Assembly (NCBI GenBank): GCA_009914755.4
Contig: CP086569.2
Location: 42,080,001-42,144,000, forward strand
DNA length: 64,000 nt
Reading direction: 5' to 3'
Source of the DNA: the human T2T-CHM13v2.0 reference genome, Homo sapiens
The notes below the pieces were generated by a model, which did no database searches, had not been told where the DNA came from, and worked only from the letters and a program-made list of their open reading frames with translations. This document shows, one piece after another, positions 1 through 64,000 of this stretch (the stretch's first letter is position 1; the number at the start of each line of letters is the position of its first letter). The position numbers and the translations under genes were made by a program.

Positions 1-435
1 ATGGAATGGAATGGAATGCATTGGAATGGAATGTCCGCTAATGGAATGGATTCGAGTGGAATGGAATTGAATATAATGGAGTCGAATGAAATGGAATTGA
101 AAGGAATGGGATCGAATACAATGGAATATACTGGAATGTAACGTAATGAACTGGAATGTAATTGACTGGAATGGAATGTACATGAATGGAATGTAATCGA
201 ATGGAAAGTAATCCAATGGAATAGAATCTTATGCAATAAAATCGACTCAGATAGAGTAGAATGTAATGGAATGGAGTGCAGTGCAATGGAATGGAATGGA
301 ATGGAATGCAATGGAATGGAATGGAATGGAATGGAATGGAATGGAATGGGATGGAATGGTATGGAATGGATAGTAATGGACTGGAGTGAAATGGACTGGA
401 AAGGAATGGACTCAAATTGAAAGGGCTCGAAAGGA
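1..435 (+). repeat. HOR unit 0 (partial, 3' portion of a unit). Contains the variable pure (GGAAT)n run.
   Basis: Matches the last ~435 bp of every later unit (e.g. 3590-4024). 'tgcattggaatggaatgtccgctaatgg' at 17-44 equals 3591-3618. Confidence 0.85.
311..345 (+). repeat. Variable pure (GGAAT)n run inside the HOR: 7 perfect pentamers in this copy
   Basis: 'atgga' x7 between 'gaatgc' (305-310) and 'atggg atgga atggt' (346-360). Confidence 0.8.
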
Positions 436-3400
436 ATGGAGTCAAATGGAATGGTCTGGAATGGAATGAACACGAATGTAATGCAACCCAATAGAATGGA
501 ATCGAATGGCATGGAATATAAAGAAATGGAATCGAAGAGAATGGAAACAAATGGAATGGAATTGAATGGAATGGAATTGAATGGAATGGGAACGAATGGA
601 GTGAAATTGTATGCAGTAGAAGAGAATAGAATGGAATGCAAGCGAAAGGAAAGGAATGGATTGGAATGGAATGGAATTCATTGGAATGGAAGGGAATGTA
701 GTGTAATGGACAGGCCTGGAATAAAGTGGAATGCTACGGTCTCGAATGGAATAAAAATGTATGGAATGGAATGCAATGAAACGGAATCGAATGTCATAGA
801 ATGTAATGGAATGCAAAAAAATGGAATCCAAAATCATTGACTGGAAAGGCTGGGTGTCGAAAGGAATTGACTCCAATGGAATGGAATCGAATGGAATGGA
901 AGTGAATAGAATCGAACTAAATCGAATGGAATGGAATTGATAGGAACGGAATGGAAAGGAATGCAATGATTTGGCATGGAATGGAATCGAATGGCATCGA
1001 ATGGAATGGAATGGAATGCAATGGAATGGAATGTATTAGAATGTAATGAACTTTAATGGAATGTACTCGAATGGATTCGACTGGAATGGAATGTTCTGGA
1101 AGTGAATGGACTCCAATGGAATGGATTCAAAAGGAATGGAATCGTACGGAATGGAATCTAATGGAATGGAATTAAATGGAAATGAATCAAATTGAATAGC
1201 ACGGAATTGAATTGAATGGAATGGAATGCAATGGAATCTAATGAAACGGAAAGGAAAGGAATGGAATGGAATGGAATGGGCTGGAATGGAAAGGAATCGA
1301 AACGAATGGAATGGAATCGAAGTGAAGAGACTGGAATGGAATGCACTGGAATGGAAGGGAGTGTAATGGAAGGTTCTCGAAAAAAATGGAATCGAATGGA
1401 ATGGAATTGAATGGAACGGAATAGAGTCGAATGGAATTGAATGGAATGGAATGGACTAGAGTGAAATGGAATCGAACCACAAGGAATGGACAGGAATAGA
1501 ATGGTCTCGAATTGAATGGAATCGTATGGAATGGCATCAAACGGAATGGAATGGACAGCCACGGAATGGAATGCACTCGAATGCAATGGAGTCGAAACTA
1601 ATGGACTGGAATAGAATGGACTCGACTGGTACGGACTCCAATGGAATGGAATCGAATGGAAGGGAATCGAACGGAATGGAATCGAACGGAATGGACTCGA
1701 AGGGAAAAGACTGCAATGGAAAGGTCTCGAATGGAATGGAAATTAATGGAATGGAATGGAATCGAATGAAATGGAGTCAAAAGGAATGGAATCGAATGGC
1801 AAGAAATCGAATGTAATGGAATCGCCAGGAATTGATGTGAACGGAACGGAATGGAATGGAATCCAAAGGAATGGAATAGAATGGAATGGAATCGAATGGA
1901 AAGGACTCGAATGGAAATCACTCGAATAGAATGCAATTTAATAAAATAGGATCAAATGTAATGGAATGGAATGGAAAGGAATCGAAACGAAAGGAATGGA
2001 GACAGATGGAATGGAATGGAACAGAGAGCAATGGTATAGAATGGAATGGAATCATCTGGAATGGAATTGAATGGAATGGAATAATATGAAATGGAATGGA
2101 ATGGAATGGAATGGAATGCCCTTGAATTAAATGGACTGGAATGGAATGGACTCAAACAGAGTGGAATGGAAAGTGTGGAGATAGAATGGAATGAACTCCT
2201 TTGGAATGGTGTAGTATGCAATGCAATCGACTGGCAGGGAATCAAAAGGAATGTAATCGAATGGATTGGACTGGAATGCAATGGACTCGAATAGATTGGA
2301 AACGGAATGCAAAGGAATGGAATGGAATAGTATGGAATGCAATGGAAGGGAATGGAGTGGAATAGACTAGAGTGGAATGGAATGGACTGGAAAGCAATGG
2401 ACTGGAATGGAACTTTCTTGGATGGACTGGAATCAAACGGAATGGAATGCAGTGCAATCAAATGGCATGGAATAAAATAGAATGAAAGAGAATCAAATGG
2501 AATTGAATCGAATGGAATCGAATGGATTGGAAAGGAATAGAATGGAATGGAATGGAATTGACTCAAATGGAATGGACTAGAATGGAATGGATTCGAATGG
2601 AAGGCAAAGGAATGGAATCTATTGGAATGGACTGTAATGGAATGGAATGGAAGGGATTGGAATGGACTCGAATGGAATGGACTGCAATAGAAAGGATTCG
2701 AATGGAATGAAAAAGAATTGAATGGAATAGAACAGAATGGAATGAAATCGAATGAAATGGAATGGAATAGAAAGGAACGGAATGAAATGGAATGGAAAGG
2801 ATTCGAATGGAATGCAATCGAATGGAATGGAATCGAACGGAATGGAATAAAATGGAAGAAAACTGGCAAGAAATGGAATCGAAATGAATGGAGTGTTATG
2901 GAACGGACTCAAAAGGAATTGAATGTAATAGAATGGAGTGGAGTGGACTCGAATATAATGGACTGGAATGGAATGAAATCACATGGAATGGGAACGAATG
3001 GAATGGAATGGAAAGGAATGGAATCGAATGGAAAGGAATCGAATGGAAGGGAATGAAATTGAATCAACAGGAATGGAAGGGAATAGAATAGACTGTAATG
3101 GAATGGACTCGAATAGAATGGACACGAATGCTCAAATTAAATGGACTCGAATGGAATGGAAACGAAAGGAATGTCATCGAATGGAATTGAATCGATTGGA
3201 ATGAAATCGCATAGAATGGAGTGGAATCAAATGGAATTGAATCGAAAGGAAAGGAAGCGAATGGACTGAAATGAAATGGAATGGAATTGAATGGAAAGTA
3301 ATGCAATGGAATAGAATGGAACGAAATTTCACGGAATGGAATCAAACTGAATGGAATCAAATCAATGGAATCAAATCAAATGGAATGGAAAGGAATTGAA

Positions 3401-4024
3401 TGGAGTAGATGGGATTGGATGGGATTGGAATGAAATGTACTGGAAAGGACTCGAATTTCATGAAACGGAATGGAATGAATTGGAACGGAATTGACTCGAA
3501 TGGAATGGAATGTCATGGGATGGCATCAAATGGAATGACATCAAATGGAATGGAATCGAATGCAATGGAATGCTATGGAATGGAATGGAATGCATTGGAA
3601 TGGAATGTCCGCTAATGGAATGGATTCGAGTGGAATGGAATTGAATATAATGGAGTCGAATGAAATGGAATTGAAAGGAATGGGATCGAATACAATGGAA
3701 TATACTGGAATGTAACGTAATGAACTCGAATGTAATTGACTGGAATGGAATGTACATGAATGGAATGTAATCGAATGGAAAGTAATCCAATGGAATAGAA
3801 TCTAATGCAATAAAATCGACTCAGATAGAGTAGAATGTAATGGAATGGAGTGCAGTGCAATGGAATGGAATGGAATGGAATGCAATGGAATGGAATGGAA
3901 TGGAATGGAATGGAATGGAATGGAATGGAATGGAATGGGATGGAATGGTATGGAATGGATAGTAATGGACTGGAGTGAAATGGACTGGAAAGGAATGGAC
4001 TCAAATTGAAAGGGCTCGAAAGGA
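436..4024 (+). repeat. HOR unit 1 (3589 bp), subtype A
   Basis: Anchor recurrence 436->4025. A-form 'ggaatcgaacggaatggaatcgaacggaatggactcg' at ~1663-1699. Confidence 0.85.
3885..3934 (+). repeat. The same variable (GGAAT)n run in the next copy: 10 perfect pentamers
   Basis: 'atgga' x10 at 3885-3934, then 'atggg' at 3935-3939. This 15-bp excess explains the 3589-bp unit. Confidence 0.8.
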
Positions 4025-7000
4025 ATGGAGTCAAATGGAATGGTCTGGAATGGAATGAACACGAATGTAATGCAACCCAATAGAATGGAATCGAATGGCA
4101 TGGAATATAAAGAAATGGAATCGAAGAGAATGGAAACAAATGGAATGGAATTGAATGGAATGGAATTGAATGGAATGGGAACGAATGGAGTGAAATTGTA
4201 TGCAGTAGAAGAGAATAGAATGGAATGCAAGCGAAAGGAAAGGAATGGATTGGAATGGAATGGAATTCATTGGAATGGAAGGGAATGTAGTGTAATGGAC
4301 AGGCCTGGAATAAAGTGGAATGCTACGGTCTCGAATGGAATAAAAATGTATGGAATGGAATGCAATGAAACGGAATCGAATGTCATAGAATGTAATGGAA
4401 TGCAAAAAAATGGAATCCAAAATCACTGACTGGAGAGGCTGGGTGTCGAAAGGAATTGACTCCAATGGAATGGAATCGAATGGAATGGAAGTGAATAGAA
4501 TCGAACTAAATCGAATGGAATGGAATTGATAGGAACGGAATGGAAAGGAATGCAATGATTTGGCATGGAATGGAATCGAATGGCATCGAATGGAATGGAA
4601 TGGAATGCAATGGAATGGAATGTATTAGAATGTAATGAACTTTAATGGAATGTACTCGAATGGATTCGACTGGAATGGAATGTTCTGGAAGTGAATGGAC
4701 TCCAATGGAATGGATTCAAAAGGAATGGAATCGTACGGAATGGAATCTAATGGAATGGAATTAAATGGAAATGAATCAAATTGAATAGCACGGAATTGAA
4801 TTGAATGGAATGGAATGCAATGGAATCTAATGAAACGGAAAGGAAAGGAATGGAATGGAATGGAATGGGCTGGAATGGATAGGAATCGAAACGAATGGAA
4901 TGGAATCGAAGTGAAGAGACTGTAATGGAATGCACTGGAATGGAAGGGAGTGTAATGGAAGGCTCTCGAAAAAAATGGAATCGAATGGAATGGAATTGAA
5001 TGGAACGGAATAGAGTCGAATGGAATTGAATGGAATGGAATGGACTAGAGTGAAATGGAATCGAACCACAAGGAATGGACAGGAATAGAATGGTCTCGAA
5101 TTGAATGGAATCGTATGGAATGCAATCAAACGGAATGGAATGGACAGCCACGGAATGGAATGCACTCGAATGCAATGGAGTCGAAACTAATGGACTGGAA
5201 TAGAATGGACTCGACTGGTACGGACTCCAATGGAATGGAATCGAATGGAAGGGAATCGAACGGAATGGAATCGAACGGAATGGACTCGAAGGGAAAAGAC
5301 TGCAATGGAAAGGTCTCGAATGGAATGGAAATTAATGGAATGGAATGGAATCGAATGAAATGGAGTCAAAAGGAATGGAATCGAATGGCAAGAAATCGAA
5401 TGTAATGGAATCGCCAGGAATTGATGTGAACGGAACGGAATGGAATGGAATCCAAAGGAATGGAATAGAATGGAATGGAATCGAATGGAAAGGACTCGAA
5501 TGGAAATCACTCGAATAGAATGCAATTTAATAAAATAGGATCAAATGTAATGGAATGGAATGGAAAGGAATCGAAACGAAAGGAATGGAGACAGATGGAA
5601 TGGAATGGAACAGAGAGCAATGGTATAGAATGGAATGGAATCATCTGGAATGGAATTGAATGGAATGGAATAATATGAAATGGAATGGAATGGAATGGAA
5701 TGGAATGCCCTTGAATTAAATGGACTGGAATGGAATGGACTCAAACAGAGTGGAATGGAAAGTGTGGAGATAGAATGGAATGAACTCCTTTGGAATGGTG
5801 TAGTATGCAATGCAATCGACTGGCAGGGAATCAAAAGGAATGTAATCGAATGGATTGGACTGGAATGCAATGGACTCGAATAGATTGGAAACGGAATGCA
5901 AAGGAATGGAATGGAATAGTATGGAATGCAATGGAAGGGAATGGAGTGGAATAGACTAGAGTGGAATGGAATGGACTGGAAAGCAATGGACTGGAATGGA
6001 ACTTTCTTGGATGGACTGGAATCAAACGGAATGGAATGCAGTGCAATCAAATGGCATGGAATAAAATAGAATGAAAGAGAATCAAATGGAATTGAATCGA
6101 ATGGAATCGAATGGATTGGAAAGGAATAGAATGGAATGGAATGGAATTGACTCAAATGGAATGGACTAGAATGGAATGGATTCGAATGGAAGGCAAAGGA
6201 ATGGAATCTATTGGAATGGACTGTAATGGAATGGAATGGAAGGGATTGGAATGGACTCGAATGGAATGGACTGCAATAGAAAGGATTCGAATGGAATGAA
6301 AAAGAATTGAATGGAATAGAACAGAATGGAATCAAATCGAATGAAATGGAATGGAATAGAAAGGAATGGAATGAAATGGAATGGAAAGGATTCGAATGGA
6401 ATGCAATCGAATGGAATGGAATCGAACGGAATGGAATAAAATGGAAGAAAACTGGCAAGAAATGGAATCGAAATGAATGGAGTGTTATGGAACGGACTCA
6501 AAAGGAATTGAATGTAATAGAATGGAGTGGAGTGGACTCGAATATAATGGACTGGAATGGAATGAAATCACATGGAATGGGAACGAATGGAATGGAATGG
6601 AAAGGAATGGAATCGAATGGAAAGGAATCGAATGGAAGGGAATGAAATTGAATCAACACGAATGGAAGGGAATAGAATAGACTGTAATGGAATGGACTCG
6701 AATAGAATGGACACGAATGCTCAAATTAAATGGACTCGAATGGAATGGAAACGAAAGGAATGTCATCGAATGGAATTGAATCGATTGGAATGAAATCGCA
6801 TAGAATGGAGTGGAATCAAATGGAATTGAATCGAAAGGAAAGGAAGCGAATGGACTGAAATGAAATGGAATGGAATTGAATGGAAAGTAATGCAATGGAA
6901 TAGAATGGAACGAAATTTCACGGAATGGAATCAAACTGAATGGAATCAAATCAATGGAATCAAATCAAATGGAATGGAAAGGAATTGAATGGAGTAGATT

Positions 7001-7588
7001 GGATTGGATGGGATTGGAATGAAATGTACTGGAAAGGACTCGAATTTCATGAAACGGAATGGAATGAATTGGAACGGAATGGACTCGAATGGAATGGAAT
7101 GTCATGGGATGGCATCAAATGGAATGACATCAAATGGAATGGAATCGAATGCAATGGAATGCTATGGAATGGAATGGAATGCATTGGAATGGAATGTCCT
7201 CTAATGGAATGGATTCGAGTGGAATGGATTTGAATATAATGGAGTCGAATGAAATGGAATTGAAAGGAATGGGATCGAATACAATGGAATATACAGGAAT
7301 GTAACGTAATGAACTCGAATGTAATTGACTGCAATGGAATGTACATGAATGGAATGTAATCGAATGGAAAGTAATCCAATGGAATAGAATCTAATGCAAT
7401 AAAATCGACTCAGATAGAGTAGAATGTAATGGAATGGAGTGCAGTGCAATGGAATGGAATGGAATGGAATGCAATGGAATGGAATGGAATGGGATGGAAT
7501 GGGATGGAATGGTATGGAATGGATAGTAATGGACTGGAGTGAAATGGACTGGAAAGGAATGGACTCAAATTGAAAGGGCTCGAAAGGA
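4025..7588 (+). repeat. HOR unit 2 (3564 bp), subtype A
   Basis: Anchor recurrence 4025->7589. A-form at ~5252-5288. Tail segment (~6.94 kb onward) carries private variants shared with unit 5. Confidence 0.85.
7474..7508 (+). repeat. The same variable run in the third copy: 3 perfect pentamers plus a duplicated 'atgggatgga' motif
   Basis: 'atgga' x3 (7474-7488), then 'atggg atgga atggg atgga' (7489-7508). Confidence 0.75.
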
Positions 7589-10500
7589 ATGGAGTCAAAT
7601 GGAATGGTCTGGAATGGAATGAACACGAATGTAATGCAACCCAATAGAATGGAATCGAATGGCATGGAATATAAAGAAATGGAATCGAAGAGAATGGAAA
7701 CAAATGGAATGGAATTGAATGGAATGGAATTGAATGGAATGGGAACGAATGGAGTGAAATTGTATGCAGTAGAAGAGAATAGAATGGAATGCAAGCGAAA
7801 GGAAAGGAATGGATTGGAATGGAATGGAATTCATTGGAATGGAAGGGAATGTAGTGTAATGGACAGGCCTGGAATAAAGTGGAATGCTACGGTCTCGAAT
7901 GGAATAAAAATGTATGGAATGGAATGCAATGAAACGGAATCGAATGTCATAGAATGTAATGGAATGCAAAAAAATGGAATCCAAAATCATTGACTGGAAA
8001 GGCTGGGTGTCGAAAGGAATTGACTCCAATGGAATGGAATCGAATGGAATGGAAGTGAATAGAATCGAACTAAATCGAATGGAATGGAATTGATAGGAAC
8101 GGAATGGAAAGGAATGCAATGATTTGGCATGGAATGGAATCGAATGGCATCGAATGGAATGGAATGGAATGCATGGAATGGAATGTATTAGAATGTAATG
8201 AACTTTAATGGAATGTACTCGAATGGATTCGACTGGAATGGAATGTTCTGGAAGTGAATGGACTCCAATGGAATGGATTCAAAAGGAATGGAATCGTACG
8301 GAATGGAATCTAATGGAATGGAATTAAATGGAAATGAATCAAATTGAATAGCACGGAATTGAATTGAATGGAATGGAATGCAATGGAATCTAATGAAACG
8401 GAAAGGAAAGGAATGGAATGGAATGGAATGGGCTGGAATGGAAAGGAATCGAAACGAATGGAATGGAATCGAAGTGAAGAGACTGGAATGGAATGCACTG
8501 GAATGGAAGGGAGTGTAATGGAAGGTTCTCGAAAAAAATGGAATCGAATGGAATGGAATTGAATGGAACGGAATAGAGTCGAATGGAATTGAATGGAATG
8601 GAATGGACTAGAGTGAAATGGAATCGAACCACAAGGAATGGACAGGAATAGAATGGTCTCGAATTGAATGGAATCGTATGGAATGGCATCAAACGGAATG
8701 GAATGGACAGCCACGGAATGGAATGCACTCGAATGCAATGGAGTCGAAACTAATGGACTGGAATAGAATGGACTCGACTGGTACGGACTCCAATGGAATG
8801 GAATCGAATGGAAGGGAATCGAACGGAATGGAATCGAACGGAATGGACTCGAAGGGAAAAGACTGCAATGGAAAGGTCTCGAATGGAATGGAAATTAATG
8901 GAATGGAATGGAATCGAATGAAATGGAGTCAAAAGGAATGGAATCGAATGGCAAGAAATCGAATGTAATGGAATCGCCAGGAATTGATGTGAACGGAACG
9001 GAATGGAATGGAATCCAAAGGAATGGAATAGAATGGAATGGAATCGAATGGAAAGGACTCGAATGGAAATCACTCGAATAGAATGCAATTTAATAAAATA
9101 GGATCAAATGTAATGGAATGGAATGGAAAGGAATCGAAACGAAAGGAATGGAGACAGATGGAATGGAATGGAACAGAGAGCAATGGTATAGAATGGAATG
9201 GAATCATCTGGAATGGAATTGAATGGAATGGAATAATATGAAATGGAATGGAATGGAATGGAATGGAATGCCCTTGAATTAAATGGACTGGAATGGAATG
9301 GACTCAAACAGAGTGGAATGGAAAGTGTGGAGATAGAATGGAATGAACTCCTTTGGAATGGTGTAGTATGCAATGCAATCGACTGGCAGGGAGTCAAAAG
9401 GTATGTAATCGAATGGATTGGACTGGAATGCAAAGGACTCGAATAGATTGGAAACGGAATGCAAAGGAATGGAATGGAATAGTATGGAATGCAATGGAAG
9501 GGAATGCAGTGGAATAGACTAGAGTGGAATGGAATGGACTGGAAAGCAATGGACTGGAATGGAACTTTCTTGGATGGACTGGAATCAAACGGAATGGAAT
9601 GCAGTGCAATCAAATGGCATGGAATAAAATAGAATGAAAGAGAATCAAATGGAATTGAATCGAATGGAATCGAATGGATTGGAAAGGAATAGAATGGAAT
9701 GGAATGGAATTGACTCAAATGGAATGGACTAGAATGGAATGGATTCGAATGGAAGGCAAAGGAATGGAATCTATTGGAATGGACTGTAATGGAATGGAAT
9801 GGAAGGGATTGGAATGGACTCGAATGGAATGGACTGCAATAGAAAGGATTCGAATGGAATGAAAAAGAATTGAATGGAATAGAACAGAATGGAATCAAAT
9901 CGAATGAAATGGAATGGAATAGAAAGGAATGGAATGAAATGGAATGGAAAGGATTCGAATGGAATGCAATCGAATGGAATGGAATCGAACGGAATGGAAT
10001 AAAATGGAAGAAAACTGGCAAGAAATGGAATCGAAATGAATGGAGTGTTATGGAACGGACTCAAAAGGAATTGAATGTAATAGAATGGAGTGGAGTGGAC
10101 TCGAATATAATGGACTGGAATGGAATGAAATCACATGGAATGGGAACGAATGGAATGGAATGGAAAGGAATGGAATCGAATGGAAAGGAATCGAATGGAA
10201 GGGAATGAAATTGAATCAACAGGAATGGAAGGGAATAGAATAGACTGTAATGGAATGGACTCGAATAGAATGGACACGAATGCTCAAATTAAATGGACTC
10301 GAATGGAATGGAAACGAAAGGAATGTCATCGAATGGAATTGAATCGATTGGAATGAAATCGCATAGAATGGAGTGGAATCAAATGGAATTGAATCGAAAG
10401 GAAAGGAAGCGAATGGACTGAAATGAAATGGAATGGAATTGAATGGAAAGTAATGCAATGGAATAGAATGGAACGAAATTTCACGGAATGGAATCAAACT

Positions 10501-11176
10501 GAATGGAATCAAATCAATGGAATCAAATCAAATGGAATGGAAAGGAATTGAATGGAGTAGATGGGATTGGATGGGATTGGAATGAAATATACTGGAAAGG
10601 ACTCGAATTTCATGAAACGGAATGGAATGAATTGGAACGGAATGGACTCGAATGGAATGGAATGTCATGGGATGGCATCAAATGGAATGACATCAAATGG
10701 AATGGAATCGAATGCAATGGAATGCTATGGAATGGAATGGAATGCATTGGAATGGAATGTCCGCTAATGGAATGGATTCGAGTGGAATGGAATTGAATAT
10801 AATGGAGTCGAATGAAATGGAATTGAAAGGAATGGGATCGAATACAATGGAATATACTGGAATGTAACGTAATGAACTCGAATGTAATTGACTGGAATGG
10901 AATGTACATGAATGGAATGTAATCGAATGGAAAGTAATCCAATGGAATAGAATCTAATGCAATAAAATCGACTCAGATAGAGTAGAATGTAATGGAATGG
11001 AGTGCAGTGCAATGGAATGGAATGGAATGGAATGCAATGGAATGGAATGGAATGGAATAGAATGGAATGGAATGGAATGGGATGGAATGGGATGGAATGG
11101 TATGGAATGGATAGTAATGGACTGGAGTGAAATGGACTGGAAAGGAATGGACTCAAATTGAAAGGGCTCGAAAGGA
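7589..11176 (+). repeat. HOR unit 3 (3588 bp), subtype A. Carries a 1-bp deletion shared with unit 6.
   Basis: Anchor recurrence. 'gaatgcatggaatgg' at 8166-8180 versus 'gaatgcaatggaatgg' in other copies. Confidence 0.85.
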
Positions 11177-14100
11177 ATGGAGTCAAATGGAATGGTCTGG
11201 AATGGAATGAACACGAATGTAATGCAACCCAATAGAATGGAATCGAATGGCATGGAATATAAAGAAATGGAATCGAAGAGAATGGAAACAAATGGAATGG
11301 AATTGAATGGAATGGAATTGAATGGAATGGGAACGAATGGAGTGAAATTGTATGCAGTAGAAGAGAATAGAATGGAATGCAAGCGAAAGGAAAGGAATGG
11401 ATTGGAATGGAATGGAATTCATTGGAATGGAAGGGAATGTAGTGTAATGGACAGGCCTGGAATAAAGTGGAATGCTACGGTCTCGAATGGAATAAAAATG
11501 TATGGAATGGAATGCAATGAAACGGAATCGAATGTCATAGAATGTAATGGAATGCAAAAAAATGGAATCCAAAATCATTGACTGGAAAGGCTGGGTGTCG
11601 AAAGGAATTGACTCCAATGGAATGGAATCGAATGGAATGGAAGTGAATAGAATCGAACTAAATCGAATGGAATGGAATTGATAGGAACGGAATGGAAAGG
11701 AATGCAATGATTTGGCATGGAATGGAATCGAATGGCATCGAATGGAATGGAATGGAATGCAATGGAATGGAATGTATTAGAATGTAATGAACTTTAATGG
11801 AATGTACTCGAATGGATTCGACTGGAATGGAATGTTCTGGAAGTGAATGGACTCCAATGGAATGGATTCAAAAGGAATGGAATCGTACGGAATGGAATCT
11901 AATGGAATGGAATTAAATGGAAATGAATCAAATTGAATAGCACGGAATTGAATTGAATGGAATGGAATGCAATGGAATCTAATGAAACGGAAAGGAAAGG
12001 AATGGAATGGAATGGAATGGGCTGGAATGGAAAGGAATCGAAACGAATGGAATGGAATCGAAGTGAAGAGACTGGAATGGAATGCACTGGAATGGAAGGG
12101 AGTGTAATGCAAGGTTCTCGAAAAAAATGGAATCGAATGGAATGGAATTGAATGGAACGGAATAGAGTCGAATGGAATTGAATGGAATGGAATGGACTAG
12201 AGTGAAATGGAATCGAACCACAAGGAATGGACAGGAATAGAATGGTCTCGAATTGAATGGAATCGTATGGAATGGCATCAAACGGAATGGAATGGACAGC
12301 CACGGAATGGAATGCACTCGAATGCAATGGAGTCGAAACTAATGGACTGGAATAGAATGGACTCGACTGGTACGGACTCCAATGGAATGGAATCGAATGG
12401 AAGGGAATCGAACGGAATGGACTCGAAGGGAAAAGACTGCAATGGAAAGGTCTCGAATGGAATGGAAATTAATGGAATGGAATGGAATCGAATGAAATGG
12501 AGTCAAAAGGAATGGAATCGAATGGCAAGAAATCGAATGTAATGGAATCGCCAGGAATTGATGTGAACGGAACGGAATGGAATGGAATCCAAAGGAATGG
12601 AATAGAATGGAATGGAATCGAATGGAAAGGACTCGAATGGAAATCACTCGAATAGAATGCAATTTAATAAAATAGGATCAAATGTAATGGAATGGAATGG
12701 AAAGGAATCGAAACGAAAGGAATGGAGACAGATGGAATGGAATGGAACAGAGAGCAATGGTATAGAATGGAATGGAATCATCTGGAATGGAATTGAATGG
12801 AATGGAATAATATGAAATGGAATGGAATGGAATGGAATGGAATGCCCTTGAATTAAATGGACTGGAATGGAATGGACTCAAACAGAGTGGAATGGAAAGT
12901 GTGGAGATAGAATGGAATGAACTCCTTTGGAATGGTGTAGTATGCAATGCAATCGACTGGCAGGGAATCAAAAGGAATGTAATCGAATGGATTGGACTGG
13001 AATGCAATGGACTCGAATAGATTGGAAACGGAATGCAAAGGAATGGAATGGAATAGTATGGAATGCAATGGAAGGGAATGGAGTGGAATAGACTAGAGTG
13101 GAATGGAATGGACTGGAAAGCAATGGACTGGAATGGAACTTTCTTGGATGGACTGGAATCAAACGGAATGGAATGCAGTGCAATCAAATGGCATGGAATA
13201 AAATAGAATGAAAGAGAATCAAATGGAATTGAATCGAATGGAATCGAATGGATTGGAAAGGAATAGAATGGAATGGAATGGAATTGACTCAAATGGAATG
13301 GACTAGAATGGAATGGATTCGAATGGAAGGCAAAGGAATGGAATCTATTGGAATGGACTGTAATGGAATGGAATGGAAGGGATTGGAATGGACTCGAATG
13401 GAATGGACTGCAATAGAAAGGATTCGAATGGAATGAAAAAGAATTGAATGGAATAGAACAGAATGGAATCAAATCGAATGAAATGGAATGGAATAGAAAG
13501 GAATGGAATGAAATGGAATGGAAAGGATTCGAATGGAATGCAATCGAATGGAATGGAATCGAACGGAATGGAATAAAATGGAAGAAAACTGGCAAGAAAT
13601 GGAATCGAAATGAATGGAGTGTTATGGAACGGACTCAAAAGGAATTGAATGTAATAGAATGGAGTGGAGTGGACTCGAATATAATGGACTGGAATGGAAT
13701 GAAATCACATGGAATGGGAACGAATGGAATGGAATGGAAAGGAATGGAATCGAATGGAAAGGAATCGAATGGAAGGGAATGAAATTGAATCAACACGAAT
13801 GGAAGGGAATAGAATAGACTGTAATGGAATGGACTCGAATAGAATGGACACGAATGCTCAAATTAAATGGACTCGAATGGAATGGAAACGAAAGGAATGT
13901 CATCGAATGGAATTGAATCGATTGGAATGAAATCGCATAGAATGGAGTGGAATCAAATGGAATTGAATCGAAAGGAAAGGAAGCGAATGGACTGAAATGA
14001 AATGGAATGGAATTGAATGGAAAGTAATGCAATGGAATAGAATGGAACGAAATTTCACGGAATGGAATCAAACTGAATGGAATCAAATCAATGGAATCAA

Positions 14101-14750
14101 ATCAAATGGAATGGAAAGGAATTGAATGGAGTAGATGGGATTGGATGGGATTGGAATGAAATGTACTGGAAAGGACTCGAATTTCATGAAACGGAATGGA
14201 ATGAATTGGAACGGAATGGACTCGAATGGAATGGAATGTCATGGGATGGCATCAAATGGAATGACATCAAATGGAATGGAATCGAATGCAATGGAATGCT
14301 ATGGAATGGAATGGAATGCATTGGAATGGAATGTCCGCTAATGGAATGGATTCGAGTGGAATGGAATTGAATATAATGGAGTCGAATGAAATGGAATTGA
14401 AAGGAATGGGATCGAATACAATGGAATATACTGGAATGTAACGTAATGAACTCGAATGTAATTGACTGGAATGGAATGTACATGAATGGAATGTAATCGA
14501 ATGGAAAGTAATCCAATGGAATAGAATCTAATGCAATAAAATCGACTCAGATAGAGTAGAATGTAATGGAATGGAGTGCAGTGCAATGGAATGGAATGGA
14601 ATGGAATGCAATGGAATGGAATGGAATGGAATGGAATGGAATGGAATGGAATGGGATGGAATGGGATGGAATGGTATGGAATGGATAGTAATGGACTGGA
14701 GTGAAATGGACTGGAAAGGAATGGACTCAAATTGAAAGGTCTCGAAAGGA
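11177..14750 (+). repeat. HOR unit 4 (3574 bp), subtype B (15-bp deletion form)
   Basis: Anchor recurrence. 'ggaatcgaacggaatggactcg' at ~12404-12425 lacks one 'aatcgaacggaatgg' copy. 'gtaatgcaaggttctcg' at ~12104. Confidence 0.85.
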
Positions 14751-17700
14751 ATGGAGTCAAATGGAATGGTCTGGAATGGAATGAACACGAATGTAATGCA
14801 ACCCAATAGAATGGAATCGAATGGCATGGAATATAAAGAAATGGAATCGAAGAGAATGGAAACAAATGGAATGGAATTGAATGGAATGGAATTGAATGGA
14901 ATGGGAACGAATGGAGTGAAATTGTATGCAGTAGAAGAGAATAGAATGGAATGCAAGCGAAAGGAAAGGAATGGATTGGAATGGAATGGAATTCATTGGA
15001 ATGGAAGGGAATGTAGTGTAATGGACAGGCCTGGAATAAAGTGGAATGCTACGGTCTCGAATGGAATAAAAATGTATGGAATGGAATGCAATGAAACGGA
15101 ATCGAATGTCATAGAATGTAATGGAATGCAAAAAAATGGAATCCAAAATCATTGACTGGAAAGGCTGGGTGTCGAAAGGAATTGACTCCAATGGAATGGA
15201 ATCGAATGGAATGGAAGTGAATAGAATCGAACTAAATCGAATGGAATGGAATTGATAGGAACGGAATGGAAAGGAATGCAATGATTTGGCATGGAATGGA
15301 ATCGAATGGCATCGAATGGAATGGAATGGAATGCAATGGAATGGAATGTATTAGAATGTAATGAACTTTAATGGAATGTACTCGAATGGATTCGACTGGA
15401 ATGGAATGTTCTGGAAGTGAATGGACTCCAATGGAATGGATTCAAAAGGAATGGAATCGTACGGAATGGAATCTAATGGAATGGAATTAAATGGAAATGA
15501 ATCAAATTGAATAGCACGGAATTGAATTGAATGGAATGGAATGCAATGGAATCTAATGAAACGGAAAGGAAAGGAATGGAATGGAATGGAATGGGCTGGA
15601 ATGGAAAGGAATCGAAACGAATGGAATGGAATCGAAGTGAAGAGACTGGAATGGAATGCACTGGAATGGAAGGGAGTGTAATGCAAGGTTCTCGAAAAAA
15701 ATGGAATCGAATGGAATGGAATTGAATGGAACGGAATAGAGTCGAATGGAATTGAATGGAATGGAATGGACTAGAGTGAAATGGAATCGAACCACAAGGA
15801 ATGGACAGGAATAGAATGGTCTCGAATTGAATGGAATCGTATGGAATGGCATCAAACGGAATGGAATGGACAGCCACGGAATGGAATGCACTCGAATGCA
15901 ATGGAGTCGAAACTAATGGACTGGAATAGAATGGACTCGACTGGTACGGACTCCAATGGAATGGAATCGAATGGAAGGGAATCGAACGGAATGGACTCGA
16001 AGGGAAAAGACTGCAATGGAAAGGTCTCGAATGGAATGGAAATTAATGGAATGGAATGGAATCGAATGAAATGGAGTCAAAAGGAATGGAATCGAATGGC
16101 AAGAAATCGAATGTAATGGAATCGCCAGGAATTGATGTGAACGGAACGGAATGGAATGGAATCCAAAGGAATGGAATAGAATGGAATGGAATCGAATGGA
16201 AAGGACTCGAATGGAAATCACTCGAATAGAATGCAATTTAATAAAATAGGATCAAATGTAATGGAATGGAATGGAAAGGAATCGAAACGAAAGGAATGGA
16301 GACAGATGGAATGGAATGGAACAGAGAGCAATGGTATAGAATGGAATGGAATCATCTGGAATGGAATTGAATGGAATGGAATAATATGAAATGGAATGGA
16401 ATGGAATGGAATGGAATGCCCTTGAATTAAATGGACTGGAATGGAATGGACTCAAACAGAGTGGAATGGAAAGTGTGGAGATAGAATGGAATGAACTCCT
16501 TTGGAATGGTGTAGTATGCAATGCAATCGACTGGCAGGGAATCAAAAGGAATGTAATCGAATGGATTGGACTGGAATGCAATGGACTCGAATAGATTGGA
16601 AACGGAATGCAAAGGAATGGAATGGAATAGTATGGAATGCAATGGAAGGGAATGGAGTGGAATAGACTAGAGTGGAATGGAATGGACTGGAAAGCAATGG
16701 ACTGGAATGGAACTTTCTTGGATGGACTGGAATCAAACGGAATGGAATGCAGTGCAATCAAATGGCATGGAATAAAATAGAATGAAAGAGAATCAAATGG
16801 AATTGAATCGAATGGAATCGAATGGATTGGAAAGGAATAGAATGGAATGGAATGGAATGGACTCAAATGGAATGGACTAGAATGGAATGGATTCGAATGG
16901 AAGGCAAAGGAATGGAATCTATTGGAATGGACTGTAATGGAATGGAATGGAAGGGATTGGAATGGACTCGAATGGAATGGACTGCAATAGAAAGGATTCG
17001 AATGGAATGAAAAAGAATTGAATGGAATAGAACAGAATGGAATCAAATCGAATGAAATGGAATGGAATAGAAAGGAATGGAATGAAATGGAATGGAAAGG
17101 ATTCGAATGGAATGCAATCGAATGGAATGGAATCGAACGGAATGGAATAAAATGGAAGAAAACTGGCAAGAAATGGAATCGAAATGAATGGAGTGTTATG
17201 GAACGGACTCAAAAGGAATTGAATGTAATAGAATGGAGTGGAGTGGACTCGAATATAATGGACTGGAATGGAATGAAATCACATGGAATGGGAACGAATG
17301 GAATGGAATGGAAAGGAATGGAATCGAATGGAAAGGAATCGAATGGAAGGGAATGAAATTGAATCAACACGAATGGAAGGGAATAGAATAGACTGTAATG
17401 GAATGGACTCGAATAGAATGGACACGAATGCTCAAATTAAATGGACTCGAATGGAATGGAAACGAAAGGAATGTCATCGAATGGAATTGAATCGATTGGA
17501 ATGAAATCGCATAGAATGGAGTGGAATCAAATGGAATTGAATCGAAAGGAAAGGAAGCGAATGGACTGAAATGAAATGGAATGGAATTGAATGGAAAGTA
17601 ATGCAATGGAATAGAATGGAACGAAATTTCACGGAATGGAATCAAACTGAATGGAATCAAATCAATGGAATCAAATCAAATGGAATGGAAAGGAATTGAA

Positions 17701-18309
17701 TGGAGTAGATTGGATTGGATGGGATTGGAATGAAATGTACTGGAAAGGACTCGAATTTCATGAAACGGAATGGAATGAATTGGAACGGAATGGACTCGAA
17801 TGGAATGGAATGTCATGGGATGGCATCAAATGGAATGACATCAAATGGAATGGAATCGAATGCAATGGAATGCTATGGAATGGAATGGAATGCATTGGAA
17901 TGGAATGTCCTATAATGGAATGGATTCGAGTGGAATGGAATTGAATATAATGGAGTCGAATGAAATGGAATTGAAAGGAATGGGATCGAATACAATGGAA
18001 TATACAGGAATGTAACGTAATGAACTCGAATGTAATTGACTGGAATGGAATGTACATGAATGGAATGTAATCGAATGGAAAGTAATCCAATGGAATAGAA
18101 TCTAATGCAATAAAATCGACTCAGATAGAGTAGAATGTAATGGAATGGAGTGCAGTGCAATGGAATGGAATGGAATGGAATGCAATGGAATGGAATGGAA
18201 TGGAATGGAATGGAATGGAATGGGATGGAATGGTATGGAATGGATAGTAATGGACTGGAGTGAAATGGACTGGAAAGGAATGGACTCAAATTGAAAGGGC
18301 TCGAAAGGA
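14751..18309 (+). repeat. HOR unit 5 (3559 bp), subtype B
   Basis: Anchor recurrence. Same 15-bp deletion form at ~15978. Tail shares variants with unit 2 ('gtagattggattgg' ~17704, 'tatacaggaatg' ~18001). Confidence 0.85.
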
Positions 18310-21300
18310 ATGGAGTCAAATGGAATGGTCTGGAATGGAATGAACACGAATGTAATGCAACCCAATAGAATGGAATCGAATGGCATGGAATATAAAGAAA
18401 TGGAATCGAAGAGAATGGAAACAAATGGAATGGAATTGAATGGAATGGAATTGAATGGAATGGGAACGAATGGAGTGAAATTGTATGCAGTAGAAGAGAA
18501 TAGAATGGAATGCAAGCGAAAGGAAAGGAATGGATTGGAATGGAATGGAATTCATTGGAATGGAAGGGAATGTAGTGTAATGGACAGGCCTGGAATAAAG
18601 TGGAATGCTACGGTCTCGAATGGAATAAAAATGTATGGAATGGAATGCAATGAAACGGAATCGAATGTCATAGAATGTAATGGAATGCAAAAAAATGGAA
18701 TCCAAAATCATTGACTGGAAAGGCTGGGTGTCGAAAGGAATTGACTCCAATGGAATGGAATCGAATGGAATGGAAGTGAATAGAATCGAACTAAATCGAA
18801 TGGAATGGAATTGATAGGAACGGAATGGAAAGGAATGCAATGATTTGGCATGGAATGGAATCGAATGGCATCGAATGGAATGGAATGGAATGCATGGAAT
18901 GGAATGTATTAGAATGTAATGAACTTTAATGGAATGTACTCGAATGGATTCGACTGGAATGGAATGTTCTGGAAGTGAATGGACTCCAATGGAATGGATT
19001 CAAAAGGAATGGAATCGTACGGAATGGAATCTAATGGAATGGAATTAAATGGAAATGAATCAAATTGAATAGCACGGAATTGAATTGAATGGAATGGAAT
19101 GCAATGGAATCTAATGAAACGGAAAGGAAAGGAATGGAATGGAATGGAATGGGCTGGAATGGAAAGGAATCGAAACGAATGGAATGGAATCGAAGTGAAG
19201 AGACTGGAATGGAATGCACTGGAATGGAAGGGAGTGTAATGGAAGGTTCTCGAAAAAAATGGAATCGAATGGAATGGAATTGAATGGAACGGAATAGAGT
19301 CGAATGGAATTGAATGGAATGGAATGGACTAGAGTGAAATGGAATCGAACCACAAGGAATGGACAGGAATAGAATGGTCTCGAATTGAATGGAATCGTAT
19401 GGAATGGCATCAAACGGAATGGAATGGACAGCCACGGAATGGAATGCACTCGAATGCAATGGAGTCGAAACTAATGGACTGGAATAGAATGGACTCGACT
19501 GGTACGGACTCCAATGGAATGGAATCGAATGGAAGGGAATCGAACGGAATGGAATCGAACGGAATGGACTCGAAGGGAAAAGACTGCAATGGAAAGGTCT
19601 CGAATGGAATGGAAATTAATGGAATGGAATGGAATCGAATGAAATGGAGTCAAAAGGAATGGAATCGAATGGCAAGAAATCGAATGTAATGGAATCGCCA
19701 GGAATTGATGTGAACGGAACGGAATGGAATGGAATCCAAAGGAATGGAATAGAATGGAATGGAATCGAATGGAAAGGACTCGAATGGAAATCACTCGAAT
19801 AGAATGCAATTTAATAAAATAGGATCAAATGTAATGGAATGGAATGGAAAGGAATCGAAACGAAAGGAATGGAGACAGATGGAATGGAATGGAACAGAGA
19901 GCAATGGTATAGAATGGAATGGAATCATCTGGAATGGAATTGAATGGAATGGAATAATATGAAATGGAATGGAATGGAATGGAATGGAATGCCCTTGAAT
20001 TAAATGGACTGGAATGGAATGGACTCAAACAGAGTGGAATGGAAAGTGTGGAGATAGAATGGAATGAACTCCTTTGGAATGGTGTAGTATGCAATGCAAT
20101 CGACTGGCAGGGAGTCAAAAGGTATGTAATCGAATGGATTGGACTGGAATGCAAAGGACTCGAATAGATTGGAAACGGAATGCAAAGGAATGGAATGGAA
20201 TAGTATGGAATGCAATGGAAGGGAATGCAGTGGAATAGACTAGAGTGGAATGGAATGGACTGGAAAGCAATGGACTGGAATGGAACTTTCTTGGATGGAC
20301 TGGAATCAAACGGAATGGAATGCAGTGCAATCAAATGGCATGGAATAAAATAGAATGAAAGAGAATCAAATGGAATTGAATCGAATGGAATCGAATGGAT
20401 TGGAAAGGAATAGAATGGAATGGAATGGAATTGACTCAAATGGAATGGACTAGAATGGAATGGATTCGAATGGAAGGCAAAGGAATGGAATCTATTGGAA
20501 TGGACTGTAATGGAATGGAATGGAAGGGATTGGAATGGACTCGAATGGAATGGACTGCAATAGAAAGGATTCGAATGGAATGAAAAAGAATTGAATGGAA
20601 TAGAACAGAATGGAATCAAATCGAATGAAATGGAATGGAATAGAAAGGAATGGAATGAAATGGAATGGAAAGGATTCGAATGGAATGCAATCGAATGGAA
20701 TGGAATCGAACGGAATGGAATAAAATGGAAGAAAACTGGCAAGAAATGGAATCGAAATGAATGGAGTGTTATGGAACGGACTCAAAAGGAATTGAATGTA
20801 ATAGAATGGAGTGGAGTGGACTCGAATATAATGGACTGGAATGGAATGAAATCACATGGAATGGGAACGAATGGAATGGAATGGAAAGGAAAGGAATCGA
20901 ATGGAAGGGAATGAAATTGAATCAACACGAATGGAAGGGAATAGAATAGACTGTAATGGAATGGACTCGAATAGAATGGACACGAATGCTCAAATTAAAT
21001 GGACTCGAATGGAATGGAAACGAAAGGAATGTCATCGAATGGAATTGAATCGATTGGAATGAAATCGCATAGAATGGAGTGGAATCAAATGGAATTGAAT
21101 CGAAAGGAAAGGAAGCGAATGGACTGAAATGAAATGGAATGGAATTGAATGGAAAGTAATGCAATGGAATAGAATGGAACGAAATTTCACGGAATGGAAT
21201 CAAACTGAATGGAATCAAATCAATGGAATCAAATCAAATGGAATGGAAAGGAATTGAATGGAGTAGATGGGATTGGATGGGATTGGAATGAAATGTACTG

Positions 21301-21862
21301 GAAAGGACTCGAATTTCATGAAACGGAATGGAATGAATTGGAACGGAATGGACTCGAATGGAATGGAATGTCATGGGATGGCATCAAATGGAATGACATC
21401 AAATGGAATGGAATCGAATGCAATGGAATGCTATGGAATGGAATGGAATGCATTGGAATGGAATGTCCGCTAATGGAATGGATTCGAGTGGAATGGAATT
21501 GAATATAATGGAGTCGAATGAAATGGAATTGAAAGGAATGGGATCGAATACAATGGAATATACTGGAATGTAACGTAATGAACTCGAATGTAATTGACTG
21601 GAATGGAATGTACATGAATGGAATGTAATCGAATGGAAAGTAATCCAATGGAATAGAATCTAATGCAATAAAATCGACTCAGATAGAGTAGAATGTAATG
21701 GAATGGAGTGCAGTGCAATGGAATGGAATGGAATGGAATGCAATGGAATGGAATGGAATGGAATGGGATGGAATGGGATGGAATGGTATGGAATGGATAG
21801 TAATGGACTGGAGTGAAATGGACTGGAAAGGAATGGACTCAAATTGAAAGGTCTCGAAAGGA
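18310..21862 (+). repeat. HOR unit 6 (3553 bp), subtype A. Near-copy of unit 3.
   Basis: Anchor recurrence. 'tgcatgg' 1-bp deletion at 18901-18907. Shares the 'gtcaaaaggtatgtaatcg'/'gaatgcaaaggactcg' variants with unit 3 (9393/20114). Confidence 0.85.
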
Positions 21863-24800
21863 ATGGAGTCAAATGGAATGGTCTGGAATGGAATGAACAC
21901 GAATGTAATGCAACCCAATAGAATGGAATCGAATGGCATGGAATATAAAGAAATGGAATCGAAAAGAATGGAAACAAATGGAATGGAATTGAATGGAATG
22001 GAATTGAATGGAATGGGAACGAATGGAGTGAAATTGTATGCAGTAGAAGAGAATAGAATGGAATGCAAGCGAAAGGAAAGGAATGGATTGGAATGGAATG
22101 GAATTCATTGGAATGGAAGGGAATGTAGTGTAATGGACAGGCCTGGAATAAAGTGGAATGCTACGGTCTCGAATGGAATAAAAATGTATGGAATGGAATG
22201 CAATGAAACGGAATCGAATGTCATAGAATGTAATGGAATGCAAAAAAATGGAATCCAAAATCATTGACTGGAAAGGCTGGGTGTCGAAAGGAATTGACTC
22301 CAATGGAATGGAATCGAATGGAATGGAAGTGAATAGAATCGAACTAAATCGAATGGAATGGAATTGATAGGAACGGAATGGAAAGGAATGCAATGATTTG
22401 GCATGGAATGGAATCGAATGGCATCGAATGGAATGGAATGGAATGCAATGGAATGGAATGTATTAGAATGTAATGAACTTTAATGGAATGTACTCGAATG
22501 GATTCGACTGGAATGGAATGTTCTGGAAGTGAATGGACTCCAATGGAATGGATTCAAAAGGAATGGAATCGTACGGAATGGAATCTAATGGAATGGAATT
22601 AAATGGAAATGAATCAAATTGAATAGCACGGAATTGAATTGAATGGAATGGAATGCAATGGAATCTAATGAAACGGAAAGGAAAGGAATGGAATGGAATG
22701 GAATGGGCTGGAATGGAAAGGAATCGAAACGAATGGAATGGAATCGAAGTGAAGAGACTGGAATGGAATGCACTGGAATGGAAGGGAGTGTAATGCAAGG
22801 TTCTCGAAAAAAATGGAATCGAATGGAATGGAATTGAATGGAACGGAATAGAGTCGAATGGAATTGAATGGAATGGAATGGACTAGAGTGAAATGGAATC
22901 GAACCACAAGGAATGGACAGGAATAGAATGGTCTCGAATTGAATGGAATCGTATGGAATGGCATCAAACGGAATGGAATGGACAGCCACGGAATGGAATG
23001 CACTCGAATGCAATGGAGTCGAAACTAATGGACTGGAATAGAATGGACTCGACTGGTACGGACTCCAATGGAATGGAATCGAATGGAAGGGAATCGAACG
23101 GAATGGACTCGAAGGGAAAAGACTGCAATGGAAAGGTCTCGAATGGAATGGAAATTAATGGAATGGAATGGAATCGAATGAAATGGAGTCAAAAGGAATG
23201 GAATCGAATGGCAAGAAATCGAATCTAATGGAATCGCCAGGAATTGATGTGAACGGAACGGAATGGAATGGAATCCAAAGGAATGGAATAGAATGGAATG
23301 GAATCGAATGGAAAGGACTCGAATGGAAATCACTCGAATAGAATGCAATTTAATAAAATGGGATCAAATGTAATGGAATGGAATGGAAAGGAATTGAAAC
23401 GAAAGGAATGGAGACAGATGGAATGGAATGGAACAGAGAGCAATGGTATAGAATGGAATGGAATCATCTGGAATGGAATTGAATGGAATGGAATAATATG
23501 AAATGGAATGGAATGGAATGGAATGGAATGCCCTTGAATTAAATGGACTGGAATGGAATGGACTCAAACAGAGTGGAATGGAAAGTGTGGAGATAGAATG
23601 GAATGAACTCCTTTGGAATGGTGTAGTATGCAATGCAATCGACTGGCAGGGAATCACAAGGAATGTAATCGAATGGATTGGACTGAAATGCAATGGACTC
23701 GAATAGATTGGAAACGGAATGCAAAGGAATGGAATGGAATAGTATGGAATGCAATGGAAGGGAATGGAGTGGAATAGACTAGAGTGGAATGGAATGGACT
23801 GGAAAGCAATGGACTGGAATGGAACATTCTTGGATGGACTGGAATCAAACGGAATGGAATGCAATGCAATCAAATGGCATGGAATAAAATAGAATGAAAG
23901 AGAATCAAATGGAATTGAATCGAATGGAATCGAATGGATTGGAAAGGAATAGAATGGAATGGAATGGAATTGACTCAAATGGAATGGACTAGAATGGAAT
24001 GGATTCGAATGGAAGGCAAAGGAATGGAATCTATTGGAATGGACTGTAATGGAATGGAATGGAAGGGATTCGAATGGACTCGAATGGAATGGACTGCAAT
24101 AGAAAGGATTCGAATGGAATGAAAAAGAATTGAATGGAATAGAACAGAATGGAATCAAATCGAATGAAATGGAATGGAATAGAAAGGAATGGAATGAAAT
24201 GGAATGGAAAGGATTCGAATGGAATGCAATCGAATGGAATGGAATCGAACGGAATGGAATAAAATGGAAGAAAACTGGCAAGAAATGGAATCGAAATGAA
24301 TGGAGTGTTATGGAACGGACTCAAAAGGAATTGAATGTAATAGAATGGAGTGGAGTGGACTCGAATATAATGGACTGGAATGGAATGAAATCACATGGAA
24401 TGGGAACGAATGGAATGGAATGGAAAGGAATGGAATCGAATGGAAAGGAATCGAATGGAAGGAAATGAAATTGAATCAACACGAATGGAAGGGAATAGAA
24501 TAGACTGTAATGGAATGGACTCGAATAGAATGGACACGAATGCTCAAATTAAATGGACTCGAATGGAATGGAAACGAAAGGAATGTCATCGAATGGAATT
24601 GAATCGATTGGAATGAAATCGCATAGAATGGAGTGGAATCAAATGGAATTGAATCGAAAGGAAAGGAAGCGAATGGACTGAAATGAAATGGAATGGAATT
24701 GAATGGAAAGTAATGCAATGGAATAGAATGGAACGAAATTTCACGGAATGGAATCAAACTGAATGGAATCAAATCAATGGAATCAAATCAAATGGAATGG

Positions 24801-25431
24801 AAAGGAATTGAATGGAGTAGATGGGATTGGATGGGATTGGAATGAAATGTACTGGAAAGGACTCGAATTTCATGAAACGGAATGGAATGAATTGGAACGG
24901 AATGGACTCGAATGGAATGGAATGTCATGGGATGGCATCAAATGGAATGGCATCAAATGGAATGGAATCGAATGCAATGGAATGCTATGGAATGGAATGG
25001 AATGCATTGGAATGGAATGTCCTCTAATGGAATGGATTCGAGTGGAATGGAATTGAATATAATGGAGTCGAATGAAATGGAATTGAAAGGAATGGGATCG
25101 AATACAATGGAATATACTGGAATGTAATGTAATGAACTCGAATGTAATTGACTGGAATGGAATGTACATGAATGGAATGTAATCGAATGGAAAGTAATCC
25201 AATGGAATAGAATCTAATGCAATAAAATCGACTCAGATAGAGTAGAATGTAATGGAATGGAGTGCAGTGCAAAGGAATGGAATGGAATGGAATGCAATGG
25301 AATGGAATGGAATGGAATGGAATGGAATGGAATGGAATGGAATGGGATGGAATGGTATGGAATGGATAATAATAGACTGGAGTGAAATGGACTGGAAAGG
25401 AATGGACTCAAATTGAAAGGGCTCGAAAGGA
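21863..25431 (+). repeat. HOR unit 7 (3569 bp), subtype B. First unit of the central 'ggaatggcatcaaatgg' domain.
   Basis: Anchor recurrence. 15-bp deletion form ~23100. 'ggaatggcatcaaatgg' at ~24946. Confidence 0.85.
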
Positions 25432-28400
25432 ATGGATTCAAATGGAATGGTCTGGAATGGAATGAACACGAATGTAATGCAACCCAATAGAATGGAATCG
25501 AATGGCATGGAATATAAAGAAATGGAATCGAAGAGAATGGAAACAAATGGAATGGAATTGAATGGAATGGAATTGAATGGAATGGGAACGAATGGAGTGA
25601 AATTGTATGCAGTAGAAGAGAATAGAATGGAATGCAAGCGAAAGGAAAGGAATGGATTGGAATGGAATGGAATTCATTGGAATGGAAGGGAATGTAGTGT
25701 AATGGACAGGCCTGGAATAAAGTGGAATGCTACGGTCTCGAATGGAATAAAAATGTATGGAATGGAATGCAATGAAACGGAATCGAATGTCATAGAATGT
25801 AATGGAATGCAAAAAAATGGAATCCAAAATCATTGACTGGAAAGGCTGGGTGTCGAAAGGAATTGACTCCAATGGAATGGAATCGAATGGAATGGAAGTG
25901 AATAGAATCGAACTAAATCGAATGGAATGGAATTGATAGGAACGGAATGGAAAAGAATGCAATGATTTGGCATGGAATGGAATCGAATGGCATCGAATGG
26001 AATGGAATGGAATGCAATGGAATGGAATGTATTAGAATGGAATGAACTTTAATGGAATGTACTCGAATGGATTCGACTGGAATGGAATGTTCTGGAAGTG
26101 AATGGACTCCAATGGAATGGATTCAAAAGGAATGGAATCGTACGGAATGGAATCTAATGGAATGGAATTAAATGGAAATGAATCAAATTGAATAGCACGG
26201 AATTGAATTGAATGGAATGGAATGCAATGGAATCTAATGAAACGGAAAGGAAAGGAATGGAATGGAATGGAATGGGCTGGAATGGAAAGGAATCGAAACG
26301 AATGGAATGGAATCGAAGTGAAGAGACTGGAATGGAATGCACTGGAATGGAAGGGAGTGTAATGGAAGGTTCTCGAAAAAAATGGAATCGAATGGAATGG
26401 AATTGAATGGAACGGAATAGAGTCGAATGGAATTGAATGGAATGGAATGGACTAGAGTGAAATGGAATCGAACCACAAGGAATGGACAGGAATAGAATGG
26501 TCTCGAATTGAATGGAATCGTATGGAATGGCATCAAACCGAATGGAATGGACAGCCACGGAATGGAATGCACTCGAATGCAATGGAGTCGAAACTAATGG
26601 ACTGGAATAGAATGGACTCGACTGGTACGGACTCCAATGGAATGGAATCGAATGGAAGGGAATCGAACGGAATGGACTCGAAGGGAAAAGACTGCAATGG
26701 AAAGGTCTCGAATGGAATGGAAATTAATGGAATGGAATGGAATCGAATGAAATGGAGTCAAAAGGAATGGAATCGAATGGCAAGAAATCGAATGTAATGG
26801 AATCGCCAGGAATTGATGTGAACGGAACGGAATGGAATGGAATCCAAAGGAATGGAATAGAATGGAATGGAATCGAATGGAAAGGACTCGAATGGAAATC
26901 ACTCGAATAGAATGCAATTTAATAAAATAGGATCAAATGTAATGGAATGGAATGGAAAGGAATCGAAACGAAAGGAATGGAGACAGATGGAATGGAATGG
27001 AACAGAGAGCAATGGTATAGAACGGAATGGAATCATCTGGAATGGAATTGAATGGAATGGAATAATATGAAATGGAATGGAATGGAATGGAATGGAATGC
27101 CCTTGAATTAAATGGACTGGAATGGAATGGACTCAAACAGAGTGGAATGGAAAGTGTGGAGATAGAATGGAGTGAACTCCTTTGGAATGGTGTAGTATGC
27201 AATGCAATCGACTGGCAGGGAATCAAAAGGAATGTAATCGAATGGATTGGACTGGAATGCAATGGACTCGAATAGATTGGAAACGGAATGCAAAGGAATG
27301 GAATGGAATAGTATGGAATGCAATGGAAGGGAATGGAGTGGAATAGACTAGAGTGGAATGGAATGGACTGGAAAGCAATGGACTGGAATGGAACTTTCTT
27401 GGATGGACTTTAATCAAACGGAATGGAATGCAATGCAATCAAATGGCATGGAATAAATTAGAATGAAAGAGAATCAAATGGAATTGAATCGAATGGAATC
27501 GAATGGATTGGAAAGGAATAGAATGGAATGGAATGGAATTGACTCAAATGGAATGGACTAGAATGGAATGGATTCGAATGGAAGGCAAAGGAATGGAATC
27601 TATTGGAATGGACTGTAATGGAATGGAATGGAAGGGATTGGAATGGACTCGAATGGAATGGACTGCAATAGAAAGGATTCGAATGGAATGAAAAAGAATT
27701 GAATGGAATAGAACAGAATGGAATCAAATCGAATGAAATGGAATGGAATAGAAAGGAATGGAATGAAATGGAATGGAAAGGATTCGAATGGAATGCAATC
27801 GAATGGAATGGAATCGAACGGAATGGAATAAAATGGAAGAAAACTGGCAAGAAATGGAATCGAAATGAATGGAGTGTTATGGAACGGACTCAAAAGGAAT
27901 TGAATGTAATAGAATGGAGTGGAGTGGACTCGAATATAATGGACTGGAATGGAATGAAATCACATGGAATGGGAACGAATGGAATGGAATGGAAAGGAAT
28001 GGAATCGAATGGAAAGGAATCGAATGGAAGGGAATGAAATTGAATCAACACGAATGGAAGGGAATAGAATAGACTGTAATGGAATGGACTCGAATAGAAT
28101 GGACACGAATGCTCAAATTAAATGGACTCGAATGGAATGGAAACGAAAGGAATGTCATCGAATGGAATTGAATCGATTGGAATGAAATCGCATAGAATGG
28201 AGTGGAATCAAATGGAATTGAATCGAAAGGAAAGGAAGCGAATGGACTGAAATGAAATGGAATGGAATTGAATGGAAAGTAATGCAATGGAATAGAATGG
28301 AACGAAATTTCACGGAATGGAATCAAACTGAATGGAATCAAATCAATGGAATCAAATCAAATGGAATGGAAAGGAATTGAATGGAGTAGATGGGATTGGA

Positions 28401-28995
28401 TGGGATTGGAATGAAATGTACTGGAAAGGACTCGAATTTCATGAAACGGAATGGAATGAATTGGAACGGAATGGACTCGAATGGAATGGAATGTCATGGG
28501 ATGGCATCAAATGGAATGGCATCAAATGGAATGGAATCGAATGCAATGGAATGCTATGGAATGGAATGGAATGCATTGGAATGGAATGTCCTCTAATGGA
28601 ATGGATTCGAGTGGAATGGAATTGAATATAATGGAGTCGAATGAAATGGAATTGAAAGGAATGGGATCGAATACAATGGAATATACTGGAATGTAACGTA
28701 ATGAACTCGAATGTAATTGACTGGAATGGAATGTACATGAATGGAATGTAACCGAATGGAAAGTAATCCAATGGAATAGAATCTAATGCAATAAAATCGA
28801 CTAAGATAGAGTAGAATGTAATGGAATGGAGTGCAGTGCAATGGAATGGAATGGAATGGAATGCAATGGAATGGAATGGAATGGAATGGAATGGAATGGA
28901 ATGGAATGGGATGGAATGGTATGGAATGGATAGTAATGGACTGGAGTGAAATGGACTGGAAAGGAATGGACTCAAATTGAAAGGGCTCGAAAGGA
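25432..28995 (+). repeat. HOR unit 8 (3564 bp), subtype B
   Basis: Anchor recurrence. 15-bp deletion form ~26660. Private 'ggactttaatc' at ~27407 and 'gaataaattagaatg' at ~27452. Confidence 0.85.
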
Positions 28996-31900
28996 ATGGA
29001 GTCAAATGGAATGGTCTGGAATGGAATGAACACGAATGTAATGCAACCCAATAGAATGGAATCGAATGGCATGGAATATAAAGAAATGGAATCGAAGAGA
29101 ATGGAAACAAATGGAATGGAATTGAATGGAATGGAATTGAATGGAATGGGAACGAATGGAGTGAAATTGTATGCAGTAGAAGAGAATAGAATGGAATGCA
29201 AGCGAAAGGAAAGGAATGGATTGGAATGGAATGGAATTCATTGGAATGGAAGGGAATGTAGTGTAATGGACAGGCCTGGAATAAAGTGGAATGCTACGGT
29301 CTCGAATGGAATAAAAATGTATGGAATGGAATGCAATGAAACGGAATCGAATGTCATAGAATGTAATGGAATGCAAAAAAATGGAATCCAAAATCATTGA
29401 CTGGAAAGGCTGGGTGTCGAAAGGAATTGACTCCAATGGAATGGAATCGAATGGAATGGAAGTGAATAGAATCGAACTAAATCGAATGGAATGGAATTGA
29501 TAGGAACGGAATGGAAAGGAATGCAATGATTTGGTATGGAATGGAATCGAATGGCATCGAATGGAATGGAATGGAATGCAATGGAATGGAATGTATTAGA
29601 ATGTAATGAACTTTAATGGAATGTACTCGAATGGATTCGACTGGAATGGAATGTTCTGGAAGTGAATGGACTCCAATGGAATGGATTCAAAAGGAATGGA
29701 ATCGTACGGAATGGAATCTAATGGAATGCAATTAAATGGAAATGAATCAAATTGAATAGCACGGAATTGAATTGAATGGAATGGAATGCAATGGAATCTA
29801 ATGAAACGGAAAGGAAAGGAATGGAATGGAATGGAATGGGCTGGAATGGAAAGGAATCGAAACGAATGGAATGGAATCGAACTGAAGAGACTGGAATGGA
29901 ATGCACTGGAATGGAAGGGAGTGTAATGGAAGGTTGTCGAAAAAAATGGAATCGAATGGAATGGAATTGAATGGAACGGAATAGAGTCGAATGGAATTGA
30001 ATGGAATGGAATGGACTAGAGTGAAATGGAATCGAACCACAAGGAATGGACAGGAATAGAATGGTCTCGAATTGAATGGAATCGTATGGAATGGCATCAA
30101 ACGGAATGGAATGGACAGCCACGGAATGGAATGCACTCGAATGCAATGGAGTCGAAACTAATGGACTGGAATAGAATGGACTCGACTGGTACGGACTCCA
30201 ATGGAATGGAATCGAATGGAAGGGAATCGAACGGAAGGGAATCGAACGGAATGGACTCGAAGGGAAAAGACTGCAATGGAAAGGTCTCGAATGGAATGGA
30301 AATTAATGGAATGGAATGGAATCGAATGAAATGGAGTCAAAAGGAATGGAATCGAATGGCAAGAAATCTAATGTAATGGAATCGCCAGGAATTGATGTGA
30401 ACGGAACGGAATGGAATGGAATCCAAAGGAATGGAATAGAATGGAATGGAATCGAATGGAAAGGACTCGAATGGAAATCACTCGAATAGAATGCAATTTA
30501 ATAAAATAGGATCAAATGTAATGGAATGGAATGGAAAGGAATTGAAACGAAATGAATGGAGACAGATGGAATGGAATGGAACAGAGAGCAATGGTATAGA
30601 ATGGAATGGAATCATCTGGAATGGAATTGAATGGAATGGAATAATATGAAATGGAATGGAATGGAATGGAATGGAATGCCCTTGAATTAAATGGACTGGA
30701 ATGGAATGGACTCAAACAGAGTGGAATGGAAAGTGTGGAGATAGAATGGAATGAACTCCTTTGGAATGGTGTAGTATGCAATGCAATCGACTGGCAGGGA
30801 ATCAAAAGGAATGTAATCGAATGGATTGGACTGGAATGCAATGGACTCGAATAGATTGGAAACGGAATGCAAAGGAATGGAATGGAATAGTATGGAATGC
30901 AATGGAAGGGAATGGAGTGGAATAGACTAGAGTGGAATGGAATGGACTGGAAAGCAATGGACTGGAATGGAACTTTCTTGTATGGACTGGAATCAAACGG
31001 AATGGAATGCAATGCAATCAAATGGCATGGAATAAAATAGAATGAAAGAGAATCAAATGGAATTGAATCGAATGGAATCGAATGGATTGGAAAGGAATAG
31101 AATGGAATGGAATGGAATTGACTCAAATGGAATGGACTAGAATGGAATGGATTCGAATGGAAGGCAAAGGAATGGAATCTATTGGAATGGACTGTAATGG
31201 AATGGAATGGAAGGGATTCGAATGGACTCGAATGGAATGGACTGCAATAGAAAGGATTCGAATGGAATGAAAAAGAATTGAATGGAATAGAACAGAATGG
31301 AATCAAATCGAATGAAATGGAATGGAATAGAAAGGAATGGAATGAAATGGAATGGAAAGGATTCGAATGGAATGCAATCGAATGGAATGGAATCGAACGG
31401 AATGGAATAAAATGGAAGAAAACTGGCAAGAAATGGAATCGAAATGAATGGAGTGTTATGGAACGGACTCAAAAGGAATTGAATGTAATAGAATGGAGTG
31501 GAGTGGACTCGAATATAATGGACTGGAATGGAATGAAATCACATGGAATGGGAACGAATGGAATGGAATGGAAAGGAATGGAATCGAATGGAAAGGAATC
31601 GAATGGAAGGAAATGAAATTGAATCAACACGAATGGAAGGGAATAGAATAGACTGTAATGGAATGGACTCGAATAGAATGGACACGAATGCTCAAATTAA
31701 ATGGACTCGAATGGAATGGAAACGAAAGGAATGTCATCGAATGGAATTGAATCGATTGGAATGAAATCGCATAGAATGGAGTGGAATCAAATGGAATTGA
31801 ATCGAAAGGAAAGGAAGCGAATGGACTGAAATGAAATGGAATGGAATTGAATGGAAAGTAATGCAATGGAATAGAATGGAACGAAATTTCACGGAATGGA

Positions 31901-32564
31901 ATCAAACTGAATGGAATCAAATCAATGGAATCAAATCAAATGGAATGGAAAGGAATTGAATGGAGTAGATGGGATTGGATGGGATTGGAATGAAATGTAC
32001 TGGAAAGGACTCGAATTTCATGAAACGGAATGGAATGAATTGGAACGGAATGGACTCGAATGGAATGGAATGTCATGGGATGGCATCAAATGGAATGGCA
32101 TCAAATGGAATGGAATCGAATGCAATGGAATGCTATGGAATGGAATGGAATGCATTGGAATGGAATGTCCTCTAATGGAATGGATTCGAGTGGAATGGAA
32201 TTGAATATAATGGAGTCGAATGAAATGGAATTGAAAGGAATGGGATCGAATACAATGGAATATACTGGAATGTAACGTAATGAACTCGAATGTAATTGAC
32301 TGGAATGGAATGTACATGAATGGAATGTAATCGAATGGAAAGTAATCCAATGGAATAGAATCTAATGCAATAAAATCGACTCAGATAGAGTAGAATGTAA
32401 TGGAATGGAGTGCAGTGCAATGGAATGGAATGGAATGCAATGGAATGGAATGGAATGGAATGGAATGGAATGGAATGGGATGGAATGGTATGGAATGGAT
32501 AGTAATAGACTGGAGTGAAATGGACTGGAAAGGAATGGACTCAAATTGAAAGGGCTCGAAAGGA
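28996..32564 (+). repeat. HOR unit 9 (3569 bp), subtype C
   Basis: Anchor recurrence. C-form 'cgaacggaagggaatcgaacggaatggactcg' at ~30228-30260. 'aaggttgtcg' at ~29933. Confidence 0.85.
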
Positions 32565-35500
32565 ATGGAGTCAAATGGAATGGTCTGGAATGGAATGAAC
32601 ACGAATGTAATGCAACCCAATAGAATGGAATCGAATGGCATGGAATATAAAGAAATGGAATCGAAGAGAATGGAAACAAATGGAATGGAATTGAATGGAA
32701 TGGAATTGAATGGAATGGGAACGAATGGAGTGAAATTGTATGCAGTAGAAGAGAATAGAATGGAATGCAAGCGAAAGGAAAGGAATGGATTGGAATGGAA
32801 TGGAATTCATTGGAATGGAAGGGAATGTAGTGTAATGGACAGGCCTGGAATAAAGTGGAATGCTACGGTCTCGAATGGAATAAAAATGTATGGAATGGAA
32901 TGCAATGAAACGGAATCGAATGTCATAGAATGTAATGGAATGCAAAAAAATGGAATCCAAAATCATTGACTGGAAAGGCTGGGTGTCGAAAGGAATTGAC
33001 TCCAATGGAATGGAATCGAATGGAATGGAAGTGAATAGAATCGAACTAAATCGAATGGAATGGAATTGATAGGAACGGAATGGAAAAGAATGCAATGATT
33101 TGGCATGGAATGGAATCGAATGGCATCGAATGGAATGGAATGGAATGCAATGGAATGGAATGTATTAGAATGGAATGAACTTTAATGGAATGTACTCGAA
33201 TGGATTCGACTGGAATGGAATGTTCTGGAAGTGAATGGACTCCAATGGAATGGATTCAAAAGGAATGGAATCGTACGGAATGGAATCTAATGGAATGGAA
33301 TTAAATGGAAATGAATCAAATTGAATAGCACGGAATTGAATTGAATGGAATGGAATGCAATGGAATCTAATGAAACGGAAAGGAAAGGAATGGAATGGAA
33401 TGGAATGGGCTGGAATGGAAAGGAATCGAAACGAATGGAATGGAATCGAACTGAAGAGACTGGAATGGAATGCACTGGAATGGAAGGGAGTGTAATGGAA
33501 GGTTGTCGAAAAAAATGGAATCGAATGGAATGGAATTGAATGGAACGGAATAGAGTCGAATGGAATTGAATGGAATGGAATGGACTAGAGTGAAATGGAA
33601 TCGAACCACAAGGAATGGACAGGAATAGAATGGTCTCGAATTGAATGGAATCGTATGGAATGGCATCAAACGGAATGGAATGGACAGCCACGGAATGGAA
33701 TGCACTCGAATGCAATGGAGTCAAAACTAATGGACTGGAATAGAATGGACTCGACTGGTACGGACTCCAATGGAATGGAATCGAATGGAAGGGAATCGAA
33801 CGGAAGGGAATCGAACGGAATGGACTCGAAGGGAAAAGACTGCAATGGAAAGGTCTCGAATGGAATGGAAATTAATGGAATGGAATGGAATCGAATGAAA
33901 TGGAGTCAAAAGGAATGGAATCGAATGGCAAGAAATCGAATGTAATGGAATCGCCAGGAATTGATGTGAACGGAACGGAATGGAATGGAATCCAAAGGAA
34001 TGGAATAGAATGGAATGGAATCGAATGGAAAGGACTCGAATGGAAATCACTCGAATAGAATGCAATTTAATAAAATAGGATCAAATGTAATGGAATGGAA
34101 TGGAAAGGAATCGAAACGAAAGGAATGGAGACAGATGGAATGGAATGGAACAGAGAGCAATGGTATAGAACGGAATGGAATCATCTGGAATGGAATTGAA
34201 TGGAATGGAATAATATGAAATGGAATGGAATGGAATGGAATGGAATGCCCTTGAATTAAATGGACTGGAATGGAATGGACTCAAACAGAGTGGAATGGAA
34301 AGTGTGGAGATAGAATGGAATGAACTCCTTTGGAATGGTGTAGTATGCAATGCAATCGACTGGCAGGGAATCAAAAGGAATGTAATCGAATGGATTGGAC
34401 TGGAATGCAATGGACTCGAATAGATTGGAAACGGAATGCAAAGGAATGGAATGGAATAGTATGGAATGCAATGGAAGGGAATGGAGTGGAATAGACTAGA
34501 GTGGAATGGAATGGACTGGAAAGCAATGGACTGGAATGGAACTTTCTTGGATGGACTGGAATCAAACGGAATGGAATGCAATGCAATCAAATGGCATGGA
34601 ATAAATTAGAATGAAAGAGAATCAAATGGAATTGAATCGAATGGAATCGAATGGATTGGAAAGGAATAGAATGGAATGGAATGGAATTGACTCAAATGGA
34701 ATGGACTAGAATGGAATGGATTCGAATGGAAGGCAAAGGAATGGAATCTATTGGAATGGACTGTAATGGAATGGAATGGAAGGGATTGGAATGGACTCGA
34801 ATGGAATGGACTGCAATAGAAAGGATTCGAATGGAATGAAAAAGAATTGAATGGAATAGAACAGAATGGAATCAAATCGAATGAAATGGAATGGAATAGA
34901 AAGGAATGGAATGAAATGGAATGGAAAGGATTCGAATGGAATGCAATCGAATGGAATGGAATCGAACGGAATGGAATAAAATGGAAGAAAACTGGCAAGA
35001 AATGGAATCGAAATGAATGGAGTGTTATGGAACGGACTCAAAAGGAATTGAATGTAATAGAATGGAGTGGAGTGGACTCGAATATAATGGACTGGAATGG
35101 AATGAAATCACATGGAATGGGAACGAATGGAATGGAATGGAAAGGAATGGAATCGAATGGAAAGGAATCGAATGGAAGGGAATGAAATTGAATCAACACG
35201 AATGGAAGGGAATAGAATAGACTGTAATGGAATGGACTCGAATAGAATGGACACGAATGCTCAAATTAAATGGACTCGAATGGAATGGAAACGAAAGGAA
35301 TGTCATCGAATGGAATTGAATCAATTGGAATGAAATCGCATAGAATGGAGTGGAATCAAATGGAATTGAATCGAAAGGAAAGGAAGCGAATGGACTGAAA
35401 TGAAATGGAATGGAATTGAATGGAAAGTAATGCAATGGAATAGAATGGAACGAAATTTCACGGAATGGAATCAAACTGAATGGAATCAAATCAATGGAAT

Positions 35501-36143
35501 CAAATCAAATGGAATGGAAAGGAATTGAATGGAGTAGATGGGATTGGATGGGATTGGAATGAAATGTACTGGAAAGGACTCGAATTTCATGAAACGGAAT
35601 GGAATGAATTGGAACGGAATGGACTCGAATGGAATGGAATGTCATGGGATGGCATCAAATGGAATGGCATCAAATGGAATGGAATCGAATGCAATGGAAT
35701 GCTATGGAATGGAATGGAATGCATTGGAATGGAATGTCCTCTAATGGAATGGATTCGAGTGGAATGGAATTGAATATAATGGAGTCGAATGAAATGGAAT
35801 TGAAAGGAATGGGATCGAATACAATGGAATATACTGGAATGTAACGTAATGAACTCGAATGTAATTGACTGGAATGGAATGTACATGAATGGAATGTAAT
35901 CGAATGGAAAGTAATCCAATGGAATAGATTCTAATGCAATAAAATCGACTCAGATAGAGTAGAATGTAATGGAATGGAGTGCAGTGCAATGGAATGGAAT
36001 GGAATGGAATGCAATGGAATGGAATGGAATGGAATGGAATGGAATGGAATGGAATGGGATGGAATCGTATGGAATGGATAGTAATGGACTGGAGTGAAAT
36101 GGACTGGAAAGGAATGGACTCAAATTGAAAGGGCTCGAAAGGA
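32565..36143 (+). repeat. HOR unit 10 (3579 bp), subtype C
   Basis: Anchor recurrence. C-form at ~33795. 'gaataaattagaatg' at ~34599 shared with unit 8. Confidence 0.85.
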
Positions 36144-39100
36144 ATGGAGTCAAATGGAATGGTCTGGAATGGAATGAACACGAATGTAATGCAACCCAAT
36201 AGAATGGAATCGAATGGCATGGAATATAAAGAAATGGAATCGAAGAGAATGGAAACAAAGGGAATGGAATTGAATGGAATGGAATTGAATGGAATGGGAA
36301 CGAATGGAGTGAAATTGTATGCAGTAGAAGAGAATAGAATGGAATGCAAGCGAAAGGAAAGGAATGGATTGGAATGGAATGGAATTCATTGGAATGGAAG
36401 GGAATGTAGTGTAATGGACAGGCCTGGAATAAAGTGGAATGCTACGGTCTCGAATGGAATAAAAATGTATGGAATGGAATGCAATGAAACGGAATCGAAT
36501 GTCATAGAATGTAATGGAATGCAAAAAAATGGAATCCAAAATCATTGACTGGAAAGGCTGGGTGTCGAAAGGAATTGACTCCAATGGAATGGAATCGAAT
36601 GGAATGGAAGTGAATAGAATCGAACTAAATCGAATGGAATGGAATTGATAGGAACGGAATGGAAAGGAATGCAATGATTTGGCATGGAATGGAATCGAAT
36701 GGCATCGAATGGAATGGAATGGAATGCAATGGAATGGAATGTATTAGAATGTAATGAACTTTAATGGAATGTACTCGAATGGATTCGACTGGAATGGAAT
36801 GTTCTGGAAGTGAATGGACTCCAATGGAATGGATTCAAAAGGAATGGAATCGTACGGAATGGAATCTAATGGAATGGAATTAAATGGAAATGAATCAAAT
36901 TGAATAGCACGGAATTGAATTGAATGGAATGGAATGCAATGGAATCTAATGAAACGGAAAGGAAAGGAATGGAATGGAATGGAATGGGCTGGAATGGAAA
37001 GGAATCGAAACGAATGGAATGGAATCGAACTGAAGAGACTGGAATGGAATGCACTGGAATGGAAGGGAGTGTAATGGAAGGTTGTCGAAAAAAATGGAAT
37101 CGAATGGAATGGAATTGAATGGAACGGAATAGAGTCGAATGGAATTGAATGGAATGGAATGGACTAGAGTGAAATGGAATCGAACCACAAGGAATGGACA
37201 GGAATAGAATGGTCTCGAATTGAATGGAATCGTATGGAATGGCATCAAACGGAATGGAATGGACAGCCACGGAATGGAATGCACTCGAATGCAATGGAGT
37301 CGAAACTAATGGACTGGAATAGAATGGACTCGACTGGTACGGACTCCAATGGAATGGAATCGAATGGACGGGAATCGAACGGAAGGGAATCGAACGGAAT
37401 GGACTCGAAGGGAAAAGACTGCAATGGAAAGGTCTCGAATGGAATGGAAATTAATGGAATGGAATGGAATCGAATGAAATGGAGTCAAAAGGAATGGAAT
37501 CGAATGGCAAGAAATCGAATGTAATGGAATCGCCAGGAATTGATGTGAACGGAACGGAATGGAATGGAATCCAAAGGAATGGAATAGAATGGAATGGAAT
37601 CGAATGGAAAGGACTCGAATGGAAATCACTCGAATAGAATGCAATTTAATAAAATAGGATCAAATGTAATGGAATGGAATGGAAAGGAATCGAAACGAAA
37701 GGAATGGAGACAGATGGAATGGAATGGAACAGAGAGCAATGGTATAGAATGGAATGGAATCATCTGGAATGGAATTGAATGGAATGGAATAATATGAAAT
37801 GGAATGGAATGGAATGGAATGGAATGCCCTTGAATTAAATGGACTGGAATGGAATGGACTCAAACAGAGTGGAATGGAAAGTGTGGAGATAGAATGGAAT
37901 GAACTCCTTTGGAATGGTGTAGTATGCAATGCAATCGACTGGCAGGGAATCAAAAGGAATGTAATCGAATGGATTGGACTGGAATGCAATGGACTCGAAT
38001 AGATTGGAAACGGAATGCAAAGGAATGGAATGGAATAGTATGGAATGCAATGGAAGGGAATGGAGTGGAATAGACTAGAGTGGAATGGAATGGACTGGAA
38101 AGCAATGGACTGGAATGGAACTTTCTTGGATGGACTGGAATCAAACGGAATGGAATGCAGTGCAATCAAATGGCATGGAATAAAATAGAATGAAAGAGAA
38201 TCAAATGGAATTGAATCGAATGGAATCGAATGGATTGGAAAGGAATAGAATGGAATGGAATGGAATTGACTCAAATGGAATGGACTAGAATGGAATGGAT
38301 TCGAATGGAAGGCAAAGGAATGGAATCTATTGGAATGGACTGTAATGGAATGGAATGGAAGGGATTGGAATGGACTCGAATGGAATGGACTGCAATAGAA
38401 AGGATTCGAATGGAATGAAAAAGAATTGAATGGAATAGAACAGAATGGAATCAAATCGAATGAAATGGAATGGAATAGAAAGGAATGGAATGAAATGGAA
38501 TGGAAAGGATTCGAATGGAATGCAATCGAATGGAATGGAATCGAACGGAATGGAATAAAATGGAAGAAAACTGGCAAGAAATGGAATCGAAATGAATGGA
38601 GTGTTATGGAACGGACTCAAAAGGAATTGAATGTAATAGAATGGAGTGGAGTGGACTCGAATATAATGGACTGGAATGGAATGAAATCACATGGAATGGG
38701 AACGAATGGAATGGAATGGAAAGGAATGGAATCGAATGGAAAGGAATCGAATGGAAGGGAATGAAATTGAATCAACAGGAATGGAAGGGAATAGAATAGA
38801 CTGTAATGGAATGGACTCGAATAGAATGGACACGAAAGCTCAAATTAAATGGACTCGAATGGAATGGAAACGAAAGGAATGTCATCGAATGGAATTGAAT
38901 CGATTGGAATGAAATCGCTTAGAATGGAGTGGAATCAAATGGAATTGAATCGAAAGGAAAGGAAGCGAATGGACTGAAATGAAATGGAATGGAATTGAAT
39001 GGAAAGTAATGCAATGGAATAGAATGGAACGAAATTTCACGGAATGGAATCAAACTGAATGGAATCAAATCAATGGAATCAAATCAAATGGAATGGAAAG

Positions 39101-39722
39101 GAATTGAATGGAGTAGATGGGATTGGATGGGATTGGAATGAAATGTACTGGAAAGGACTCGAATTTCATGAAACGGAATGGAATGAATTGGAACGGAATG
39201 GACTCGAATGGAATGGAATGTCATGGGATGGCATCAAATGGAATGGCATCAAATGGAATGGAATCGAATGCAATGGAATGCTATGGAATGGAATGGAATG
39301 CATTGGAATGGAATGTCCTCTAATGGAATGGATTCGAGTGGAATGGAATTGAATATAATGGAGTCGAATGAAATGGAATTGAAAGGAATGGGATCGAATA
39401 CAATGGAATATACTGGAATGTAACGTAATGAACTCGAATGTAATTGACTGGAATGGAATGTACATGAATGGAATGTAATCGAATGGAAAGTAATCCAATG
39501 GAATAGATTCTAATGCAATAAAATCGACTCAGATAGAGTAGAATGTAATGGAATGGAGTGCAGTGCAATGGAATGGAATGGAATGGAATGCAATGGAATG
39601 GAATGGAATGGAATGGAATGGAATGGAATGGAATGGGATGGAATCGTATGGAATGGATAGTAATGGACTGGAGTGAAATGGACTGGAAAGGAATGGACTC
39701 AAATTGAAAGGGCTCGAAAGGA
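36144..39722 (+). repeat. HOR unit 11 (3579 bp), subtype C. Near-identical to unit 12.
   Basis: Anchor recurrence. Shares 'ggaaacaaagggaatgg', 'ggaatcgtatgg', 'gaatggacgggaatcg', 'cacgaaagctc' and 'aatcgcttagaatgg' with unit 12. Confidence 0.85.
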
Positions 39723-42700
39723 ATGGAGTCAAATGGAATGGTCTGGAATGGAATGAACACGAATGTAATGCAACCCAATAGAATGGAATCGAATGGCATG
39801 GAATATAAAGAAATGGAATCGAAGAGAATGGAAACAAAGGGAATGGAATTGAATGGAATGGAATTGAATGGAATGGGAACGAATGGAGTGAAATTGTATG
39901 CAGTAGAAGAGAATAGAATGGAATGCAAGCGAAAGGAAAGGAATGGATTGGAATGGAATGGAATTCATTGGAATGGAAGGGAATGTAGTGTAATGGACAG
40001 GCCTGGAATAAAGTGGAATGCTACGGTCTCGAATGGAATAAAAATGTATGGAATGGAATGCAATGAAACGGAATCGAATGTCATAGAATGTAATGGAATG
40101 CAAAAAAATGGAATCCAAAATCATTGACTGGAAAGGCTGGGTGTCGAAAGGAATTGACTCCAATGGAATGGAATCGAATGGAATGGAAGTGAATAGAATC
40201 GAACTAAATCGAATGGAATGGAATTGATAGGAACGGAATGGAAAGGAATGCAATGATTTGGCATGGAATGGAATCGAATGGCATCGAATGGAATGGAATG
40301 GAATGCAATGGAATGGAATGTATTAGAATGTAATGAACTTTAATGGAATGTACTCGAATGGATTCGACTGGAATGGAATGTTCTGGAAGTGAATGGACTC
40401 CAATGGAATGGATTCAAAAGGAATGGAATCGTACGGAATGGAATCTAATGGAATGGAATTAAATGGAAATGAATCAAATTGAATAGCACGGAATTGAATT
40501 GAATGGAATGGAATGCAATGGAATCTAATGAAACGGAAAGGAAAGGAATGGAATGGAATGGAATGGGCTGGAATGGAAAGGAATCGAAACGAATGGAATG
40601 GAATCGAACTGAAGAGACTGGAATGGAATGCACTGGAATGGAAGGGAGTGTAATGGAAGGTTGTCGAAAAAAATGGAATCGAATGGAATGGAATTGAATG
40701 GAACGGAATAGAGTCGAATGGAATTGAATGGAATGGAATGGAGTAGAGTGAAATGGAATCGAACCACAAGGAATGGACAGGAATAGAATGGTCTCGAATT
40801 GAATGGAATCGTATGGAATGGCATCAAACGGAATGGAATGGACAGCCACGGAATGGAATGCACTCGAATGCAATGGAGTCGAAACTAATGGACTGGAATA
40901 GAATGGACTCGACTGGTACGGACTCCAATGGAATGGAATCGAATGGACGGGAATCGAACGGAAGGGAATCGAACGGAATGGACTCGAAGGGAAAAGACTG
41001 CAATGGAAAGGTCTCGAATGGAATGGAAATTAATGGAATGGAATGGAATCGAATGAAATGGAGTCAAAAGGAATGGAATCGAATGGCAAGAAATCGAATG
41101 TAATGGAATCGCCAGGAATTGATGTGAACGGAACGGAATGGAATGGAATCCAAAGGAATGGAATAGAATGGAATGGAATCGAATGGAAAGGACTCGAATG
41201 GAAATCACTCGAATAGAATGCAATTTAATAAAATAGGATCAAATGTAATGGAATGGAATGGAAAGGAATCGAAACGAAAGGAATGGAGACAGATGGAATG
41301 GAATGGAACAGAGAGCAATGGTATAGAATGGAATGGAATCATCTGGAATGGAATTGAATGGAATGGAATAATATGAAATGGAATGGAATGGAATGGAATG
41401 GAATGCCCTTGAATTAAATGGACTGGAATGGAATGGACTCAAACAGAGTGGAATGGAAAGTGTGGAGATAGAATGGAATGAACTCCTTTGGAATGGTGTA
41501 GTATGCAATGCAATCGACTGGCAGGGAATCAAAAGGAATGTAATCGAATGGATTGGACTGGAATGCAATGGACTCGAATAGATTGGAAACGGAATGCAAA
41601 GGAATGGAATGGAATAGTATGGAATGCAATGGAAGGGAATGGAGTGGAATAGACTAGAGTGGAATGGAATGGACTGGAAAGCAATGGACTGGAATGGAAC
41701 TTTCTTGGATGGACTGGAATCAAACGGAATGGAATGCAGTGCAATCAAATGGCATGGAATAAAATAGAATGAAAGAGAATCAAATGGAATTGAATCGAAT
41801 GGAATCGAATGGATTGGAAAGGAATAGAATGGAATGGAATGGAATTGACTCAAATGGAATGGACTAGAATGGAATGGATTCGAATGGAAGGCAAAGGAAT
41901 GGAATCTATTGGAATGGACTGTAATGGAATGGAATGGAAGGGATTGGAATGGACTCGAATGGAATGGACTGCAATAGAAAGGATTCGAATGGAATGAAAA
42001 AGAATTGAATGGAATAGAACAGAATGGAATCAAATCGAATGAAATGGAATGGAATAGAAAGGAATGGAATGAAATGGAATGGAAAGGATTCGAATGGAAT
42101 GCAATCGAATGGAATGGAATCGAACGGAATGGAATAAAATGGAAGAAAACTGGCAAGAAATGGAATCGAAATGAATGGAGTGTTATGGAACGGACTCAAA
42201 AGGAATTGAATGTAATAGAATGGAGTGGAGTGGACTCGAATATAATGGACTGGAATGGAATGAAATCACATGGAATGGGAACGAATGGAATGGAATGGAA
42301 AGGAATGGAATCGAATGGAAAGGAATCGAATGGAAGGGAATGAAATTGAATCAACAGGAATGGAAGGGAATAGAATAGACTGTAATGGAATGGACTCGAA
42401 TAGAATGGACACGAAAGCTCAAATTAAATGGACTCGAATGGAATGGAAACGAAAGGAATGTCATCGAATGGAATTGAATCGATTGGAATGAAATCGCTTA
42501 GAATGGAGTGGAATCAAATGGAATTGAATCGAAAGGAAAGGAAGCGAATGGACTGAAATGAAATGGAATGGAATTGAATGGAAAGTAATGCAATGGAATA
42601 GAATGGAACGAAATTTCACGGAATGGAATCAAACTGAATGGAATCAAATCAATGGAATCAAATCAAATGGAATGGAAAGGAATTGAATGGAGTAGATGGG

Positions 42701-43281
42701 ATTGGATGGGATTGGAATGAAATGTACTGGAAAGGACTCGAATTTCATGAAACGGAATGGAATGAATTGGAACGGAATGGACTCGAATGGAATGGAATGT
42801 CATGGGATGGCATCAAATGGAATGGCATCAAATGGAATGGAATCGAATGCAATGGAATGCTATGGAATGGAATGGAATGCATTGGAATGGAATGTCCTCT
42901 AATGGAATGGATTCGAGTGGAATGGAATTGAATATAATGGAGTCGAATGAAATGGAATTGAAAGGAATGGGATCGAATACAATGGAATATACTGGAATGT
43001 AACGTAATGAACTCGAATGTAATTGACTGGAATGGAATGTACATGAATGGAATGTAATCGAATGGAAAGTAATCCAATGGAATAGAATCTAATGCAATAA
43101 AATCGACTCAGATAGAGTAGAATGTAATGGAATGGAGTGCAGTGCAATGGAATGGAATGGAATGGAATGCAATGGAATGGAATGGAATGGAATGGAATGG
43201 AATGGTATGGAATGGATAGTAATAGACTGGAGTGAAATGGACTGGAAAGGAATGGACTCAAATTGAAAGGGCTCGAAAGGA
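39723..43281 (+). repeat. HOR unit 12 (3559 bp), subtype C
   Basis: Anchor recurrence. Same private variant set as unit 11 (e.g. 40941 'atcgaatggacgggaatcg', 42415 'cacgaaagctc'). Confidence 0.85.
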
Positions 43282-46200
43282 ATGGAGTCAAATGGAATGG
43301 TCTGGAATGGAATGAACACGAATGTAATGCAACCCAATAGAATGGAATCGAATGGCATGGAATATAAAGAAATGGAATCGAAGAGAATGGAAACAAAGGG
43401 AATGGAATTGAATGGAATGGAATTGAATGGAATGGGAACGAATGGAGTGAAATTGTATGCAGTAGAAGAGAATAGAATGGAATGCAAGCGAAAGGAAAGG
43501 AATGGATTGGAATGGAATGGAATTCATTGGAATGGAAGGGAATGTAGTGTAATGGACAGGCCTGGAATAAAGTGGAATGCTACGGTCTCGAATGGAATAA
43601 AAATGTATGGAATGGAATGCAATGAAACGGAATCGAATGTCATAGAATGTAATGGAATGCAAAAAAATGGAATCCAAAATCATTGACTGGAAAGGCTGGG
43701 TGTCGAAAGGAATTGACTCCAATGGAATGGAATCGAATGGAATGGAAGTGAATAGAATCGAACTAAATCGAATGGAATGGAATTGATAGGAACGGAATGG
43801 AAAGGAATGCAATGATTTGGCATGGAATGGAATCGAATGGCATCGAATGGAATGGAATGGAATGCAATGGAATGGAATGTATTAGAATGTAATGAACTTT
43901 AATGGAATGTACTCGAATGGATTCGACTGGAATGGAATGTTCTGGAAGTGAATGGACTCCAATGGAATGGATTCAAAAGGAATGGAATCGTACGGAATGG
44001 AATCTAATGGAATGGAATTAAATGGAAATGAATCAAATTGAATAGCACGGAATTGAATTGAATGGAATGGAATGCAATGGAATCTAATGAAACGGAAAGG
44101 AAAGGAATGGAATGGAATGGAATGGGCTGGAATGGAAAGGAATCGAAACGAATGGAATGGAATCGAACTGAAGAGACTGGAATGGAATGCACTGGAATGG
44201 AAGGGAGTGTAATGGAAGGTTGTCGAAAAAAATGGAATCGAATGGAATGGAATTGAATGGAACGGAATAGAGTCGAATGGAATTGAATGGAATGGAATGG
44301 ACTAGAGTGAAATGGAATCGAACCACAAGGAATGGACAGGAATAGAATGGTCTCGAATTGAATGGAATCGTATGGAATGGCATCAAACGGAATGGAATGG
44401 ACAGCCACGGAATGGAATGCACTCGAATGCAATGGAGTCGAAACTAATGGACTGGAATAGAATGGACTCGACTGGTACGGACTCCAATGGAATGGAATCG
44501 AATGAAATGGAGTCAAAAGGAATGGAATCGAATGGCAAGAAATCGAATGTAATGGAATCGCCAGGAATTGATGTGAACGGAACGGAATGGAATGGAATCC
44601 AAAGGAATGGAATAGAATGGAATGGAATCGAATGGAAAGGACTCGAATGGAAATCACTCGAATAGAATGCAATTTAATAAAATAGGATCAAATGTAATGG
44701 AATGGAATGGAAAGGAATCGAAACGAAAGGAATGGAGACAGATGGAATGGAATGGAACAGAGAGCAATGGTATAGAATGGAATGGAATGATCTGGAATGG
44801 AATTGAATGGAATGGAATAATATGAAATGGAATGGAATGGAATGGAATGGAATGCCCTTGAATTAAATGGACTGGAATGGAATGGACTCAAACAGAGTGG
44901 AATGGAAAGTGTGGAGATAGAATGGAATGAACTCCTTTGGAATGGTGTAGTATGCAATGCAATCGACTGGCAGGGAATCAAAAGGAATGTAATCGAATGG
45001 ATTGGACTGGAATGCAATGGACTCGAATAGATTGGAAACGGAATGCAAAGGAATGGAATGGAATAGTATGGAATGCAATGGAAGGGAATGGAGTGGAATA
45101 GACTAGAGTGGAATGGAATGGACTGGAAAGCAATGGACTGGAATGGAACTTTCTTGGATGGACTGGAATCAAACGGAATGGAATGCAGTGCAATCAAATG
45201 GCATGGAATAAAATAGAATGAAAGAGAATCAAATGGAATTGAATCGAATGGAATCGAATGGATTGGAAAGGAATAGAATGGAATGGAATGGAATTGACTC
45301 AAATGGAATGGACTAGAATGGAATGGATTCGAATGGAAGGCAAAGGAATGGAATCTATTGGAATGGACTGTAATGGAATGGAATGGAAGGGATTGGAATG
45401 GACTCGAATGGAATGGACTGCAATAGAAAGGATTCGAATGGAATGAAAAAGAATTGAATGGAATAGAACAGAATGGAATCAAATCGAATGAAATGGAATG
45501 GAATAGAAAGGAATGGAATGAAATGGAATGGAAAGGATTCGAATGGAATGCAATCGAATGGAATGGAATCGAACGGAATGGAATAAAATGGAAGAAAACT
45601 GGCAAGAAATGGAATCGAAATGAATGGAGTGTTATGGAACGGACTCAAAAGGAATTGAATGTAATAGAATGGAGTGGAGTGGACTCGAATATAATGGACT
45701 GGAATGGAATGAAATCACATGGAATGGGAACGAATGGAATGGAATGGAAAGGAATGGAATCGAATGGAAAGGAATCGAATGGAAGGGAATGAAATTGAAT
45801 CAACACGAATGGAAGGGAATAGAATAGACTGTAATGGAATGGACTCGAATAGAATGGACACGAATGCTCAAATTAAATGGACTCGAATGGAATGGAAACG
45901 AAAGGAATGTCATCGAATGGAATTGAATCGATTGGAATGAAATCGCATAGAATGGAGTGGAATCAAATGGAATTGAATCGAAAGGAAAGGAAGCGAATGG
46001 ACTGAAATGAAATGGAATGGAATTGAATGGAAAGTAATGCAATGGAATAGAATGGAACGAAATTTCACGGAATGGAATCAAACTGAATGGAATCAAATCA
46101 ATGGAATCAAATCAAATGGAATGGAAAGGAATTGAATGGAGTAGATGGGATTGGATGGGATTGGAATGAAATGTACTGGAAAGGACTCGAATTTCATGAA

Positions 46201-46730
46201 ACGGAATGGAATGAATTGGAACGGAATGGACTCGAATGGAATGGAATGTCATGGGATGGCATCAAATGGAATGGCATCAAATGGAATGGAATCGAATGCA
46301 ATGGAATGCTATGGAATGGAACGGAATGCATTGGAATGGAATGTCCTCTAATGGAATGGATTCGAGTGGAATGGAATTGAATATAATGGAGTCGAATGAA
46401 ATGGAATTGAAAGGAATGGGATCGAATACAATGGAATATACTGGAATGTAACGTAATGAACTCGAATGTAATTGACTGGAATGGAATGTACATGAATGGA
46501 ATGTAATCGAATGGAAAGTAATCCAATGGAATAGAATCTAATGCAATAAAATCGACTCAGATAGAGTAGAATGTAATGGAATGGAGTGCAGTGCAATGGA
46601 ATGGAATGGAATGGAATGCAATGGAATGGAATGGAATGGAATGGGATGGAATGGTATGGAATGGATAGTAATAGACTGGAGTGAAATGGACTGGAAAGGA
46701 ATGGACTCAAATTGAAAGGGCTCGAAAGGA
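43282..46730 (+). repeat. HOR unit 13 (3449 bp), C background, carrying a 110-bp internal deletion
   Basis: Anchor spacing 43282->46731 is 3449 versus ~3559 in neighbours. Sequence at 44489-44520 jumps from 'ggaatggaatcgaatg' directly to 'aaatggagtcaaaagg'. Confidence 0.85.
44489..44520 (+). other. Junction of a 110-bp deletion within HOR unit 13, bounded by direct repeats of 'ggaatggaatcgaatg'
   Basis: In unit 12 the two 'ggaatggaatcgaatg' copies lie at ~40930 and ~41040, 110 bp apart. In unit 13 only one remains and the intervening 'gacgggaatcgaacggaagggaatcgaacggaatggactcgaagggaaaagactgcaatggaaaggtctcgaatggaatggaaattaatggaatggaatggaatcgaat' is absent. Confidence 0.8.
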
Positions 46731-49700
46731 ATGGAGTCAAATGGAATGGTCTGGAATGGAATGAACACGAATGTAATGCAACCCAATAGAATGGAATCGA
46801 ATGGCATGGAATATAAAGAAATGGAATCGAAGAGAATGGAAACAAATGGAATGGAATTGAATGGAATGGAATTGAATGGAATGGGAACGAATGGAGTGAA
46901 ATTGTATGCAGTAGAAGAGAATAGAATGGAATGCAAGCGAAAGGAAAGGAATGGATTGGAATGGAATGGAATTCATTGGAATGGAAGGGAATGTAGTGTA
47001 ATGGACAGGCCTGGAATAAAGTGGAATGCTACGGTCTCGAATGGAATAAAAATGTATGGAATGGAATGCAATGAAACGGAATCGAATGTCATAGAATGTA
47101 ATGGAATGCAAAAAAATGGAATCCAAAATCATTGACTGGAAAGGCTGGGTGTCGAAAGGAATTGACTCCAATGGAATGGAATCGAATGGAATGGAAGTGA
47201 ATAGAATCGAACTAAATCGAATGGAATGGAATTGATAGGAACGGAATGGAAAAGAATGCAATGATTTGGCATGGAATGGAATCGAATGGCATCGAATGGA
47301 ATGGAATGGAATGCAATGGAATGGAATGTATTAGAATGGAATGAACTTTAATGGAATGTACTCGAATGGATTCGACTGGAATGGAATGTTCTGGAAGTGA
47401 ATGGACTCCAATGGAATGGATTCAAAAGGAATGGAATCGTACGGAATGGAATCTAATGGAATGGAATTAAATGGAAATGAATCAAATTGAATAGCACGGA
47501 ATTGAATTGAATGGAATCGAATGCAATGGAATCTAATGAAACGGAAAGGAAAGGAATGGAATGGAATGGAATGGGCTGGAATGGAAAGGAATCGAAACGA
47601 ATGGAATGGAATCGAAGTGAAGAGACTGGAATGGAATGCACTGGAATGGAAGGGAGTGTAATGGAAGGTTCTCGAAAAAAATGGAATCGAATGGAATGGA
47701 ATTGAATGGAACGGAATAGAGTCGAATGGAATTGAATGGAATGGAATGGACTAGAGTGAAATGGAATCGAACCACAAGGAATGGACAGGAATAGAATGGT
47801 CTCGAATTGAATGGAATCGTATGGAATGGCATCAAACGGAATGGAATGGACAGCAACGGAATGGAATGCACTCGAATGCAATGGAGTCGAAACAAATGGA
47901 CTGGAATAGAATGGACTCGACTGGTACGGACTCCAATGGAATGGAATCGAATGGAAGGGAATCGAACGGAAGGGAATCGAACGGAATGGACTCGAAGGGA
48001 AAAGACTGCAATGGAAAGGTCTCGAATGGAATGGAAATTAATGGAATGGAATGGAATCGAATGAAATGGAGTCAAAAGGAATGGAATCGAATGGCAAGAA
48101 ATCGAATGTAATGGAATCGCCAGGAATTGATGTGAACGGAACGGAATGGAATGGAATCCAAAGGAATGGAATAGAATGGAATGGAATCGAATGGAAAGGA
48201 CTCGAATGGAAATCACTCGAATAGAATGCAATTTAATAAAATAGGATCAAATGTAATGGAATGGAATGGAAAGGAATCGAAACGAAAGGAATGGAGACAG
48301 ATGGAATGGAATGGAACAGAGAGCAATGGTATAGAATGGAATGGAATCATCTGGAATGGAATTGAATGGAATGGAATAATATGAAATGGAATGGAATGGA
48401 ATGGAATGGAATGCCCTTGAATTAAATGGACTGGAATGGAATGGACTCAAACAGAGTGGAATGGAAAGTGTGGAGATAGAATGGAATGAACTCCTTTGGA
48501 ATGGTGTAGTATGCAATGCAATCGACTGGCAGGGAATCAAAAGGAATGTAATCGAATGGATTGGACTGGAATGCAATGGACTCGAATAGATTGTAAACGG
48601 AATGCAAAGGAATGGAATGGAATAGTATGGAATGCAATGGAAGGGAATGGAGTGGAATAGACTAGAGTGGAATGGAATGGACTGGAAAGCACTGGACTGG
48701 AATGGAACTTTCTTGGATGGACTGGAATCAAACGGAATGGAATGCAATGCAATCAAATGGCATGGAATAAAATAGAATGAAAGAGAATCAAATGGAATTG
48801 AATCGAATGGAATCGAATGGATTGGAAAGGAATAGAATGGAATGGAATGGAATTGACTCAAATGGAATGGACTAGAATGGAATGGATTCGAATGGAAGGC
48901 AAAGGAATGGAATCTATTGGAATGGACTGTAATGGAATGGAATGGAAGGGATTGGAATGGACTCGAATTTAATGGACTGCAATAGAAAGGATTCGAATGG
49001 AATGAAAAAGAATTGAATGGAATAGAACAGAATGGAATCAAATCGAATGAAATGGAATGGAATAGAAAGGAATGGAATGAAATGGAATGGAAAGGATTCG
49101 AATGGAATGCAATCGAATGGAATGGAATCGAACGGAATGGAATAAAATGGAAGAAAACTGGCAAGAAATGGAATCGAAATGAATGGAGTGTTATGGAACG
49201 GACTCAAAAGGAATTGAATGTAATAGAATGGAGTGGAGTGGACTCGAATATAATGGACTGGAATGGAATGAAATCACATGGAATGGGAACGAATGGAATG
49301 GAATGGAAAGGAATGGAATCGAATGGAAAGGAATCGAATGGAAGGGAATGAAATTGAATCAACACGAATGGAAGGGAATAGAATAGACTGTAATGGAATG
49401 GACTCGAATAGAATGGACACGAATGCTCAAATTAAATGGACTCGAATGGAATGGAAACGAAAGGAATGTCATCGAATGGAATTGAATCGATTGGAATGAA
49501 ATCGCATAGAATGGAGTGGAATCAAATGGAATTGAATCGAAAGGAAAGGAAGCGAATGGACTGAAATGAAATGGAATGGAATTGAATGGAAAGTAATGCA
49601 ATGGAATAGAATGGAACGAAATTTCACGGAATGGAATCAAACTGAATGGAATCAAATCAATGGAATCAAATCAAATGGAATGGAAAGGAATTGAATGGAG

Positions 49701-50289
49701 TAGATGGGATTGGATGGGATTGGAATGAAATGTACTGGAAAGGACTCGAATTTCATGAAACGGAATGGAATGAATTGGAACGGAATGGACTCGAATGGAA
49801 TGGAATGTCATGGGATGGCATCAAATGGAATGGCATCAAATGGAATGGAATCGAATGCAATGGAATGCTATGGAATGGAATGGAATGCATTGGAATGGAA
49901 TGTCCTCTAATGGAATGGATTCGAGTGGAATGGAATTGAATATAATGGAGTCGAATGAAATGGAATTGAAAGGAATGGGATCGAATACAATGGAATATAC
50001 TGGAATGTAACGTAATGAACTCGAATGTAATTGACTGGAATGGAATGTACATGAATGGAATGTAATCGAATGGAAAGTAATCCAATGGAATAGAATCTAA
50101 TGCAATAAAATCGACTCAGATAGAGTAGAATGTAATGGAATGGAGTGCAGTGCAATGGAATGGAATGGAATGGAATGCAATGGAATGGAATGGAATGGAA
50201 TGGAATGGAATGGTATGGAATGGATAGTAATAGACTGGAGTGAAATGGACTGGAAAGGAATGGACTCAAATTGAAAGGGCTCGAAAGGA
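46731..50289 (+). repeat. HOR unit 14 (3559 bp), subtype C. Most private substitutions of any copy.
   Basis: Anchor recurrence. Private changes e.g. 'ggaatcgaatgcaatgg' ~47510, 'cagcaacgg' ~47851, 'gattgtaaacgg' ~48591, 'aaagcactgg' ~48688, 'ctcgaatttaatgg' ~48964. Confidence 0.85.
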
Positions 50290-53200
50290 ATGGAGTCAAA
50301 TGGAATGGTCTGGAATGGAATGAACACGAATGTAATGCAACCCAATAGAATGGAATCGAATGGCATGGAATATAAAGAAATGGAATCGAAGAGAATGGAA
50401 ACAAAGGGAATGGAATTGAATGGAATGGAATTGAATGGAATGGGAACGAATGGAGTGAAATTGTATGCAGTAGAAGAGAATAGAATGGAATGCAAGCGAA
50501 AGGAAAGGAATGGATTGGAATGGAATGGAATTCATTGGAATGGAAGGGAATGTAGTGTAATGGACAGGCCTGGAATAAAGTGGAATGCTACGGTCTCGAA
50601 TGGAATAAAAATGTATGGAATGGAATGCAATGAAACGGAATCGAATGTCATAGAATGTAATGGAATGCAAAAAAATGGAATCCAAAATCATTGACTGGAA
50701 AGGCTGGGTGTCGAAAGGAATTGACTCCAATGGAATGGAATCGAATGGAATGGAAGTGAATAGAATCGAACTAAATCGAATGGAATGGAATTGATAGGAA
50801 CGGAATGGAAAGGAATGCAATGATTTGGCATGGAATGGAATCGAATGGCATCGAATGGAATGGAATGGAATGCAATGGAATGGAATGTATTAGAATGTAA
50901 TGAACTTTAATGGAATGTACTCGAATGGATTCGACTGGAATGGAATGTTCTGGAAGTGAATGGACTCCAATGGAATGGATTCAAAAGGAATGGAATCGTA
51001 CGGAATGGAATCTAATGGAATGGAATTAAATGGAAATGAATCAAATTGAATAGCACGGAATTGAATTGAATGGAATGGAATGCAATGGAATCTAATGAAA
51101 CGGAAAGGAAAGGAATGGAATGGAATGGAATGGGCTGGAATGGAAAGGAATCGAAACGAATGGAATGGAATCGAACTGAAGAGACTGGAATGGAATGCAC
51201 TGGAATGGAAGGGAGTGTAATGGAAGGTTCTCGAAAAAAATGGAATCGAATGGAATGGAATTGAATGGAACGGAATAGAGTCGAATGGAATTGAATGGAA
51301 TGGAATGGACTAGAGTGAAATGGAATCGAACCACAAGGAATGGACAGGAATAGAATGGTCTCGAATTGAATGGAATCGTATGGAATGGCATCAAACGGAA
51401 TGGAATGGACAGCCACGGAATGGAATGCACTCGAATGCAATGGAGTCGAAACTAATGGACTGGAATAGAATGGACTCGACTGGTACGGACTCCAATGGAA
51501 TGGAATCGAATGGAAGGGAATCGAACGGAAGGGAATCGAACGGAATGGACTCGAAGGGAAAAGACTGCAATGGAAAGGTCTCGAATGGAATGGAAATTAA
51601 TGGAATGGAATGGAATCGAATGAAATGGAGTCAAAAGGAATGGAATCGAATGGCAAGAAATCGAATGTAATGGAATCGCCAGGAATTGATGTGAACGGAA
51701 CGGAATGGAATGGAATCCAAAGGAATGGAATAGAATGGAATGGAATCGAATGGAAAGGACTCGAATGGAAATCACTCGAATAGAATGCAATTTAATAAAA
51801 TAGGATCAAATGTAATGGAATGGAATGGAAAGGAATCGAAACGAAAGGAATGGAGACAGATGGAATGGAATGGAACAGAGAGCAATGGTATAGAATGGAA
51901 TGGAATCATCTGGAATGGAATTGAATGGAATGGAATAATATGAAATGGAATGGAATGGAATGGAATGGAATGCCCTTGAATTAAATGGACTGGAATGGAA
52001 TGGACTCAAACAGAGTGGAATGGAAAGTGTGGAGATAGAATGGAATGAACTCCTTTGGAATGGTGTAGTATGCAATGCAATCGACTGGCAGGGAATCAAA
52101 AGGAATGTAATCGAATGGATTGGACTGGAATGCAATGGACTCGAATAGATTGGAAACGGAATGCAAAGGAATGGAATGGAATAGTATGGAATGCAATGGA
52201 AGGGAATGGAGTGGAATAGACTAGAGTGGAATGGAATGGACTGGAAAGCAATGGACTGGAATGGAACATTCTTGGATGGACTGGAATCAAACGGAATGGA
52301 ATGCAGTGCAATCAAATGGCATGGAATAAAATAGAATGAAAGAGAATCAAATGGAATTGAATCGAATGGAATCGAATGGATTGGAAAGGAATAGAATGGA
52401 ATGGAATGGAATTGACTCAAATGGAATGGACTAGAATGGAATGGATTCGAATGGAAGGCAAAGGAATGGAATCTATTGGAATGGACTGTAATGGAATGGA
52501 ATGGAAGGGATTGGAATGGACTCGAATGGAATGGACTGCAATAGAAAGGATTCGAATGGAATGAAAAAGAATTGAATGGAATAGAACAGAATGGAATCAA
52601 ATCGAATTAAATGGAATGGAATAGAAAGGAATGGAATGAAATGGAATGGAAAGGATTCGAATGGAATGCAATCGAATGGAATGGAATCGAACGGAATGGA
52701 ATAAAATGGAAGAAAACTGGCAAGAAATGGAATCGAAATGAATGGAGTGTTATGGAACGGACTCAAAAGGAATTGAATGTAATAGAATGGAGTGGAGTGG
52801 ACTCGAATATAATGGACTGGAATGGAATGAAATCACATGGAATGGGAACGAATGGAATGGAATGGAAAGGAATGGAATCGAATGGAAAGGAATCGAATGG
52901 AAGGGAATGAAATTGAATCAACACGAATGGAAGGGAATAGAATAGACTGTAATGGAATGGACTCGAATAGAATGGACACGAATGCTCAAATTAAATGGAC
53001 TCGAATGGAATGGAAACGAAAGGAATGTCATCGAATGGAATTGAATCGATTGGAATGAAATAGCATAGAATGGAGTGGAATCAAATGGAATTGAATCGAA
53101 AGGAAAGGAAGCGAATGGACTGAAATGAAATGGAATGGAATTGAATGGAAAGTAATGCAATGGAATAGAATGGAACGAAATTTCACGGAATGGAATCAAA

Positions 53201-53873
53201 CTGAATGGAATCAAATCAATGGAATCAAATCAAATGGAATGGAAAGGAATTGAATGGAGTAGATGGGATTGGATGGGATTGGAATGAAATGTACTGGAAA
53301 GGACTCGAATTTCATGAAACGGAATGGAATGAATTGGAACGGAATGGACTCGAATGGAATGGAATGTCATGGGATGGCATCAAATGGAATGACATCAAAT
53401 GGAATGGAATCGAATGCAATGGAATGCTATGGAATGGAATGGAATGCATTGGAATGGAATGTCCTCTAATGGAATGGATTCGAGTGGAATGGAATTGAAT
53501 ATAATGGAGTCGAATGAAATGGAATTGAAAGGAATGGGATCGAATACAATGGAATACACTGGAATGTAACGTAATGAACTCGAATGTAATTGACTGGAAT
53601 GGAATGTACATGAATGGAATGTAATCGAATGGAAAGTAATCCAATGGAATAGAATCTAATGCAATAAAATCGACTCAGATAGAGTAGAATGTAATGGAAT
53701 GGAGTGCAGTGCAATGGAATGGAATGGAATGGAATGCAATGGAATGGAATGGAATGGAATGGAATGGAATGGAATGGAATGGAATGGGATGGAATGGTAT
53801 GGAATGGATAGTAATGGACTGGAGTGAAATGGACTGGAAAGGAATGGACTCAAATTGAAAGGGCTCGAAAGGA
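50290..53873 (+). repeat. HOR unit 15 (3584 bp), subtype C. Last unit with the 'ggaaacaaagggaatgg' variant.
   Basis: Anchor recurrence. C-form at ~51520. 'aatgacatcaaatgg' (flank-type) at ~53390. Confidence 0.85.
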
Positions 53874-56800
53874 ATGGAGTCAAATGGAATGGTCTGGAAT
53901 GGAATGAACACGAATGTAATGCAACCCAATAGAATGGAATCGAATGGCATGGAATATAAAGAAATGGAATCGAAGAGAATGGAAACAAATGGAATGGAAT
54001 TGAATGGAATGGAATTGAATGGAATGGGAACGAATGGAGTGAAATTGTATGCAGTAGAAGAGAATAGAATGGAATGCAAGCGAAAGGAAAGGAATGGATT
54101 GGAATGGAATGGAATTCATTGGAATGGAAGGGAATGTAGTGTAATGGACAGGCCTGGAATAAAGTGGAATGCTACGGTCTCGAATGGAATAAAAATGTAT
54201 TGAATGGAATGCAATGAAACGGAATCGAATGTCATAGAATGTAATGGAATGCAAAAAAATGGAATCCAAAATCATTGACTGGAAAGGCTGGGTGTCGAAA
54301 GGAATTGACTCCAATGGAATGGAATCGAATGGAATGGAAGTGAATAGAATCGAACTAAATCGAATGGAATGGAATTGATAGGAACGGAATGGAAAGGAAT
54401 GCAATGATTTGGCATGGAATGGAATCGAATGGCATCGAATGGAATGGAATGGAATGCAATGGAATGGAATGTATTAGAATGTAATGAACTTTAATGGAAT
54501 GTACTCGAATGGATTCGACTGGAATGGAATGTTCTGGAAGTGAATGGACTCCAATGGAATGGATTCAAAAGGAATGGAATCGTACGGAATGGAATCTAAT
54601 GGAATGGAATTAAATGGAAATGAATCAAATTGAATAGCACGGAATTGAATTGAATGGAATCGAATGCAATGGAATCTAATGAAACGGAAAGGAAAGGAAT
54701 GGAATGGAATGGAATGGGCTGGAATGGAAAGGAATCGAAACGAATGGAATGGAATCGAACTGAAGAGACTGGAATGGAATGCACTGGAATGGAAGGGAGT
54801 GTAATGGAAGGTTCTCGAAAAAAATGGAATCGAATGGAATGGAATTGAATGGAACGGAATAGAGTCGAATGGAATTGAATGGAATGGAATGGACTAGAGT
54901 GAAATGGAATCGAACCACAAGGAATGGACAGGAATAGAATGGTCTCGAATTGAATGGAATCGTATGGAATGGCATCAAACGGAATGGAATGGACAGCCAC
55001 GGAATGGAATGCACTCGAATGCAATGGAGTCGAAACTAATGGACTGGAATAGAATGGACTCGACTGGTACGGACTCCAATGGAATGGAATCGAATGGAAG
55101 GGAATCGAACGGAATGGAATCGAACGGAATGGACTCGAAGGGAAAAGACTGCAATGGAAAGGTCTCGAATGGAATGGAAATTAATGGAATGGAATGGAAT
55201 CGAATGAAATGGAGTCAAAAGGAATGGAATCGAATGGCAAGAAATCGAATGTAATGGAATCGCCAGGAATTGATGTGAACGGAACGGAATGGAATGGAAT
55301 CCAAAGGAATGGAATAGAATGGAATGGAATCGAATGGAAAGGACTCGAATGGAAATCACTCGAATAGAATGCAATTTAATAAAATAGGATCAAATGTAAT
55401 GGAATGGAATGGAAAGGAATCGAAACGAAAGGAATGGAGACAGATGGAATGGAATGGAACAGAGAGCAATGGTATAGAATGGAATGGAATCATCTGGAAT
55501 GGAATTGAATGGAATGGAATAATATGAAATGGAATGGAATGGAATGGAATGGAATGCCCTTGAATTAAATGGACTGGAATGGAATGGACTCAAACAGAGT
55601 GGAATGGAAAGTGTGGAGATAGAATGGAATGAACTCCTTTGGAATGGTGTAGTATGCAATGCAATCGACTGGCAGGGAATCAAAAGGAATGTAATCGAAT
55701 GGATTGGACTGGAATGCAATGGACTCGAATAGATTGGAAACGGAATGCAAAGGAATGGAATGGAATAGTATGGAATGCAATGGAAGGGAATGGAGTGGAA
55801 TAGACTAGAGTGGAATGGAATGGACTGGAAAGCAATGGACTGGAATGGAACTTTCTTGGATGGACTGGAATCAAACGGAATGGAATGCAATGCAATCAAA
55901 TGGCATGGAATAAAATAGAATGAAAGAGAATCAAATGGAATTGAATCGAATGGAATCGAATGGATTGGAAAGGAATAGAATGGAATGGAATGGAATTGAC
56001 TCAAATGGAATGGACTAGAATGGAATGGATTCGAACGGAAAGCAAAGGAATGGAATCTATTGGAATGGACTGTAATGGAATGGAATGGAAGGGATTGGAA
56101 TGGACTCGAATGGAATGGACTGCAATAGAAAGGATTCGAATGGAATGAAAAAGAATTGAATGGAATAGAACAGAATGGAATCAAATCGAATGAAATGGAA
56201 TGGAATAGAAAGGAATGGAATGAAATGGAATGGAAAGGATTCGAATGGAATGCAATCGAATGGAATGGAATCGAACGGAATGGAATAAAATGGAAGAAAA
56301 CTGGCAAGAAATGGAATCGAAATGAATGGAGTGTTATGGAACGGACTCAAAAGGAATTGAATGTAATAGAATGGAGTGGAGTGGACTCGAATATAATGGA
56401 CTGGAATGGAATGAAATCACATGGAATGGGAACGAATGGAATGGAATGGAAAGGAATGGAAACGAATGGAAAGGAATCGAATGGAAGGGAATGAAATTGA
56501 ATCAACACGAATGGAAGGGAATAGAATAGACTGTAATGGAATGGACTCGAATAGAATGGACACGAATGCTCAAATTAAATGGACTCGAATGGAATGGAAA
56601 CGAAAGGAATGTCATCGAATGGAATTGAATCGATTGGAATGAAATCGCATAGAATGGAGTGGAATCAAATGGAATTGAATCGAAAGGAAAGGAAGCGAAT
56701 GGACTGAAATGAAATGGAATGGAATTGAATGGAAAGTAATGCAATGGAATAGAATGGAACGAAATTTCACGGAATGGAATCAAACTGAATGGAATCAAAT

Positions 56801-57447
56801 CAATGGAATCAAATCAAATGGAATGGAAAGGAATTGAATGGAGTAGATGGGATTGGATGGGATTGGAATGAAATGTACTGGAAAGGACTCGAATTTCATG
56901 AAACGGAATGGAATGAATTGGAACGGAATGGACTCGAATGGAATGGAATGTCATGGGATGGCATCAAATGGAATGACATCAAATGGAATGGAATCGAATG
57001 CAATGGAATGCTATGGAATGGAATGGAATGCATTGGAATGGAATGTCCGCTAATGGAATGGATTCGAGTGGAATGGAATTGAATATAATGGAGTCGAATG
57101 AAATGGAATTGAAAGGAATGGGATCGAATACAATGGAATATACTGGAATGTAACGTAATGAACTCGAATGTAATTGACTGGAATGGAATGTACATGAATG
57201 GAATGTAATCGAATGGAAAGTAATCCAATGGAATAGAATCTAATGCAATAAAATCGACTCAGATAGAGTAGAATGTAATGGAATGGAGTGCAGTGCAATG
57301 GAATGGAATGGAATGCAATGGAATGGAATGGAATGGAATGGAATGGAATGGAATGGAATGGGATGGAATGGTATGGAATGGATAGTAATGGACTGGAGTG
57401 AAATGGACTGGAAAGGAATGGACTCAAATTGAAAGGGCTCGAAAGGA
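53874..57447 (+). repeat. HOR unit 16 (3574 bp), subtype A
   Basis: Anchor recurrence. A-form 'ggaatcgaacggaatggaatcgaacggaatggactcg' at ~55100-55136. 'atgtattgaatgg' substitution at ~54196. Confidence 0.85.
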
Positions 57448-60400
57448 ATGGAGTCAAATGGAATGGTCTGGAATGGAATGAACACGAATGTAATGCAACC
57501 CAATAGAATGGAATCGAATGGCATGGAATATAAAGAAATGGAATCGAAGAGAATGGAAACAAATGGAATGGAATTGAATGGAATGGAATTGAATGGAATG
57601 GGAACGAATGGAGTGAAATTGTATGCAGTAGAAGAGAATAGAATGGAATGCAAGCGAAAGGAAAGGAATGGATTGGAATGGAATGGAATTCATTGGAATG
57701 GAAGGGAATGTAGTGTAATGGACAGGCCTGGAATAAAGTGGAATGCTACGGTCTCGAATGGAATAAAAATGTATGGAATGGAATGCAATGAAACGGAATC
57801 GAATGTCATAGAATGTAATGGAATGCAAAAAAATGGAATCCAAAATCATTGACTGGAAAGGCTGGGTGTCGAAAGGAATTGACTCCAATGGAATGGAATC
57901 GAATGGAATGGAAGTGAATAGAATCGAACTAAATCGAATGGAATGGAATTGATAGGAACGGAATGGAAAGGAATGCAATGATTTGGCATGGAATGGAATC
58001 GAATGGCATCGAATGGAATGGAATGGAATGCAATGGAATGGAATGTATTAGAATGTAATGAACTTTAATGGAATGTACTCGAATGGATTCGACTGGAATG
58101 GAATGTTCTGGAAGTGAATGGACTCCAATGGAATGGATTCAAAAGGAATGGAATCGTACGGAATGGAATCTAATGGAATGGAATTAAATGGAAATGAATC
58201 AAATTGAATAGCACGGAATTGAATTGAATGGAATGGAATGCAATGGAATCTAATGAAACGGAAAGGAAAGGAATGGAATGGAATGGAATGGGCTGGAATG
58301 GAAAGGAATCGAAACGAATGGAATGGAATCGAAGTGAAGAGACTGGAATGGAATGCACTGGAATGGAAGGGAGTGTAATGCAAGGTTCTCGAAAAAAATG
58401 GAATCGAATGGAATGGAATTGAATGGAACGTAATAGAGTCGAATGGAATTGAATGGAATGGAATGGACTAGAGTGAAATGGAATCGAACCACAAGGAATG
58501 GACAGGAATAGAATGGTCTCGAATTGAATGGAATCGTATGGAATGGCATCAAACGGAATGGAATGGACAGCCACGGAATGGAATGCACTCGAATGCAATG
58601 GAGTCGAAACTAATGGACTGGAATAGAATGGACTCGACTGGTACGGACTCCAATGGAATGGAATCGAATGGAAGGGAATCGAACGGAAGGGAATCGAACG
58701 GAATGGACTCGAAGGGAAAAGACTGCAATGGAAAGGTCTCGAATGGAATGGAAATTAATGGAATGGAATGGAATCGAATGAAATGGAGTCAAAAGGAATG
58801 GAATCGAATGGCAAGAAATCGAATGTAATGGAATCGCAAGGAATTGATGTGAACGGAACGGAATGGAATGGGATCCAAAGGAATGGAATAGAATGGAATG
58901 GAATCGAATGGAAAGGACTCGAATGGAAATCACTCGAATAGAATGCAATTTGATAAAATAGGATCAAATGTAATGGAATGGAATGGAAAGGAATCGAAAC
59001 GAAAGGAATGGAGACAGATGGAATGGAATGGAACAGAGAGCAATGGTATAGAATGGAATGGAATCATCTGGAATGGAATTGAATGGAATGGAATAATATG
59101 AAATGGAATGGAATGGAATGGAATGGAATGCCCTTGAATTAAATGGACTGGAATGGAATGGACTCAAACAGAGTGGAATGGAAAGTGTGGAGATAGAATG
59201 GAATGAACTCCTTTGGAATGGTGTAGTATGCAATGCAATCGACTGGCAGGGAATCAAAAGGAATGTAATCGAATGGATTGGACTGGAATGCAATGGACTC
59301 GAAGAGATTGGAAACGGAATGCAAAGGAATGGAATGGAATAGTATGGAATGCAATGGAAGGGAATGGAGTGGAATAGACTAGAGTGGAATGGAATGGACT
59401 GGAATGCAATGGACTGGAATGGAACTTTCTTGGATGGATTGGAATCAAACGGAATGGAATGCAATGCAATCAAATGGCATGGAATAAAATAGAATGAAAG
59501 AGAATCAAATGGAATTGAATCGAATGGAATCGAATGGATTGGAAAGGAATAGAATGGAATGGAATGGAATTGACTCAAATGGAATGGACTAGAATGGAAT
59601 GGATTCGAATGGAAGGCAAAGGAATGGAATCTATTGGAATGGACTGTAATGGAATGGAATGGAAGGGATTGGAATGGACTCGAATGGAATGGACTGCAAT
59701 AGAAAGGATTCGAATGGAATGAAAAAGAATTGAATGGAATAGAACAGAATGGAATCAAATCGAATGAAATGGAATGGAATAGAAAGGAATGGAATGAAAT
59801 GGAATGGAAAGGATTCGAATGGAATGCAATCGAATGGAATGGAATCGAACGGAATGGAATAAAATGGAAGAAAACTGGCAAGAAATGGAATCGAAATGAA
59901 TGGAGTGTTATGGAACGGACTCAAAAGGAATTGAATGTAATAGAATTGAGTGGAGTGGACTCGAATATAATGGACTGGAATGGAATGAAATCACATGGAA
60001 TGGGAACGAATGGAATGGAATGGAAAGGAATGGAATCCAATGGAAAGGAATCGAATGGAAGGGAATGAAATTGAATCAACAGGAATGGAAGGGAATAGAA
60101 TAGACGGTAATGGAATGGACTCGGATAGAATGGACACGAATGCTCAAATTAAATGGACTCGAATTGAATGGAAACGAAAGGAATGTCATCGAATGGAATT
60201 GAATCGATTGGAATGAAATCGCATAGAATGGAGTGGAATCAAATGGAATTGAATCGAAAGGAAAGGAAGCGAATGGACTGAAATGAAATGGAATGGAATT
60301 GAATGGAAAGTAATGCAATGGAATAGAATGGAACGAAATTTCACGGAATGGAATCAAACTGAATGGAATCAAATCAATGGAATCAAATCAAATGGAATGG

Positions 60401-61036
60401 AAAGGAATTGAATGGAGTAGATGGGATTGGATGGGATTGGAATGAAATGTACTGGAAAGGACTCGAATTTCATGAAACGGAATGGAATGAATTGGAACGG
60501 AATGGACTCGAATGGAATGGAATGTCATGGGATGGCATCAAATGGAATGACATCAAATGGAATGGAATCGAATGCAATGGAATGCTATGGAATGGAATGG
60601 AATGCATTGGAATGGAATGTCCGCTAATGGAATGGATTCGAGTGGAATGGAATTGAATATAATGGAGTCGAATGAAATGGAATTGAAAGGAATGGGATCG
60701 AATACAATGGAATATACTGGAATGTAACGTAATGAACTCGAATGTAATTGACTGGAATGGAATGTACATGAATGGAATGTAATCGAATGGAAAGTAATCC
60801 AATGGAATAGAATCTAATGCAATAAAATCGACTCAGATAGAGTAGAATGTAATGGAATGGAGTGCAGTGCAATGGAATGGAATGGAATGGAATGCAATGG
60901 AATGGAATGGAATGGAATGGAATGGAATGGAATGGAATGGAATGGAATGGGATGGAATGGTATGGAATGGATAGTAATGGACTGGAGTGAAATGGACTGG
61001 AAAGGAATGGACTCAAATTGAAAGGGCTCGAAAGGA
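57448..61036 (+). repeat. HOR unit 17 (3589 bp), mosaic. Unit-4/5-like at the front ('gtaatgcaaggttctcg' ~58375), C-form in the middle.
   Basis: Anchor recurrence. C-form at ~58680. 'gtccgctaatgg' ending. Confidence 0.85.
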
Positions 61037-64000
61037 ATGGAGTCAAATGGAATGGTCTGGAATGGAATGAACACGAATGTAATGCAACCCAATAGAATGG
61101 AATCGAATGGCATGGAATATAAAGAAATGGAATCGAAGAGAATGGAAACAAATGGAATGGAATTGAATGGAATGGAATTGAATGGAATGGGAACGAATGG
61201 AGTGAAATTGTATGCAGTAGAAGAGAATAGAATGGAATGCAAGCGAAAGGAAAGGAATGGATTGGAATGGAATGGAATTCATTGGAATGGAAGGGAATGT
61301 AGTGTAATGGACAGGCCTGGAATAAAGTGGAATGCTACGGTCTCGAATGGAATAAAAATGTATGGAATGGAATGCAATGAAACGGAATCGAATGTCATAG
61401 AATGTAATGGAATGCAAAAAAATGGAATCCAAAATCATTGACTGGAAAGGCTGGGTGTCGAAAGGAATTGACTCCAATGGAATGGAATCGAATGGAATGG
61501 AAGTGAATAGAATCGAACTAAATCGAATGGAATGGAATTGATAGGAACGGAATGGAAAGGAATGCAATGATTTGGCATGGAATGGAATCGAATGGCATCG
61601 AATGGAATGGAATGGAATGCAATGGAATGGAATGTATTAGAATGTAATGAACTTTAATGGAATGTACTCGAATGGATTCGACTGGAATGGAATGTTCTGG
61701 AAGTGAATGGACTCCAATGGAATGGATTCAAAAGGAATGGAATCGTACGGAATGGAATCTAATGGAATGGAATTAAATGGAAATGAATCAAATTGAATAG
61801 CACGGAATTGAATTGAATGGAATGGAATGCAATGGAATCTAATGAAACGGAAAGGAAAGGAATGGAATGGAATGGAATGGGCTGGAATGGAAAGGAATCG
61901 AAACGAATGGAATGGAATCGAACTGAAGAGACTGGAATGGAATGCACTGGAATGGAAGGGAGTGTAATGGAAGGTTGTCGAAAAAAATGGAATCGAATGG
62001 AATGGAATTGAATGGAACGGAATAGAGTCGAATGGAATTGAATGGAATGGAATGGACTAGAGTGAAATGGAATCGAACCACAAGGAATGGACAGGAATAG
62101 AATGGTCTCGAATTGAATGGAATCGTATGGAATGGCATCAAACGGAATGGAATGGACAGCCACGGAATGGAATGCACTCGAATGCAATGGAGTCGAAACT
62201 AATGGACTGGAATAGAATGGACTCGACTGGTACGGACTCCAATGGAATGGAATCGAATGGAAGGGAATCGAACGGAAGGGAATCGAACGGAATGGACTCG
62301 AAGGGAAAAGACTGCAATGGAAAGGTCTCGAATGGAATGGAAATTAATGGAATGGAATGGAATCGAATGAAATGGAGTCAAAAGGAATGGAATCGAATGG
62401 CAAGAAATCGAATGTAATGGAATCGCCAGGAATTGATGTGTACGGAACGGAATGGAATGGAATCCAAAGGAATGGAATAGAATGGAATGGAATCGAATGG
62501 AAAGGACTCGAATGGAAATCACTCGAATAGAATGCAATTTAATAAAATAGGATCAAATGTAATGGAATGGAATGGAAAGGAATCGAAACGAAAGGAATGG
62601 AGACAGATGGAATGGAATGGAACAGAGAGCAATGGTATAGAATGGAATGGAATCATCTGGAATGGAATTGAATGGAATGGAATAATATGAAATGGAATGG
62701 AATGGAATGGAGTGGAATGCCCTTGAATTAAATGGACTGGAATGGAATGGACTCAAACAGAGTGGAATGGAAAGTGTGGAGATAGAATGGAATGAACTCC
62801 TTTGGAATGGTGTAGTATGCAATGCAATCGACTGGCAGGGAATCAAAAGGAATGTAATCGAATGGATTGGACTGGAATGCAATGGACTCGAATAGATTGG
62901 AAACGGAATGCAAAGGAATGGAATGGAATAGTATGGAATGCAATGGAAGGGAATGGAGTGGAATAGACTAGAGTGGAAAGGAATGGACTGGAAAGCAATG
63001 GACTGAAATGGAACTTTCTTGGATGGACTGGAATCAAACGGAATGGAATGCAATGCAATCAAATGGCATGGAATAAAATAGAATGAAAGAGAATCAAATG
63101 GAATTGAATCGAATGGAATCGAATGGATTGGAAATGAATAGAATGGAATGGAATGGAATTGACTCAAATGGAATGGACTAGAATGGAATGGATTCGAATG
63201 GAAGGCAAAGGAATGGAATCTATTGGAATGGACTGTAATGGAATGGAATGGAAGGGATTGGAATGGACTCGAATGGAATGGACTGCAATAGAAAGGATTC
63301 GAATGGAATGAAAAAGAATTGAATGGAATAGAACAGAATGGAATCAAATCGAATGAAATGGAATGGAATAGAAAGGAATGGAATGAAATGGAATGGAAAG
63401 GATTCGAATGGAATGCAATCGAATGGAATGGAATCGAACGGAATGGAATAAAATGGAAGAAAACTGGCAAGAAATGGAATCGAAATGAATGGAGTGTTAT
63501 GGAACGGACTCAAAAGGAATTGAATGTAATAGAATGGAGTGGAGTGGACTCGAATATAATGGACTGGAATGGAATGAAATCACATGGAATGGGAACGAAT
63601 GGAATGGAATGGAAAGGAATGGAATCGAATGGAAAGGAATCGAATGGAAGGGAATGAAATTGAATCAACACGAATGGAAGGGAATAGAATAGACTGTAAT
63701 GGAATGGACTCGAATAGAATGGACACGAATGCTCAAATTAAATGGACTCGAATGGAATGGAAACGAAAGGAATGTCATCGAATGGAATTGAATCGATTGG
63801 AATGACATCGCATAGAATGGAGTGGAATCAAATGGAATTGAATCGAAAGGAAAGGAAGCGAATGGACTGAAATGAAATGGAATGGAATTGAATGGAAAGT
63901 AATGCAATGGAATAGAATGGAACGAAATTTCACGGAATGGAATCAAACTGAATGGAATCAAATCAATGGAATCAAATCAAATGGAATGGAAAGGAATTGA
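61037..64000 (+). repeat. HOR unit 18 (partial, first 2964 bp), subtype C
   Basis: Anchor at 61037. C-form at ~62270. Sequence stays colinear with other units to the window end. Confidence 0.85.

What the first reader, a model, noticed from the sequence alone, without database searches (positions are those of the whole stretch)
1460..62420. Three HOR sequence subtypes (A, B, C) arranged in blocks, not randomly
About 1.2 kb into each unit there is a diagnostic site. A-form is 'ggaatcgaacggaatggaatcgaacggaatggactcg' (units 1, 2, 3, 6, 16). B-form has a 15-bp deletion of one 'aatcgaacggaatgg' and usually also carries 'gtaatgcaaggttctcg' (units 4, 5, 7, 8). C-form is 'ggaatcgaacggaagggaatcgaacggaatggactcg' and usually also carries 'aaggttgtcg' (units 9-12, 14, 15, 17, 18, and unit 13 in its background). 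The left ~29 kb is A/B and the right ~35 kb is mostly C, with a lone A unit at 53.9-57.4 kb. Such blocks are the expected signature of local homogenisation by unequal crossover in a satellite. The switch near 29 kb marks a boundary between two homogenisation domains.
Basis: seen in the sequence. Interest (0 to 1): 0.5.

Follow-up and report, generated by a model that had tools for sequence, protein, structure and literature searches.

The report
Variant blocks in Y-chromosome DYZ1 satellite

Summary
The window holds 18 copies of a ~3.57 kb (GGAAT)n-derived unit. Unit 13 lost the site in a 110-bp deletion. The labels are clustered (7 runs against 12.2 expected, P about 0.006).

The satellite is DYZ1 / HSat3A6 of human Yq12. 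Published DYZ1 primers, the single HaeIII site per unit and the unit length all fit.

- 19 of 31 other informative sites are tree-incompatible with A/B/C.
- Bootstrap support for A, B or C as clades is 0-5%.
- Supported clades cross classes (u8B+u10C, u2A+u5B, u7B+u9C).
- The best single change point is after unit 6 (~21.8 kb), not at 29 kb.

The site is a one- or two-copy 15-mer, and A, B and C are each one mutational step from the others. B is the form in most outside DYZ1 contigs, so it is probably not a derived deletion.

What fits best is a locally homogenised DYZ1 sub-family, with 9 differences from the outside consensus fixed across the window. It has been reshuffled by 1-3-unit duplications and sub-kilobase conversion patches. 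This is known satellite behaviour and of low novelty.

The parts
1..64000 (+). Uninterrupted DYZ1 (HSat3A6) array. It holds 17 complete units and 2 partial ~3.57 kb units. The GGAAT-rich strand is +, the reverse of the published TTCCA orientation.
   Evidence: TRF finds 5n periods over 1-63997. The dominant self-distances are 3559-3589. GC is 0.38-0.40. There is one HaeIII and one EcoRI site per unit. DYZ1 primers B, C, D, E and F of PMC3925983 match exactly once per unit.
379..21805 (+). Units 1-6 (starts 379, 3968, 7532, 11120, 14694, 18253), with diagnostic forms A A A B B A. This block carries local derived alleles 944G, 2074G and 3160A.
21806..36086 (+). Units 7-10 (starts 21806, 25375, 28939, 32508), with forms B B C C. 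This is a transitional block with outside-consensus states at 2074A, 3160G and 3233T. u7/u9 and u8/u10 share private variants.
36087..53816 (+). Units 11-15 (starts 36087, 39666, 43225, 46674, 50233), with forms C C (deleted) C C. u11 and u12 differ at only 2 sites. 174G is shared by u11, 12, 13 and 15.
53817..64000 (+). Units 16-18 (starts 53817, 57391, 60980; u18 is cut by the window end), with forms A C C. u16 and u17 return to left-type 3160A and 3233G. u17 also carries 944G and 991C.
1663..1699 (+). Diagnostic site, A form: two copies of the 15-mer in the frame GGAATCGAACGGAAT. It recurs at 5252, 8815, 19536 and 55101.
12390..12416 (+). Diagnostic site, B form: a single 15-mer, GGAAGGGAATCGAACGGAATGGACTCG. 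It recurs in units 5, 7 and 8, near 15964, 23076 and 26645.
   Evidence: It is the same form as most outside DYZ1 contigs.
30223..30259 (+). Diagnostic site, C form: two copies in the frame GGAAGGGAATCGAAC. It recurs at 33792, 37371, 40950, 47958, 51517, 58675 and 62264.
44485..44486 (+). Junction of the 110-bp deletion (22 pentamers) in unit 13. It removes the diagnostic site and lies between the 19-bp direct repeats AATGGAATGGAATCGAATG.
   Evidence: Unit 13 is 3449 bp long.
7000..10170 (+). Copy 1 of a duplication offset by three units (10,721 bp), running from the tail of u2 into u3. Copy 2 is 17711-20891, from the tail of u5 into u6. Identity is 99.9%. The copies share the private alleles 3033T, 3328A, del642, 1863G, 1872T, 1904A and 1977C.
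   Evidence: An exact 2,677-bp match, 7494-10170 = 18215-20891. Identity, shared alleles.
23395..28519 (+). Copy 1 of an older segment offset by two units (~7.15 kb), from mid-u7 through u8. Copy 2 is 30543-35667, from mid-u9 through u10. Identity is 99.69%. The copies share the private alleles 1605T, 2281C, 2673A, 580A, 666G, 1664C and 2099T. A switched patch interrupts them.
26041..27022 (+). Candidate conversion patch in unit 8, at alignment columns 667-1663 (minimum tract 944-1299, 356 bp). It carries the left-type states 944G, 998C and B. The flanks match unit 10. The counterpart patch in unit 10 is 33174-34170 and carries 944C, 998G and C.
   Evidence: Within the patch, u8 is nearest u1 and u3-6 (2 differences) and u10 is nearest u11, 13, 15 and 18 (2 differences). 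In the flanks, u8's nearest unit is u10, and u10 is tied nearest to u8 and u14 (8 differences each).
35341..43086 (+). Most recent duplication, offset by one unit: 35341-39507 against 38920-43086, with one mismatch in 4,167 bp.

Best explanation
The window is part of one DYZ1 (HSat3A6) array of the human Yq12 heterochromatin.

Shown: its ~18 units form a locally homogenised sub-family. Nine substitutions are fixed in every unit but absent from the DYZ1 consensus found elsewhere.

Shown: the A/B/C marker is a copy-number site of a 15-mer. B has one copy. A and C each have two copies and differ only by the base at the duplication junction. Each form is one mutational step from the other two.

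Shown: the remaining variation is a mosaic. Variants are shared in matching linear order between segments offset by 1, 2 and 3 units, and the unit alignment requires at least 9 recombination events.

Inferred: the array changes by out-of-register exchange or replication slippage between sister chromatids. That duplicates or deletes segments of 1-3 units (3.6-10.7 kb). Short gene-conversion patches of about 0.36-1.0 kb then paste a neighbour's variants into an otherwise unrelated unit. The blocks of A, B and C arise because such local copying carries along whatever state the 15-mer site has.

Inferred: slippage at the 15-mer may add some recurrent changes on top.

The blocks therefore reflect short-range copying, not three clonal unit lineages or two sealed domains.
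For: Identity:
- Period 3449-3589 bp.
- One HaeIII site per unit.
- Five DYZ1 primers from PMC3925983 match exactly once per unit.
- GC is 0.38-0.40 against the 38% reported for DYZ1. The modal DYZ1 HaeIII fragment is reported as 3,569 bp (bioRxiv 10.1101/2022.12.01.518658).

Local sub-family: 18 SNV columns and the 15-bp indel separate the window consensus from two outside full-length contigs. Those two contigs differ from each other at only 3 of 3,525 columns. Nine of the 18 columns are fixed in all window units.

Short-range copying:
- Doubleton sharing at a lag of 3 units or less in 8 of 10 carrier pairs, P=0.002.
- Lag-1 segment with 1 mismatch in 4,167 bp; lag-3 segment 99.9% identical; lag-2 segment 99.69% identical. 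Mean unit divergence is 0.49%.

Mosaicism:
- 19 of 31 characters are incompatible with A/B/C.
- Hudson-Kaplan Rm is 9, or 4 using only non-CpG transversions and indels.
- Clades that cross classes have 57-86% bootstrap support.

Conversion: u8 and u10 share derived alleles on both sides of a patch in which 944, 998 and the 15-mer site all switch together to the states of their respective neighbours.

One-step triangle of A, B and C. B is predominant outside the window.

Literature: unequal exchange and sister-chromatid exchange in Yq12 are reported in bioRxiv 10.1101/2022.12.01.518724. Gene-conversion-like de novo changes in Yq12 are reported in bioRxiv 10.64898/2026.06.03.729890.
Against: - Only 18 units and about 33 informative characters are available, so power is limited.
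- The Mantel correlation between distance and lag is not significant.
- The lag-2 'duplication' is only modestly closer (0.31%) than the average unit pair (0.49%).
- Every diagnostic state occurs on both the 944G and 944C backgrounds when outside contigs are included. This could mean recurrent slippage rather than conversion at that site.
- Polarity rests on short-read contaminant contigs. These give a majority consensus, not sampled single units, and several of them probably come from the same contaminating male.
- Assembly accuracy of this satellite window cannot be checked here.
Confidence: 0.7

Rival explanations
1. Three clonal HOR subtypes (A, B, C) were amplified by unequal crossover in two separate homogenisation domains that meet near 29 kb.
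For: Labels are clustered (P=0.006). Columns 944, 998 and the diagnostic site all switch between units 8 and 9. With all characters included, within-class distance is lower than between-class distance (P=0.013).
Against: - A, B and C are never clades (0-5% bootstrap).
- 19 of 31 characters are incompatible with them.
- The class effect disappears once the defining sites are removed (P=0.17).
- The best change point is after unit 6.
- The pairs u7/u9 and u8/u10 straddle the supposed boundary.
- Unit 17, labelled 'C', is left-like at 944, 991, 2692, 3160 and 3233.
Confidence: 0.1
2. Recurrent mutation at a hotspot. The 15-mer site flips among A, B and C repeatedly by slippage and by micro-conversion between the two copies. 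Its states are then homoplasies, and the blocks reflect only the recent local duplications that copied them.
For: - All three forms are one step apart, and 19-20 alternative 15-bp deletions turn A or C into B.
- There are 8 different haplotypes across columns 944, 991, 998 and the site among 17 units.
- 15-bp indels are a recurring class in DYZ1: another in unit 6 at columns 2637-2651, and several reported in PMC3925983.
Against: - In u8 versus u10 the site switches together with two non-CpG transversions (944, 998), 301-355 bp away, to exactly the neighbouring block's haplotype. This points to patch transfer rather than independent mutation.
- The A form was not seen in 44 outside DYZ1 matches, so it does not seem to arise easily.
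Confidence: 0.15
3. Assembly artefact. Collapsed, mis-joined or mis-polished satellite reads created chimeric units and spurious variants.
For: - The origin of the window is unknown.
- Single-unit variants are many (72 of 105 characters).
- The spectrum is unusual, with 70 transversions against 31 transitions.
Against: - Informative variants recur in the same linear order in segments 3.6-10.7 kb apart.
- Indels are whole multiples of the pentamer and lie between direct repeats.
- Unit lengths match the published DYZ1 range.
Confidence: 0.05

Closest known systems
DYZ1 / HSat3A6, the ~3.56 kb HaeIII repeat of human Yq12
   Same: It is built on the GGAAT/TTCCA pentamer. The unit is 3.45-3.59 kb, with a single HaeIII and a single EcoRI site per unit. 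GC is about 38-40%. Published DYZ1 primers match exactly. Units are more than 99% alike.
   Different: Nothing differs in kind. The window consensus carries 18 substitutions relative to the outside DYZ1 consensus contigs, 9 of them fixed in the window. In 13 of 17 units it also carries a 15-bp tandem duplication. It is therefore a local sub-family of DYZ1.
HOR-haplotype domains of alpha-satellite arrays, as described in T2T centromere studies (recalled from my own knowledge, not tested here)
   Same: Variants of the repeat unit cluster spatially along the array. This is attributed to local expansion and homogenisation.
   Different: In this window the marker-defined classes are not whole-unit lineages. 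Variants elsewhere in the unit cut across them, and no sharp domain boundary is seen over the 64 kb.
Intra-array gene conversion and unequal sister-chromatid exchange in Yq12
   Same: Segments offset by 1-3 units are near-identical. A sub-kilobase patch is switched between units that otherwise match. This agrees with the reported sister-chromatid exchanges and iterative duplications and with the gene-conversion-like de novo SNVs in DYZ1 and DYZ2.
   Different: The published duplications are described at scales up to megabases. Here the registers are only 3.6-10.7 kb, and they are inferred from one static sequence rather than observed in transmissions.

Membership tests
DYZ1 / HSat3A6 | Derived from tandem GGAAT (TTCCA/CATTC) pentamers | tested here: met
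   TRF consensus units ATGGAATCGAATGGA, and (ATGGA)n with periods 15, 25 and 45, cover 1-63997. The sequence was also read directly.
DYZ1 / HSat3A6 | Higher-order period of about 3.56 kb, released as a single HaeIII fragment | tested here: met
   There are 18 GGCC sites, one per unit, spaced 3449-3589 bp apart. The literature gives 3,564 bp (PMC3925983) and a modal 3,569 bp.
DYZ1 / HSat3A6 | Sequence match to DYZ1-specific primers | tested here: met
   Primers B, C, D, E and F of PMC3925983 Table 5 match exactly 17 times each, and primer G matches 18 times with one mismatch. All sit in the expected order and spacing on the minus strand. Primer A has no match within one mismatch.
DYZ1 / HSat3A6 | Base composition of about 38% GC | tested here: met
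   GC is 0.377-0.400 in every 2-kb window, against the 38% reported.
DYZ1 / HSat3A6 | Location in Yq12, in arrays that alternate with DYZ2 (HSat1B) | not testable with these tools
   The window contains no array edge and no DYZ2. No human assembly is available to place it.
Clonal HOR subtypes (whole-unit haplotypes) in homogenisation domains | The defining variants co-segregate with other variants, so that each subtype is a clade | tested here: not met
   19 of 31 characters are incompatible. Bootstrap support for A, B and C is 0-5%. There is no significant class effect without the defining sites.
Clonal HOR subtypes (whole-unit haplotypes) in homogenisation domains | Subtypes are spatially clustered | tested here: met
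   7 runs against 12.2 expected, P=0.006.
Clonal HOR subtypes (whole-unit haplotypes) in homogenisation domains | A single shared boundary at which many variants switch together | tested here: not met
   Three sites switch between u8 and u9 and three between u6 and u7. The summed G statistic peaks after unit 6. Sites 3160 and 3233 revert at units 15-17.
Gene-conversion patch | Recipient and sister copy are identical on both flanks, with a contiguous internal tract that matches a different donor | tested here: met
   u8 and u10 share 580A and 666G on the left and 1664C and 2099T on the right. Inside the tract, 944, 998 and the 15-mer site match the left block in u8 and the right block in u10. 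A double crossover would look the same.

The most novel reading that the evidence does not exclude
DYZ1 arrays may have a fine-scale turnover regime that has not been described at this resolution. Duplication registers of 2 and 3 units (7.1 and 10.7 kb) would be preferred over single-unit slips, since 6 of the 8 short-range sharing pairs are at lag 2-3. Conversion tracts of about 0.4-1 kb would act alongside them. The 15-mer copy-number site would then serve as a fast-changing marker for tracing sub-array lineages across Y haplogroups. The transversion-rich variant spectrum (70 tv : 31 ts) could reflect a mutation process specific to this satellite.
Probability: 0.15. Interest if true: 0.35.

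Novelty: already known. Interest (0 to 1): 0.15.

Why it matters
It matters little beyond bookkeeping. The window is a textbook human satellite. Local homogenisation by unequal exchange and gene conversion in Yq12 is already documented in the complete Y assemblies and in pedigree studies.

The useful results are corrective:
- A single diagnostic motif is a poor proxy for repeat-unit lineages.
- The 'deletion' form is in fact the standard DYZ1 form.
- The variant pattern gives a small worked example of 1-3-unit duplication registers and a sub-kilobase conversion patch.

Tried and rejected
- The sexing primers I recalled from memory (TCCACTTTATTCCAGGCCTGTCC / TTGAATGGAATGGGAACGAATGG) match once per unit. 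A full-text search found no paper holding the first primer, so I do not rely on them. I used the primers printed in PMC3925983 instead.
- A Mantel test of sequence distance against unit separation was not significant (r=0.09, P=0.22). Similarity falls only over lags 1-3 and recovers at lags 10-12, so the relation is not a simple gradient.
- I tested whether SNVs are templated by neighbouring pentamers at offsets of ±5, ±10 and ±15. There was only a weak excess (30 against 24.3 expected), so this does not explain the transversion excess.
- Exact repeats of 1.5 kb or more number only six, the longest 2,677 bp. The units are therefore not recent perfect copies, and I relied on shared derived alleles instead.
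- A scan of viral contigs for the DYZ1 anchor found nothing.
- The long metagenome contigs (L014, L016, L022) contained only one exact anchor match per 6-15 kb, and two of the three carried indel-type deviations at the site. I did not use them as multi-unit comparators.
Full report
**What the window is.**
- The whole 64 kb is a GGAAT-derived satellite with uniform composition: GC 0.38-0.40 and strong G-over-C skew.
- Self-distances of 24-mers peak at 3559-3589 bp.
- The anchor GACTGGAGTGAAATGG occurs 18 times, at 379, 3968, 7532, 11120, 14694, 18253, 21806, 25375, 28939, 32508, 36087, 39666, 43225, 46674, 50233, 53817, 57391 and 60980.
Unit lengths are 3449-3589 bp.
- Each unit has exactly one HaeIII site and one EcoRI site.
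- Five of the seven DYZ1 primers printed in Table 5 of PMC3925983 match exactly once per unit, and a sixth matches with one mismatch. All are in the expected order on the minus strand.
- The literature describes DYZ1 (HSat3A6) as a Y-specific ~3.5-3.6 kb nested repeat of the pentamer, 38% GC, with a modal HaeIII fragment of 3,569 bp.
- I therefore file the window as DYZ1 of human Yq12. The chromosomal position itself cannot be tested here.

**The observation.**
- The A form is at 1663, 5252, 8815, 19536 and 55101 (units 1, 2, 3, 6, 16).
- The C form is at 30223, 33792, 37371, 40950, 47958, 51517, 58675 and 62264 (units 9-12, 14, 15, 17, 18).
- Units 4, 5, 7 and 8 lack 15 bp at alignment columns 1285-1299.
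- Unit 13 lost the site in a 110-bp deletion between 19-bp direct repeats, with its junction at 44485/44486.
- The order AAABBABBCCCC?CCACC has 7 runs against 12.2 expected, P=0.006. The clustering is real.
- The secondary markers are looser than stated. The 'B' marker (column 991 C) is in units 4, 5 and 7 and in C-type unit 17, but not in B-type unit 8. The 'C' marker (column 998 G) is in units 9-13 and 18, but not in units 14, 15 and 17.

- I cut the window at the anchors and aligned the units.
- Outside the length-variable (GGAAT)n tail there are 105 variable characters, 33 of them informative.
- Mean divergence between units is 0.49%.
- Of the 31 informative characters other than the two defining ones, 19 fail the four-gamete test against A/B/C.
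- In neighbour-joining trees, A, B and C are never clades (bootstrap 0-5%).
- The supported groups are u3+u6 (98%), u11+u12 (97-98%), u8B+u10C (72-83%), u8+u10+u14 (71-84%), u2A+u5B (57-86%) and u7B+u9C (46-65%).
- With the diagnostic and secondary sites removed, units of one class are no more alike than units of different classes (14.9 against 15.9 differences, P=0.17). Circular shifts of the labels do as well in 5 of 17 cases.
- The minimum number of recombination events in the unit alignment is 9, or 4 using only non-CpG transversions and indels.
As argued below, the alternative is mostly mosaicism rather than purely independent recurrent mutation.

**The boundary.**
- Columns 944, 998 and the diagnostic site switch between units 8 and 9 (about 26.7-29.9 kb).
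- Columns 2074, 3160 and 3233 switch between units 6 and 7.
- Columns 3160 and 3233 switch back at units 15-17.
- A change-point scan over all informative sites peaks after unit 6, at about 21.8 kb (G=118.8, against 104.4 after unit 8).
- Units 7/9 and 8/10 share private variants across the proposed boundary.
- There is a broad transition zone, not a sharp junction between two sealed domains.

**What the marker is.**
- B reads GGAAGGGAATCGAACGGAATGGACTCG.
- Duplicating the 15-mer in the frame GGAATCGAACGGAAT gives A exactly.
- Duplicating it in the frame GGAAGGGAATCGAAC gives C exactly.
- A and C differ by one T/G.
- Any of 19-20 alternative 15-bp deletions turns A or C back into B.
- The three forms are thus mutually one step apart, and shared state is weak evidence of common descent.

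**Polarity.**
- To polarise the change I fished human DYZ1 contamination out of public bacterial genome and metagenome assemblies, using a conserved anchor 40 bp upstream of the site.
- Of 44 matches, 30 have exactly B, most of the 11 'other' matches are B-length with an extra SNV, 3 have C and none has A.
- Two full-length circularly collapsed contigs (3,574 and 3,569 bp) differ from each other at only 3 of 3,525 columns, and both carry B.
- B is therefore the standard DYZ1 form. The two-copy forms are the local peculiarity, present in 13 of 17 units here.
- Caveat 1: these contigs are short-read majority consensuses, and several probably come from one contaminating person.
- Caveat 2: the primer coordinates in PMC3925983 imply a 93-bp spacing that equals the two-copy length. 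Two-copy units therefore exist elsewhere too.

**Stronger evidence for local homogenisation than A/B/C.**
- The window consensus differs from the outside consensus at 18 SNV columns plus the indel.
- Nine of these (columns 109, 1776, 1799, 1816, 1962, 1970, 2761, 3141, 3264) are fixed in every unit of the window.
- At a tenth column (2043) no window unit carries the outside state either, although unit 9 has a third base.
- Three more are fixed but for one unit (1448, 2716, 3338).
- The rest are polymorphic (944, 2074, 2692, 3033, 3160).
- The whole window thus belongs to one local DYZ1 sub-family.

**How the pattern arises.** Variants carried by exactly two units involve 10 distinct unit pairs. 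Eight of these pairs are 3 units apart or less (P=0.002): two at lag 1, four at lag 2 and two at lag 3. In linear order:

| Register | Copy 1 | Copy 2 | Similarity |
|---|---|---|---|
| one unit | 35341-39507 | 38920-43086 | 1 mismatch in 4,167 bp |
| three units (10,721 bp) | 7000-10170 | 17711-20891 | 99.9%, seven shared private alleles |
| two units | 23395-28519 | 30543-35667 | 99.69%, seven shared private alleles |

- These are what out-of-register exchange between sister chromatids would leave. The male-specific Y has no homologue, so sister chromatids are the likely partners.
- Units 8 and 10 share derived alleles at 580 and 666 and at 1664 and 2099, yet differ at 944, 998 and the 15-mer site in between.
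- In that patch, unit 8 matches the left block (2 differences to u1 and u3-6) and unit 10 matches the right block (2 differences to u11, 13, 15 and 18). In the flanks unit 8's closest unit is unit 10, and unit 10's closest are units 8 and 14, at 8 differences each.
- This is the signature of a 356-997 bp gene-conversion tract or a double crossover. Two of the three switched sites are non-CpG transversions, so coincident recurrent mutation is unlikely in this case.
- The duplication registers and the conversion patch are inferences from one static sequence. They agree with published reports of unequal exchange, sister-chromatid exchange and conversion-like de novo changes in Yq12.

**Rivals.**
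- Recurrent slippage at the 15-mer probably contributes. All three forms occur on both 944 backgrounds once outside contigs are counted, and 15-bp indels recur in DYZ1.
- An assembly artefact cannot be excluded without reads. It is unlikely because variants recur in matching order and indels are pentamer multiples.

**Verdict.**
- The clustering and local homogenisation are real. 'Three HOR subtypes' and 'a boundary at 29 kb' are not supported, and 'B is a deletion' probably has the polarity backwards.
- This is a known satellite behaving as known satellites do, so interest is low.

Noticed in passing
window 1-64000 (alignment columns 109, 1776, 1799, 1816, 1962, 1970, 2761, 3141, 3264): Nine substitutions are fixed in all 17-18 units of the window but absent from two independent outside DYZ1 consensus contigs (L001, L006). 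Those two contigs differ from each other at only 3 of 3,525 columns. The whole window is a local DYZ1 sub-family.
   Followed up: partly
window 4426-5124 (unit 2, alignment columns 459-1157): Seven single-unit SNVs cluster in about 700 bp of unit 2, and none occur in the next 1.9 kb. This may be a patch imported from a divergent DYZ1 unit outside the window. None of the seven alleles was found in the outside contigs.
   Followed up: partly
window 58431-60165 (unit 17, alignment columns 1041-2775): Unit 17 has 12 single-unit SNVs, all within this stretch. Two of them (1448A, 2716G) are the outside DYZ1 consensus state, which every other window unit has lost. The middle of this unit looks foreign to the local sub-family.
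   Followed up: partly
window 44485/44486 (unit 13) and about 20889 (unit 6, columns 2637-2651): All indels are pentamer multiples lying between direct repeats: a 110-bp deletion in unit 13 and a second 15-bp deletion in unit 6. There is also one single-base deletion, shared by units 3 and 6 at column 642.
   Followed up: yes
whole window, 101 biallelic unit-to-unit SNVs: Transversions outnumber transitions, 70 to 31, and G>T is the commonest class (20). From my own knowledge, the usual human germline ratio is about 2 transitions per transversion. Templating by neighbouring pentamers explains little of this, at 30 observed against 24.3 expected.
   Followed up: partly
last ~70 bp of each unit (e.g. 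window 290-378, 3880-3967): The pure (ATGGA)n run before each anchor varies in length and in small motifs. The doubled GGGATGG is seen in the tails of units 2, 3, 4 and 6; AATCGTATGG in units 10 and 11; AATAGACTGG in units 7, 9, 12, 13 and 14. These too are shared locally.
   Followed up: no
L001-L006 (genome contigs) and L007-L043 (metagenome contigs): Human Y-chromosome DYZ1 sequence sits as contamination in deposited bacterial assemblies. Examples are Actinomadura cremea JCM 3308 BMRF01000076.1, three Streptomyces JCM records, Senimuribacter sp. DSM 106208 CALPCJ010000057.1 and a Polyangiaceae MAG. It also occurs in 37 metagenome contigs. Two of the contigs are whole collapsed units of 3,574 and 3,569 bp.
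   Followed up: partly

What the first reader, a model, noticed from the sequence alone, without database searches (positions are those of the whole stretch)
6940..21210. Near-identical segments three units apart (about 6.9-10.4 kb and 17.6-21.1 kb)
Several private variants recur at an offset of ~10.71 kb, which is three units. 'gtagattggattgg' sits at ~6995 and ~17704, where the others have 'gtagatgggattgg'. 'tatacaggaatg' sits at ~7289 and ~18001, where the others have 'tatactggaatg'. The 1-bp deletion 'tgcatgg' is at 8170-8176 and 18901-18907. 'gtcaaaaggtatgtaatcg' and 'gaatgcaaaggactcg' sit at ~9393-9432 and ~20114-20153. 'ttccattgc' and 'cattgcattcc'-type changes give the shared 'HCIPFHC' and 'ITYLLTP' strings in the minus-strand ORFs at 9104 and 19825. 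The copies in between lack these variants. This suggests either a remnant 3-unit (~10.7 kb) super-repeat or a gene-conversion tract copied between non-adjacent units.
Basis: seen in the sequence. Interest (0 to 1): 0.55.

Follow-up and report, generated by a model that had tools for sequence, protein, structure and literature searches.

The report
Copied tract within Y-chromosome DYZ1 satellite
Two repeat units that lie three units apart in a human Y-chromosome DYZ1 (HSat3) satellite array share a 2.7-kb perfectly identical stretch carrying their own mutations, which is the ordinary footprint of sequence copying between repeats and not a hidden three-unit super-repeat.

Summary
The window holds 18 tandem ~3.57-kb units of a (GGAAT)n-derived satellite with the hallmarks of human Y DYZ1/HSat3A6. 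Units U3 (7176-10738) and U6 (17887-21444) share six derived variants found in no other unit and in none of 15-22 external DYZ1 copies. They also contain the longest exact repeat in the window, 7494-10170 = 18215-20891 (2,677 bp, offset 10,721). Over a full unit they differ by 6 substitutions and 2 indels, against 12-28 substitutions to every other unit.

"Near-identical over 3.5 kb" overstates it. Outside the core the two units are no closer to each other than to other units. One quoted "private variant" (gtagattggattgg) is the common DYZ1 allele. One coordinate is off by 10 bp.

There is no array-wide 3-unit periodicity. Mean divergence rises smoothly with distance (18.6, 18.9, 19.6, 21.8, 23.0 events for offsets 1-5), and other recent copies sit at offsets of 1 and 2 units.

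The best explanation is a local non-reciprocal copy between out-of-register units: intra-array gene conversion, or unequal sister-chromatid exchanges that were later eroded. This process is already documented for Yq12. It is ordinary and of low interest.

The parts
1..64000 (+). Tandem array of 18 units (U1-U18) of about 3.57 kb. It is a (GGAAT)n-derived satellite with the properties of human Y DYZ1 / HSat3A6. Unit starts are 13, 3587, 7176, 10739, 14313, 17887, 21445, 24999, 28568, 32147, 35716, 39295, 42874, 46323, 49882, 53441, 57025 and 60599.
   Evidence: TRF finds pentamer-derived periods over the whole window. Anchor k-mers recur every 3449-3589 bp. There is one HaeIII GGCC site per unit, 38-40% GC and 1 CpG per 35 bp, matching the published DYZ1 description. 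DYZ1 PCR primers recalled from memory match exactly once per unit and delimit 154 bp.
7176..10738 (+). Unit U3, copy A of the variant unit.
   Evidence: Its nearest relative is U6 at 10 events. The next nearest units are at 19.
17887..21444 (+). Unit U6, copy B of the variant unit.
   Evidence: Its nearest relative is U3 at 10 events. The next nearest units are at 15.
7494..10170 (+). Core tract, copy A. It is 2,677 bp and 100% identical to 18215-20891. It carries the derived variants at 8172 (1-bp deletion), 9393 (A>G), 9402 (A>T), 9434 (T>A) and 9507 (G>C).
   Evidence: It is the longest exact repeat in the window. The variants are absent from 15-22 external DYZ1 copies.
18215..20891 (+). 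Core tract, copy B. It carries the same five derived variants at 18893, 20114, 20123, 20155 and 20228.
7295..7295 (+). Sixth shared derived variant (T>A, 'tatacaggaatg'), matched by position 18006 in U6. It lies about 200 bp left of the exact core and is separated from it by private substitutions and the variable pentamer run.
   Evidence: External copies have T in 15 of 15.
7431..7520 (+). Hypervariable pentamer run that forms the left edge of the core. U3 has (GGAAT)3(GGGATGGAAT)2. U6 (about 18142-18241) has (GGAAT)7(GGGATGGAAT)1, the same as U1 and U17.
20887..20928 (+). Right edge of the tract in U6. It holds a private 15-bp slippage deletion (alignment columns 3022-3036, between direct 'ATGGAAAGGAAT' repeats). 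It also holds the first discordant marker at column 3077: U6 has C at 20928, and U3 has G at 10222, which is the external majority allele.
7000..7000 (+). T in 'gtagattggattgg' in the tail of U2, with its partner at 17711 in the tail of U5. It is the common DYZ1 allele, and the other units of this window carry a local G.
10739..17886 (+). Intervening units U4 and U5. They are near-identical to each other (4 events). Both carry a 15-bp deletion at columns 1670-1684 that is also shared with U7 and U8.

Best explanation
The window is a stretch of the human Y-chromosome Yq12 DYZ1 (HSat3A6) satellite.

Shown directly:
- Units U3 and U6, 10.7 kb apart, carry a tract that is identical by descent.
- The tract has a 2,677-bp exact core.
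- With flanking markers it spans about 3.2-5 kb.

Inferred:
- The tract arose by non-reciprocal copying between out-of-register repeat units during repair or sister-chromatid interaction. That means intra-array (interlocus) gene conversion, or the equivalent pair of closely spaced unequal exchanges.
- U3 is the likelier donor, because it keeps the longer distinctive haplotype.
- After the copy, each unit acquired a few private changes: 3 substitutions, pentamer-run slippage and a 15-bp slippage deletion.
- The 3-unit spacing is incidental. It reflects the register of one event, or the sum of a 2-unit and a 1-unit duplication.
- The tract has no coding or regulatory function. The ORFs are translation artefacts of (ATTCC)n.

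The confidence of 0.6 is for the patch or conversion reading specifically. The broader class, local homogenisation by conversion or unequal exchange in DYZ1, I put at about 0.93.
For: Identity of the array:
- The unit is 3.45-3.59 kb with a single HaeIII site, 38-40% GC, 1 CpG per 35 bp and a GGAAT pentamer base.
- These values match the published DYZ1 figures of about 3.5 kb, a modal 3,569-bp HaeIII fragment, 38% GC and 1 CpG per 35 bp.
- Matching contigs at 97-99% identity occur as human contamination in gut metagenomes and bacterial assemblies.

Identity by descent:
- Six derived variants are exclusive to U3 and U6, and 0 of 15-22 external copies carry them.
- The 2,677-bp exact match is the longest in the window.
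- In columns 348-3021 the U3/U6 distance is 0, against at least 7 to every other unit.

A patch rather than a block:
- The core is shorter than one unit and ends inside the unit on both sides.
- The flanks at the same offset carry 10-13 differences in 4.5 kb, giving P(0 in the core) = 0.0004-0.003.
- At column 3077 U3 has the external allele and U6 the local one, which marks the right boundary.

The process is known to operate here:
- 29% of de novo Yq12 SNVs match non-orthologous repeat copies and are attributed to interlocus gene conversion. About one whole-unit structural change occurs per Y transmission (PMC12240836).
- Sister-chromatid exchanges are seen in Yq12 (T2T-Y paper).
Against: - A conversion tract of at least 2.7 kb is long compared with typical human conversion tracts (my own background knowledge).
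- The shared variant at column 119 lies outside the exact core, beyond private substitutions. A single simple conversion therefore does not explain everything.
- The tails of U2, U4 and U5 are nearly identical to one another (pairwise 1-2 events). U7's head is closest to those of U5 and U4 (5 and 6 events). An older multi-unit duplication could have set up the relationship.
- Donor and recipient direction is inferred from only one or two markers.
- Human-Y origin rests on matching properties and on primers recalled from memory. No alignment to a reference Y was possible with these tools.
Confidence: 0.6

Rival explanations
1. The pattern comes from tandem block duplication by unequal sister-chromatid exchange, later eroded. 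The most economical version has two steps. First, a 2-unit (7.1 kb) duplication of [tail of U2 - U3 - head of a D-class unit], with its junction at columns 1685-1990. This gives U2, U3, a hybrid unit H, U3' and U7. Second, a 1-unit duplication of H gives U4 and U5, which moves the two U3-type units three units apart. A direct 3-unit duplication followed by replacement of the U7 tail and U8 is a variant of the same idea.
For: - U2's tail is exactly identical to U4's tail over 1,733 bp from column 1685, and it differs from U5's tail at 1 site.
- The heads of U4, U5 and U7 share the derived 24G, 347G, 1376C and the 15-bp deletion.
- U7 changes lineage between columns 1685 and 1990.
- U4 and U5 differ by only 4 events, so that duplication is younger than the U3/U6 split.
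- Unequal exchange is the accepted mode of Yq12 evolution.
Against: - It needs extra events for discordant sites: 432 and 3418 in U4, and 3077 between U3 and U6.
- The core has 0 differences while the flanks of the supposed block have 10-13. A uniform age is rejected (P = 0.0004-0.003), so a later conversion of the core would still be needed.
- Similarity in the flanks is not specific to the offset-3 pairs.
- For the direct 3-unit version, U5/U8 and the U4/U7 tails are dissimilar.
Confidence: 0.3
2. The pattern is a remnant of a genuine 3-unit (~10.7 kb) higher-order super-repeat of DYZ1.
For: The U3/U6 pair sits at offset 3. The three lowest offset-3 distances are the consecutive pairs U1/U4, U2/U5 and U3/U6, at 12, 12 and 10 events.
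Against: - Mean divergence shows no dip at offsets 3 or 6.
- U4 is simply close to the consensus, and therefore to everything.
- U1/U4 and the U2/U5 heads differ at class-defining sites: 1376 and the 15-bp deletion.
- Doubleton sharing occurs at offsets 1, 2, 3, 4, 7 and 8.
- The long exact matches occur at offsets 1, 1, 1, 2, 2 and 3.
Confidence: 0.03
3. The pattern is an assembly artefact, in which a falsely duplicated or mis-joined segment of a nearly identical satellite created two copies of one real unit.
For: Satellite arrays are error-prone to assemble. An exact 2.7-kb match is what a false duplication would give.
Against: - The two units differ at 6 substitutions and 2 indels just outside the core, and they sit in different flanking contexts.
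- A 10.7-kb spacing lies within single long reads (my own background knowledge).
- Equally clean adjacent pairs (U11/U12) show that such identity is normal here.
Confidence: 0.03
4. The same mutations arose independently in two units by chance or recurrent mutation.
For: One of the six, the 1-bp deletion in 'GCAATGG', could recur.
Against: - Six co-occurring derived changes, four of them transversions, sit on one pair out of 153. P is about 1e-6.
- The two units share 2,677 bp of perfect identity where other pairs differ at 7-18 sites.
Confidence: 0.005

Closest known systems
Human DYZ1 / HSat3A6 satellite of Yq12 (Nakahori 1986; Altemose 2014; T2T-Y, Rhie 2023; Hallast 2023)
   Same: The unit is about 3.57 kb and derives from the GGAAT/CATTC pentamer. 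There is one HaeIII site per unit, with fragments around 3,569 bp. GC is 38-40% and there is 1 CpG per 35 bp. Units are more than 98% identical.
   Different: Nothing differs in kind. The window shows local variants that differ from the majority of external copies at about 9 sites, as expected for one array among many.
Interlocus (intra-array) gene conversion in Yq12 satellites, seen as de novo events in pedigrees (PMC12240836; PMC13252187)
   Same: A non-reciprocal transfer of variants between non-orthologous repeat copies on the same Y. Here the core tract is shorter than one repeat unit.
   Different: The pedigree events were detected as single or clustered SNVs, and the tract lengths were not reported in the passages I read. 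Here the tract is at least 2.7 kb, and it is inferred historically rather than observed de novo.
Unequal sister-chromatid exchange producing tandem duplications in satellite arrays (Smith 1976 model; T2T-Y Extended Data Fig. 8)
   Same: Nearly identical copies occur at integer-unit offsets. Adjacent near-identical pairs (U4/U5, U11/U12) are present in the same window.
   Different: A single exchange predicts an identity tract as long as the offset (10.7 kb). The observed specific identity is 2.7 kb, and at most about 5-7 kb with generous flanks.
Higher-order repeats (HORs) of alpha satellite, e.g. the DYZ3 34-mer
   Same: The idea is the same: units a fixed number of repeats apart are more alike than neighbours are.
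   Different: The periodicity test fails here. Only one pair shows the pattern, and divergence rises monotonically with distance.

Membership tests
DYZ1 / HSat3A6 (human Yq12) | Tandem unit of about 3.5-3.6 kb | tested here: met
   Seventeen unit lengths run from 3449 to 3589 bp, with a mode of 3574-3579. The published unit is about 3.5-3.6 kb.
DYZ1 / HSat3A6 (human Yq12) | One HaeIII (GGCC) site per unit, with a modal fragment of about 3,569 bp | tested here: met
   There are 18 GGCC sites. Fragments run from 3449 to 3589 bp, including two of exactly 3569 bp. The HaeIII digest criterion is described.
DYZ1 / HSat3A6 (human Yq12) | Derived from the pentamer GGAAT/CATTC, about 38% GC, about 1 CpG per 35 bp | tested here: met
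   The five rotations of GGAAT are the top 5-mers. GC is 0.38-0.40 and there is 1 CpG per 35.1 bp, against the values.
DYZ1 / HSat3A6 (human Yq12) | Sequence identity to a reference DYZ1 consensus or Y-chromosome assembly, and alternation with DYZ2 blocks | not testable with these tools
   No human reference is available. Indirect support comes from DYZ1 154-bp PCR primers recalled from memory, which match exactly once per unit. Contigs at 97-99% identity also occur in human-gut metagenomes. The window contains no DYZ2.
Higher-order (3-unit) super-repeat | Divergence minima at offsets 3, 6 and 9 relative to offsets 1 and 2 | tested here: not met
   Mean event distances are 18.6, 18.9, 19.6, 21.8, 23.0, 23.1, 23.8 and 23.8 for offsets 1-8.
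Higher-order (3-unit) super-repeat | Position-specific variants shared by every third unit along the array | tested here: not met
   The variants occur in U3 and U6 only, and not in U9, U12, U15 or U18.
Gene conversion between repeat copies | An identity tract shorter than the distance between copies and not a whole number of units, with flanks of different ancestry | tested here: met
   The core is 2,677 bp (0.75 unit) at a 10,721-bp offset. Outside columns 348-3021 the two units are not nearest relatives. The core is significantly cleaner than the flanks.
Gene conversion between repeat copies | Non-reciprocity, with the donor left unchanged | not testable with these tools
   This needs the pre-event haplotype, from related Y chromosomes or pedigrees.
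Single unequal-exchange tandem duplication at a 3-unit register | An identity tract equal to the duplicated length (10.7 kb), covering U3-U5 against U6-U8 or an equivalent frame | tested here: not met
   U4/U7 differ by 16 events, 10 of them in the tail. U5/U8 differ by 22 events.
Two-step unequal exchange (2-unit then 1-unit duplication) | A hybrid unit whose head matches U7's head and whose tail matches U2's tail, with breakpoints at one common column | tested here: inconclusive
   The pattern is compatible, with breakpoints in columns 1685-1990. However, the matching flanks are not distinctive, and three sites (432, 3418, 3077) are discordant.

The most novel reading that the evidence does not exclude
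Long-tract (at least 2.7 kb) conversion between DYZ1 units might occur preferentially at a fixed ~10.7-kb (3-unit) register. Such a preference could reflect a physical periodicity of Yq12 heterochromatin, such as loop size or pairing register, rather than a one-off event. This window gives a single instance, so it neither supports nor strictly excludes a preferred register.
Probability: 0.03. Interest if true: 0.4.

Novelty: already known. Interest (0 to 1): 0.12.

Why it matters
It matters little beyond bookkeeping. It is a clean, base-level example of how DYZ1 units are homogenised locally: a sub-unit-length identical tract shared by non-adjacent units, next to very young adjacent duplications.

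Catalogued across a whole Yq12 assembly, such tracts could be used to estimate conversion tract lengths and the register distribution of sister-chromatid exchange. The phenomenon itself, gene conversion and unequal exchange in Yq12 satellites, is already documented from T2T assemblies and pedigrees.

There are two practical lessons. ORFs in this sequence are meaningless.

Tried and rejected
- Ungapped offset autocorrelation gave only the ~3,574-bp period. Indels blur longer offsets, so I switched to anchored units plus MAFFT.
- Raw difference counts that include gap columns made U3/U6 look unremarkable at 31 differences, because one 20-bp pentamer-run length difference and a 15-bp deletion dominate. 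Event-based counting corrected this.
- A search for long difference-free runs at all offsets with a 2.4-kb threshold returned only the U3/U6 core.
- Literature searches for the DYZ1 primer strings found nothing. The primer match therefore remains a memory-based lead.
- Simple k-mer counting of alleles in external contigs failed for three sites because of nearby differences. I replaced it with BLAST-based column mapping restricted to HSPs of at least 97% identity.
- External contigs are mostly short-read assemblies that collapse to a consensus, so they polarise alleles but cannot give true unit-level frequencies.
- I considered an offset-3 block extending from the U2 tail to the U4 head (about 7 kb). 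I rejected it as a single-age block, because the flanks carry 10-13 differences against 0 in the core and are not specifically similar.
- I ran no protein, RNA-family or structure tools. The ORFs are low-complexity (IPFHS)n-like translations of the satellite.

Full report
**What the window is**

Tandem Repeats Finder reports pentamer-derived periods (15, 25 and 45 bp; consensus ATGGA/GGAAT) over all 64 kb. Base composition is uniform at 38-40% GC with a strong G-over-C skew. Anchor k-mers recur 18 times at spacings of 3449-3589 bp. This defines units U1-U18, starting at 13, 3587, 7176, 10739, 14313, 17887, 21445, 24999, 28568, 32147, 35716, 39295, 42874, 46323, 49882, 53441, 57025 and 60599.

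Each unit has exactly one HaeIII site. CpG density is 1 per 35.1 bp. These values match the published description of the human Y-chromosome DYZ1 (HSat3A6) repeat of Yq12:
- a unit of about 3.5-3.6 kb derived from the pentamer CATTC;
- a modal HaeIII fragment of 3,569 bp;
- 38% GC and 1 CpG per 35 bp;
- units more than 98% identical.

Two DYZ1 PCR primers that I recalled from memory match exactly once per unit and delimit 154 bp. I could not find them in the paper library, so they count only as a lead.

A 62-bp pattern from the unit retrieved 42 contigs. Seven came from bacterial or archaeal assemblies and 35 from metagenomes, including ones labelled human gut. About half of them are 97-99% identical to the window consensus. 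This is the human-Y satellite contamination described in the T2T-Y paper. I cannot align the window to a human reference with these tools, so the identification is very well supported but indirect.

**Checking the observation**

The 'normal' versions occur in about 15 other units. One coordinate is wrong: the second 'tgcatgg' is at 18891, not 18901. The ORFs at 9104-10021(-) and 19825-20742(-) are identical and contain the quoted peptides. They are merely translations of (ATTCC)n.

Segment 6935-10497 against 17646-21203 has 6 substitutions and 2 indel events (99.83%). Against every other in-register segment, the two segments have 12-28 substitutions. So the stated refutation condition is not met.

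A stringent self-comparison gives the longest exact repeat in the whole window as 7494-10170 = 18215-20891, 2,677 bp at offset 10,721. Of the 23 variants carried by exactly two units, six fall on the U3/U6 pair. For any pair, P is about 1e-6 under random assignment.

**Refining the observation**

In a MAFFT alignment of the 18 units, the special relationship is confined to columns 348-3021. There the U3/U6 distance is 0, against 7-18 to all other units. In columns 0-347 and 3022-3593, U3 and U6 are not each other's nearest relatives.

The left edge of the core is a slippage-prone pentamer run. U3 has (GGAAT)3(GGGATGGAAT)2. U6 has (GGAAT)7(GGGATGGAAT)1, identical to U1 and U17. The right edge is a private 15-bp slippage deletion in U6, followed by a discordant marker at column 3077. 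One further shared derived variant, at column 119 (7295 and 18006), lies about 200 bp left of the core, beyond three private substitutions.

**Polarising the variants**

I used 12-22 external DYZ1 copies per column, restricted to BLAST HSPs at least 97% identical to the window consensus.
- The six U3/U6 variants are derived: 0 of 15-22 external copies carry them.
It is a retained common allele, and the other units of this window carry a local G.
- At column 3077, U3's G is the external allele and U6's C is the local one.

Caveat: most external contigs are short-read assemblies that collapse to a consensus. They polarise alleles but do not give true frequencies among units.

**Is there a 3-unit super-repeat?**

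No. Counting each substitution or indel as one event, the mean distance between units by offset is 18.6, 18.9, 19.6, 21.8, 23.0, 23.1, 23.8 and 23.8 for offsets 1-8. This is a smooth isolation-by-distance curve with no dip at 3 or 6.

Other young relationships sit at other registers:
- U11/U12 differ by 1 event and U4/U5 by 4 (offset 1).
- The U2 tail equals the U4 tail over 1,733 bp, and U12-13 equals U14-15 over 1,723 bp (offset 2).
- Doubleton sharing occurs at offsets 1, 2, 3, 4, 7 and 8.
- The variants are absent from U9, U12, U15 and U18.

**Mechanism**

A single unequal sister-chromatid exchange at a 3-unit register would leave 10.7 kb of offset-3 identity. That is not seen: U4/U7 differ by 16 events and U5/U8 by 22.

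The specific identity is a sub-unit-length core. That core is significantly cleaner than the 4.5 kb of flanks at the same offset, which carry 10-13 differences. P(0 in the core) is 0.0004-0.003.

This is the signature of a non-reciprocal patch. It could be intra-array gene conversion or two close unequal exchanges. U3 is the likelier donor, because it keeps the external-type alleles further to the right.

A wider and older relationship is possible. The tails of U2, U4 and U5 are nearly identical. The heads of U4, U5 and U7 share derived markers. U7 switches lineage at columns 1685-1990. All of this would follow from a 2-unit duplication of [U2 tail - U3 - D-class head], followed by a 1-unit duplication of the resulting hybrid unit, which would place the two U3-type units three apart. 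That history leaves three discordant sites (432, 3418, 3077) and would still need a later conversion to clean the core. I give it about 0.3 as the primary origin.

Both readings belong to the same known class of process. Pedigree sequencing shows:
- Yq12 mutates at about 3.9e-7 per bp per generation;
- 29% of the changes match non-orthologous copies and are attributed to interlocus gene conversion;
- about one whole-unit structural change occurs per Y transmission (PMC12240836; see also PMC13252187).

The T2T-Y paper reports sister-chromatid exchanges and evolution by unequal exchange in Yq12.

Using that rate as a rough clock (inference only), the 6 substitutions between U3 and U6 correspond to about 2,200 generations. 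The clean core corresponds to fewer than about 1,450 generations (95% bound), and U11/U12 to about 360.

**Comparison with known systems, and novelty**

The array meets every DYZ1 criterion that I could test. The higher-order-repeat criteria were tested and not met. The conversion criterion of a sub-unit tract with differently related flanks is met, but non-reciprocity cannot be tested here.

This is an ordinary instance of a documented process in a documented satellite. I rate it 'already known', with interest 0.12.

The most novel reading left open is a preferred ~10.7-kb register for long-tract conversion in Yq12. It rests on a single instance, and I give it a probability of about 0.03.

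Noticed in passing
window 42874-46322 (U13): This is a short 3,449-bp unit. It has a private 110-bp deletion (alignment columns 1647-1756) and a 25-bp deletion in the pentamer run that it shares with U14 and U15.
   Followed up: partly
window 35716-42873 (U11/U12) and 10739-17886 (U4/U5): These are adjacent unit pairs that differ by only 1 and 4 events. They are the youngest duplications in the window and are more alike than the U3/U6 pair overall.
   Followed up: yes
window about 23130-23435 (U7, alignment columns 1685-1990): There is a lineage switch inside U7. Its head matches U4/U5. Its tail carries variants shared with U9 and the external-type alleles at columns 2459 and 3545. U7-U14 keep the external G at column 3545, while U1-U6 and U15-U17 carry a local A. 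This suggests domain structure within the array.
   Followed up: partly
whole window, alignment columns 129, 1329, 1833, 2428, 2459, 3077, 3101, 3418 and 3545: At these nine sites the window's majority allele differs from the majority in external DYZ1 copies. They look like array-local variants.
   Followed up: partly
U4, U5, U7 and U8 (e.g. near window 12400, 15980, 23110, 26670), alignment columns 1670-1684: A 15-bp deletion of one copy of a GGGAATCGAACGGAA-type duplication is shared by these four units. It also appears in about one third of external copies, so it is either an old polymorphism or recurrent slippage.
   Followed up: no
U1/U2 (13-7175) versus U17/U18 (57025-64000): U17 and U18 repeat several head features of U1 and U2. 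These are G at column 24, pentamer-run lengths of 7 and 10, and G at column 3077 in both U1 and U17. This hints at a longer-range relationship of about 16 units (57 kb). U17 also has 12 private changes, the most of any unit.
   Followed up: no
L001, L002, L005, L006 (genome contigs) and L008-L042 (metagenome contigs): DYZ1 sequence sits in assemblies labelled Actinomadura cremea JCM 3308, Streptomyces kurssanovii JCM 4388, S. griseoincarnatus JCM 4381, Streptosporangium violaceochromogenes JCM 3281, several MAGs and gut metagenomes. This is human male DNA contamination of public records.
   Followed up: partly
window 9104-10021 (-) and equivalents in every unit: Long minus-strand ORFs of up to 305 aa are (IPFHS)n-like translations of (ATTCC)n and are not genes.
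   Followed up: yes

What the first reader, a model, noticed from the sequence alone, without database searches (positions are those of the whole stretch)
23300..34700. Patchy sharing of variant sets between copies two units apart, in mosaic form
Units 7 and 9 share 'ggaattgaaacg' (~23385, ~30538), 'gggattcgaatggactcg' (~24068, ~31216), 'ggaaggaaatgaaattg' (~24458, ~31606) and 'ggaaggaaag' ('NGRK'). Units 8 and 10 share 'agaacggaatgg' (~27019, ~34167) and 'gaataaattagaatg' (~27452, ~34599). The front ~1.5 kb of the same units differs in subtype: B in units 7 and 8, C in units 9 and 10. Unit 17 likewise has a B-like front and a C-form centre. Unit 15 combines 'ggaaacaaagggaatgg', otherwise seen only in units 11-13, with unit-7 variants ('PSKNV' and 'PRMF' in the minus-strand ORFs). 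So individual copies are chimeras of blocks from different lineages. Short-tract gene conversion superimposed on unequal crossover fits this better than simple segmental duplication.
Basis: partly seen in the sequence, partly recalled or inferred. Interest (0 to 1): 0.5.

Follow-up and report, generated by a model that had tools for sequence, protein, structure and literature searches.

The report
Mosaic repeat copies in human Y satellite DYZ1
The window is an ordinary stretch of the human Y-chromosome satellite DYZ1, and the patchy sharing of variants between copies two units apart is real but is mostly the trace of one old two-copy tandem duplication plus a few gene-conversion-like patches, a mode of evolution already documented for this satellite.

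Summary
The window is 18 tandem copies (3,449-3,589 bp) of human DYZ1/HSat3A6. Each has one HaeIII site, and seven published DYZ1 primers sit at their published positions.

All five private SNVs lie exactly 7,148 bp apart. Two items were counted twice, and one quoted string does not exist.

One 2-unit tandem duplication explains most of the pattern. Its junction lies inside unit 9 (30238-30542). That makes unit 9 a chimera: its front is like unit 11 and its back is like unit 7. Unit 10 is a copy of unit 8.

The exception is a 356-997 bp central patch in unit 10 (33451-33806 minimum). It carries exactly the haplotype of both neighbours, which looks like gene conversion. Units 2, 8 and 17 carry clusters of foreign variants.

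The matrix is not tree-like: 72 of 378 SNV pairs fail the four-gamete test. My simulations of unequal exchange alone fail that test just as often, so the test cannot separate conversion from crossover.

Pedigree studies from 2025-26 already report intra-array gene conversion and unequal exchange in DYZ1. The finding is real, partly well interpreted, and not new.

The parts
1..64000 (+). Human DYZ1 (HSat3A6) satellite array: 17 complete units and one truncated unit of 3,449-3,589 bp. The + strand is the GGAAT strand.
   Evidence: Tandem Repeats Finder reports pentamer-based arrays over the whole window. The higher-order period is 3,554-3,589 bp. There is one GGCC (HaeIII) site per unit, and published DYZ1 primers hit once per unit.
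21445..35715 (+). U7 is 21445-24998, U8 is 24999-28567, U9 is 28568-32146 and U10 is 32147-35715.
   Evidence: Anchor-based segmentation and the variant matrix.
23395..30237 (+). Left copy of the inferred 2-unit (7,148-bp) tandem duplication: the back of U7, all of U8 and the front of U9.
   Evidence: The offset-2 comparison differs at 25 events over 6.85 kb, against 33-53 at every other offset. The shared rare variants are listed.
30543..37385 (+). Right copy of the duplication: the back of U9, all of U10 and the front of U11.
30238..30542 (+). Interval that contains the duplication junction inside U9. To its left U9 matches U11; to its right U9 matches U7.
   Evidence: The last marker where U9 differs from U7 is column 1684. 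The first private variant shared by U7 and U9 is column 1990.
23090..23394 (+). Interval that contains U7's own chimeric junction. Its front matches U4/U5. Its back carries the ancestral alleles at columns 2459 and 3545 and the U7/U9-private variants.
33451..33806 (+). Minimum extent of the conversion-like patch in U10 (outer bounds 33174-34170). It holds three markers: column 1329 C, column 1383 G and the duplicated 15-mer with G. All three are identical to both neighbours, U9 and U11. They are flanked on both sides by rare variants that U10 shares with U8.
   Evidence: Polarity comes from external copies.
25954..27458 (+). The U8 segment that carries the rare variants shared with U10. Columns 965 and 1051 are also shared with U14. 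Columns 2049 and 2484 are private to U8 and U10. The segment surrounds the single-copy 15-mer at 26658/26659.
4426..5124 (+). A cluster of 6-7 private variants in U2 within about 700 bp. U2 has none elsewhere. This is a candidate imported tract from a donor outside the window.
   Evidence: Range test p = 0.0014.
58431..60165 (+). A cluster of 12 private variants in U17. At least two of them (columns 1833 and 3101) are the allele of the external DYZ1 consensus, while all 17 other units carry the derived allele.
   Evidence: Range test p = 0.0022.
25128..25437 (+). Four private variants in the front of U8 (columns 129-448). Column 129 T is the external-consensus allele that the other 17 units lack.
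44485..44486 (+). Site of the 110-bp deletion in U13, between AATGGAAT direct repeats. It lies in the same segment as the 15-bp indel.

Best explanation
The window is a piece of a DYZ1 (HSat3A6) array from human Yq12. It is non-coding heterochromatic satellite.

Its copies diverge by point mutation and pentamer slippage. They are reshuffled by misaligned recombination between sister chromatids.

Crossover outcomes duplicate or delete whole numbers of units and leave one chimeric unit per event. The period-2 pattern in 23300-34700 is one such event. It is a 7,148-bp (2-unit) tandem duplication with its junction in U9 (30238-30542).

Non-crossover outcomes (gene conversion) overwrite short patches without changing copy number. 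The best example is the 356-997 bp patch in U10, copied from an adjacent unit. Likely further examples are the foreign tracts in U2, U8 and U17.

Shown here: the identity of the satellite, the variant matrix, the common lag, the chimeric structure of U9 and the two-breakpoint patch in U10.

Inferred: that the patches arose by conversion rather than by paired duplication and deletion, and that the exchange is between sister chromatids.
For: Identity. The window is pentamer-based throughout. The unit is 3.45-3.59 kb. There is one HaeIII site per unit, with fragments that include 3,564 bp twice and 3,569 bp twice. Seven of the eight DYZ1 primers in PMC3925983 Table 5 hit once per unit at the published distances from the HaeIII site. 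GC is 38-40% and there is 1 CpG per 35 bp, matching the description in 10.1101/2022.12.01.518658.

Duplication. All five private SNVs share a lag of 7,148 bp. U9 matches U11 in front and U7 behind. U8 and U10 share five rare variants. The offset-2 comparison is the closest of 14 offsets.

Patch. Three linked markers in U10 switch to the haplotype of U9 and U11, and are flanked by markers shared with U8.

Foreign tracts. U2 and U17 carry clusters of private variants (p = 0.0014 and 0.0022). Two clusters that strong occurred together in 1 of 169 windows simulated under unequal exchange alone. U8 and U17 carry external-consensus alleles that the rest of the window has lost.

Literature. In PMC12240836, 29% of de novo Yq12 SNVs match non-orthologous Yq12 sites, which the authors attribute to interlocus gene conversion. 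In 10.64898/2026.06.03.729890, 17% of de novo Yq12 SNV events are consistent with gene conversion. In 10.1101/2022.12.01.518724, Yq12 shows unequal-exchange patterns and sister-chromatid exchange in about 15% of Strand-seq libraries.
Against: Within this window, conversion is not statistically separable from unequal exchange.

PHI gives p = 0.09-0.56. In the GENECONV-like test only U3-U6 survives Bonferroni correction. That pair is similar across almost the whole unit (run bounded by columns 156-3031), so this is not a short tract. U7-U9 reaches a nominal 0.007 only.

Simulated arrays with unequal exchange alone give similar incompatibility. They show two-breakpoint patches in 12-21% of windows, and an even higher share of lineage-type mismatches inside spans of shared variants (27-38%, against 3 of 13 observed).

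The simulation is not calibrated. It gives 16-27 singletons on average, against 69 observed.

The 15-mer marker is prone to slippage, so the U10 patch rests securely on only two SNVs.

Read-level support for the assembly could not be checked.
Confidence: 0.72

Rival explanations
1. Unequal sister-chromatid exchange alone. Every mosaic, including the U10 patch and the clusters in U2, U8 and U17, comes from successive duplications and deletions of whole units with junctions at different positions inside the unit. No non-crossover conversion is involved.
For: A one-unit duplication followed by a one-unit deletion with a nearby junction produces exactly a patch copied from the neighbour (logical derivation). 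Simulations of this model reproduce the observed four-gamete failure rate, and give U8/U10-type patches in 12-21% of windows.
Against: It needs two extra events that restore copy number for each two-breakpoint patch. Two private-variant clusters as strong as those in U2 and U17 occurred together in only 1 of 169 simulated windows. Pedigree data show conversion-type SNV changes in Yq12.
Confidence: 0.17
2. Assembly or consensus artefact. Near-identical units were mis-phased or polished against the wrong reads, creating false chimeras and false private variants.
For: There is an unusual excess of singletons (72 of 102 SNVs). The spectrum is rich in transversions, with a transition:transversion count of 34:68 and G>T as the commonest singleton. 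The source and read support are unknown.
Against: The key variants are each present in two or more units at one exact lag, which random error does not produce. The shared variants have the same transversion-rich spectrum as the singletons. Several 'private' alleles equal the independent external DYZ1 consensus.
Confidence: 0.07
3. Recurrent mutation (homoplasy) at hypermutable sites gives the appearance of mosaics.
For: DYZ1 is CpG-rich and methylated. The 15-mer and the pentamer run are prone to slippage. Two focal SNVs are CpG transitions: column 1990 (U7/U9) and column 2049 (U8/U10).
Against: Only 2 of 30 informative SNVs are CpG transitions, and 22 are transversions. Linked sets of variants switch together, as at columns 1329 and 1383, or the four U3/U6 sites.
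Confidence: 0.04

Closest known systems
DYZ1 / HSat3A6 arrays of human Yq12, as described in the T2T-Y assembly and the 43-Y assemblies (10.1101/2022.12.01.518724; 10.1101/2022.12.01.518658)
   Same: The window is derived from the same pentamer. It has the same ~3.5-3.6 kb nested unit and a single HaeIII site per unit, with fragments of 3,564 and 3,569 bp. GC is ~38% and there is 1 CpG per 35 bp. Units are more than 98% identical. The duplication patterns are those attributed to unequal exchange.
   Different: Nothing structural differs. The window shows only DYZ1, so the alternation with DYZ2 and the chromosomal position are not visible.
Intra-array (interlocus) gene conversion in Yq12 seen in father-son transmissions (PMC12240836; 10.64898/2026.06.03.729890)
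   Same: Variants in one copy match alleles already present in other copies. Patches are short. The context is the same satellite.
   Different: Those studies observe single new changes across one generation. Here the events are old and inferred from a static sequence (about 0.36% divergence since the 2-unit duplication). They cannot be separated rigorously from paired unequal exchanges.
Concerted evolution of tandem arrays by unequal crossover and conversion. From my own knowledge: Smith 1976; Dover 1982; alpha-satellite DXZ1 conversion mapping by Schindelhauer and Schwarz 2002; rDNA arrays.
   Same: There is local homogenisation. Multi-unit duplications make short-lived higher periodicities. 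Junctions produce chimeric units.
   Different: The satellite family is different. On the male-specific Y, exchange is expected to be between sister chromatids or within a chromatid, not between homologues. That is inferred, not tested here.

Membership tests
DYZ1 / HSat3A6 | Built from diverged GGAAT/ATTCC pentamers | tested here: met
   Tandem Repeats Finder consensus periods of 15, 25 and 45 bp, all made of GGAAT, cover positions 1-63997.
DYZ1 / HSat3A6 | Nested tandem unit of about 3.56-3.6 kb | tested here: met
   Unit lengths are 3,449-3,589 bp, with a mode of 3,574-3,579 bp.
DYZ1 / HSat3A6 | One HaeIII site per unit, giving the classical 3.4-3.56 kb fragment | tested here: met
   There are 18 GGCC sites, one per unit. 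Fragments include 3,564 bp twice and 3,569 bp twice. The reference values are 3,564 bp in PMC3925983 and a modal 3,569 bp in 10.1101/2022.12.01.518658.
DYZ1 / HSat3A6 | Sequence match to DYZ1-specific primers at their published positions | tested here: met
   Primers B, C, D, E and F match exactly. G matches with 1 mismatch and A with up to 2. Each hits once per unit, and for primers B, C and D, which I checked, the distances from the HaeIII site agree with the published positions (my arithmetic from the coordinates). H fails, apparently because one G is missing from the printed primer. The Kogan Y1.1/Y1.2 primers, recalled from memory, also match exactly and give a 154-bp amplicon.
DYZ1 / HSat3A6 | Location in Yq12, interleaved with DYZ2 blocks | not testable with these tools
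   No human genome collection is available, and the window contains no DYZ2.
Tandem duplication by unequal exchange | Shared variants at one lag that equals a whole number of units | tested here: met
   All five private SNVs lie at a lag of 7,148 bp. Lag 7,148 is also the commonest multi-unit k-mer distance.
Tandem duplication by unequal exchange | One chimeric junction unit. Its front matches the unit k to the right, and its back matches the unit k to the left. | tested here: met
   The front of U9 shares columns 1329 C, 1383 G and the double-G 15-mer with U11. The back of U9 shares columns 1990, 2666 and 3058 with U7.
Tandem duplication by unequal exchange | The intervening unit is duplicated as a whole | tested here: inconclusive
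   U8 and U10 share the variants at columns 385, 965, 1051, 2049 and 2484. They differ in the central patch at columns 1329-1684.
Non-allelic (intra-array) gene conversion | A short patch of one lineage bounded on both sides by another lineage, with the donor haplotype present in the array | tested here: met
   The U10 patch at 33451-33806 is identical to U9 and U11, while its flanks are shared with U8.
Non-allelic (intra-array) gene conversion | More patches than unequal exchange alone would give | tested here: inconclusive
   Simulations of unequal exchange alone give similar patches and incompatibility. Only the joint U2 and U17 clustering is unusual, at 1 of 169 windows. The simulation is not calibrated.
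Non-allelic (intra-array) gene conversion | Non-reciprocal transfer with no change in copy number | not testable with these tools
   This needs the same array in related Y chromosomes or in a pedigree.

The most novel reading that the evidence does not exclude
The DYZ1 unit may contain a preferred site for breakage or exchange at about alignment columns 1650-1990, around a 15-bp tandem duplication. Four kinds of event fall in this ~9% of the unit. They are the chimeric junctions of both U7 and U9, the 15-bp gain/loss polymorphism, and the 110-bp deletion in U13. If this holds across whole arrays, exchange in this satellite would start at a defined sequence rather than at random.
Probability: 0.1. 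Interest if true: 0.35.

Novelty: already known. Interest (0 to 1): 0.15.

Why it matters
It matters little beyond confirmation. The window gives a worked small-scale example of how DYZ1 copies are reshuffled: one dated 2-unit duplication with a mapped junction, and one patch of 0.36-1 kb copied from a neighbour.

It also gives a methodological caution. In tandem arrays, failure of the four-gamete test, or a variant matrix that is not tree-like, is not evidence for gene conversion. Every unequal exchange already creates a chimeric unit.

That DYZ1 evolves by unequal exchange together with intra-array conversion is already published from complete Y assemblies and pedigrees.

Tried and rejected
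1. Literature search for the Kogan primer strings found nothing. I used the primers in PMC3925983 instead.

2. I looked for long multi-unit stretches free of any variant event that would mark a recent block duplication. The longest such stretch is 2,674 alignment columns, in U3 versus U6. The duplications are therefore old.

3. The PHI test on unpolarised and polarised SNVs is not significant.

4. A GENECONV-like permutation test of the longest concordant run is significant after Bonferroni correction only for U3-U6.

5. I tested out-of-register conversion within the unit as the source of the SNVs. Derived alleles match non-orthologous k-mers no more often than unobserved alternative alleles do (25% vs 22%, 9% vs 6%, 4% vs 1%). 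This was rejected.

6. Three statistics meant to separate conversion from unequal exchange all failed to discriminate against simulated arrays with exchange alone. They were S-MM-S patches, lineage-type mismatches inside spans of shared variants, and foreign-allele differences between near-identical pairs.

7. CpG hypermutability as the source of homoplasy was rejected. Only 2 of 30 informative SNVs are CpG transitions.

8. Coding potential of the minus-strand 305-aa ORFs was rejected. The ORFs are what the stop-poor pentamer composition produces. The U8/U10-private SNV and other private SNVs put stop codons into them.

Full report
**What the sequence is**

The whole window is pentamer satellite. 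Tandem Repeats Finder reports (GGAAT)-based arrays from 1 to 63997. GC is 38-40% with a constant strong G-over-C skew. K-mer spacing shows a higher-order period of 3,554-3,589 bp.

I cut the window at a 20-mer that occurs once per period. This gave 17 complete units and one truncated unit, starting at 13, 3587, 7176... 60599. The lengths are 3,449-3,589 bp.

Each unit has exactly one HaeIII site. The HaeIII fragments include 3,564 bp twice and 3,569 bp twice.

Seven of the eight DYZ1 primers in Table 5 of PMC3925983 hit once per unit. For primers B, C and D, which I checked, the distances from the HaeIII site agree with the published positions. Those positions run along the window's minus strand.

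The consensus unit has 102 CpG in 3,579 bp, or 1 per 35 bp. This figure and the ~38% GC match the description of DYZ1 in 10.1101/2022.12.01.518658.

A 65-bp piece of the unit occurs in 35 contigs of metagenome assemblies, at least one of which (L035) is labelled as a human gut metagenome.

The window is therefore human DYZ1 (HSat3A6), the 3.5-kb satellite of Yq12. Its chromosomal position itself could not be tested.

**Checking the observation**

I aligned the 18 units with MAFFT (3,594 columns). They differ pairwise by 0.03-1.9%, apart from U13, which carries a deletion. There are 127 variant events. Of these, 102 are SNVs: 72 singletons and 30 shared.

The exception is 'ggaaggaaag', which does not occur.

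- U7 and U9 share three private SNVs: 23395/30543, 24071/31219 and 24463/31611.
- U8 and U10 share two private SNVs: 27023/34171 and 27458/34606.
- All five pairs are exactly 7,148 bp apart.

Two items were counted twice. 'NGRK' is the same SNV as the third U7/U9 string. 'PSKNV' and 'PRMF' are one SNV (column 2421) read in two overlapping frames, so U7 and U15 share only one private site.

The statement about the front 1.5 kb needs a correction. U7 and U9 do differ across columns 24-1684. U8 and U10 instead share the rare variants at columns 385, 965 and 1051 in the front. They differ only in a central patch at columns 1329-1684.

**What explains the period-2 pattern**

An unequal exchange with an offset of two units turns an array W, V, Z into W, V, (front of Z + back of W), V, Z. 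Set W = U7, V = U8 and Z = U11. The model then predicts three things, and all three are seen.

- The front of U9 matches U11. Both carry 1329 C, 1383 G and the duplicated 15-mer ending in G.
- The back of U9 matches U7. Both carry the three private SNVs, and the two units have no difference at all from column 2429 to the end of the unit.
- U10 matches U8, through five shared rare variants.

The junction in U9 lies between column 1684 and column 1990, which is 30238-30542.

The 6.85-kb span from the back of U7 to the front of U9 differs from the span two units to its right at 25 events. At the 13 other offsets tested it differs at 33-53 events.

The duplication is therefore real but old, at about 0.36% divergence. 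With the Yq12 rate of 3.86e-7 per bp per generation from PMC12240836, that is roughly 4,700 generations. This is a rough inference.

So the main pattern is itself a simple tandem segmental duplication. The chimeric nature of U9 follows from it directly.

**What the duplication does not explain**

U10 carries 1329 C, 1383 G and the double 15-mer. That is exactly the haplotype of both its neighbours, U9 and U11. U8 carries 1329 G, 1383 C and the single 15-mer, and U14 agrees with U8 at the two SNVs.

The patch in U10 is flanked by variants shared with U8: columns 965 and 1051 on the left, and 2049 and 2484 on the right.

- Minimum extent: 33451-33806 (356 bp).
- Maximum extent: 33174-34170 (997 bp).

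A single conversion from an adjacent unit explains it. Under exchange alone it needs a one-unit duplication followed by a one-unit deletion with a nearby junction. The 15-mer marker is prone to slippage, so the secure evidence is the two linked transversions.

There are other patch candidates.

- U2 has all 6-7 of its private variants within 4426-5124 (p = 0.0014).
- U17 has its 12 private variants within 58431-60165 (p = 0.0022).
- U8 has four private variants within 25128-25437.

**External polarisation**

The metagenome contigs are probably collapsed consensus DYZ1 sequences from other males. They give an approximate ancestral state.

- They all carry C-G-C at columns 1329/1376/1383 (36 of 36).
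- They carry the single 15-mer 23 times, the double-G form twice and the double-T form never.

At columns 129, 1833 and 3101, seventeen of the 18 units share a derived allele. The exceptions are U8 (column 129) and U17 (columns 1833 and 3101), which carry the external-consensus allele. This fits tracts brought in from outside the local lineage.

In the polarised matrix, derived alleles form contiguous runs along the array. Examples are column 3545 A in U1-6 and U15-17, and column 1329 G in U1-8. U7 is itself a chimera, with a front like U4/U5 and a different back.

**Is the matrix tree-like, and does that decide anything?**

It is not tree-like.

| Data set | Pairs failing the gamete test (four-gamete; three-gamete when polarised) | Rm |
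|---|---|---|
| All informative SNVs | 94 of 435 | 10 |
| After removing two alignment artefacts | 72 of 378 | 8 |
| Polarised with the external consensus | 96 of 465 | 10 |

PHI is not significant (p = 0.05-0.56). In a GENECONV-like permutation test only U3-U6 survives correction. U7-U9 reaches a nominal 0.007.

More importantly, I simulated arrays that evolve only by unequal exchange, with random junctions inside the unit and infinite-sites mutation.

- Eighteen-unit windows from these arrays show 14-23% incompatible pairs on average. The observed value is 19-21%.
- Rm reaches up to 9-13.
- A two-breakpoint patch of the U8/U10 type appears in 12-21% of windows.
- The share of lineage-type mismatches inside spans of shared variants is even higher than observed.

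The only departure from the model is that two private-variant clusters as strong as those in U2 and U17 occurred together in 1 of 169 simulated windows. The simulation is also not calibrated. It gives 16-27 singletons on average, against 69 observed.

**Comparison with what is known**

- The T2T-Y paper reports unequal-exchange patterns and sister-chromatid exchanges in Yq12.
- The 43-Y study describes the 3.5-kb unit and local homogenisation within arrays.
- A four-generation pedigree study found that 29% of de novo Yq12 SNVs match non-orthologous Yq12 sites, and attributed them to interlocus gene conversion within DYZ1/DYZ2.
- A 2026 preprint classed 17% of de novo Yq12 SNV events as conversion.

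It rests on stronger evidence than a single static window can give.

**Verdict**

The copies are chimeras and the matrix is not tree-like. Most of the pattern is one ordinary 2-unit duplication, and conversion is likely but not demonstrable here.

- Novelty: already known.
- Interest: low.

Noticed in passing
whole window (variant matrix of the 18 units): The SNV spectrum is rich in transversions. The transition:transversion count is 34:68. Among singletons, G>T (17) is the commonest change. The shared variants show the same bias (8:22). This is far from the usual human ratio of about 2:1. A lowered ratio has been reported for duplicated sequence in PMC12240836. The cause here is unknown.
   Followed up: partly
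alignment columns 290-370 of every unit, e.g. 21735-21800 in U7 and 32437-32490 in U10: This is a pure (GGAAT)n run whose pentamer count differs in almost every unit. It behaves like a microsatellite inside the unit. The two apparent SNVs shared by U10 and U17 (columns 291 and 296) are a one-pentamer register shift of the GCAAT variant, not substitutions.
   Followed up: yes
44485/44486 (U13, 42874-46322): U13 is only 3,449 bp long. It has a 110-bp deletion between AATGGAAT direct repeats, plus about 25 bp lost from the pentamer run.
   Followed up: partly
columns 1655-1700 of each unit, e.g. 26658/26659 in U8 and 33777-33806 in U10: There is a 15-bp tandem duplication polymorphism, GGAATCGAACGGAA(T/G). 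U4, U5, U7 and U8 have a single copy. U13 has lost this segment in its 110-bp deletion. The other 13 units have a double copy, in two subtypes (T or G). Thirty-five external DYZ1 contigs carry the single copy 23 times, double-G twice and double-T never. The duplication is therefore the derived state and looks specific to this sub-array.
   Followed up: yes
U1-U2 (13-7175) versus U17-U18 (57025-64000): U1 resembles U17 (0.62% different), and U2 resembles U18 (0.50%). They share rare indel states. This hints at a larger duplication with a period of 16 units (about 57 kb), cut off by the end of the window.
   Followed up: no
minus strand, one per unit, e.g. 23364-24281: A 305-aa ORF with a TTG start recurs once per unit on the ATTCC strand. 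It is expected from the stop-poor pentamer composition. The U8/U10-private SNV (27458/34606) creates a stop codon in it. U8 has a second stop and U15 has another. There is therefore no coding constraint.
   Followed up: yes
columns 129, 1833 and 3101 (e.g. 25128 in U8; 58431-60165 in U17): Seventeen of the 18 units share alleles that differ from the consensus of external DYZ1 copies. Only U8 (column 129) and U17 (columns 1833 and 3101) keep or regained the external allele. The window therefore belongs to a distinct local DYZ1 lineage with a few foreign tracts.
   Followed up: partly
23090-23394 (U7) and 30238-30542 (U9): The chimeric junctions of U7 and U9 fall in the same marker interval (columns 1684-1990). 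This interval is next to the 15-bp indel and the U13 deletion. It could be a coincidence of sparse markers or a segment prone to exchange.
   Followed up: no
loci L008, L009, L017 (contig BNJT01001888.1, 55,496 bp) and L011 (contig BNJU01004413.1, 54,597 bp): Two contigs of about 55 kb in public metagenome assemblies contain DYZ1 units. They are probably human Y-chromosome DNA assembled as part of a metagenome.
   Followed up: no
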